A DNA stretch of 24,400 nucleotides, from NCBI GenBank assembly GCA_964451945.1, contig CAYVKQ010000004.1, positions 1 to 24,400 on the forward strand. Direction: 5' to 3'. Positions 1-24,400 of this stretch are shown here, piece after piece. Under the pieces are notes generated by a model. The model searched no databases and was not told the origin of the DNA. It saw only the letters and a program-made list of their open reading frames with translations. Both the position numbers and the translations under genes were made by a program. The number at the start of each line of letters is the position of its first letter. Position 1 is the first letter of the stretch. The DNA comes from an uncultured Lentisphaerales bacterium (GTDB taxonomy: Bacteria; Verrucomicrobiota; Kiritimatiellia; RFP12; JAAYNR01).

Positions 1-216
1 TGTGAAGAAAGGTTTTATGGTCATCAGTATCCCATTCCCGGTTGTGCGTGGCAAGATATTGTGGCCGCTTCAGCCCCCTGCTGCGCCACATCAGCGGCGC
101 CCCCGAAGTCCGCATCGGCAAAGGGATTCTCCGACTCGCCCTCTACGGCCGCGCGCTGCGCACCTGGGAGGCGGTGGCGCGCACCCTGAGCCGGACGGAC
201 TGCGGATGACAGGGCA

Positions 217-245
217 TTCACGGCGGCGGCGGGATGCGCTATACT
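217..245 (+). promoter_or_regulatory. Putative sigma70 promoter (TTCACG-17 bp-TATACT) for the first gene
   Basis: TTCACG at 217-222 and TATACT at 240-245 with a 17-bp spacer; an in-frame ATG lies at 254, just past the expected start site. Confidence 0.45.
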
Positions 246-253
246 GTCTTTTA

Positions 254-2278
254 ATGAACCGTACAGCATGGACCGGGCCCTGCGGCGAGGGATGGGAGGC
301 GATCGGCGCGTACAGTGCGCGGATCGAGGCGCCGTTCCGCACGCCCGAGACGCGTCAGGCGCTGGCGACGCTGGCGGCGGCCCGCGACTCCGCCTTCGCC
401 TCGTGCGGACGCCTCCGCCTGTTCAAGGTGGAAGGTCCGCACGGCGGGCGACCGCCCCTCTTGCTGGTGCAGCCGTTCGCCGCGGCGCGGCTGCAGGGAG
501 CATCCGCGCCGGCACCGCTGCGGGCGGTCGAGGCGGCGGCGCGGCTGCTCGGCCGCGCCGTCGGTGTGTCGCCGCCGGTCGCCTGCCTGCTCCACCCCGC
601 CGGAACGGGGCGCTGGGAGGGAATGGCTGTTTTCCAGGGCCATGCGGGACTGTTGCCGCTGCACGACTGGCTAGCCCGCCTGCTGGCGGAACAGAACGAC
701 TTCGGCGTGGTGCGGGCGTGGGCGCGCGCCGCCGGCGCGGCAATCAAGGACCTGCACGCGGCGGGCGTCTCCCACGGCAATCTCGACGGATGGAGCATCT
801 GGGCCGACACCCGCCGCGAGCCGGAGGAAGGAATCCGCTTTGCGGAGCTGGAACGGTGTGTCATTGGCGCTGCGCCCGCCCGCTGGCGGCGCCTGCGCGA
901 CTGGGCGGCGTTCGAGCTGCCGCCCCGGCTGCTGGACGAGGCGCTCGATGCAGGGATCGGAGCGGATGCGCCGTGGCTGCGCGCCTGGCGCGCCGCGCGC
1001 CGCCTGGAACGGCGGTTCCGCCCGCAGCGCAGCCCGCCGCCGTTGGACACGGTCCCGGCCTTTCTTTGGGACGCTGATCGCGACGTCGCCGTGGATCTGC
1101 AACGCGGTTTCGCCGCGGCGCGTCCGGCGGCGCGGACACCCCGCCCCCTGCGCCGCCGGTTGCGGAACGATGGCCGGCTGTTTGCCGCTTGCGAGCCGCT
1201 GGCGCACCGCCTGGCGGTGGGAGTGCGCGCGATCCCGGAGACCCTGACGCACGATGTGGGCATTCTAGGCGAACGGGGGATCCGCGACGTCTGGGTCCGT
1301 CTCTGCTGCCACGACACCGACGAGCGGCGCGCCCACGCGCTGGCCGCTATCCAGCATCTGGCGAAAGCGGGGTTCGGCGTCTCGGTGCTGCTGGTGCAGG
1401 ACCGGCGCGCGGTGGCGGAGCCTGAACGCTGGCCGCAGTTCATCAACCGCGCGCTCGGTCCGGTCGGATGGCAGGTACGCCGAGCGGTGTACGGCTATGC
1501 GCCCGACGAGGCGGCCTGGGGCATCCGTTCCCCTGCCGAGTACCGCCGGTTTCTGCAACCGTTGGCGGAGATGCGCGGCGCCTTTCCGGGAATCGAGTTT
1601 GCCGGCCCCGCCTGCGCGTGCGACAACCCGCGGTTTGTGGCGCGCAACGCCGAAGCCGTGGCCCGCGCCGGCGGTTGGGAGACGTGGGCCTGCCGGATGA
1701 CGGGCGAAGGATTCGGGGATGAACGGCTCTCCGACGGCGCCTGGCTGGCGCATCTGGTCCGTTTCTGCGACCGGACGCGCGCGTGTTCCGAATCGACGGG
1801 ACGGCCGGTGCTGGTGGTCGAGGCTGCGGAACGCACCGCGGATCCCGCTGAAGGAAAGGCCGGAGCCGCCATTGCGCTGCGGGTCCGGCGCAGCCTGCTG
1901 GCGGTCTGCTCCGGCTTGGTCGAGCAGGTTGTCCTCAGCCAGCCGGCGGGTGCCGACGATTGCCTGCACGCTTCTGCGCGCCAGTCGGTCTGGTCACTTT
2001 TCATGCGCCGTCTGGGAGTCAGCGGCCGCTTCGTGGAACGGGTGGAGACGGAAGGCGGCGACGACGCCTGGCTCCTCCGGTTCGAGGATGGCGACGGCGT
2101 GCCGGTCTGGCTCGGCTGGTGTGACGAAGAGACGCGCATCGTGACGGCGGGCATCGCCGTCGAACGGGCGTACGACCTGTTCGGCCGGGACGCGCCGCTG
2201 CTGCCGTCGCCACGGGTCAGGCTCACCCCCATGCCGGTCTATTTCGACGGGGCTGCGGCCGCGCCGCCGGAGCAGTGA
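254..2278 (+). CDS. Degenerate Kdo/InaA lipopolysaccharide-kinase-like domain fused to a C-terminal glycoside-hydrolase-like (TIM-barrel) domain
   Basis: The frame is open from 2. Start 254 was chosen from the upstream promoter motif (203 is an alternative). The N-half shows the kinase-like pattern GAAIKDLHAAGVSHGNLDGWSI...IRFAELE. The C-half (VWVRLCCHD, VSVLLVQDR, FAGPA, VLVVE, PVWLGW...PMPVYF) resembles clan GH-A barrels with a beta-sandwich tail. The product is assigned by motif recognition only. Confidence 0.55.
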   Translation: MNRTAWTGPCGEGWEAIGAYSARIEAPFRTPETRQALATLAAARDSAFASCGRLRLFKVEGPHGGRPPLLLVQPFAAARLQGASAPAPLRAVEAAARLLGRAVGVSPPVACLLHPAGTGRWEGMAVFQGHAGLLPLHDWLARLLAEQNDFGVVRAWARAAGAAIKDLHAAGVSHGNLDGWSIWADTRREPEEGIRFAELERCVIGAAPARWRRLRDWAAFELPPRLLDEALDAGIGADAPWLRAWRAARRLERRFRPQRSPPPLDTVPAFLWDADRDVAVDLQRGFAAARPAARTPRPLRRRLRNDGRLFAACEPLAHRLAVGVRAIPETLTHDVGILGERGIRDVWVRLCCHDTDERRAHALAAIQHLAKAGFGVSVLLVQDRRAVAEPERWPQFINRALGPVGWQVRRAVYGYAPDEAAWGIRSPAEYRRFLQPLAEMRGAFPGIEFAGPACACDNPRFVARNAEAVARAGGWETWACRMTGEGFGDERLSDGAWLAHLVRFCDRTRACSESTGRPVLVVEAAERTADPAEGKAGAAIALRVRRSLLAVCSGLVEQVVLSQPAGADDCLHASARQSVWSLFMRRLGVSGRFVERVETEGGDDAWLLRFEDGDGVPVWLGWCDEETRIVTAGIAVERAYDLFGRDAPLLPSPRVRLTPMPVYFDGAAAAPPEQ

Positions 2279-2295
2279 ACGCGTCGCATACTGAA

Positions 2296-3693
2296 ATGAA
2301 CGAGCACGGATATTCAGACACGGTGGCTGCGGTGGCGACGGCGGCGGGACCGGCAGGGGTGGCGGTCGTGCGGATCTCGGGGCCGCGGGCGCTGGCGGTC
2401 GCCGACCGCATCGTCCGCTGCACCGGAACACCCCCTTCGCAGCGGCCGGCCGGAACCTTCTTCCATGCGCAATTCGCCGATCCGCGTTCGGGCGAAGTGG
2501 TCGACGACGGGCTGGTGCTGGTTTTCCGCGCACCCCGCAGCTACACCGGCGAGGACACGGTGGAACTGCAGGGCCACGGCGGCGGGATCGCCCCGCGCCA
2601 GGTGCTGCAGGCGGCGTTTCATGCCGGTGCCGCACCGGCGGGGCCGGGCGAGTTCACCAAGCGGGCTTTTTTGAGCGGCCGGATCGACCTGACGCAGGCC
2701 GAAGCGGTGCTCGACCTGATTCAGGCGCAAACCGAGCGGGCGGCGCACGCCGCGCGGGAGCAGGCGGCGGGGGGACTCGGGCGACGGACAGAGGCACTCT
2801 ACGGGCGGCTGACCGCCATCTGCGCCGACATCGAGGCGATGCTCGACTTCGAGGAGGGAGAGTTGCCGGAGCGTTTTCTGGAGGAACGCCGCAGCGCGCT
2901 CACCGCCGTCGCCGCCGACATGGAAGCGCTGATGGCGACCTGGAACGAGGGCCGCCTGCTGCGCGGCGGGCTGTTGACCGTCATCGCGGGGCGCGTCAAC
3001 GCGGGCAAATCGTCGCTCCTGAACGCCCTGTTGGGATGTCAGCGGGCGATCGTGTCGGCGGTTCCGGGAACGACCCGCGACACGATCGAGGAGGGCTACA
3101 GCCTCGACGGCATCCCCCTGCGCCTGACCGATACGGCGGGGATGCGTGAAACCCCGGGGGAAGTGGAGCAAGAGGGGATCGCCCGCGCCCGGAAGGCGTT
3201 GGAGGCTGCGGACGTGGTCCTGTACGTGATCGACGGCAGCGTCCCCCCCGAGGCTGTGGACCGCGGGACGCTGACCACGCTGCCGGCGCAACGGACGATC
3301 CTCGTGGTCAACAAGTCCGACCGTCCCGGTTATCTCGGTGTCGCGCGCATGGCCGAAGCCTTGCAGGCTCCGGCGGCGCTGGTCGCCGTCTCCTGCTGCG
3401 CCCGTGACGAGGGCGGCGTGGACGGGGTGGTGCGCGCGCTTGCGGCAAAGATCGCGGCGGCGGCGGGTCCGCAGCACGACGGAGTCGCGGTCGGCCAGCG
3501 CCATCTGGCCGAACTGAGGCACGCGCAGGCCTCCCTTCGGGATGGGGCGGCGCTGCTGCGGGACAGCGAGTCGCTGGTGCTGGCTGCCGCTCCGCTGCGG
3601 TTGGCGGCGGAGGCGCTGGGACGCATCACGGGACGTGTCTACAGCTTCGACCTGCTCGACACGGTCTTTTCGCGCTTCTGCGTCGGTAAGTGA
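2296..3693 (+). CDS. mnmE: tRNA modification GTPase MnmE (TrmE)
   Basis: DTVAAVATAAG N-terminus, GEFTKRAFLSGRIDLTQAE, G1 GRVNAGKSS, G2 GTTRD, G3 DTAG, G4 NKSD, and C-terminal FSRFCVGK. An alternative GTG start at 2275 overlaps the upstream stop. Confidence 0.98.
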   Translation: MNEHGYSDTVAAVATAAGPAGVAVVRISGPRALAVADRIVRCTGTPPSQRPAGTFFHAQFADPRSGEVVDDGLVLVFRAPRSYTGEDTVELQGHGGGIAPRQVLQAAFHAGAAPAGPGEFTKRAFLSGRIDLTQAEAVLDLIQAQTERAAHAAREQAAGGLGRRTEALYGRLTAICADIEAMLDFEEGELPERFLEERRSALTAVAADMEALMATWNEGRLLRGGLLTVIAGRVNAGKSSLLNALLGCQRAIVSAVPGTTRDTIEEGYSLDGIPLRLTDTAGMRETPGEVEQEGIARARKALEAADVVLYVIDGSVPPEAVDRGTLTTLPAQRTILVVNKSDRPGYLGVARMAEALQAPAALVAVSCCARDEGGVDGVVRALAAKIAAAAGPQHDGVAVGQRHLAELRHAQASLRDGAALLRDSESLVLAAAPLRLAAEALGRITGRVYSFDLLDTVFSRFCVGK

Positions 3694-3905
3694 TTGTAAA
3701 TGAGCATCTAGACGCATTTTCAGGCTTGTTCATAAGCCGTCAATAACCGGTAAACAGCGCGACGGCGCAACCGGCGCAACAACAACGGCAGACAAATTAT
3801 CGGCATTTGTAACCAATTGCCTTACAATGATTTACACACTACAAGCCGCTTCTTTATATCGATACATAAGGCGCGAGTCACGTTGTGAACACGCCGTGCC
3901 GGAGT

Positions 3906-3914
3906 TGTGCATAA
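3906..3914 (-). promoter_or_regulatory. DnaA box (TTATGCACA)
   Basis: tgtgcataa on + is TTATGCACA on -, a perfect match to TTWTNCACA. A one-mismatch box (ATTTACACA) lies at 3830-3838 within an AT-richer stretch. Confidence 0.5.
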
Positions 3915-3950
3915 CCCGTCCCGCCCTTCCACTGCTTGCAGGCAAAAGGA

Positions 3951-4241
3951 GTTAGGCGTTAGGCATTGCGTTAGGCGCTGGCAGACGGCGTTGGGCGTTG
4001 AACGTTGAACGTTCGGCGGCGGGCGTTCGCGCCCGATCTCCGCTCTCGCCGCCCGACGTCCTAAAAGAAGCAGTTCTCGATCCGTGATCAGGCGCGGTTG
4101 CGCGGTTGCGCCGCAGGAAACGGTTGGGTAACAAGACACGAGGACAACATCGAGACCTCAACGTTACCGCTCAACGACGAACGCTTGACGCCTACCATCT
4201 AGCTACCCAGCCCAGCGTCTAGCCCCTAAAGCGCCTAACGC
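3951..4241. repeat. Degenerate long inverted repeat built from heptamer units (GTTAGGC/GTTGAAC)
   Basis: The left arm 3951-4013 has gttaggc x3, gttgggc and gttgaac x2. The right arm 4158-4241 has complementary units. gcgttaggcgct (3968-3979) pairs perfectly with agcgcctaacgc (4230-4241), and aacgttga (4001-4008) with tcaacgtt (4158-4165). Confidence 0.6.
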
Positions 4242-4288
4242 CGGATCACGAACGGCCAGCAATTCTCATTATGACGCGGTTGGGCCCT

Positions 4289-4366
4289 CGGTATCGGGGT
4301 CGGTATCGGTATCGGGGTCGAAAAGCCTGTGTTTGGTCGATGCCGATACCGACCCAGACACCGATA
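4289..4366. repeat. REP-like imperfect palindrome of hexamer units (CGGTAT/CGGGGT x5 ... ATACCG-type x4)
   Basis: cggtat cggggt cggtat cggtat cggggt cga (4289-4321), then a 15-nt loop, then tcg atgccg ataccg acccag acaccg ata (4337-4366). Confidence 0.8.
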
Positions 4367-4426
4367 GGTACACCTCCACAATTAGTGCCTTACAAACCAA
4401 CAACAGCAATAAAGAACAAGTTCTTG

Positions 4427-4501
4427 CACCACGAAGGCACGAAGAGCACGAAGTTTTTTAATGACTCGCTCCTTCTTCGTGTCCTTCGTGACTTCGTGGT
4501 G
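4427..4501. repeat. REP-like palindrome (CACGAAG x3 / CTTCGTG x3)
   Basis: caccacgaaggcacgaagagcacgaag (4427-4453) is the reverse complement of 4475-4501 with 3 differences in 27 bp; the loop is 21 nt. Confidence 0.88.
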
Positions 4502-4591
4502 AGAATTTCGGGTTGCGGGCGCGGCCCGCGTTAGAATTGCTGCACGGACGGCGCTGGACGAAAACACCCGCAGCACGTTACCATACCGGCA

Positions 4592-6691
4592 ATGACGAAT
4601 CCTTCTGACAAGAATACTTCCGGATGGGACGTGATCGTCGTCGGCGCCGGCCATGCCGGTTGCGAAGCGGCGTTGGCGGCGGCCCGTCTCGGCTGCCGCA
4701 CCCTGCTGATCACCGCGACCCCCGGCGCCGTCGCCCGCATGCCCTGCAACCCCTCCATCGGCGGCCTGGCGAAATCGCACCTCGTTTACGAGATCGACGC
4801 CCTGGGCGGCGAGACCGGCTTCGCCGCGGACTGCGCCGGACTCCAATTCCGCACCTTGAACGCCAGCCGCGGCCCCGCCGTACGCGCCACCCGCGTCCAA
4901 TGCGACAAGCTCGGCTACGCGGCACGGCTGCGGGCGGTCGTCTTGGCCACACCTAATCTCGAACTTGTCGAGGGCGAGGAAGTTACCGGGATCTCCCTTG
5001 CGGGAACGTCTCCGGAACGGGTGCTCGGGGTGCGCACAAAACGGAGCGGCGACCTCGCGGCCCGTTGTGTGGTCGTGACCGCCGGCACGGCGCTGGGCGG
5101 GACAATCCACATCGGAAAAGAGGTGGTGCCGGGCGGTGGCGACGGTCGGGCGGCGGCTCACGCCCTCTCGCAGAGCCTGCGCGAGGCGGGGTTCGATCTC
5201 ATGCGCCTGAAGACCGGCACCCCGCCGCGGCTCGATCCCGCCTCCATCGATTACGAGCGCACACAAATCCAGCGGGGCGACGAGCCGCCGCCGCTCTTTT
5301 CCTGGCGCGGAAAGCGCTTGTTTGCCAAACACCACTCCTCCGGGGCCGGGGGCGACGTGGCGGTTGGCGACCAGGAGCAAGGGCAAGGCGTGGCACCCGG
5401 GGTGGTAGCAGGAGCCACCGGCATCATGTTCCACGTGGAACATCGGGGTCAGGCGGCACACTGTCTTGCGGATGGATCGCCCCCTGTCGCGTCCGCGCCG
5501 AGCTCACGCGCGGATCCACCCCCTATGTCGGAGTGTTCCACGTGGAACATTCCGCCGCCGAGCACGGTTGGGACAGTATTGGGCGGCGCCGCGCAGGTTC
5601 CGTGCTGGCTGACACACACGACGCCAGCCTGTCACCGCGTCATCCGCGACAATCTGGCGAACAGCTCCCTGTACGGGGGCGGCATCACGGGCACCGGGGT
5701 CCGGTATTGTCCATCGATCGAGGATAAGATCGTCAAATTCGGCGAAAAGGACCAGCATCACGTCTTTCTGGAGCCAGAGGGACGGGGCCCGAACGCCCTG
5801 ATCTATCCCAACGGCCTCTCGAACAGCCTTCCACGCAGTGTCCAGGAGGAGATGGTGCGGCTGGTTCCCGGTCTGGAACGGGCCCGCTTTCTGGCCTATG
5901 CCTACGCCATCGAGTATGACTGCATCGACGCCCGCGAGCTGAACCACACGCTGGCGAGCAAGCGGATCGAGGGCCTCTATCTCGCGGGGCAGGTCAACGG
6001 CACGACCGGCTATGAGGAGGCGGCGGCTCAGGGTTTCGTCGCCGGCGTGAACGCCGCCTTGCGTATCCGCGGCGAGGAACCGCTGCTTTTGAGCCGTCAA
6101 GAGTCCTATATCGGTGTCTTGATCGATGACTTGGTGACAAAGGGAACCGACGAGCCCTACCGCATGTTCACTTCGCGTGCCGAGCGGCGTCTCTTGCTGC
6201 GCCAGGACAATGCCCGCTTCCGGATGCTGGCGCACGCACGGCGGCTGAATCTCGCCCCTGCCGCTTTTCTGGAGGAAAGCGAGCGCCTGGTTCATGTGAT
6301 CGGGCGCGAGCGCGAGCGGCTCGCTGCGGTTCGCCTGCCCGACGGCACGCCCCTGGCGCGTCATCTGGCGCGCCCGGAGGTCCGCTACCGCGATGTCGCC
6401 GACGATTTGCACCCCTTGTCACCCGAGGCGGCGGAGCAGGTCGAACTGGAGATCAAATACCAAGGGTACATTGAGCAGGAGCGGCGCCAGGCGGAGCGGG
6501 CGGCGCAGATGGAGGGAGAGGGCATCCCGGCGTGGCTGGACTATTGGATGATTCCGTCCCTCCGCTATGAATGCCGCGAAAAACTCGCCCGGGTCCGACC
6601 GGTCAACATCGGGCAAGCGGGGCGCGTCCCGGGAGTCACACCCGCCGACCTCGCGGTGTTGGCGGTGGTCATCAAGCGCGGCCGCTGTTGA
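4592..6691 (+). CDS. mnmG: tRNA uridine-5-carboxymethylaminomethyl(34) synthesis enzyme MnmG (GidA), with an internal ~85-aa insertion
   Basis: [18 protein letters not shown] motif, [55 protein letters not shown] and IKYQGYI are all hallmark MnmG motifs. Confidence 0.98.
5427..5442. other. parS centromere-like site (inside mnmG)
   Basis: TGTTCCACGTGGAACA is a perfect palindrome matching the canonical parS consensus TGTTNCACGTGAAACA; it extends to an 18-bp palindrome at 5426-5443. Confidence 0.88.
5534..5549. other. parS centromere-like site (inside mnmG)
   Basis: A second identical TGTTCCACGTGGAACA, 107 bp downstream of the first and in a different reading frame. Confidence 0.88.
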
Positions 6692-6802
6692 TTCTGTCAA
6701 GCGAGTTCACTATTAGTCTATTATGCGACGTTCTTGGAATTTCAACCGGGAGCGCCGACGGGACGGGAGGATACGGGCGGACGCACCTGCGGCGCGCAGG
6801 CG

Positions 6803-6840
6803 CCGGTGCCCGAACGCGCACCGGAACAGGTTGATTTTTT
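6803..6840 (+). terminator. Possible intrinsic terminator after mnmG
   Basis: Stem ccggtgc (6803-6809)/gcaccgg (6818-6824) with a T run at 6834-6840. The T run is offset from the stem, so support is weak. Confidence 0.25.
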
Positions 6841-6866
6841 CGGTCGTATTCACGCAATGGTTCCAC

Positions 6867-6872
6867 TATAAT
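6867..6872 (+). promoter_or_regulatory. Putative -10 element for the TPR/ExbBD operon
   Basis: Perfect TATAAT in the AT-richer spacer 170 bp upstream of the first operon gene; no convincing -35 element. Confidence 0.35.
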
Positions 6873-7041
6873 GAACACTCTCTTTTTTTGCGGAGACGTT
6901 TTTTCGTGTGATCCGGCGGACGAAATCCTGGTGATCGCGGCGGCGGGCATGTTTTCTGCTGTGTTGATTTATTCAGGCATCACGCACGGGGGGTGCGGTT
7001 TTGGGGAACGACGAATGGTCTGCGGGTTAAAAAAACCAGGG

Positions 7042-8757
7042 ATGTGGCGGTTTTCCCGTCGCGGCGTTTGCCGGGCAGGGTGTTTGATCGGCCTTCTTCT
7101 TGTGTTTCCGGCGGTGGCGCAGCGGTACGACGAGGTGGTGATCACGGCCGCAGACTACAAAAACCTCGACACGTTCGAGACGGCGGCGCTGGCCAAGGCC
7201 GACAAGGTTTTCGCGGCCAAGGACTACCGGGCCGCCACGGCCGAATACGACCTCTTCCTGGTCGAGAACGGCCGCTCCTCGGCGGCCGCCTACGCCTTGC
7301 TGCGCAAAGGGCGGAGCCAGATGCTCGACAACAAGCGCTACGAGGCGGTGCGGACGTTCAAGGAGGTGATCGACTATTTTCCCGACGCCGTGCTGTACGC
7401 CGCCGCCGCGCTCTACTACCAGGGCCAGTGCCACTTCGAGAATGGCGAGCAGGCCAATGCGGTGAAGGTGTGGCAGAAGATGGTCGCCGATGCCGAATAC
7501 GCCAAGCACGCTCTTGCCGCGCCGGCGCTGCTGGCGCTGGCGAACGAGCTGGCGCGGCAGCAGAAGACCGCGGAGGCGGCTTCCTACTACGAGCAAGCGG
7601 CGGTCGAGTTCCGCACCAAGAACCCCGACGTGGCGCGCCAGGCGATCGGCAAGGCCTGCGAGATCCACATCCGGCTGCTGCCCAGCGAGAAGAAGATGAA
7701 GGATTTCTACCTGCGCGCCCGGACGACGCGCCACCATCCCGACAACGCGCCCGACGAAAACAAATACTGGGCCGACGTCCGCGCGATGATCCACCGCTTT
7801 GCCGCCGGGTTCGCCGCCGAGGAGAAGTCGCGGCGGGCCGCCTATTTCAAATACTGGGCCGACGCGATGGAGGGGAAGCGGCTCACCGACAACGCCTTCC
7901 GCATCGACTGGGCCTACTTCCGCCTGCAGCACGAGGACGATGCCGACGCCTGGGTCGGGCGGCTCGACAAACAGTTCGCCGACACCTTCAAACCGGGGGA
8001 CTACGCCCAGGTGGTGCAGTTCATCCAGGCCTTCGGCAAGCAGAAGGAGAAAGTCGGACAGTACTACGCCAAGCTCGACTTCGCCAAGATGGAGAACGCG
8101 CTGATCGACCGCCTGGTCCGCGCCCTGGTCGAATCCAACGAAGAGATGGCGATGGCGCGCAACGCCTGCGACAAGATCAACCACGAGCGGTGGAACGACG
8201 ACGACCGCAACCGTTTCATCGACTGGGTGCAGTACCGCGACCGCGAGATGGTCGAGATGGTCTGCCGGCGGATGAAGGATCCCGACTATGGCAAGTACCG
8301 CCTGCTGCGCTATTACCATTGGCAGCGGATCGCCGACAAGGGGCTGCCCCTCGCCGACGAGGTCGCGACCGTGCCCAAGTACGCGGGGGAAGCCTACTAC
8401 ATGAAGGGCGAGCTACTGGAGCACAGCCAACGCTGGGCCGACGCCATCCAGGCCTACAAAGCCTCCAACCGCGAGCCCGACAGCCTGTTCCGCATCGCCG
8501 AGTGCATGCGCCGCCTGAAGCAGACGACGCAGGCGATCGCGCAGCTGCGCGAGATCGAGAATTTCTTTGAGCCTCAGGCGCCCGAGGCGGCGCTGCGCAT
8601 CGCGTGGATCTACCGCGACGGCAAAGAGGAGAAGCAGTTCATCGCCGCCTTGCGCGGCATTCTGAAGAAATACCCGCGCAGCGGGCAATCGAGTACGGCG
8701 CACTTGGAGTTGGAGCGCCTGGGTGTCAAAATGGGTGGAGGAGTCGATGCAGACTAA
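7042..8757 (+). CDS. Secreted tetratricopeptide-repeat protein (BamD/CpoB-like TPRs)
   Basis: The ORF opens at 6871. ATG 7042 follows AGGG and gives a signal peptide (MWRFSRRGVCRAGCLIGLLLVFPAVA-Q). N- and C-terminal TPR pairs are visible (AAYALLRKGRSQ...YFPDAVLYAAAALYYQGQCH; EAYYMKGE...DSLFRIAEC...KYPRSGQS). Confidence 0.85.
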   Translation: MWRFSRRGVCRAGCLIGLLLVFPAVAQRYDEVVITAADYKNLDTFETAALAKADKVFAAKDYRAATAEYDLFLVENGRSSAAAYALLRKGRSQMLDNKRYEAVRTFKEVIDYFPDAVLYAAAALYYQGQCHFENGEQANAVKVWQKMVADAEYAKHALAAPALLALANELARQQKTAEAASYYEQAAVEFRTKNPDVARQAIGKACEIHIRLLPSEKKMKDFYLRARTTRHHPDNAPDENKYWADVRAMIHRFAAGFAAEEKSRRAAYFKYWADAMEGKRLTDNAFRIDWAYFRLQHEDDADAWVGRLDKQFADTFKPGDYAQVVQFIQAFGKQKEKVGQYYAKLDFAKMENALIDRLVRALVESNEEMAMARNACDKINHERWNDDDRNRFIDWVQYRDREMVEMVCRRMKDPDYGKYRLLRYYHWQRIADKGLPLADEVATVPKYAGEAYYMKGELLEHSQRWADAIQAYKASNREPDSLFRIAECMRRLKQTTQAIAQLREIENFFEPQAPEAALRIAWIYRDGKEEKQFIAALRGILKKYPRSGQSSTAHLELERLGVKMGGGVDAD

Positions 8758-10957
8758 ACAGAGCATGCGGGTTTGGGGGCGCCTTCTCACGGCAGCGGTG
8801 TGCGTCGCCGCAAGCGTGGCCGCGGCCCAGGGGGACGCCAAGGGACGGGCGACGGCTTCGGCGGCGGGCGACCTGGAGGCGCGCCGGCTGCTGGACCGCG
8901 CGCAGGAGCTGCTGCAATCGGGCGAGCGCGAGCGCGGCGTCAAGATGATCGAGACGGTCCTGGAGCAGTACCCATCGAGCCGCATGATCTACCCCGCCTG
9001 CCTGGCGCTGGGCAAGCACTTCATCGAGGCGAACCAGCAGGTTCTGGCCATCAGCCACCTCAACCGCCTCAAGGTGCTCGAACCGGCCGACGGTCTGGCG
9101 CAGGGCGGGGACCGCGAGCTGTTCCTGGAGGCGATGTACCTCATCGGTGTCGCCTACTTCCAGACGCGGCAGTACAACATGGCCTTCCCCGTGCTCCGCC
9201 ACATCACCTCCAAATATCCCAATTCGGTCTGGGCCAACCAGGCCCACTACTACATCGGGATGTGCCATTTCTCCCAGCAGAACTGGAACAAGGCGATCGA
9301 GGCCCTCAGCCTGGTGGGGACGTTTGTCGACCCCGACAGCCCGACCACCGCCTATGCCGAGGCGGGGCGGCGCTTCTACGTCAAGGTCGAAGACCCCGAT
9401 TTCCCGGTGCTGCTGGCGCTCGGCAAGAAGGTCATGGTGACGCTGACGACCGGCCGCGGCGACAAGGAGGAGATCGAGTGCATCCCTCTCACGGCCGACG
9501 CGACGGTGGTCATCGGCTCGATTCCCACGGCGATCGGCGCGGCCAGGCCCGGCGACCGCATCCTCCAGGTGATCGGCGGCGAGGAGGTGACCACGTCCTA
9601 TGTCGACGAGAGCACCGAGGCGGGCGAGACAAACGTAGGCCGCGCCTCCAAGGTGCGGGTGGTCTCGACCGGCCTGCTCGACTTCATGCTGGGCGATTTC
9701 GACGCCCGCGCGGCGGCGGCCTTCCTCGGCCAGCCGCTCTTCATCCAGTTGCTCGACGTCGATCTGGACGCCAGCGACCAGGCCGAGACGCGCAGAATGA
9801 CCGTCCTGTCGCGCTACAAGTACCGCTCCGAGGACGACGACCAGTCGGCCTTCACCGACGAAGGCGCGCTGCGCTACGAGACGCGCGACCGCGTGGAGGT
9901 CGTCCTGACCGAGCAGGGCGCGGCCCCCATCCGCAGCGGCCGCTTCACCGGCAAGGTGGCCGTCGAACTCGCCCAGGAGAACCAGCCGATCGACCAGGCC
10001 GACAGCGTGCTCGCCTGCCTCGTGGGCGACGAGATCGTGATCTCCTACACCGACGAGCTGCACATCGGCGGCGAGACGCCGCGCGTGGTCGAAGCCGCGA
10101 TTCCGGTCGTCGGCGAGGTCGACAACCGGCCGCGCGCCACCCAGGACGTCGTCTTCGATCCCGTGCTGCGGGCGCGCAAGAACCTGGTCGAGGCGACCGC
10201 CTATCTCGAATTGGCCCGCATTTTCCACAGCATGGGGCTGATGAAGGGGACAAAGGAGAAGACCGTCGAGGGCCTGTCCCGCGTCGAAGCGGTGATCCGG
10301 GCGCGCAACCAGGACGTCTCGGCCGACATCAAGCAGGAGGCGTTCAAGCTCAAATGGGAGCTGCACATCGAGGCCGAGGAGCTGAACGCGGCGCTCTCCA
10401 CCTGCAGCCTCTTCAGCCAGCTCTACCCGCAATCGCCGCTGGTCGACCAGGCGCTGATGGGGATCGGCAGCATCCGCATCGAAAGCCGCGACTACGACGA
10501 AGCCATCCGCATTTTCCGCCAGATCACCACCCTCAAGCATTCGGAGGCCAAGGCCGAGGCGCAGTTCCGCATCGCCCAGACGATCGAGCTGCAGGATGAG
10601 GCATCCACCAAGAAGGGGCAGCTGCTGAGCCGGGCGATCCAGGAGTACAAGACCTGCGCCGAGCGCTATCCCGAGAGTCCCTATGCGGGCGAATCGCTGG
10701 CCAAGCTGATCGACTACAACATTTCCAAGGGCGATTTCTCGCAGGCCAATTCCCTTTTGGAGCAGACGTTCCAGGACTACCCGGACGCCTCGTTCCTCGA
10801 CAGCATGCTGATGAAATGGGTTCTGGTCGCCTACCAGTCGGGCGATTTCGCCAAGGCCAAGGAGAAGTGCAACAAGCTGCTCTTCGAATACCCGGAAAGC
10901 CGCCACGCCGAGACCGCCCGCCAGGTTCTGCCGCGGATCGAGGCGCGCCTGCAATAA
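8747..10957 (+). CDS. Secreted TPR protein with two central beta-rich repeat modules
   Basis: Strong SD GGAGGAG (8737-8743) before ATG 8747, an 11-nt overlap with the upstream gene, a signal peptide ending VAAAQ, many YP(x)S TPR turns, and a beta-rich middle at 9365-10056. Confidence 0.88.
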   Translation: MQTKQSMRVWGRLLTAAVCVAASVAAAQGDAKGRATASAAGDLEARRLLDRAQELLQSGERERGVKMIETVLEQYPSSRMIYPACLALGKHFIEANQQVLAISHLNRLKVLEPADGLAQGGDRELFLEAMYLIGVAYFQTRQYNMAFPVLRHITSKYPNSVWANQAHYYIGMCHFSQQNWNKAIEALSLVGTFVDPDSPTTAYAEAGRRFYVKVEDPDFPVLLALGKKVMVTLTTGRGDKEEIECIPLTADATVVIGSIPTAIGAARPGDRILQVIGGEEVTTSYVDESTEAGETNVGRASKVRVVSTGLLDFMLGDFDARAAAAFLGQPLFIQLLDVDLDASDQAETRRMTVLSRYKYRSEDDDQSAFTDEGALRYETRDRVEVVLTEQGAAPIRSGRFTGKVAVELAQENQPIDQADSVLACLVGDEIVISYTDELHIGGETPRVVEAAIPVVGEVDNRPRATQDVVFDPVLRARKNLVEATAYLELARIFHSMGLMKGTKEKTVEGLSRVEAVIRARNQDVSADIKQEAFKLKWELHIEAEELNAALSTCSLFSQLYPQSPLVDQALMGIGSIRIESRDYDEAIRIFRQITTLKHSEAKAEAQFRIAQTIELQDEASTKKGQLLSRAIQEYKTCAERYPESPYAGESLAKLIDYNISKGDFSQANSLLEQTFQDYPDASFLDSMLMKWVLVAYQSGDFAKAKEKCNKLLFEYPESRHAETARQVLPRIEARLQ

Positions 10958-10990
10958 CCTCTCGATATGTCCACCCAGGAGAAACCACGC

Positions 10991-13900
10991 ATGAAACACA
11001 TCCTCCTCGCCGCCTGCATCCTCGGTTCCGTCTGGACCGCTTCCGCCCAGGCGCCCGCCGCGCCCGCCGCACCCGCCGCCGCGGAAGACCCGCGCCTGAC
11101 CGCCTTCAACGAACTGCTGACGCGGGCGCAGCGGTCCACCGACGGCCTTTCGGTCGAAGAGATGACCAGGCTGCTCAACGAGGGGCGCGACCTCGGCCGG
11201 CCGCACCCCGTTTCGGGCATCGCACGCAGCTTCCTCTCGCGCCACCCGAATCCGGCGCCGACGGTTCTGCGCCTGGCGGCGCAGAACGCCATGCTCACCG
11301 GCGACTACCGCCTGGCCGCCTCGCGCTACCGGCAGTACTTCCGCAACGTGCCGGTCTCCGCCGAATCCTCCCAGGCCGCCGCCGAGCTGTTCTGCCTGCT
11401 GACCGACTATACCAAGCAGGTCGACGACGCCTTCGCGGCCAATGCCGACTACGGAGACAAGTACCGGCAGGCGCCGCAGGCCAGGCAGTATGACAGCTGG
11501 TTCCTCGAGCGGTGCTGGGACCGCCGCGCCACCGGCGCGATGGCCAAGCGCCTCGCCTCCATCTTTGCCGAAAAGCTCCCGCTCGAGCAGGAGCGCTACG
11601 CCTACTGGCACCATCTGGACCGGCTCATCGAGCGCCTCGGTTCGGTCATCCCCGAAAACACGGACGCCATCCTGCCGGGGCGGTCCATCATCCCGCTGAT
11701 CCGCGAAGACGCCGTCCGCGCGGCCCGGCTCGGCTTCTTCATCGACAACCTCGCCTTCCACGCGGCCCGCGCCGGCAAGGAGGCGGCTGCCCTCGCGCGC
11801 GAGTTCGAGCCGGTGCTCGCCTCGGCCAAAGCCTATCTCGACCAGGCGCCGACCGAGGCATCCCTGCGCCAGATCATGGCGGCCTTCGGCGGCGGTCCCG
11901 ACCGTCCCGACGAGTCGGTGTGGAACACGATGGCCGACAAGAAGCGCGACTTCTTCTTCTCCTACGCCTTCGGCAAGCTCCCCGAAGCGGAGCAGGTCCG
12001 CTTCCTGAACTGGGATTGGTGGGCGATGCCCGCCCGCCTGGCCACCCCCGAGCAGTGGATCACCCTGGGCGGCAAGCATCCGCAGGCGTTCACCAAGGCG
12101 GCGGGGATCTACCGGCTGCCGTGGGTCACGCAGACGACCAACGCGCCGCTCTACAAGGCGCAGGCCGCGTTTCTGGCCGGCGCCACCTTCGACGCCGCCG
12201 CCGTCATCACCGCCCTTGCGGCGGCCGGCGACGTGAACGGCTCGGTGCAGCACCTGCTGACCCAGTCGGCCTGGAGCATGCCGTTCGCCGACCGCGGCCG
12301 CGGCAACGCCGAGACGTTCCCGGACCTGGTCGTCAACCAGATCATCCCGGCGCGCGCCAATCTGCGCGGGTTGAGCGGCGGGGAGCGCGACGCATTCGTC
12401 TACGATGCGCAACTGGCGTTCATGGACGGTCCGTTCTGCAGCAGCGTGGCCACGCCCTTCTCGCCCAAGTCGGTCAGTTTCCTGCTCCGCAGCGTCTGGG
12501 GCTACTGCAGTCAGGACGCCGCCCGGCGCGACCGCTACGTCGCCCTCCTCGGCAAGCTGGCGTGGGTGCCGTTCGTCGGCGAGAAACGCGAAAAAGTGTT
12601 CGAGCCGGCGCTTACCGAGTTCCGCCGCTGGGCGCAGGAGACGCGCCGCCAGTTCGACGGACTGGCCGGCAAAACCGACGAGGCGTCGGTCAAAGCGCGC
12701 AAGGACCTGGAGGCGGTCGTCGCGCAGATCGCCAAGATCGAGGAGGCGTTCAAGCAGGCGGTCGAGACCGATCCCGACCCGGCCAAGGCGCCCAACCCGC
12801 AGTGCCGCGACCTCGCGGCCGCCATCAAGGCGCAGGAAGCGGGCGACGCCGCCGCCACCGCCACCGCCGCCAAGGCGCTCTACGCGCCGATCCGCGAGTA
12901 CCAGAAGAACAAGACGCCGTTCGGCGAGGCGCTGCTCGGCTTCCTGATGACCCCGCGCGACGCCAAGCTCGCCTGCGAAGAGGCGCAGGTCGCCACGCTC
13001 GCCGACCAGATCGGGCTGCGGCTGGGCACGCCCGCCTCCGTGCGCGGCGCCCGCGAATGCGTGCGCCAGTTCTCCGCCCGCGCCGGCTGGCGGTTCGACT
13101 GGACCCTGCGCCCCAGCAAGGAGGACGACGCCCTGCGCGATCAGATCGCCGACGTGCTGGCCAAGGCGATCGAGGCCCGCACCGCCAAGGACCAGTGGGA
13201 CGGCGAGCTGTTCACCTGGTACCGCGGCGTGGTCAAACAGGAGAGCGAGCAGGCGCAGGCGCTGGTCAGCGCGCTCATCGAGCGCGACATCTTCACCAAA
13301 CAGAACGTCAGCCTGTGGCACCCCGGGCCGACCTGCAGCGCCATGGCCCTCATCCGCAACGAATTTCCGTCGCTGCGCGAGAAGTACCCGGTCGAAACCT
13401 GGTTCGACGACCGCATGGTGGACGAGATCAGGCGCACCGGCAAGGTCGACGACGCCTATTGGAACTACGGCCACGACCGTCTGAAAAAGGTGGCCAATGC
13501 CCTGGCGGAGCGCTTCACCGCCGACATTTCCTACACCTTCGTCGGCACGCCGGCGGCGCCCGCCGTCTACTCGCGCGACCAGTTCAACGCCCTCTCGTGG
13601 CGCGTGCTCAACGCCGACGCCCCGCTCGTCGGCGCCTACCTGGACAAGATCCAGGCGGCCTACGGTAAAACCCGCTTCGACCGCCCCGCCTCCGGCGCGG
13701 TCGCGATCACCCAGATGTCGGCCGACACCCCCGAGGGCCGCAAGGCCTTCTTCGACCGGGTGCGCGACTACACGGCGCGCGCCAAGGCGATGCCCTACGC
13801 CATCGGCCTGCCGACGCTGCCGCAGCTCAACAACCTGTCGATCGACGGCACCACCCCGCTCACCGACGCGGAACTCGCCGCGCTGGCCGAGTGCTTCCGC

Positions 13901-16900
13901 TACTGCCGCTGGACCGGGTGGAACGGCACCGAGGAGCGCCTGATGACCCTGATCCACAGCGGCTTCGCCGCGCGCGGCCGTTTCGGCGAGCTGCTGCCGC
14001 TGATCCCGGAAATGTGGCGCGTCGCCTACGAGCAGAACCGCCGCGAGACGATGCTGCTGCTCTCCGACTTCACCTCCAAGCTCATGGAGAGCGGCGCGGC
14101 GATTGCCGCCGCCACCTACAGCGTCACCGGTCTCGAGGTGGCGGGCGACCGGCTCCCCGAAGACATCCGCAACTCCCTGACCGCCCTGCGGACGAAGTCC
14201 CAGGCCGAAGCGGGCGGCGGCCTGCTGGTCGAGCGTTCCGACCGCCGCTACCCGATCCTCGCCGCGCAGGCGCTCTTCCACGCCGGCCGACTCGACAGCG
14301 CCTGGGAACACTACCTGCAGGCGCCGCAGCTCGCCCTCTCCGAGTACAAGGACCTCGACCTCGGCTTCACCATCTGGCTGGTCGAGCGCCGCACGACGAT
14401 GGGGCAGTTCGACCAGGCCGACGAACTGGCCCGCACGCTCATCCAGTGGATCGACGCCGCCCCGCAGGGCTTCGACCCCGAAACCCGGACGCAGATGCTG
14501 ATCGCCTACGCCGACATCGCCTTCGCCCGCCAGGAATACCCGCGCGCCCGCGCCCAGTACGAGCGCGTTGCCGTGGCGCGCGAATTCGCCGGCACCTTCG
14601 GCGCCAAGCGCGCCGAGTTGAAGATCGCCGAGGTCGACCGCCTGACGCGCCACTACGACGCCGCCTACGAACGGCTCGACAAGCTCGACCGCCAGCGCGA
14701 CACCGCCATCCAGGCCGAGGCGCGCTACCAGATGGCGCTGCTGAAATTCGACCAGGAGGACTACGCCGGCGCCCGCGACGCGATCAACCGCGTCTTCGCC
14801 ATCGCCCCCAGCCATCCGCAGGCGGGACTGCTGGAGGGCGAGCTGAACGTCCGCACCAAGAAACTGGTCGAGGCGACCGAGCTGAAGATCGGCCTCTCCG
14901 CCGACCAGCAGACGCTCATCCCCGGCCGCCCCCTGCGGGTCGGCCTCGAGGACCGCACCCTCGCCGTCGTGGGCAAGACGACCGACATCGAGATCCGCGT
15001 CTGGACCGACTCGGGCGACGAGGAGGTCTTCATGCTCCTGCCGTTCGGCGACTCCAAGACCAAGTTCCGCGGCGAAATCGCCACGGCGCTCGCCCCCACC
15101 AAGAAGGGCGACCGGCTGCTGCAGGTCCTCGGCCGCGACAAGGTCCACTACGGGTTCTCCGAGCGTTTCCGCAAGGCCGCCGGCATCGGCGCCGTCGAGA
15201 CCGTCACCGTCGAGGTCATCACCGATCCCGAGCTCTACGCCTCCTCGGGACGCATCCTTTCGCGCGAGGAGCTGGAGGAGAAGGCGCTCGAGCAAATGAT
15301 CCGCCAGCGCGAGCGGATCGAAGAGGAGCGCAACGCGCCGCTCAGCACCGTCCGCGCCGCCAACGAGGTCAAGCCCGGCAACCCCATCTACGTCCGCGTC
15401 GTCGATCCCGACCGCAGCGGAACGCCGCAGAAGGACAAGGTGGTCATCCGCGCCTCCAGCAGCAGCGGCGACGCCGTGCAACGGTTTGAAATCGAGGAGA
15501 CGGAAACCCATTCCGGCGTTTTCGAGGGGCGCCTGCCCACCGCGTCGGCCTCCGCCACCGCCTTCGCATCCGACACCGAGGAGGGGCGTCAGGCCAACTA
15601 CGTCATCGCCGCCGACCCGAACCTGCCGCCGTGGGTGGCGCTGGGGGACAAGAACCGCAACAAGCTCTTCACCGTCGACCTCAACAACAACCTCACCCTC
15701 GGCTCGCTCTCGCTGCTGGCCGACGTCACCGGCCGCGCGATCAAACGGTTCGCGGTGCAGACCTCGATGAACGGCAGCGACTACACCACTGTGGCGACAT
15801 GGCCCGCCGACATGCCGGCGTGGGACGCGGCGCTGCGCATCCGCATGGTTCGCTACGGCGGGCGCAACGCGGCGCCGGCGAACCTGAAGATGTTCAAGGA
15901 GTATTTCGCCTACGGACATGTCGTCCAGGATGCGCCGATGGTGGTCGCCGAAGGCAAAACCTCCGCCGATCTGCGCCAGACGATCCGCACCGCGGAGAAA
16001 GAGCTGCAGATGGGTCGGACCGCCTGGGTGCTGGCCCATGTACAGGGGACCTTCTACGTGCCCGAACGCCGCAAGCGGACGTTCCGCCTCGATCCCAAGA
16101 ACCGGCTGCAGAATGTGAAATACATCCTGGCCATCGACGGCGCCGAAGGCCCCTCGCCGCTCGAGCACCCCGTTTCGCTCGCCAAGGGCTACCACACGCT
16201 CGACCTCTACGCGGCCGTCCACCTGAACACGCAGGCGGCGTACGAGCTGCTGTGGGACATCGCGGAGGATCCCTACATGGCCCGCGTCCCCGAAACCGCC
16301 TTCACCGCGGCCGAGTGGGACAAGGAGACGCCCCCCGCCGGATTCACGCCCGCCAAACTGACCCCGAACGAGGCCGGCACGAAATTCGCGATCGCCTTCG
16401 CCTCCAACACCACCGCGCGCCTGGTCCGCTTCGGCATCTGTGATTTCGAATCGGACGCGCCCGCCATCCGCAAGATCGGCCTCACCGGCGCAGACGGCAA
16501 GGTCCTCCTGCCGGCGGCCGAGGATGTGCTCGCCCTGCGCAACAACCAGATCCTCGAGATCGTCCCAGGCGACCGCGTCACGATCGCCTACGAAGACCCC
16601 TCCGTGATCACCCGCGAGCGCCAGAACACCGAAACCTTCCTGAGCGCGACCTTCTACAACGCCGAGGTCGGCGCCTACTTCGTCGAAACGGTGGTCGACC
16701 CCTACGACAACGTGCGCCGTCCGCTCTTCGTGCCGATGCGGCGCTACCAGGCGGGTGAACCGGTGACCGTGTTTGTCCAGGACCCCGACGCCGACGAGAC
16801 CGAGGAGAACGACAGTGTCGTCTTCCATGTGCGGACGACCGCCGGCAAGCAGATCGAGGTGAAGGCGGTGGAAACCGACAAGCACGCCGGCATGTTCGCC

Positions 16901-19069
16901 AGCCGCATCTTCCCGGTGGCCGGCGAGCCGAAGCGGCCCACCGAAATAACGGTCGCCTCGGGCGACGACATCCAGATCGTCTACCGCGACGAGAAGAATA
17001 CCGACTACGGCATCCCGTGGGACCGCAGCTACACCCTCGAACAGGCGGCGCCCACCCCCCCCGAGCTGCGCGTCTTCACCTACGACTCGCGCCTGCTCGC
17101 CTCCAACGAACTGGCGGCTGTCGCCGCGCGGATGCCCGCCGTGGCGACGGGTGAAGTGGTGCCGATCACCCGCACCCTCAATGCCGTCCGCCCGGTGAAA
17201 CCGAAACCCGACACCCCCCCCGTGACGCTGCTCGGCGCGCCGCTGATTGTCGAACTGCGCCATCCCTCGCTGGCGATCTCGCCGCTGAGCGAGGCCGAAT
17301 TGGTCGTCCAGACCTCCGCCGCGCGCAAGCAGGCCGGCGTCGCCGAAACGGCGCCGTTCGACCCGTCGCTGCCGGGGACCATCCGCTACCGCATGGGGAT
17401 CGTCGACCTGCGGATGCCGAAGGCGCCCGAAGGCTACGAGAAGATCAGCCTCGTCGGCAACCCGTTCGCCATGGATCCGCTGGAGGACGGACGCTTCTCG
17501 TTTGTCATCCCGACGGTCCTTGGCGGCCTGGCCGATATGGACACCTCCACCGAAGTCGATGAGCGCCAGTACCGCATCGATGACGAGAACGTCCACGTGG
17601 TGCCGGTCGCCTGCCTCACCGACAAGGGCGACCCGCGCTCGATCCGCCGCTTGTACAAGCTGCCGCCGCTCCACGTCCGGCCCGACGACACGGTCCGCAT
17701 CGCGGTCAACACCGCCGGCCCCAAGGAGCCGCCGCAGTGGCAGGTCCAGGATGTCTCCTTCACCGCCGACACCATGCTCGACGTGATGGACCAGCGCTAT
17801 CAGAAGACCGTCGACGCCTTCCATGTCGGCGAGCGCCTCTACCTGCGCGTGATCGATCCCATGGCCGACAAGAGCGGCGACAAGGACAGGATCTCCCTCT
17901 CCCTCCTGGTGAACAGCGCCCCCGCGGACGCCAAGCCGGTGGAGCTGACCGAGACCTTCGAATACACCGGCGTCTTCAAGGGCAACGTCCAGCTGGTCTA
18001 CGAGGGGGTGAAGAACGAAACCCCCGCGTCCGACGCGCTCGCCGTCCCCTACGGCGCCGCCGTGTCGCTCAAGTACGCGCCGCGCGAAGGGATCGTCGTG
18101 GAGTGCCAGGTGGCCGTGCGCAAGGGCGCCGACGGCGAAGTGCTGCCCTTCACCAAACGGTTCCAGGACACCGAGATCGCCGTGCAGACGCAGTTCACCA
18201 TGGCCGAGGCCTACTTTGAAATGGCCAAGAAGCACCGGGCGCTGAAGGAGGAAGAAGTCGCCCGCCGCGGCATCGCCCAGGGGAAGAAGCTGCTCGAGGA
18301 GGCGATCCGCGACTATCCCAAGACCGACGCCCGCGTGCAGGCCGACTACCTGCTCGCCAACCTCGCCTTCGAGGAGGCGGAGCAGACGGAGAACGAGGAT
18401 CTGCGCAAGAAGCTCTTCGTCGAGGCGATCACCCGCTTCAGCGACCTGATCGCCGGCTACCCCGACAGCGAGTACGCGCCGAAGTCGCAGTTCAAGAAGG
18501 CGCTCGTCTTCGAACGGATGGGCGAAATCGACGCGGCGTGCGAGGAGTACGTCAAGCTCTCCTACCGCTACCCGGAGAACGAGCTGGTCGCCGAGACGAT
18601 CGCCCGCCTAGGTCAGTATTTCATGACCAAGGGCAAGGAGATCGAAGAGCGCCTCGGCGCCGAGACCGACCTGGTGCAGAAGGAGAAGATCCGGATGCAG
18701 GCCAACGAGTTCTACCGCACGGCCGCGCAGGTGTTCTCGCGCCTCGCCGAACGCTTCCCCGAGCACACGCTCGCCGCCAAGACCCGGGTCCTCTCCGCCG
18801 AGAACTGGCTCCGCGGCCAGGAGCTGAAGAAGGCGGTCACGGTCTACGAGGCGATCATCGCCGACAAGAAGGTTCCGCCCGAACTGGTCGCGCAGTCGAT
18901 GTATTGGTGCGGCGACAGCTTCCTCCGCATGAAGAATTTCACCGACGCCTACCGCATGCTCAAGCGGCTCACCTGGGACTATCCCGAAAGCGTGTGGGCG
19001 AAGTACGCGCGCGGCCGCCTGACCGAGCCCGAGCTGGCCCGGATCGAGGAAATGGAGATGAAGGAGTAA
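10991..19069 (+). CDS. Giant (~2,692 aa) secreted protein: helical N-half, TPRs, repeated beta-modules, F5/8 type C-like and PA14-like domains, C-terminal TPRs
   Basis: SD AGGAG at 10977-10981 before ATG 10991 (10967 is an alternative). Signal peptide MKHILLAACILGSVWTASA-Q followed by an APAAP linker. Uninterrupted 8-kb frame with strong C/G-ending codon bias. Confidence 0.9.
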   Translation: MKHILLAACILGSVWTASAQAPAAPAAPAAAEDPRLTAFNELLTRAQRSTDGLSVEEMTRLLNEGRDLGRPHPVSGIARSFLSRHPNPAPTVLRLAAQNAMLTGDYRLAASRYRQYFRNVPVSAESSQAAAELFCLLTDYTKQVDDAFAANADYGDKYRQAPQARQYDSWFLERCWDRRATGAMAKRLASIFAEKLPLEQERYAYWHHLDRLIERLGSVIPENTDAILPGRSIIPLIREDAVRAARLGFFIDNLAFHAARAGKEAAALAREFEPVLASAKAYLDQAPTEASLRQIMAAFGGGPDRPDESVWNTMADKKRDFFFSYAFGKLPEAEQVRFLNWDWWAMPARLATPEQWITLGGKHPQAFTKAAGIYRLPWVTQTTNAPLYKAQAAFLAGATFDAAAVITALAAAGDVNGSVQHLLTQSAWSMPFADRGRGNAETFPDLVVNQIIPARANLRGLSGGERDAFVYDAQLAFMDGPFCSSVATPFSPKSVSFLLRSVWGYCSQDAARRDRYVALLGKLAWVPFVGEKREKVFEPALTEFRRWAQETRRQFDGLAGKTDEASVKARKDLEAVVAQIAKIEEAFKQAVETDPDPAKAPNPQCRDLAAAIKAQEAGDAAATATAAKALYAPIREYQKNKTPFGEALLGFLMTPRDAKLACEEAQVATLADQIGLRLGTPASVRGARECVRQFSARAGWRFDWTLRPSKEDDALRDQIADVLAKAIEARTAKDQWDGELFTWYRGVVKQESEQAQALVSALIERDIFTKQNVSLWHPGPTCSAMALIRNEFPSLREKYPVETWFDDRMVDEIRRTGKVDDAYWNYGHDRLKKVANALAERFTADISYTFVGTPAAPAVYSRDQFNALSWRVLNADAPLVGAYLDKIQAAYGKTRFDRPASGAVAITQMSADTPEGRKAFFDRVRDYTARAKAMPYAIGLPTLPQLNNLSIDGTTPLTDAELAALAECFRYCRWTGWNGTEERLMTLIHSGFAARGRFGELLPLIPEMWRVAYEQNRRETMLLLSDFTSKLMESGAAIAAATYSVTGLEVAGDRLPEDIRNSLTALRTKSQAEAGGGLLVERSDRRYPILAAQALFHAGRLDSAWEHYLQAPQLALSEYKDLDLGFTIWLVERRTTMGQFDQADELARTLIQWIDAAPQGFDPETRTQMLIAYADIAFARQEYPRARAQYERVAVAREFAGTFGAKRAELKIAEVDRLTRHYDAAYERLDKLDRQRDTAIQAEARYQMALLKFDQEDYAGARDAINRVFAIAPSHPQAGLLEGELNVRTKKLVEATELKIGLSADQQTLIPGRPLRVGLEDRTLAVVGKTTDIEIRVWTDSGDEEVFMLLPFGDSKTKFRGEIATALAPTKKGDRLLQVLGRDKVHYGFSERFRKAAGIGAVETVTVEVITDPELYASSGRILSREELEEKALEQMIRQRERIEEERNAPLSTVRAANEVKPGNPIYVRVVDPDRSGTPQKDKVVIRASSSSGDAVQRFEIEETETHSGVFEGRLPTASASATAFASDTEEGRQANYVIAADPNLPPWVALGDKNRNKLFTVDLNNNLTLGSLSLLADVTGRAIKRFAVQTSMNGSDYTTVATWPADMPAWDAALRIRMVRYGGRNAAPANLKMFKEYFAYGHVVQDAPMVVAEGKTSADLRQTIRTAEKELQMGRTAWVLAHVQGTFYVPERRKRTFRLDPKNRLQNVKYILAIDGAEGPSPLEHPVSLAKGYHTLDLYAAVHLNTQAAYELLWDIAEDPYMARVPETAFTAAEWDKETPPAGFTPAKLTPNEAGTKFAIAFASNTTARLVRFGICDFESDAPAIRKIGLTGADGKVLLPAAEDVLALRNNQILEIVPGDRVTIAYEDPSVITRERQNTETFLSATFYNAEVGAYFVETVVDPYDNVRRPLFVPMRRYQAGEPVTVFVQDPDADETEENDSVVFHVRTTAGKQIEVKAVETDKHAGMFASRIFPVAGEPKRPTEITVASGDDIQIVYRDEKNTDYGIPWDRSYTLEQAAPTPPELRVFTYDSRLLASNELAAVAARMPAVATGEVVPITRTLNAVRPVKPKPDTPPVTLLGAPLIVELRHPSLAISPLSEAELVVQTSAARKQAGVAETAPFDPSLPGTIRYRMGIVDLRMPKAPEGYEKISLVGNPFAMDPLEDGRFSFVIPTVLGGLADMDTSTEVDERQYRIDDENVHVVPVACLTDKGDPRSIRRLYKLPPLHVRPDDTVRIAVNTAGPKEPPQWQVQDVSFTADTMLDVMDQRYQKTVDAFHVGERLYLRVIDPMADKSGDKDRISLSLLVNSAPADAKPVELTETFEYTGVFKGNVQLVYEGVKNETPASDALAVPYGAAVSLKYAPREGIVVECQVAVRKGADGEVLPFTKRFQDTEIAVQTQFTMAEAYFEMAKKHRALKEEEVARRGIAQGKKLLEEAIRDYPKTDARVQADYLLANLAFEEAEQTENEDLRKKLFVEAITRFSDLIAGYPDSEYAPKSQFKKALVFERMGEIDAACEEYVKLSYRYPENELVAETIARLGQYFMTKGKEIEERLGAETDLVQKEKIRMQANEFYRTAAQVFSRLAERFPEHTLAAKTRVLSAENWLRGQELKKAVTVYEAIIADKKVPPELVAQSMYWCGDSFLRMKNFTDAYRMLKRLTWDYPESVWAKYARGRLTEPELARIEEMEMKE

Positions 19070-19072
19070 CCG

Positions 19073-19480
19073 GTGACGCCGCACCGCCGCATTCCCGACG
19101 CCCTGCCGCCGCCGGCCGCGCAGCCGCTCGCGGCCGACGAGGCCGTGCGCCTGCTCGGCAAGCGGCGCGCCGCCCTGCTGCGGCGCGACGCCGGGGGCGA
19201 GGCGGTCCTGGCGGTGATGCCGACGGGCAGCGCCGCCGATACCGGGAGCTGGTTCGGCAAACGGCGCGTCTGCCTGGCGTTCACGCCGACGGCGCTGCTG
19301 CTCTTCGCCACCGGGCCGCGGCCGCTCTGCCGGCGCATCCCCTTGACGGAACTGCGGCAGACGCAGTACAACACGGTCACCGGAGAATTGGTTTTTGCAC
19401 CGGCCAGCGTGCCGGTGCGGGCAGTCGCCCTGCCGCCGCTGGAGGCGGCGCGGGCGTTGGCGCAACTAGGAAGGGGTTAG
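19073..19480 (+). CDS. Small hypothetical protein (135 aa)
   Basis: GTG start 6 nt after AAGGAG; it fills the gap between the giant gene and exbB with 3-nt spacing on both sides. The C-half has a globular-looking core (GSWFGKRRVCLAFTPTALLLFATG...YNTVTGELVFAP). Confidence 0.7.
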   Translation: MTPHRRIPDALPPPAAQPLAADEAVRLLGKRRAALLRRDAGGEAVLAVMPTGSAADTGSWFGKRRVCLAFTPTALLLFATGPRPLCRRIPLTELRQTQYNTVTGELVFAPASVPVRAVALPPLEAARALAQLGRG

Positions 19481-19483
19481 GTT

Positions 19484-20143
19484 ATGTTGGATACGATTAT
19501 TGCGGGCGGACCCTTGATGATCATCCTGATGATCGAAAGCGTGCTGGCGATCGCCGTGGCGCTCGACCGCGCGGCGGCCTTCCGCGCGAACGGCCGCGTG
19601 GACGTCCGGTCGCTCCGCACCAAGGTGCAGAACCAGATGCTGGAGTCCAAATACGACGAGGCGCTGGCCGCCTGCCTGACGACCCCCGGCCCCGTCTCGG
19701 CGGTCATGGCCTCGGGCCTGCAGGCGTACCTCAAGCACAAGGCGGTCACCGGCAACGCCGAAACCCTGCGCGCGATCGTGCAGGACGCGATGACCGACTA
19801 CGCGCGCCTGGCAATCAACACCGTCGAAAAGCGGATGAACATTCTCTCGTTCATCGGCACCTCGGCGCCGCTCTTCGGCATGACCGGAACTGTGACCGGC
19901 ATGATCAAATCGTTCAACGCCATCGCCTCCGCCGGCGCCATGGAGGGCGGCGTGGTCGCCGCCGGCATCGCCGAAGCGCTGATCACCACCGCCGCCGGCC
20001 TGCTCATCGCCATGATGGCGGTCATCCCGCACCACTACTTCACCAGCCGCTCGGAGGACATCGAGATCCAGATCGCCGAGGCCGGCTCCGAAATCCTGGA
20101 CCACATCTCATTGACCCATCACGCCGCCGCCGCGACCGCGTGA
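19484..20143 (+). CDS. MotA/TolQ/ExbB proton channel family protein
   Basis: N-terminal TM (GGPLMIILMIESVLAIAVALDR), a cytoplasmic loop, then TM2-TM3 IGTSAPLFGMTGTVTGMIKSF...GIAEALITTAAGLLIA, the family signature. Confidence 0.95.
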   Translation: MLDTIIAGGPLMIILMIESVLAIAVALDRAAAFRANGRVDVRSLRTKVQNQMLESKYDEALAACLTTPGPVSAVMASGLQAYLKHKAVTGNAETLRAIVQDAMTDYARLAINTVEKRMNILSFIGTSAPLFGMTGTVTGMIKSFNAIASAGAMEGGVVAAGIAEALITTAAGLLIAMMAVIPHHYFTSRSEDIEIQIAEAGSEILDHISLTHHAAAATA

Positions 20144-20162
20144 GGGCGGAGCCACGCGCGCC

Positions 20163-20579
20163 ATGCCGTTCGAACCCTTCAAGAAAGAGAAGCAGGAGAG
20201 CACGGTTCCGACCGATTCGCTGTCGGATATCGCGTTTTTGCTGATCATCTTCTTCATCCTGGCCACCTCGATCCAGAAGATCGCCGGGTTCCGCACCGAC
20301 CTCCCCTCGGGCGAGCGCAACCAGCAGGTCCAGAAAGCCGACGACAAGACGCCGACCGTCGGGTTGAAGGGCGGACGCATCCTGTACAACGAGCAGGAGT
20401 CGACGCTGGATGAACTCCGCAAGAAGCTGGCGCTGCTGCGCCTGCTGGAACGGGCCGAGGACCGCCGCGTGGTGCTGCTCGACGCCGCGCCCGACACCGC
20501 CTACCAGACCTACTACGAGGTCATGGCCGCCATCACCGCCGCCCACGGGGTGATCGGCATCCTGACGGAGGAGGAATGA
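20163..20579 (+). CDS. ExbD/TolR family protein (copy 1)
   Basis: TM with the conserved Asp (SLSDIAFLLIIFFIL), followed by a periplasmic domain ending VVLLDAAPDTAYQTYYEVMAAITAAHG. Confidence 0.92.
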   Translation: MPFEPFKKEKQESTVPTDSLSDIAFLLIIFFILATSIQKIAGFRTDLPSGERNQQVQKADDKTPTVGLKGGRILYNEQESTLDELRKKLALLRLLERAEDRRVVLLDAAPDTAYQTYYEVMAAITAAHGVIGILTEEE

Positions 20580-20580
20580 G

Positions 20581-20997
20581 ATGAAACTCCACCGCAGGCG
20601 GAAGAAGGCAATCTCGGTGCCGACCACCAGCATGGGCGACATCGCCTTTCTTCTCATCATCTTTTTCATGGTGTGCAGCAACTTCGTCAAGGAATCGGGC
20701 ATCAAGGTGGCGCCGCCGCTTGCCGACGACATCGATTCGGTCAAGAACGCGCCGCTGTCGGTGGTGATCGACGAGAACAACGACATCCACGTCAACGGCA
20801 AACCGGTCTCCAGCGGGATGGCGGTGGAGGCGATCGTCGAGTCGGCGGTGGAGGGAAAGACGACCGACGAGGAGCGGATGGTGCTGTTCAAGTGCGACCG
20901 CAGCGTCGCCAAGACCGTCTTTGAACCGGTGCTCGAAGCCATCACGCGCGCCGGCGGGATGCTGGTGGCGGTGGGCGAGAAGCGCGCCGAAAACTGA
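20581..20997 (+). CDS. ExbD/TolR family protein (copy 2)
   Basis: SD GGAGGAGG; TM SMGDIAFLLIIFFMV with the conserved Asp; C-terminal VLFKCDRSVAKTVFEPVLEAITRAG. Confidence 0.92.
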   Translation: MKLHRRRKKAISVPTTSMGDIAFLLIIFFMVCSNFVKESGIKVAPPLADDIDSVKNAPLSVVIDENNDIHVNGKPVSSGMAVEAIVESAVEGKTTDEERMVLFKCDRSVAKTVFEPVLEAITRAGGMLVAVGEKRAEN

Positions 20998-21015
20998 TCG
21001 GGAAAGGGTGAAGCG

Positions 21016-21468
21016 ATGACACAAAACAAGAATCCGACCACGCAGAATCTGGACCGTCTGCTGACGATCTTCTCCGGCAGGCGCATCGCCTTCTGGATCG
21101 TTGTCGCGCTCGCCGCGCACGTGGTGCTGATCGGCGGCTGCTCGCTCAATACCATCCGCGACCGCTGGATCGACCCCGAAGGGGCGGCGCAGCGCAAGGC
21201 CGCCGCGCTGGCCGAACAGCAGCGCCTGGCCAAGGAGGCCGCGGCCGCGGCCGCCCCGGCACTGGCGGGGCTGACCAACGCCGCCGCCGTGGTGCGCGAC
21301 GTCAACGCGCCGGCGGCCACCAATGCGGCGGCCGCTCCCGGCGCCATCCCCGCCGAACGCACCAACACGCCGACCGCCCAGCGGGTCACCGAGGTCGCCA
21401 AACCCGAAGAGATGCCGAAGCTCGGCAACGATCTCGGCATCTCGATCGAGGACACCGGCATCCGTTGA
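21016..21468 (+). CDS. Single-pass membrane protein with His in the TM and an Ala/Pro-rich extension (mini TonB/TolA-like; hypothetical)
   Basis: Hydrophobic segment IAFWIVVALAAHVVLIGG, then a helical AAQRKAAALAEQQRLAKEAAA stretch and an Ala/Pro/Thr-rich tail; purine-rich SD upstream. Confidence 0.75.
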   Translation: MTQNKNPTTQNLDRLLTIFSGRRIAFWIVVALAAHVVLIGGCSLNTIRDRWIDPEGAAQRKAAALAEQQRLAKEAAAAAAPALAGLTNAAAVVRDVNAPAATNAAAAPGAIPAERTNTPTAQRVTEVAKPEEMPKLGNDLGISIEDTGIR

Positions 21469-21518
21469 GCCCTCCCGGCGCGGACCGCCAGCGCGCGATT
21501 CCCGCCGACAGCCGCACC

Positions 21519-23099
21519 ATGGACAAACGTCTCCAATTTTCCTGGCCGCCGATCCTGTGCCTCCTCATGGGCATGGCGGCGGGCGTGTGCACCCGTTTCG
21601 CGCTCGTGCTGCCGCGGGCCTACCTGGTGTGGTGCGACCGGCACCCCGCGATTGCGCGGGTCTTCGCCGAAGAGGGGGTCGATCTGTTGATCCGTTTCAC
21701 GGCGGGGGTCGCCGGACTCTCGGCGGCCGCCCTCGCGGTCATGGCGTTTGTCGCCCTCTTCATCCGCAGCGCCACCACGCTCGGCCTCTTTCGCAAGACA
21801 TGCCTCCTCTTCTACGCCACGGCGTGGATGTGCGGCGTCGTGGCGGTGCGCGCGACCCACCTGCTCATCGCGCGCGAACTGAGCCTCGGCGGCGCGGACG
21901 GCGAGCCGTTCAACGCCTACACCATCTTCCTCCTCCGCTGGCGGCTCCTCTGGCCCGTGATCGCCGTCTCGCTCGGAGTCGCCTATCTCTACATCCTCGC
22001 GTGGCGCCGCGCCGCGATCGACGACTGGCTGGGCGGCGGCGGTCCGTCCGAACCCGCCACCGGCGACCGCTTCCTGGAGAACCTCCGCACCCACGGCCGC
22101 GACCCGCGCTTCCGCAAGAGCGTGTGGTCGAGCGTCGGCGTCCACCTGTTCGTCGTCCTGATCCTCCCCTGGCTGCTCACCCTCGACGGCTGCACCCGCA
22201 TCAACCCCTACGGCGTCCCCAAGGGGAGCGGCACGCCCACGGTCACCGCCCCCAAGATCGTGAAGGTGAAGAAAAAGAAGAAGCGGATCCTGGTCAATCC
22301 CAATTCTGCCATCCTGTTCAACATCCCCACCCTCGACGACTCCAAAATCGCGGAGGAGGTTGACCAGGAGTCGCGCGTCACCTATGCGGCCGACCCGAAC
22401 CGCGTCGGCGCCATGGGCGCGGGCGGCGGCACGGGCGGCGGCTGGCCCGACGGCATGGACGACGCGGTGGTCCGCTTCATCCGCCTGAAGTACGACGGCT
22501 CCGGCTGGGACGACGGCATGGACGCGGTTTCCCGCGCCGACATGAACTTTCTCGACATGTTCCGCAAGGTCACCAAGTTCCGCACCGCTGCGCAGTCCGA
22601 GAGCCACCCGATCGCCGCGCTGGCCAAGTACCCCAAGGGGTTCGCGCCGCCGTTCGTCTACATGACCGGCGACTACGACATCCGCGTCGCCGACAGCGAC
22701 GTAAAGATCCTGCGCGAGTACCTGATGGGCGGCGGCATGCTCTTCGCCGACTGCGGCAGCCCCCGCTGGAACCACAGTTTCCGCAGCTTCATCCGCCGCG
22801 TCTTTCCGGGCGAGTCCCTGCTGACCGTCTCCGACGACGACGTCATCTTCCAGATCCCCTACACCTTCGCCAACGGCGCGCCGCCGCTGTGGCACCACGG
22901 CGGCTATGACGCCATGGGGATCAAGTACAAGGGGCGCTGGGCCGTCTTCTACCATCCCGGCGATGTCAACGACGCCTGGAAGAACGACCGGGGCGGACTC
23001 GAACCCAAGAAGGCCGAAGGGGCGATGGAGTTGGGAATCAACATCATCTACTACTCGTTCTCGAACTATCTCGAACTGACGCGGAAGTACCGCAAATGA
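21519..23099 (+). CDS. Polytopic membrane protein with C-terminal DUF4159 domain
   Basis: About 4 N-terminal hydrophobic helices, a fifth TM (SSVGVHLFVVLIL), and a Lys- and Gly-rich linker. The C-terminus shows the DUF4159 pattern IRLKYDGSGWD...PFVYMTG...LREYLMGGGMLFAD...FRSFIRRVFP...VFYHPGDVNDAW...LGINII. An alternative TTG start at 21465 overlaps the upstream stop. Confidence 0.88.
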   Translation: MDKRLQFSWPPILCLLMGMAAGVCTRFALVLPRAYLVWCDRHPAIARVFAEEGVDLLIRFTAGVAGLSAAALAVMAFVALFIRSATTLGLFRKTCLLFYATAWMCGVVAVRATHLLIARELSLGGADGEPFNAYTIFLLRWRLLWPVIAVSLGVAYLYILAWRRAAIDDWLGGGGPSEPATGDRFLENLRTHGRDPRFRKSVWSSVGVHLFVVLILPWLLTLDGCTRINPYGVPKGSGTPTVTAPKIVKVKKKKKRILVNPNSAILFNIPTLDDSKIAEEVDQESRVTYAADPNRVGAMGAGGGTGGGWPDGMDDAVVRFIRLKYDGSGWDDGMDAVSRADMNFLDMFRKVTKFRTAAQSESHPIAALAKYPKGFAPPFVYMTGDYDIRVADSDVKILREYLMGGGMLFADCGSPRWNHSFRSFIRRVFPGESLLTVSDDDVIFQIPYTFANGAPPLWHHGGYDAMGIKYKGRWAVFYHPGDVNDAWKNDRGGLEPKKAEGAMELGINIIYYSFSNYLELTRKYRK

Positions 23100-24235
23100 T
23101 CGACAAGCTTGTGCCAGTCATGGGGGCGTGGGGCGTCCGGGCGCTGATCGTCTGGGTCGCGGCCCTGGTCGTCCTGTTGTTCGGGAGCTTCATCCGCGCC
23201 CGCCCCAAAGCCTACCTGCTCGCCCTGGCGCTGGTGGTGGCGGCGGCCTTCTGCGCCCGCAGGAATCTGGACACCTGGTTCGCGTCCATCCGGCTCGACC
23301 GCACCGACGAGATCAACGCTGCGCTGGCCTCCCGCGCGCCGCAGGAAGGGCTCGCCACCGTCGTACGCTTCGCCGAGGACGATCCCGAAGACCGCGTCGA
23401 GGGCGGCGTGACCCGCACCGCTCCGGCCGTCCCCGCCTGGCGCGAGGGCGGACCCAAGGCGCGCGGCGGCGGGGTGTTGACCAACGCGGTCGCCGGAGCC
23501 GCCGCCGCCGACGGCACGGCGGCCGACCCCGCGGCGGGCGGGGAGGCGGTCATCTACATGAAGGGCGACCAGCTCAGCCTCGTCCGCCAGATCGAGCGCG
23601 GCAACCGCCTGATAATCCGCGCGCTGACGCTGCTGATCGTGCTGGCGATTCTCTACGACTATGTCACGGCCTTCAATTCCGTGCGTAGCACGCGGCTGGC
23701 GCTGCCGCTCTCGGGGGCGCTGATCGACAGCCTGTCCGCCAAGTCGCGGGCGCTGATGATCCGTCCCGACGTCGGCAAGCGCTGGCGCCCCGAGCCCTTC
23801 CTCGAACGCGCCGTGCGCAAAGGGGAGAACGTGGTCTACTTCGGCCAGAAGCCGATCTGGGAGGGGCGCGCCTCGCTGCCGCGGCTGGTGCTCATCGGCC
23901 TGCCGCTCCTTCGCGTACCGCTCCTCCGCTACGGCGCCCCGGGACAGCCGACGGGGAGCGAGTTCGCCTTCGACGCCGCCTGGTTCAGCCGCTATGTCGT
24001 GACGGCCGCCGGCGACGCCCCCTGCCGCGCGATGCTCGAAGACTTCGTCGACATTCTGCACGAGCGCCGCCGCTCCGGCGCCCGCGCCCGCCGTACGCTG
24101 GTTCTCGCCTGGGACCGCGACGAAACGCTGGAGAAGCCGTTCCTGGTGACGCTGGCGAAACTCGCCGACGAGGCGAACCTCTCGCTCTTCGTCTGGACCC
24201 GCCCCGCCGGCGGCGGCAAGCCGGCAACCGCCTGA
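23096..24235 (+). CDS. Hypothetical membrane protein (3 predicted TMs, low-complexity linker, C-terminal alpha/beta domain)
   Basis: ATGA overlap with the DUF4159 gene stop; hydrophobic helices ALIVWVAALVVLLFG, AYLLALALVVAAAF and LIIRALTLLIVLAILY; codon bias similar to the rest of the operon. Confidence 0.8.
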   Translation: MIDKLVPVMGAWGVRALIVWVAALVVLLFGSFIRARPKAYLLALALVVAAAFCARRNLDTWFASIRLDRTDEINAALASRAPQEGLATVVRFAEDDPEDRVEGGVTRTAPAVPAWREGGPKARGGGVLTNAVAGAAAADGTAADPAAGGEAVIYMKGDQLSLVRQIERGNRLIIRALTLLIVLAILYDYVTAFNSVRSTRLALPLSGALIDSLSAKSRALMIRPDVGKRWRPEPFLERAVRKGENVVYFGQKPIWEGRASLPRLVLIGLPLLRVPLLRYGAPGQPTGSEFAFDAAWFSRYVVTAAGDAPCRAMLEDFVDILHERRRSGARARRTLVLAWDRDETLEKPFLVTLAKLADEANLSLFVWTRPAGGGKPATA

Positions 24236-24400
24236 AGTCGGCCGGGGTCGGTAGCGACAAGACAAAGCGGTGGAACACTACGCCGCGAAGCGTGGCGAGG
24301 TTCACCGCCGCCGTTGGCGGAATCGAGGGTAGAATGCGCTTGAAAAGGTGGACGTTACAACCAGAGGGAGGCATCCGCTGGGACGTGGCGGCGGATCGAC

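Follow-up and report, generated by a model that had tools for sequence, protein, structure and literature searches.

Why does the reading frame of a universally conserved enzyme carry two copies of a palindrome that resembles a chromosomal centromere site? The question is raised by the mnmG (gidA) gene of an uncultured Lentisphaerales bacterium. The DNA analysed, called the window below, is a stretch of 24,400 nucleotides (GCA_964451945.1 CAYVKQ010000004.1:1-24400), which is contig C4 of a 3.65-Mb assembly (642 contigs, 84.7% complete). The genome belongs to the PVC group, and among named records its best MnmG matches are labelled Kiritimatiellae.

Two parS sites in the reading frame of mnmG

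It had been predicted from the window that two perfect parS palindromes lie in different frames of mnmG, inside an in-frame insertion of about 85 residues at a point where Escherichia coli MnmG has 9-10. The coordinates and the translations hold, and the count of 96 residues between the FSW and QVPC motifs is exact. The relevant features are as follows.

2275-3693, plus strand: mnmE, the partner gene upstream of mnmG, with TrmE_N, MnmE_helical, and MMR_HSR1 domains
4592-6691, plus strand: mnmG (gidA) coding sequence, 699 amino acids, an unbroken frame including the insert (Pfam, PDB match, AlphaFold2)
5306-5593, plus strand: insert between FSW (residues 236-238) and QVPC (residues 335-338), 96 codons in frame, hypervariable and predicted to be disordered
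5427-5442: parS site 1, perfect palindrome TGTTCCACGTGGAACA, read as MFHVEH (residues 279-284, frame +1)
5534-5549: parS site 2, the same 16-mer TGTTCCACGTGGAACA, read as CSTWNI (residues 315-320, frame 0)

Both sites fit the 16-bp inverted-repeat consensus tGTTNCACGTGNAACa. No further match to the 16-mer at up to three mismatches was found within the window, and shuffled sequences average 0.06 matches. The genome-wide count that the original prediction had proposed as a check gave two perfect copies in the 3.65-Mb assembly, both in the insert and 107 bp apart; because the assembly is 84.7% complete, more parS sites could be unassembled. Elsewhere in the assembly there are three two-mismatch matches, all of them non-palindromic, and about one is expected by chance (estimated from the number of 16-mers within two mismatches and the genome size). 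The sequence TGTTCCACGTGGAACA is identical to parS2 and parS3 of Pseudomonas aeruginosa, which are bound best by ParB in that species, where one perfect site suffices for segregation and nine of ten parS sites are located in coding sequences (PMC4368675). The GC content of the window is high (62-72%). Read in all six frames, the 16-mer is free of stop codons and so fits into a coding sequence in any register.

Some other features of the window were noted. The roughly 900 bp that separate mnmE from mnmG (3694-4591) have a lower GC content (0.62-0.65), one weak DnaA-box-like word, two short ORFs (3822-4139, minus strand; 4271-4534, plus strand), and no Rfam match. A 5′-open frame of 758 amino acids (2-2278), which directly precedes mnmE and overlaps the start of that gene, has a weak Kdo/WaaP-type kinase domain (4e-05). 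Two giant ORFs overlap on opposite strands in 8726-19069. The plus-strand ORF (10967-19069, 2700 amino acids) has weak TPR and YfiO matches in Pfam, and the minus-strand ORF (8726-18235, 3169 amino acids) has no Pfam match. Probably, the former is a real gene and the latter is a high-GC shadow frame.

The insert and the integrity of the enzyme

Does the insert spare the enzyme? In the MnmG frame, the GIDA family (PF01134) matches at 7.7e-139 in two separate stretches, and the C-terminal helical domains GIDA_C_1st and SAM_GIDA_C (PF21680 and PF13932) are both found. The best solved structure, Aquifex aeolicus MnmG (2ZXH, 1.8e-161), is also matched in two stretches, leaving residues 239-331 of the query uncovered. 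An AlphaFold2 model made from an alignment of 69 sequences has a mean pLDDT of 88 and a pTM of 0.88. In the same alignment, C52 (in MPCNP) and C373 (in RYCPS) are invariant columns; by motif, they are C47 and C277 of E. coli MnmG. Both E. coli residues are catalytically required, and C277, the cysteine of RYCPS, belongs to the MnmG-specific motif 1 (RYCPSIEDK), which gains order upon MnmE binding (PMC12397908). Since the fold is confident and the two cysteines are invariant, the enzyme looks intact despite the insert.

The original prediction had regarded the insert as a tolerant loop. This view is supported by the model, in which a short helix at the start of the insert (residues 238-249) is followed by residues 253-321 with a pLDDT below 50 (10-residue block means of 32-37) and without secondary structure; a conserved folded domain was not seen. 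Both parS sites are encoded within this low-pLDDT segment. Thus, the insert is predicted to be intrinsically disordered inside a confident MnmG fold, and it should not be taken as a domain in annotation. Going by the E. coli domain limits, it is part of insertion domain 2 and precedes the RYCPS motif by about 37 residues. Because the crystal-disordered region of E. coli MnmG is 255-292 (PMC12397908), the insert lies upstream of that region and not within it.

In named records, the equivalent loop has 8-10 residues in Planctomycetota, Proteobacteria, Bacteroidota, Nitrospirota, and others. With 96 residues here against about 8 in other phyla, the net insertion is about 88 residues, close to the size predicted. 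The loop lengths and the parS contents of the loops are as follows.

MAGs labelled Kiritimatiellae, Lentisphaeraceae, or Victivallales: 13-174 amino acids; parS present, 1-3 sites
Pontiella sulfatireligans F21: 40 amino acids; parS present, 2 sites
Opitutaceae: 27 amino acids; parS present, 1 site
Akkermansia and other Verrucomicrobiales-labelled records: 27 amino acids; parS absent
Chthoniobacterales: 22 amino acids; parS absent
Granulicella and Bryocella (Acidobacteria): 56-58 amino acids; parS absent
Other phyla: 8-10 amino acids; parS absent

Loops that are longer yet free of parS were seen at loci L070 and L077 (Granulicella and Bryocella) and in the range L081-L117 (Akkermansia and others). 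Since the loop has been lengthened without parS in several groups, it is a general hot spot for insertions, and the insert may be older than the parS sites.

Conservation of the DNA word in the order and the class

How far does this arrangement extend among the relatives? I compared the MnmG orthologues of 30 genomes of the same order, representing 12 families (loci L008-L037). Their inserts vary from 17 to 301 amino acids and are unalignable, and each of them contains one to three sites, although those of L018, L027, and L029 carry only a symmetric variant. Thus, as had been anticipated, parS is kept in 30 of 30 orthologues while its flanks drift beyond alignment. In the order-level mnmG loci, 53 of the 58 sites are identical. 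Even within the genus, genome G001 has an insert of 57 amino acids whose first site is read in another frame than in the window. Over the orthologues, the translation of the site is CSTWN in 33 cases, [MLV]FHVE[HQ] in 24, and VPRGT in three. At 128 invariant amino acid columns, the major allele at third codon positions averages 0.51 in frequency and is fixed in none, and outside the insert no run of invariant nucleotides exceeds 5 nt, as compared with 16 nt for parS. A 16-nt word that stays letter-perfect amid saturated third positions, and that is read in three frames, must be selected as DNA and not as peptide, just as the original prediction had argued from two frames.

These observations bear on the idea that the insert is selected as a protein, with a CSTWN/MFHVEH motif or a folded accessory domain in which the palindrome is incidental. 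The insert is indeed always in frame, and its position in insertion domain 2, a short distance upstream of the MnmG-specific motif 1, would suit a functional element of the protein. However, a single DNA word yields three unrelated peptides, the nucleotides are invariant at synonymous positions as well, and the insert has no conserved flank, no constant length, and no predicted structure. I regard selection on the protein as extremely improbable.

The flanks of the 58 sites are biased: A is found at position −2 in 35 sites and at position −1 in 34 sites, and positions +1 and +2 after the 16-mer are A/T-rich or T-rich. The bias may reflect a longer palindrome, AA-parS-TT, or a constraint on codons.

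At the genome level, the word is present in 38 of the 41 genomes of the order, with one to three copies per genome, the exception being G038 with five. The reversed word, used as a control, was found in none of the order genomes. In the remaining three genomes (G013, G019, and G030; 73-77% complete), neither the word nor mnmG was detected. Apart from those of G038, the genome-wide copies listed for the order genomes map to mnmG coordinates.

Is the trait common in the class Kiritimatiellia? I searched evenly sampled genomes for a composite pattern, namely a perfect parS followed within 200 nt by codons for Cys-x-x-Thr-His-Thr (CxxTHT). It occurs in 137 of 201 genomes, which is a lower bound as the pattern misses sites of the variant type, larger spacings, and motifs that have diverged. 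The positive genomes cover 84 of 103 genera and include 113 of 157 high-quality genomes, and a control for the composite pattern gave no match in the class sample. In the same phylum outside the class, two of 81 genomes have the pattern, both belonging to one family. It was also observed that TGTTTCACGTGAAACA-type sites lie 7-200 bp beyond the ends of mnmG at L097, L100, L109, and L116, several of which are Bacteroidota-labelled. Since parS-like sites occur just outside mnmG in Bacteroidota, the link between parS and mnmG is wider than the class.

Duplicated units surround the sites in close relatives (e.g., L009, L010, and L011). Together with the variation in copy number from one to three, they could suggest that the insert is the remnant of a selfish repeat or a mobile cassette whose parS-like palindromes are neutral for the host. 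This is again a most improbable reading: a mobile repeat would be dispersed, but the word is not scattered elsewhere in the genomes, and neutral DNA would hardly be retained perfectly over 84 genera.

In the exception, G038 (92% complete), five perfect sites are crowded into about 800 bp. The array lies at the following locus.

L138 (G038:C84), 2641-3665: parS array in a divergent intergenic spacer of about 1 kb, flanked by the genes for a GH2 mannosidase and an alpha-2-macroglobulin

Searches of G038 for the MnmG protein and for the GIDA family gave no match. Judging from these sequences, the array looks like a centromere that was relocated out of mnmG. As the sites of G038 are intergenic, mnmG would be the habitual host of the centromere and not a requirement.

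Covariation of ParB with a variant site

Four genomes have exclusively the variant site TGTGCCACGTGGCACA: G015 and G032 (genus g11 in family f10), and G020 and G026 (g15 in f6). The variant is a symmetric change at site positions 4 and 13, from T to G and from A to C, respectively. In the 201-genome class sample, no lineage with a position-4/13 variant was found beyond G020 and G026. If ParB reads these sites, its recognition helix may have changed together with them. It was found that ParB has an Asn in the helix-turn-helix (HTH) motif V-x-N-x-L-R-L-L in all 11 canonical-site genomes (His in none), including sister genera of the variant lineages (g16 in f10; g7, g19, and g21 in f6), while the ParBs of all four TGTGCCACGTGGCACA genomes (L126-L129) have a His in V-[A/T]-H-[A/S]-[L/M]-R-L-L. 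In a motif alignment, this residue is placed directly after the equivalent of Caulobacter A184, which a ParB/Noc study gives as one of the ParB specificity positions (PMC7383237). Thus, a natural co-switch of ParB-parS specificity is possible in g11 and g15. Two independent co-switches make for modest statistics, yet they would be expected if ParB reads the sites.

A further explanation has to be weighed here, namely that the palindromes act as RNA, for example as a hairpin with a 6-bp stem and a 4-nt loop that pauses ribosomes, or are targeted by a protein distinct from ParB, such as a CACGTG-binding regulator. The 16-nt palindrome can be folded as a hairpin and, within mnmG, is always transcribed. 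However, the match to the ParB site extends over 16 of 16 positions, beyond what a stem needs, and stems tolerate compensatory changes, which the near identity of the 58 sites does not reflect. Moreover, the sole variant co-occurs with a change in the recognition helix of ParB, and the G038 array is located between divergent genes. An RNA element or another binding protein is thus highly unlikely, although slightly less so than selection on the protein or a selfish repeat.

In summary, the peptide-motif, RNA-hairpin, and mobile-repeat readings were rejected on the three frames, the invariance over 16 positions, the ParB co-switch, and the lack of dispersed copies.

ParB, ParA, and the replication origin

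The original prediction would make little sense in a genome without parB, but a canonical ParB is encoded on contig C61. It has the ParB_N, HTH_ParB, and ParB_C domains of Pfam and the GERR motif. Its nearest solved relative is Myxococcus ParB (7BNK, 4e-53), and Bacillus subtilis Spo0J (6SDK) and Caulobacter ParB (6T1F) are also among its best solved relatives. The neighbour of parB is asd; neither parA nor mnmG is adjacent. A fragment of a Soj-like ParA (AAA_31, 1.4e-40) was found at the end of contig C25, which cuts the gene; in the PDB, it is most similar to ParA 8RAY and to Soj 6IUB and 1WCV (1e-26 to 1e-28).

In this MAG, dnaA, parB, and parA are each on contigs other than that of mnmG. 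Because dnaA is on another contig, the distance from the origin is measurable only in relatives: mnmG and dnaA are separated by about 10.5 kb in G004, about 26 kb in G012, and about 11.4 kb in P. sulfatireligans. In MAG analysis, the site may mark the centromere locus, which is near dnaA in these three relatives.

It was also considered whether oriC itself lies inside the window. No DnaA-box cluster was found there; the three weak matches are no more than expected by chance, and Rfam gave no match. This candidate was rejected.

Real ParB targets need not serve mainly in ParA-driven segregation. Their main role might be regulation or SMC loading; for example, ParB clamps might throttle transcription of mnmE-mnmG and tie wobble-uridine modification to the state of replication or segregation. 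The sites are inside an actively translated gene, so that RNA polymerase and ParB must meet, and parB is linked neither to parA nor to mnmG here. P. aeruginosa ParB is described as influencing gene expression too (PMC5961200). Against this, the sites of G038 are intergenic and those of Bacteroidota lie just outside mnmG; therefore, the locus appears to matter rather than mnmG expression. I consider a mainly regulatory or SMC-loading role unlikely, though it is the least unlikely of the alternatives, and it is compatible with a centromere, not exclusive of it. As a side-role of ParB, regulation of mnmE-mnmG expression is possible.

A probable centromere in a dispensable loop

Taking these results together, I conclude that the two 16-mers are probably the chromosomal parS centromere of a Kiritimatiellia-type bacterium (Verrucomicrobiota, PVC group) placed in a dispensable loop of MnmG. 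I put the probability of this reading, drawn from sequence comparisons, at about 0.85. By analogy with the ParB family, canonical CTP-type ParB dimers would nucleate on the two palindromes, spread across the mnmE-mnmG neighbourhood, and then act together with the Soj-like ParA, and probably also SMC, in segregation of the origin region. The lineage-specific disordered loop would accept almost any sequence and nearly any length, and in-frame indels and duplications apparently alter its length and the copy number of the sites. The DNA word is kept by selection, with the encoded peptide as a by-product.

A more ambitious version is that the mnmG loop is a dedicated and evolvable centromere cassette, which holds the only high-affinity parS sites of the class, adjusts their number and spacing through in-frame indels and duplications, and has a word that co-switched with the ParB helix in two lineages (T4G/A13C with Asn to His). 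I lean towards this version only slightly.

What would this mean? A whole bacterial class appears to house its chromosome centromere inside a gene, and a protein-DNA recognition site, rather than protein function, would fix codons inside a universally conserved enzyme. If true, the co-switch would be a natural specificity determinant outside those of the ParB/Noc work. The locus may offer a natural test bed for ParB clamps working alongside transcription and translation, and the Asn/His and T/G co-switch may offer one for the ParB-parS code. With Pontiella and Kiritimatiella among the cultured members, such questions are within experimental reach.

Comparison with known systems

That parS sites exist and that they occur in coding DNA is already known. 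A published account of parS in an MnmG insert was not found in the literature searched. What seems new is that all the perfect sites of the genome are in one dedicated, disordered, and hypervariable MnmG insert, that this placement is kept in the majority of the class genomes sampled, and that the sites are translated in any frame. New evidence comes from the Asn/His co-switch of ParB, from the statistics at the codon level, and from the exceptional G038.

The closest parallel is with parS2 and parS3 of P. aeruginosa (PMC4368675), which have the same palindrome TGTTCCACGTGGAACA; as here, the sites are few in number, and in P. aeruginosa they lie near the origin. However, the P. aeruginosa sites are in ordinary codons of various genes, with degenerate copies scattered, whereas here all perfect sites are in one dedicated insert of one enzyme, and this placement is kept across a class in three frames.

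The parS-ParB (Spo0J) systems of B. subtilis and Caulobacter crescentus share the consensus family tGTTNCACGTGNAACa, the GERR CTP motif, and the HTH recognition helix with the present one, and an association of parS with the mnmG/gidA region, which in the gidAB-parAB origin neighbourhood is near oriC, is also common to them. In contrast to B. subtilis and Caulobacter, parB and parA are unlinked to mnmG here, and the site is within the MnmG reading frame, not near parB or intergenic.

The specificity switching between ParB and Noc (Jalal et al. 2020, PMC7383237) also pairs a change in the HTH with a symmetric change of the palindrome. In that work, the changes were made at different positions of the site and at residues 173, 179, 184, and 201 of the protein, whereas here the switch would involve site positions 4 and 13 and the residue beside the A184 equivalent, from Asn to His.

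Finally, the MnmG of this bacterium resembles those of E. coli, A. aeolicus (2ZXH), and Chlorobaculum tepidum (3CP8) in its Pfam domains, cysteines, predicted fold, and MnmE partner, but has about 88 extra residues, predicted to be disordered, in insertion domain 2. The loop is also longer in the MnmG of Acidobacteria (56-58 amino acids) and Akkermansia (27 amino acids), but there it is free of parS, while in the present genome it carries every perfect copy of the word.

Follow-up and report, generated by a model that had tools for sequence, protein, structure and literature searches.

A conserved operon of PVC bacteria predicted to couple a Ton/Tol-type motor to two new transducers, one a headless tether and the other with a DUF4159 head

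In Gram-negative bacteria, the Ton and Tol-Pal systems are the two textbook routes by which energy from the inner membrane reaches the outer envelope. In Myxococcus xanthus, the Agl-Glt machinery includes AglR/Q/S, with one TolQ-like and two TolR-like subunits, together with the TonB-like GltG/J and the TPR proteins GltD/E. In oceans, soils, digesters and guts alike, bacteria of the PVC group rank among the major degraders of complex glycans, and they import very large substrates yet possess few TonB-dependent receptors (TBDTs). An in silico study (PMC12204202; Williams-Jones et al., Mol Biol Evol 2025) described PVC loci with the arrangement [quoted passage not shown] and modelled proteins with a TMH, a linker and a non-TonB head as binding the motor by means of a conserved His and a motor box. 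For the MUL1 locus of Akkermansia muciniphila (Davey et al. 2023), mul1A (Amuc_0544) is reported to be a mucin-transport gene whose disruption blocks the use of mucus-derived host glycans. The Akkermansia annotation places Amuc_0544, Amuc_0546 (ExbD/TolR) and Amuc_0548 (MotA/TolQ/ExbB) in one gene run, and a later paper likened MUL1 to Sus-type uptake and reported that MUL1 synteny is absent from aquatic Akkermansiaceae.

The window analysed here, a stretch of DNA of 24,400 nucleotides, contains at 7042-24235 what is predicted to be a real ten-gene operon, with the same gene order across Planctomycetes, Verrucomicrobia, Lentisphaerae and Kiritimatiellia. As far as can be read from its sequence, this conserved operon joins a Ton/Tol-type motor to new transducers, namely a headless tether and a protein with a DUF4159 head. 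Its closest published relative is the class of vWA-transducer loci (PMC12204202). The term uncharacterised in the original prediction holds for experiments, but this sister locus class was described in silico in 2025. The ten genes all lie on the + strand and are tightly packed, with an intergenic spacing, from 5' to 3', of -11, +9, +3, +3, +19, +1, +18, -4 or +50, and -4 nt, the choice between -4 and +50 nt depending on the start of the DUF4159 protein (TTG 21465 or ATG 21519). The gene calls gave the same spacing as the co-oriented layout proposed earlier, with gaps or overlaps of -11 to +50 nt. Terminator-like sites on the + strand inside the cluster did not exceed shuffle expectation, and a search of the window found no RNA genes. 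The window is the whole contig, and therefore nothing past 24400 is readable in this genome.

The gene order was compared with that in related genomes. Colinearity of the ten genes extends over three genomes from the same family and reaches two further families of the order, in one of which TPR1 is the exception. In essentially all of the 80 PVC loci with enough flank, from records labelled Kiritimatiellia, Lentisphaeria, Verrucomicrobiae, Opitutales and Planctomycetota, the order giant-s135-exbB-exbD1-exbD2-(s150)-DUF4159-m379 recurs and the nine-gene core from TPR2 to m379 is colinear; in five distant PVC genomes, TPR2 was directly upstream of the giant in four and close upstream in one. Homologues are thus syntenic, with very strong conservation across PVC bacteria. 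The original prediction had also stated that a TonB C-domain, a TBDT, TolB and OmpA/Pal are missing, and Pfam/NCBIfam searches found none of them in the ten proteins. Likewise, no TBDT, TonB, TolB or Pal recurs in the relatives' flanks just outside the cluster, and the genome's own copies are on other contigs. The sole TonB_C protein of the genome is encoded on contig C42 and adjoins its own ExbB, and all three TBDTs of the genome are on contigs other than that of the window. It could be proposed that the cluster is part of an ordinary Ton system, with TonB and the receptors encoded elsewhere, and that its extra genes are unrelated passengers, because the genome has three receptors and only one TonB_C protein, and motor sharing is possible in principle. 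We regard this as highly improbable, since the single TonB sits beside an ExbB of its own, two of the supposed passengers have their own TonB/TolA-style anchors, and the order of the passengers behind the motor is kept over several phylum-level lineages, such conserved synteny being a strong argument against it.

The motor genes themselves are exbB (19484-20143, 219 aa), which encodes a putative ExbB/TolQ-like proton-channel subunit, and exbD1 (20163-20579) and exbD2 (20581-20997), each encoding a putative ExbD/TolR-like stator subunit of 138 aa. The prediction of one ExbB/TolQ and two ExbD/TolR proteins was supported by Pfam matches to MotA_ExbB (2.3e-26) and to ExbD (7.3e-15 for ExbD1 and 4.7e-16 for ExbD2). 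For ExbB, the TolQ model scored higher (98 bits) than the ExbB model (69 bits), both being under the equivalog cut-offs of NCBIfam, and the transmembrane motifs APLxGMTGTVTGMI and GISEALITTAAGL are kept across 66 sequences. At least 95% of the sequences in either ExbD group keep the transmembrane Asp, which lies in S-D-IAFLLIIFF in ExbD1 (69 sequences) and in SMGDIAFLLIIFF in ExbD2 (71 sequences). ExbD1 and ExbD2 cross-match at only ~23-32% identity and every locus has its own orthologue of each; as judged from these comparisons, ExbD2 is an orthologous group separate from ExbD1. The alignments show that one ExbB/TolQ-like and two distinct ExbD/TolR-like subunits bear the residues that define 5:2 proton motors, the motor family that is also found in the Ton system. 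Directly 5' of exbB in 48 loci is the gene for a small soluble protein, s135 (19073-19480 in the window), with the motif YNxVTGELV. The inventory of genes given by the original prediction stands with a small correction, in that s135, the tenth gene, is not a membrane protein, as it has no hydrophobic helix. It has no Pfam match, and its atlas features lie closest to Verrucomicrobiota clusters without a name (0.97) and to bPH_3/bPH_1/GRAM clusters (0.90-0.93), which suggests that s135 is probably a cytoplasmic bacterial PH-like (bPH/GRAM-like) domain.

This stator make-up, one ExbB-like and two ExbD-like subunits, is the same as that of the Myxococcus Agl-Glt gliding complex, for which a sequence-level relation was examined for the motor families alone, and both systems have large periplasmic TPR proteins. 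By analogy, the operon might encode a machine for surface motility or adhesion, and for the sister loci with vWA heads, gliding has been raised as a speculation (PMC12204202). Of the other Agl-Glt components, however, the outer-membrane Glt barrels, the TonB_C-type GltG/J and a cytoplasmic coupling module of the AglZ/MglA type were all absent from the cluster and its flanks. Gliding is not among the known traits of most carriers, and we consider a gliding-type machine quite improbable.

The genome has seven MotA_ExbB loci. A canonical TolQ-TolR-TolA-TolB-Pal set was found in this genome, where it is split between contigs C342 and C382 with TolB and Pal on C382, and in every cluster-bearing relative checked; in one relative (G010), TolR-TolA-TolB-Pal are contiguous. 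The coexistence with Tol-Pal, at least in Kiritimatiellia, removes the simplest explanation, that of a Tol-Pal substitute. Since a separate Ton set and a Tol-Pal operon are found elsewhere in the genome, the cluster would be a third, accessory motor system, and we consider it probable that the operon serves PVC bacteria as such an envelope machine of the Ton/Tol type. Furthermore, contig C200 of the same genome carries a separate locus with a TPR protein (1,305 aa), ExbB, ExbD and ExbD, whose orthologue in relatives is followed by a protein of ~460 aa with a weak VWA_2 match. The C200 locus is probably of the published vWA type, and the operon in the window would therefore be a paralogous and distinct class.

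Upstream of the motor genes are those for TPR1 (7042-8757, 571 aa, signal peptide ...PAVA|Q), TPR2 (8747-10957, 736 aa, signal peptide ...VAAA|Q) and the giant scaffold (10967/10991-19069, 2,700/2,692 aa, signal peptide ...ASA|Q), which together amount to a TPR scaffold of ~4,000 residues. The three signal-peptide TPR proteins (571, 736 and ~2,692 aa) had been proposed earlier; the signal peptides are visible, and TPR_6, YfiO and tol_pal_ybgF matches were obtained for all three (Pfam/NCBIfam). With TIGR02795 (tol_pal_ybgF, cut-off 90.1 bits), TPR1 (92.1 bits) and TPR2 (94.3 bits) scored above the cut-off and the giant scored 69.6 bits, the CpoB/YbgF match being at the domain level only, within much larger proteins. 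TPR1, with CpoB/YbgF- and BamD-like repeats, matches TPR_6 at 8.7e-21, and its orthologues in four relatives have 47-57% identity; upstream in the relative G014 no TPR1 orthologue was detected. TPR2 (OM_YfiO 83.9 bits, YfiO 2e-14) consists of N-terminal TPRs, central beta modules and a CpoB/BamD-like C-terminal TPR region, and its orthologues within the order are 54-62% identical. In the giant, residues 1-1,100 are helical and of no recognised type, followed by a central TPR region (~1,150-1,600), beta modules (~1,400-2,430) with a weak discoidin-like (F5/8C) insert, and a CpoB/BamD-like TPR C-terminus (2,430-2,700). The F5_F8_type_C match is weak (E 0.0014, below family thresholds), and the atlas features, which place the giant near an F5/8C cluster at 0.86, are a lead only. 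The giant is colinear in nearly all loci compared; conservation is highest in the two TPR blocks, with a mean column identity of 54% in the C-terminal one (46 PVC sequences), and lowest at 1,600-1,800, the discoidin-like stretch being the least conserved.

Such proteins invite comparison with Tol-Pal and its CpoB, with which the operon shares a TolQ/TolR-like motor, an Ala/Lys/Glu-rich TolA-like anchor and CpoB-like TPR modules. CpoB of E. coli is a TolA binder and a PBP1B regulator. The operon could therefore be a Tol-Pal-like paralogue for envelope maintenance, which would coordinate outer-membrane tethering or peptidoglycan remodelling in growth or division and not serve transport. The TolQ/TolR models are the best-scoring ones for the motor subunits, the CpoB (YbgF)/BamD models are the best for all three TPR proteins, two of them above the YbgF cut-off, and conservation is highest in the TPR blocks. 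In contrast to Tol-Pal, however, the operon has two TolR-like genes and TPR proteins of 2 to 10 times the size, with beta modules in them, and it lacks TolA domain III, TolB, Pal and any peptidoglycan-binding domain. In addition, this paralogue would have to coexist with the canonical set, which is present both in the genome itself and in all cluster-bearing relatives checked. The cluster is also patchy, since of 201 genomes sampled from the class Kiritimatiellia, 26 (~13%) have the m379 family, an occurrence more in keeping with an accessory trait than with a core function of the envelope. An envelope-maintenance paralogue is therefore rather unlikely in our view.

Right behind the motor genes are those for s150 (21016-21468, 150 aa) and the DUF4159 protein (21465 or 21519 to 23099), and comparison of their sequences shows that both proteins bear predicted TonB/TolA-style anchor helices. 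In s150, one transmembrane helix with [A/S]-x3-H is followed by a conserved motif, YIRDxWIDPEGA, a spacer rich in Ala/Lys/Glu and then in Ala/Pro/Thr, and, at the C-terminus, an acidic tip that is likewise conserved (...EIPxxPDDLGISIxDTN). All 42 aligned sequences have His35 and Ser43, and position -4 is Ala in 36 and Ser in 6 of them. This protein has no folded C-domain, belongs to no Pfam or NCBIfam family and matches no TolA or TonB model, while its gene occupies the position where tonB/tolA comes after exbD/tolR, and we therefore refer to it as a headless TolA/TonB-like anchor. The Ton system similarly encodes an anchor helix with His after exbD, but, unlike it, the operon has neither a TonB C-terminal domain (PF03544) nor a TBDT in or near the cluster.

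The DUF4159 protein, for which the Pfam match (5e-30) agreed with the original prediction, is predicted to have five transmembrane helices and a periplasmic head. The alternative TTG start at 21465 creates a 4-nt overlap with s150. TM5 is of the TonB type (S-x3-H-x6-L-P) and is followed by a conserved PYxIPKGSGxP, a Lys run, a disordered linker and the head. In an alignment of 18 sequences, Pro(+8) was invariant, and Ser(-4) and His were each present in 12. The His is missing in 6 of the 18 orthologues, and a role of TM5 as a motor contact of the TonB type may therefore not be general. In the structure model (pLDDT 78), the head matched PDB 4i66, a DUF4159 protein with no assigned function (Foldseek 6e-9, VIA Z 23.3), and GATase1-like folds only at Z 8-9; it has no conserved Cys nucleophile, and no vWA chain was among its top structural matches. 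We found no functional literature on DUF4159.

The operon and the vWA loci (PMC12204202) occur in the same lineages, and both have an upstream TPR gene, one TolQ-like gene and two different TolR-like genes, and then a membrane anchor whose TonB/TolA-style helix bears a His and is followed by a motif, a disordered linker and a head of non-TonB type. The transmembrane His of the SHLS type in the vWA loci is matched by those of s150 (42/42) and of TM5 of the DUF4159 protein (12/18). In contrast, the head in the operon is PF13709 DUF4159, with a GATase1-like fold, instead of vWA, its carrier has five helices instead of one, and s150 is headless. Moreover, the operon adds s150, the PH-like protein, the m379 family and the 2,700-aa giant.

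The last gene, m379 (23096-24235), encodes a putative membrane protein that combines three helices with a degenerate RecA/TrwB-like domain. The model (pLDDT 85.5, pTM 0.76) has three long helices and a C-terminal alpha/beta domain, of which residues 189-379 matched DndH-C, TrwB, HerA and TdpAB at VIA Z 8.5-9.4, and Foldseek gave E values of 0.03-0.08 for TcpA, RecA and FlaH. In this model, the C-terminal domain weakly resembles ATPase cores of the TrwB/HerA/DndH/RecA type, and the Walker A motif is absent. No match was found in Pfam, PDB sequences or the atlas, and of 1.84 billion representatives, the family accounts for only 387 clusters at 50% identity (296 with E<=1e-30). m379 is an orphan family specific to the operon.

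For the proposed third machine, the most likely function is PMF-driven work on the periplasmic TPR scaffold, and this work is possibly glycan import. Proton flow would rotate an ExbD1/ExbD2 heterodimer within an ExbB pentamer, whose rim the anchors might contact via their His-bearing helices and post-helix motifs, as analogues of the "motor box". Torque would then pull or wind the long linkers of the anchors. With the conserved acidic strand at its C-terminus, s150 might dock onto the conserved TPR blocks of the scaffolds, as might the DUF4159 head, which is pure inference, and force through the docked anchors would remodel a TPR assembly that spans the periplasm. With respect to the role, capture of large glycans or glycoproteins, or their import into the periplasm without a TonB-dependent receptor, is a tentative proposal, in which the giant would face the ligand with its variable discoidin-like module. 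Remodelling of the envelope or of peptidoglycan is less likely, and surface motility or adhesion is improbable. No outer-membrane partner or substrate was identified in the cluster and the flanks of relatives, and the machine may or may not be self-contained, as the original prediction had called it. A more specific idea, which we consider unlikely as it stands, is that the operon is the energy coupler of receptor-independent "selfish" uptake, by which large polysaccharides or glycoproteins would enter the enlarged periplasm in Planctomycetes, Verrucomicrobia and relatives. The motor would pull the giant TPR/lectin scaffold via the headless TolA-like tether and the DUF4159-headed arm, and the substrate would be reeled inward. 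If this is true, Ton and Tol would be joined by a third functional class of envelope machine with a 5:2 motor, and MUL1 of Akkermansia would be a distant cousin. The operon is a concrete and testable candidate for an envelope function in PVC phyla, which would widen the repertoire of 5:2 motor outputs and provide a first functional context for DUF4159, for the m379 orphan family and for a PH-like motor partner.

The flanks of 47 loci contain no recurring barrel family. The commonest downstream family is a DUF6288/HEAT protein (10 of 47 loci), and other neighbours are a sulfatase, LamG-lectin and PKD/PA14 proteins, a second DUF4159 protein and housekeeping genes. The weak F5/8C signals and the occasional sulfatase, LamG and PKD/PA14 neighbours are leads toward glycans, but throughout these phyla, genes for sulfatases and lectins are frequent neighbours. 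A genetic hint of function comes, by analogy, from a single source, the ExbB/ExbD genes of MUL1, a locus of the PVC group in which ExbD/TolR and MotA/TolQ/ExbB genes are annotated beside genes for hypothetical proteins. The operon is present in MAGs labelled Akkermansiaceae, and MUL1 synteny is reported to be absent from aquatic Akkermansiaceae; therefore, the two are probably different members of the same broad kind.

The ten genes at 7042-24235 of the plus strand lie downstream of mnmE and mnmG on a complete 24.4-kb contig of a 3.65-Mb MAG (85% complete) and are separated by, in order, -11, +9, +3, +3, +19, +1, +18, -4 (+50 if an ATG start is used) and -4 nt. With the Pfam and NCBIfam models, their products were found to include three exported TPR proteins, whose repeats scored best on the CpoB/YbgF and BamD models (TPR1 and TPR2 exceeded the NCBIfam cut-off for YbgF), one MotA/TolQ/ExbB protein, which scored 98 bits on the NCBIfam TolQ model versus 69 bits on that for ExbB, two ExbD/TolR proteins, and a membrane protein of 526/544 aa that ends in a DUF4159 domain. 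The small protein s135 (135 aa), the one-helix protein s150 (150 aa) and the three-helix membrane protein m379 (379 aa) matched no family in either collection, and low-threshold Pfam searches returned no match for these three or for the transmembrane part of the DUF4159 protein. By the same models, all ten products lacked a TonB C-domain, the barrel of a TonB-dependent receptor, a TolB propeller and an OmpA/Pal domain. The original prediction had described an ExbB/ExbD motor with TPR scaffolds and a DUF4159 protein, encoded without a TonB-dependent receptor or Tol-Pal partners; from the families found and the absence of the Ton and Tol domains in all ten products, this description is therefore correct, except for the tenth gene, s135, whose product is soluble rather than membrane-bound.

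The genome that contains the operon (G000) has seven MotA_ExbB genes, and its sole TonB_C protein is encoded on a different contig (C42), together with one of them. The Tol-Pal operon of this genome is split by the assembly: genes for TolQ (318 aa), TolR and a TolA-like protein are located on the minus strand of C342 (L025:46-2238) and run to the contig end, and those for the last 59 residues of TolB and for Pal, followed by HflX, are located on the minus strand of the short contig C382 (L026:2379-3142). The orthologues in a relative, G010, are contiguous in the order TolR-TolA-TolB-Pal-Pal. TolB-like genes (~240-250 bits) were detected in all five cluster-bearing relatives tested, and Pal directly adjoins TolB in each of the five. 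Since the Ton and Tol-Pal genes are located on other contigs, the operon is thus an additional motor system beside Ton and Tol-Pal and not an ordinary Ton or Tol locus. It could have been a substitute for a missing Tol-Pal system; the Tol-Pal genes in G000 and in the five cluster-bearing relatives exclude this, at least in the class Kiritimatiellia.

The gene order of the operon is widely conserved. Three genomes of the same family have all ten genes in the same order, again downstream of mnmG. The cluster is colinear in two further families of the order as well, except that TPR1 was undetected in one genome (G014), and a third further family retains the half from s135 to m379. When one genome per prokaryotic species was scanned, at least 521 proteins related to the DUF4159 protein were obtained, of which the best 80 all came from PVC-labelled MAGs, with the labels Kiritimatiellia, Lentisphaeria, Victivallales, Verrucomicrobiae, Opitutales, Pirellulales, Planctomycetia and Phycisphaerae. 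When these 80 loci were searched by tblastn, the order giant-s135-exbB-exbD1-exbD2-DUF4159-m379, in which giant encodes the ~2,700-aa TPR scaffold, was found wherever the flank was long enough, and s150 was recovered in the closer loci. Of five distant genomes, four have TPR2 directly upstream of giant, and the fifth has it close upstream. Conserved synteny, which the original prediction had proposed as a test, therefore holds within the family, in further families belonging to the same order and, where the flank suffices, in the best 80 PVC loci. The system is accessory: of 201 genomes sampled in the class, 26 contained the m379 family (22 of the 167 of high quality), and in a phylum-wide sample of 301 genomes, 17 had an orthologue of the DUF4159 protein (E<=1e-25). 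Among 1.84 billion representative sequences, m379 had relatives in 387 clusters, 296 of them at E<=1e-30, which by sequence delimits a sharply bounded orphan family.

Two proteins of the operon are candidates for the link between the motor and the periplasm. The first, s150, occupies the tonB/tolA position in the gene order. In an alignment of 42 sequences, its single transmembrane helix contains an invariant His35, with Ala or Ser at -4 and an invariant Ser at +8, and is followed by the motif YIRDxWIDPEGA; a spacer rich first in Ala/Lys/Glu and then in Ala/Pro/Thr leads to a strongly conserved C-terminal tip (...ITExAxPxEIPxxPDDLGISIxDTN in the same alignment). Judged from these features, s150 looks like a TolA/TonB protein with a short strand-forming peptide in place of the globular head. 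A complex prediction with residues 45-150 of s150, the C-terminal TPR block of the giant scaffold, the periplasmic part of the DUF4159 protein and the C-terminus of TPR2 gave a score of 0.00, a value that speaks neither for binding nor against it. The second candidate, the DUF4159 protein, has five long helices in its structure model, and its TM5 has the pattern S-x3-H-x6-L-P, of which the Pro is invariant and the Ser and the His are each conserved in 12 of 18 aligned orthologues. In the same alignment, a conserved cytoplasmic loop, ENLRTHGxDPxxRxS, precedes TM5, and the stretch behind TM5 leads from PYxIPKGSGxP through a run of Lys and ~80 disordered residues to the DUF4159 head. In structure comparisons, this head matched the structural-genomics entry 4i66, a DUF4159 protein of unknown function, with Z 23.3, and GATase1-like folds with Z 8-9. 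A glutamine amidotransferase activity of the head was rejected, because the position of the nucleophile Cys is not conserved (FADxGG, mostly Asn). A fold search of AFDB Swiss-Prot with the DUF4159 model returned only meaningless helical matches to MukF (TM ~0.1), and no functional work on DUF4159 was found in the literature library searched.

The motor subunits retain the residues expected of an energized motor: the transmembrane Asp is conserved in at least 95% of the sequences of both ExbD groups, and the transmembrane motifs of ExbB are conserved. In the giant scaffold, conservation is highest in the central and C-terminal TPR blocks, with a mean column identity of 54% in the C-terminal block across the aligned PVC loci, and lowest at residues 1,600-1,800; a weak discoidin (F5/8C) signal at ~1,530-1,610 is located just before this least conserved stretch. 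In the confident structure model of m379 (pLDDT 85.5), three long helices precede a C-terminal alpha/beta domain, which has a modest likeness to TrwB/HerA/DndH/RecA cores (Z 8.5-9.4). An active ATPase could be excluded, as m379 lacks a Walker A motif and its invariant residues are located off the P-loop positions, and the model suggests that the alpha/beta domain is probably a cytoplasmic, catalytically dead module. An atlas search with m379 gave no meaningful neighbour, and a PDB sequence search with m379 and with the N-terminal and beta regions of the giant scaffold gave nothing below E 0.5. In three genomes of the same family (G003, G004 and G006), an insertion that separates the conserved halves lengthens the m379 orthologues to 637-718 aa; the common length of the family is that of the 379-aa form in the window, with a median of ~390 aa. 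The similarity of s135 to bacterial PH/GRAM domains in language-model features (0.90-0.93) is a lead only.

These features, along with the list of parts, the conservation of residues and gene order, and the operon's independence from Ton and Tol-Pal, all established here, can be accommodated in the following mechanism. Proton flow through an ExbB pentamer with an ExbD1/ExbD2 heterodimer would drive rotation, and s150, together with TM5 of the DUF4159 protein in most lineages, would bind the rim of the motor via the His-bearing helices and the post-helix motifs. The linkers of both anchor proteins would transmit a pulling force, and the tip of s150 and the head of the DUF4159 protein would interact with the conserved TPR blocks in all three scaffolds. 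The variable, discoidin-like part of the giant scaffold would form the substrate side, and s135 and m379 may serve as regulators or assembly factors at the cytoplasmic face. The finding of the original prediction is real, and its interpretation as a PMF-energised machine is supported. We consider it rather probable that the operon encodes an envelope machine of its own, driven by the PMF and different from Ton and Tol. When all possible roles are considered, capture and import of glycans or glycoproteins is a plausible but tentative assignment, envelope or peptidoglycan remodelling is somewhat unlikely, and motility or adhesion is improbable.

The operon is not categorically new but is a variant of the Ton/Tol/Agl kind of motor, and it is the sister class to loci that an in silico study described in 2025 (PMC12204202). 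In that study, Williams-Jones et al. traced the evolution of TolA/TonB and, starting from the Kiritimatiellia species Tichowtungia aerotolerans, found proteins tethered to the membrane that combine an SHLS-type helix, a "motor box" and a linker with a vWA head, which were modelled to bind the motor rim via a conserved His and for which no phenotype is known (PMC12204202). The operon shares the gene logic of these loci; however, it lacks their defining vWA head and has, in addition, an anchor without a head, a polytopic carrier, m379, s135 and the giant scaffold. A paralogous motor locus in G000, on the minus strand of C200 (L028:181-5867) and cut by the contig end, encodes a 1,305-aa YbgF-like TPR protein (TIGR02795, 177.7 bits), ExbB and two ExbD proteins. 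In G004, G003 and G010, the next gene after the orthologue of this locus encodes a protein of ~450-465 aa, which in G004 has a weak VWA_2 match (E 1.6e-4). By these matches the C200 locus is probably of the published vWA-transducer type, and the operon would therefore represent a paralogous class. Downstream of a third ExbB-ExbD-ExbD set, on the minus strand of C22 (L029:13674-17222), a 549-aa protein is encoded whose weak matches are squalene-cyclase/pectate-lyase-like (alpha/alpha toroid) and which may be a further non-canonical motor partner. Two more motor loci also encode large TPR proteins: on C50 (L031:6143-10804), an 886-aa TPR protein comes before ExbB, a single ExbD and a 269-aa protein that matched no family, and on C49 (L030:8562-12432), a 348-aa ExbB precedes a 794-aa TPR protein and no adjacent ExbD was called. 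For PVC motor loci of this broad kind, the sole genetic clue comes by analogy from MUL1 of Akkermansia. There, mul1A (Amuc_0544) is described as the mucin-transport gene whose transposon mutant is unable to use mucus-derived host glycans. An annotation table places mul1A in one gene run with Amuc_0546 (ExbD/TolR) and Amuc_0548 (MotA/TolQ/ExbB), and the likeness to MUL1 is one of motor-gene annotation in this table. The operon is conserved across the PVC group, mechanistically unusual and experimentally untouched.

The organism is present in bioreactor, wastewater, digester and pig-gut metagenomes; two runs labelled metatranscriptomic contained only scattered contigs of 151-297 nt with up to 9 mismatches, flagged as "probably DNA". 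A consensus scan gave no promoter-like site, and terminator-like sites were at chance level. The contig ends 165 nt past m379. Across 47 loci with downstream sequence, there was no widely recurring downstream neighbour; a DUF6288/HEAT protein was found in 10 of them, and the others included a sulfatase, LamG-lectin and PKD/PA14 proteins, another DUF4159 protein and housekeeping genes. The DUF6288 and HEAT-repeat protein (~1,350 aa) is encoded after m379 on the same strand at L107:4473-8531 and at about nine other Verrucomicrobia-labelled loci. In G014, the place upstream of TPR2 that would be expected for TPR1 (L022:580-4529) is taken, on the same strand, by genes for another DUF4159 protein (556 aa) and for a PKD/PA14 protein of 760 aa. 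The 0.9-kb gap between mnmE and mnmG (3694-4591 of the window) has a lower G+C content (0.62-0.65), no tRNA and no Rfam match, and contains only a 105-aa reverse-strand ORF without a family. At the start of the window, a 5'-open ORF of 758 aa on the plus strand (2-2278) overlaps the start of mnmE by 4 nt and has a weak match to the Kdo/WaaP lipopolysaccharide-kinase family (E 4e-5).

Follow-up and report, generated by a model that had tools for sequence, protein, structure and literature searches.

Gene content of the locus

The window is the whole stretch of DNA analysed, 24,400 nucleotides long, and all the genes described here lie on its forward (+) strand. The cassette is headed by an open reading frame for a giant secreted protein of 2700 amino acids (10967..19069, +) containing TPR/YfiO Pfam matches, and a homologous giant gene is located upstream in most related loci. 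It is followed by a conserved protein of 135 aa (19073..19480, +) with no family match, kept ahead of exbB in 6/6 loci and in most of 80 genome loci. The motor genes are an ExbB/TolQ-type stator protein (19484..20143, +; Pfam MotA_ExbB, 2.3e-26) and two ExbD/TolR paralogues (20163..20579, +, and 20581..20997, +; Pfam ExbD, 7.3e-15 and 4.7e-16, respectively), both with the transmembrane Asp. The position of tonB, between exbD and the DUF4159 gene, is taken by a single-pass protein of 150 aa (21016..21468, +), for which an alignment of six orthologues identified an A/S-x3-His helix (A-x3-His here), a low-complexity Ala/Pro linker and a conserved acidic C-terminal tail, with no head domain. The next gene (21465..23099, +) encodes the DUF4159 protein, with five membrane helices and 544 aa as translated from the open reading frame list. 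A conserved membrane protein of 379 aa lies downstream (23096..24235, +); it has no family match, was aligned with four orthologues and is present in most related loci.

Synteny was counted in those genome loci that extend 3.5 kb or more upstream and whose match includes the helix (n=56). The exbB gene was identified upstream of the DUF4159 gene in 56/56 of them and two exbD genes in 54/56, and the linkage to motor genes was also found in 6/6 metagenome loci and in 7/7 evaluable genomes of the phylum. Neither exbB nor exbD is found beside the two DUF4159-only paralogues, and no TonB-dependent receptor or TolB/Pal gene was identified among the open reading frames of the cluster by Pfam. The same genome contains seven ExbB-type genes and two proteins with a TonB-type head (TonB_C, TonB_2), so most of its motors must act through other partners.

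Matches of the stator protein to TolQ/ExbB in the PDB align its residues 11-197 with TolQ 20-206. Ser19 of TM1 is placed on TolQ Ser28 and the position four residues further on is Ile, not Trp; this Trp-equivalent position is Ile, Leu or Val in most loci. The Pro of TM3 is shifted by four residues in the TolQ alignment.

Organization of the DUF4159 protein

Homologues of the DUF4159 protein numbered 978 at E<=1e-3, the closest being 97% identical and likewise of 544 aa. The start of the gene is uncertain (TTG at 21465 or the alternative ATG at 21519), which leaves the finding of the motif unaffected. The N-terminal part is a four-helix membrane bundle (22001 being its last position and 21543 its first, +; aa ~27-179), identified by hydropathy and in the AF2 model, where the helices span residues 27-59, 72-99, 103-136 and 151-179 with pLDDT above 90. 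The bundle is variable or absent in relatives, whose N-terminal part measures anything from about 20 to about 870 aa, with helix 5 constant. A fold search with the bundle returned generic helical-bundle matches only (Z 9-12), which were taken as uninformative.

Between the bundle and the fifth helix lies a cytoplasmic motif, P-A-x-G-D-R-x-L-E-N-L-R-T-H-G-x-D-P-x-F/Y-R-K-S (22053..22121, +), defined from column counts. These and the following counts for close homologues refer to 119 sequences of at least 45% identity; in the pre-helix motif they were G200 in 117/119, D201 in 119/119 and P214 and R217 in 118/119 each. The motif is retained in single-pass relatives, for example P0135. Such relatives, which have no four-helix bundle, keep S-x3-H in the helix and are placed after exbB-exbD in the tonB slot (P0164 in locus L038; P0216).

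The fifth hydrophobic segment (22122..22184, +; S223-x3-H227-x6-L234-x3-L238 with an invariant P235) is a candidate motor-docking helix. Hydropathy and AF2 place it at residues 220-240, with pLDDT of 70-77, below that of the bundle. The original prediction of a TonB-type S-x3-H-x6-L in this helix was confirmed: S223 (AGC, 22131) is followed by V, G, V, then H227 (CAC, 22143), LFVVLI and L234 (CTC, 22164), the whole spanning 22131-22166. As had also been predicted, three of the four SHLS positions are matched, position +15 being L238 and not Ser. The conservation proposed as a check was found for both polar residues, with S223 in 119/119 and H227 in 117/119 close homologues; P235 is present in 119/119 and the L238 position is Leu in 110/119. 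In a wider sample of 105 representatives of 50%-identity clusters, Ser was found in 68 (65%), with Ala in 18 more, and His in 82 (78%). According to conservation on a helical wheel, S219, S223, H227, V230/I231, L234, P235, L237 and L238 share an arc of about 160 degrees. In a crude set of genes from the same genome, 8/2841 hydrophobic segments have the pattern S-x3-H-x6-[LIVMF], a background frequency that makes the motif more than chance. A basic pair precedes the motif Ser by four residues (R-K-SVWS-S-VGV-H), and the spacing from basic pair to Ser is identical in TolA of E. coli (K-R-AIII-S-AVL-H; PMC12215075). Ser and His are the conserved core of SHLS, Leu and Ser being less conserved in TonB (PMC12215075). 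An invariant G242-C243 closes the helix at its periplasmic end (22188..22193, +); it resembles a lipobox with a poor fit at -2, and each residue is present in 119/119 close homologues (G in 85/105 and C in 75/105 representatives).

Connector and DUF4159 head

The periplasmic connector (22194..22472, +; aa 244-336) was delimited from conserved columns and the AF2 model. Both PKGSGTPTVTAPKIVKVKKKKKR and GAMGAGGGTGGGW were identified downstream of helix 5 and ahead of DUF4159, as described originally. The conserved blocks are P-Y-x-V-P-K-G-S-G, a Lys run (22254-22286), N-P-x-S-A-I-x-F and the Gly-rich G-x-G-G-G-x-G-G-W-P-D-G (22407-22454), and the near-invariant columns are Y249, G254, G256, P258, K269-K273, P288, G318, G320, G326, W327 and G330. 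Its 96 residues comprise 8 Pro, 13 Gly and 13 Lys+Arg, with one short helix at 294-304. The pLDDT is 64-69 at 241-260 and below 50 at 258-277 and 283-315, with strand marks at 252-253 and 256 only. The description of this segment as a TonB-like linker was not upheld: it is neither Pro-rich (8 Pro/96) nor of low complexity, and its sequence is strongly conserved, which makes it more than a spacer.

The DUF4159 domain (22473..23060, +; aa 337-532) follows the Gly-rich stretch as predicted, matching the full Pfam profile PF13709 (positions 1-202) with E 5e-30 and a score of 105 bits (cut-off 25.9). It is the only domain that Pfam gives for the whole protein, for which NCBIfam returned nothing. 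The domain is broadly distributed, with 1235 cluster representatives at E<=1e-3, and among the papers searched for its name the Pfam paper alone mentions it. AF2 models it, with pLDDT above 90, as a glutamine-amidotransferase-like alpha/beta fold. Its one strong structural match is the solved DUF4159 structure 4i66 (Hoch_4089 of Haliangium ochraceum), which shares the fold of model residues 335-533 with a VIA Z of 23, an rmsd of 1.8 A across 185 residues and 24% identity (Foldseek E 2e-9); the 4i66 chain of 200 residues aligns to the head domain only and the title of the entry names no function. The next-best fold matches to the head were class I amidotransferases (VIA Z 8.6-9.1). A catalytic class I glutamine amidotransferase was considered and rejected despite the similar fold, because the nucleophile Cys of the elbow is not conserved: at position 430, 101/119 close homologues have Cys and 18/119 have Ala, and distant homologues have Asn.

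The head is predicted to be periplasmic, as proposed originally. The loops assigned to the cytoplasm contain 16 Lys+Arg and the periplasmic loops 4, the DUF4159-only paralogues of the same genome begin with signal peptides, and one relative with an N-terminal FHA domain shows five hydrophobic helices by eye.

Covariation with the stator

In the cryo-EM structures of E. coli, Ser16 and His20 of TonB contact Ser34 and Trp38 of ExbB (PMC12215075). The equivalent Ser of ExbB TM1 is present in 71 of the loci compared here, and the His of the DUF4159 helix in 66/71 of these. In 3 loci from two lineages the ExbB Ser is replaced by F or G, and the DUF4159-helix His is absent in 3/3. The His of the 150-aa protein is present in 64/64 loci with the ExbB Ser and lost in 3/3 without it, so that it tracks this Ser more tightly than the DUF4159-helix His does. 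The latter was lost in five loci (to F, C, Y, L and Y) that keep both the ExbB Ser and the His of the small protein; it is thus not indispensable for staying in the cassette. The expectation that His-less relatives would lack exbBD failed, the His-less lineages keeping the whole cassette; following this up revealed a narrower pattern, in which the helix His disappears along with the Ser of ExbB TM1 and the His of the small protein. The related genomes compared are not independent, so this covariation rests on few events.

Comparison with known systems

TonB and TolA of E. coli have, as here, Ser-x3-His-x6-Leu in the cytoplasm-proximal half of a helix running from inside to outside, a gene that adjoins the motor genes and a layout of helix, connector and periplasmic head; in both cases TM1 of ExbB retains the Ser that contacts the Ser-His pair of TonB/TolA (PMC12215075). 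Unlike them, the DUF4159 protein has no TonB_C, TonB_2 or TolA C-terminal domain according to Pfam, and its composition and AF2 model give no Pro-rich or long helical domain II spanning the periplasm. The anchor is polytopic, the last Ser of SHLS is Leu and the ExbB has no Trp partner. A phmmer search with residues 205-300 matched no TonB/TolA chain in the PDB (only a chance Rh polypeptide, E 0.74), so the likeness is at the level of the motif and homology is not shown. Of the features in the three-domain definition of TonB/TolA proteins (PMC12204202), linkage to motor genes is found here, and the N-terminal single TM helix is absent from this protein and present in the single-pass relatives.

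TonB-like anchors with a non-TonB head, encoded in TPR-tolQ-tolR-tolR loci of PVC bacteria, were proposed in silico in 2025 (PMC12204202), and these vWA-headed transducers are the closest precedent for the DUF4159 protein. They share the Ser-x3-His helix, a poorly ordered connector and a globular head that is not of TonB, and their gene order (TPR, tolQ-like, two different tolR-like, transducer) is likewise found here; both are in silico proposals with no known phenotype. The DUF4159 protein differs in that its anchor is the fifth of five helices and not an N-terminal single helix, and in that the headless His-helix protein separates exbD from its gene. Identity with the vWA transducers was rejected: the protein has no VWA Pfam match and no vWA chain appears among the 50 best VIA entries. 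The published Tichowtungia sequences show no DUF4159 motifs by eye, and DUF4159 is mentioned neither in that paper nor in its supplement. The literature search found no paper that joins the Akkermansia mucin locus with ExbD.

Proposed function and alternative explanations

The analysis shows a conserved motif, linkage to the motor genes, a predicted topology, the head's fold and joint variation with the Ser of ExbB TM1. The DUF4159 protein, located in the inner membrane, is probably a novel version of the arms that transmit force in bacterial envelope machines, and helix 5 would couple it to the motor by docking on ExbB. The original prediction had DUF4159 as the energised effector in the place of the TonB C-terminal domain. 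Conservation, predicted periplasmic location and linkage agree with this part of it, and against it stand the polytopic anchor and the occupation of the true tonB slot by the 150-aa protein.

The conserved cassette consists of the giant TPR protein, the 135-aa protein, ExbB, two different ExbD, the headless His-helix protein, the DUF4159 protein and the further membrane protein. Judging from family membership, ExbB and the two ExbD may form a proton-driven 5:2 motor. Helix 5 would run from cytoplasm to periplasm with Ser223 and His227 proximal to the cytoplasm, as in TonB and TolA, and would dock against the outside of the ExbB pentamer, close to Ser19 of TM1. The conserved stretch after the helix might conceivably engage the periplasmic domains of ExbD, like the 'motor box' of TonB/TolA. 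The action of the motor would then pass through the connector of about 95 residues to the periplasmic DUF4159 head, which may bind the giant TPR protein or some component of the outer envelope. A second docking partner on the same motor, probably the more obligate one, would be the neighbouring 150-aa protein with the His helix.

This small protein is also the basis of a rival explanation, in which it is the sole TonB/TolA-like partner and no force passes through DUF4159; the DUF4159 protein would be a static platform or assembly factor whose helix-5 Ser and His bind the helix of the small protein or another subunit. The small protein has the true tonB slot, its A/S-x3-His helix is invariant, its tail is conserved and its linker is of low complexity; its His follows the ExbB TM1 Ser without exception (64/64, 3/3), whereas the DUF4159 His was lost alone in five loci. 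We consider this explanation rather unlikely, given that the single-pass DUF4159 relatives show the full TonB-like layout with S-x3-H and that the DUF4159-helix His is retained in 0/3 loci lacking the ExbB Ser. In addition, a single TolQR complex was seen by cryo-EM to carry two TolA helices (PMC12215075), so two partners on one motor are not mutually exclusive.

Two further explanations place the conserved residues in other roles. Ser223, His227 and Pro235 might act within the molecule, packing helix 5 on its own bundle or forming a polar or ion-binding site; the helix does come after four bundle helices modelled with confidence, and a polar pair is a common packing device in membrane helices. 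This is improbable, since at least eight representatives with no bundle keep S-x3-H and P, two of them verified beside exbD, and the conserved face is thus not for packing on the protein's own bundle; moreover, the helix stays constant next to N-terminal modules of anything between 20 and 870 aa, and the pLDDT of helix 5 is 70-77 against above 92 in the bundle. Helix 5 with Gly-Cys could otherwise be an internal lipoprotein-type signal, cut before Cys243 to release DUF4159 lipid-anchored. The basic stretch, hydrophobic helix and invariant G-C (119/119) do resemble a signal peptide II site. A lipobox reads [LVI][ASTVI][GAS]C and follows a short hydrophobic core, and the sequence here is L-D-G-C, with Asp at -2 and mostly R, V, Y or W in homologues, which does not fit it. 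The cores of signal peptides are not conserved in sequence, yet S, H and P are conserved in this helix, and the Cys is missing in about 29% of representatives; we regard cleavage at this site as very improbable.

Returning to the motor-coupled arm, a wider and more tentative reading is that Planctomycetes/Verrucomicrobia-type bacteria may use the cassette to build a proton-driven envelope machine not described before. Two different TonB-like helices would sit at once on one ExbB5-ExbD/ExbD' motor: a headless arm with a peptide tail, and a polytopic arm whose DUF4159 head would pull on, or be switched by, giant TPR/lectin-like proteins. Coupling would take place at the contact of the ExbB Ser with the arm His, the two having disappeared jointly in two lineages or more.

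Significance

Seen as the working part of a TonB-like arm, DUF4159, a widespread domain, gains a context that can be tested. If true, it would contribute a second type of head, after vWA, to the recent proposal that motors of the Ton/Tol type power more than nutrient import and Tol-Pal. The joint variation of the ExbB TM1 Ser and the arm His provides natural variants in which to study the Ser-His coupling network resolved by cryo-EM in E. coli. Among PVC bacteria, whose envelope biology is poorly understood, the cassette is common.

Gene organization of the cassette

The DUF4159 protein gene is located at 21465-23099 (+) and encodes 544 aa from a TTG start, with an ATG at 21519 as alternative. 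The Pfam DUF4159 match covers aa 337-532 (E 5e-30), and five membrane helices were identified by hydropathy and AlphaFold2 alike, the last of which (helix 5, aa 220-240) contains the motif S223 (22131)-V-G-V-H227 (22143)-L-F-V-V-L-I-L234 (22164). The TonB-type Ser, His and Leu of the original prediction were all read in the open frame, and the strings quoted there, then DUF4159, follow the helix; Pro235 comes directly after L234 and the second Ser of TonB is replaced by Leu238. The pattern S-x3-H-x6-[LIVMF] was present in 8 of the 2841 hydrophobic segments in this genome's crude gene set, therefore a chance match on one given helix is expected in about 0.3% of cases.

The cassette, entirely on the forward strand, comprises in its upstream part a giant TPR-containing protein of 2700 aa, followed by a 135-aa protein with no family assignment (19073-19480, motif Y-N-x-x-T-G-E), ExbB (19484-20143), two distinct ExbD that each have the membrane Asp, a single-pass protein of 150 aa (21016-21468), the DUF4159 protein and a 379-aa membrane protein with no family assignment (23096-24235, motifs R-F-A-E-D and D-Y-L-x-R-F-N). 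The 135-aa and 379-aa proteins are conserved across phyla. The order small-ExbB-ExbD-ExbD-small-DUF4159 was identified in 6/6 loci from metagenomes, under the labels Verrucomicrobiae, Planctomycetota, Lentisphaerae and Magnetococcus, and also in 7/7 evaluable genomes of the window's phylum, the gene being present in 8 of 150 genomes sampled there. Species-representative genomes provided 80 loci, 58 of them with at least 3.5 kb upstream. Linkage to the ExbB/ExbD motor was complete, exbB being upstream in all 56 loci with a helix-covering match and two exbD in 54 of these; two DUF4159-only paralogue loci among the 58 had neither gene upstream.

Conservation and topology

A word-indexed search identified 978 homologues of the DUF4159 protein, and columns were counted in 119 close ones (at least 45% identity, 480-580 aa). 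S223 and P235 are invariant in this group and H227 is present in 117; 111 have Leu, Ile or Val at position 234, and 110 retain L238. When aa 200-544 were searched exhaustively, 1235 cluster representatives were obtained at E<=1e-3, of which 105 span the helix, with Ser in 68 (Ala in 18), His in 82 and Pro in 92. The conserved residues of helix 5 cluster on one face. At its periplasmic end G242-C243 (22188-22193) was found in 119/119 close homologues, Cys being present in 75/105 representatives; its surroundings fit a lipobox poorly, and no invariant partner Cys was identified among the close homologues, C430 reaching 101/119.

The segment after the helix had been described as a TonB-like linker, a description that falls short: the family sequence is not low-complexity, contains only 8 Pro in 96 residues and has many fixed columns, with Y249, G254, G256, P258, a Lys run, P288, G318, G320, G326, W327 and G330 invariant or nearly so. 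It is better described as a conserved connector. Equally conserved is a cytoplasmic motif immediately N-terminal to the helix, G-D-R-x-L-E-N-L-R-T-H-G-x-D-P-x-F-R-K-S, without counterpart in TonB.

Loops assigned as cytoplasmic contain 16 Lys and Arg versus 4 in the two periplasmic loops. Six further DUF4159 domains are encoded in the genome; the proteins on contigs C47 and C2 begin with signal peptides, and one is probable in the protein on C170, truncated by the contig end. A relative with an N-terminal cytoplasmic FHA domain has five hydrophobic helices, counted by eye, ahead of DUF4159. Charge bias, paralogue signal peptides and the FHA relative therefore place DUF4159 most likely in the periplasm, as had been expected. 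Two of these three DUF4159-only paralogues have tandem domains; none has a His-helix, and no ExbB-family match was found on their contigs.

The helix as a candidate anchor and its putative partner on ExbB

Ser and His might merely pack helix 5 on the protein's own helix bundle. However, the sequence N-terminal to the helix ranges from about 20 to 870 residues among the representatives, at least 8 of which are single-pass and retain S-x3-H. Two single-pass relatives checked in their contigs, P0164 (preceded by giant TPR, ExbB, ExbD and a 126-aa A-x3-His protein) and P0216 (preceded by ExbD and a protein of 122 aa), show the simple arrangement of TonB, which argues against such packing. AlphaFold2 pLDDT was above 92 for the bundle, 70-77 for helix 5 and mostly below 50 for aa 258-315. 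Locus L016 (1-2429) contains tandem paralogues overlapping by 4 nt, a full-length five-helix gene and then a single-pass 355-aa copy (P0135), both with S-x3-H and G-C.

The true tonB slot is occupied by the small 150-aa protein, single-pass and lacking a head domain. In its helix His is invariant, with Ala or Ser four residues earlier; then follow a conserved juxtamembrane block, a variable low-complexity Ala/Pro/Lys linker and a conserved acidic C-terminal tail, D-L-G-I-S-I-[ED]-D-T. Three positions were tabulated for covariation in 74 loci with ExbB available. Ser19 of ExbB TM1 aligns with TolQ Ser28, the counterpart of ExbB Ser34; in E. coli structures this Ser, plus a Trp, is touched by TonB Ser16/His20 and TolA Ser18/His22 (PMC12215075). 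Position 19 is Ser in 71 loci, where the small protein has His in 64/64 with the ORF found and the DUF4159 helix in 66/71 (the others F, C, Y, L and Y). It is Phe or Gly in 3 loci of two lineages, with His in 0/3 for both proteins. This pattern, built on few loss events in related genomes, is consistent with use of the ExbB Ser by both helices, the small protein being the more dependent. Cryo-EM shows two TolA on each TolQR complex (PMC12215075), which makes it plausible that a single motor has two partners. Any model must include the headless small protein.

A further caution is that, unlike E. coli ExbB/TolQ, the cassette ExbB and its orthologues have the TM1 Ser without the conserved Trp, which is replaced by Ile, Leu or Val, and their TM3 Pro comes four residues (one turn) later than in TolQ. 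A single-ExbD variant (L038) has an ExbB with the canonical S-x3-W and I-P-A-V. In the divergent cassettes L035, L036 and L037 (and L015) the TM1 Ser is changed to Phe or Gly and both helix His are absent, with gene order unchanged; the small proteins of L015, L036 and L037 have in common a longer cytoplasmic N-terminal part, containing a GYF_2 domain in L015.

The DUF4159 head and known systems

The only strong structural match of the head was the uncharacterised DUF4159 protein 4i66 (Foldseek E 2e-9; VIA Z 23), followed by class I glutamine amidotransferases (Z 8.6-9.1). The fold resembles these enzymes, yet the nucleophile-position Cys is not constant, with Ala instead in 18/119 close homologues and Asn in more distant relatives. 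A putative defined binding or metal site is suggested by polar residues that are invariant or nearly so (W348, D350, D359, N361, E379, H477, H478, H497, D503 and W505). Contig C138 (L041:76-5490, +) contains an 1805-aa open frame that begins with a vWA domain at aa 133-299 and a Pro-rich stretch. Two hydrophobic helices come next, with S-V-A-L-H in the second, then about 600 aa of linker rich in Ala, Pro and Glu, and DUF4159 at aa 1409-1612. This protein is apparently another arm bearing a DUF4159 head, long like TolA, known from a contig too short to show upstream exbBD.

In the literature searched, DUF4159 was named only in the Pfam database paper. On the basis of gene neighbourhood and AF3 models, a 2025 study put forward vWA-headed, TonB-like force transducers as a new class (PMC12204202). 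The Tichowtungia sequences in its supplement are single-pass, with S-x3-H35 and a vWA-type head, and contain no DUF4159 motifs; the DUF4159 protein thus represents a sibling design that differs in its head and in having a polytopic anchor.

The genome contains seven MotA/ExbB-family genes, but TonB-type heads occur in only two of its proteins (TonB_C on C42, TonB_2 on C342). Plug domains of TonB-dependent receptors numbered four, none within the window, and TolB_N was not found in the assembly (85% complete).

The proposal of an energised effector on a TonB-type helix is partly supported: His conservation, predicted periplasmic location and gene linkage stand, docking is a prediction, and the linker is better seen as a conserved connector. 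The best explanation, held with somewhat better than even confidence, is that the protein is a putative motor-docked arm carrying the DUF4159 head.
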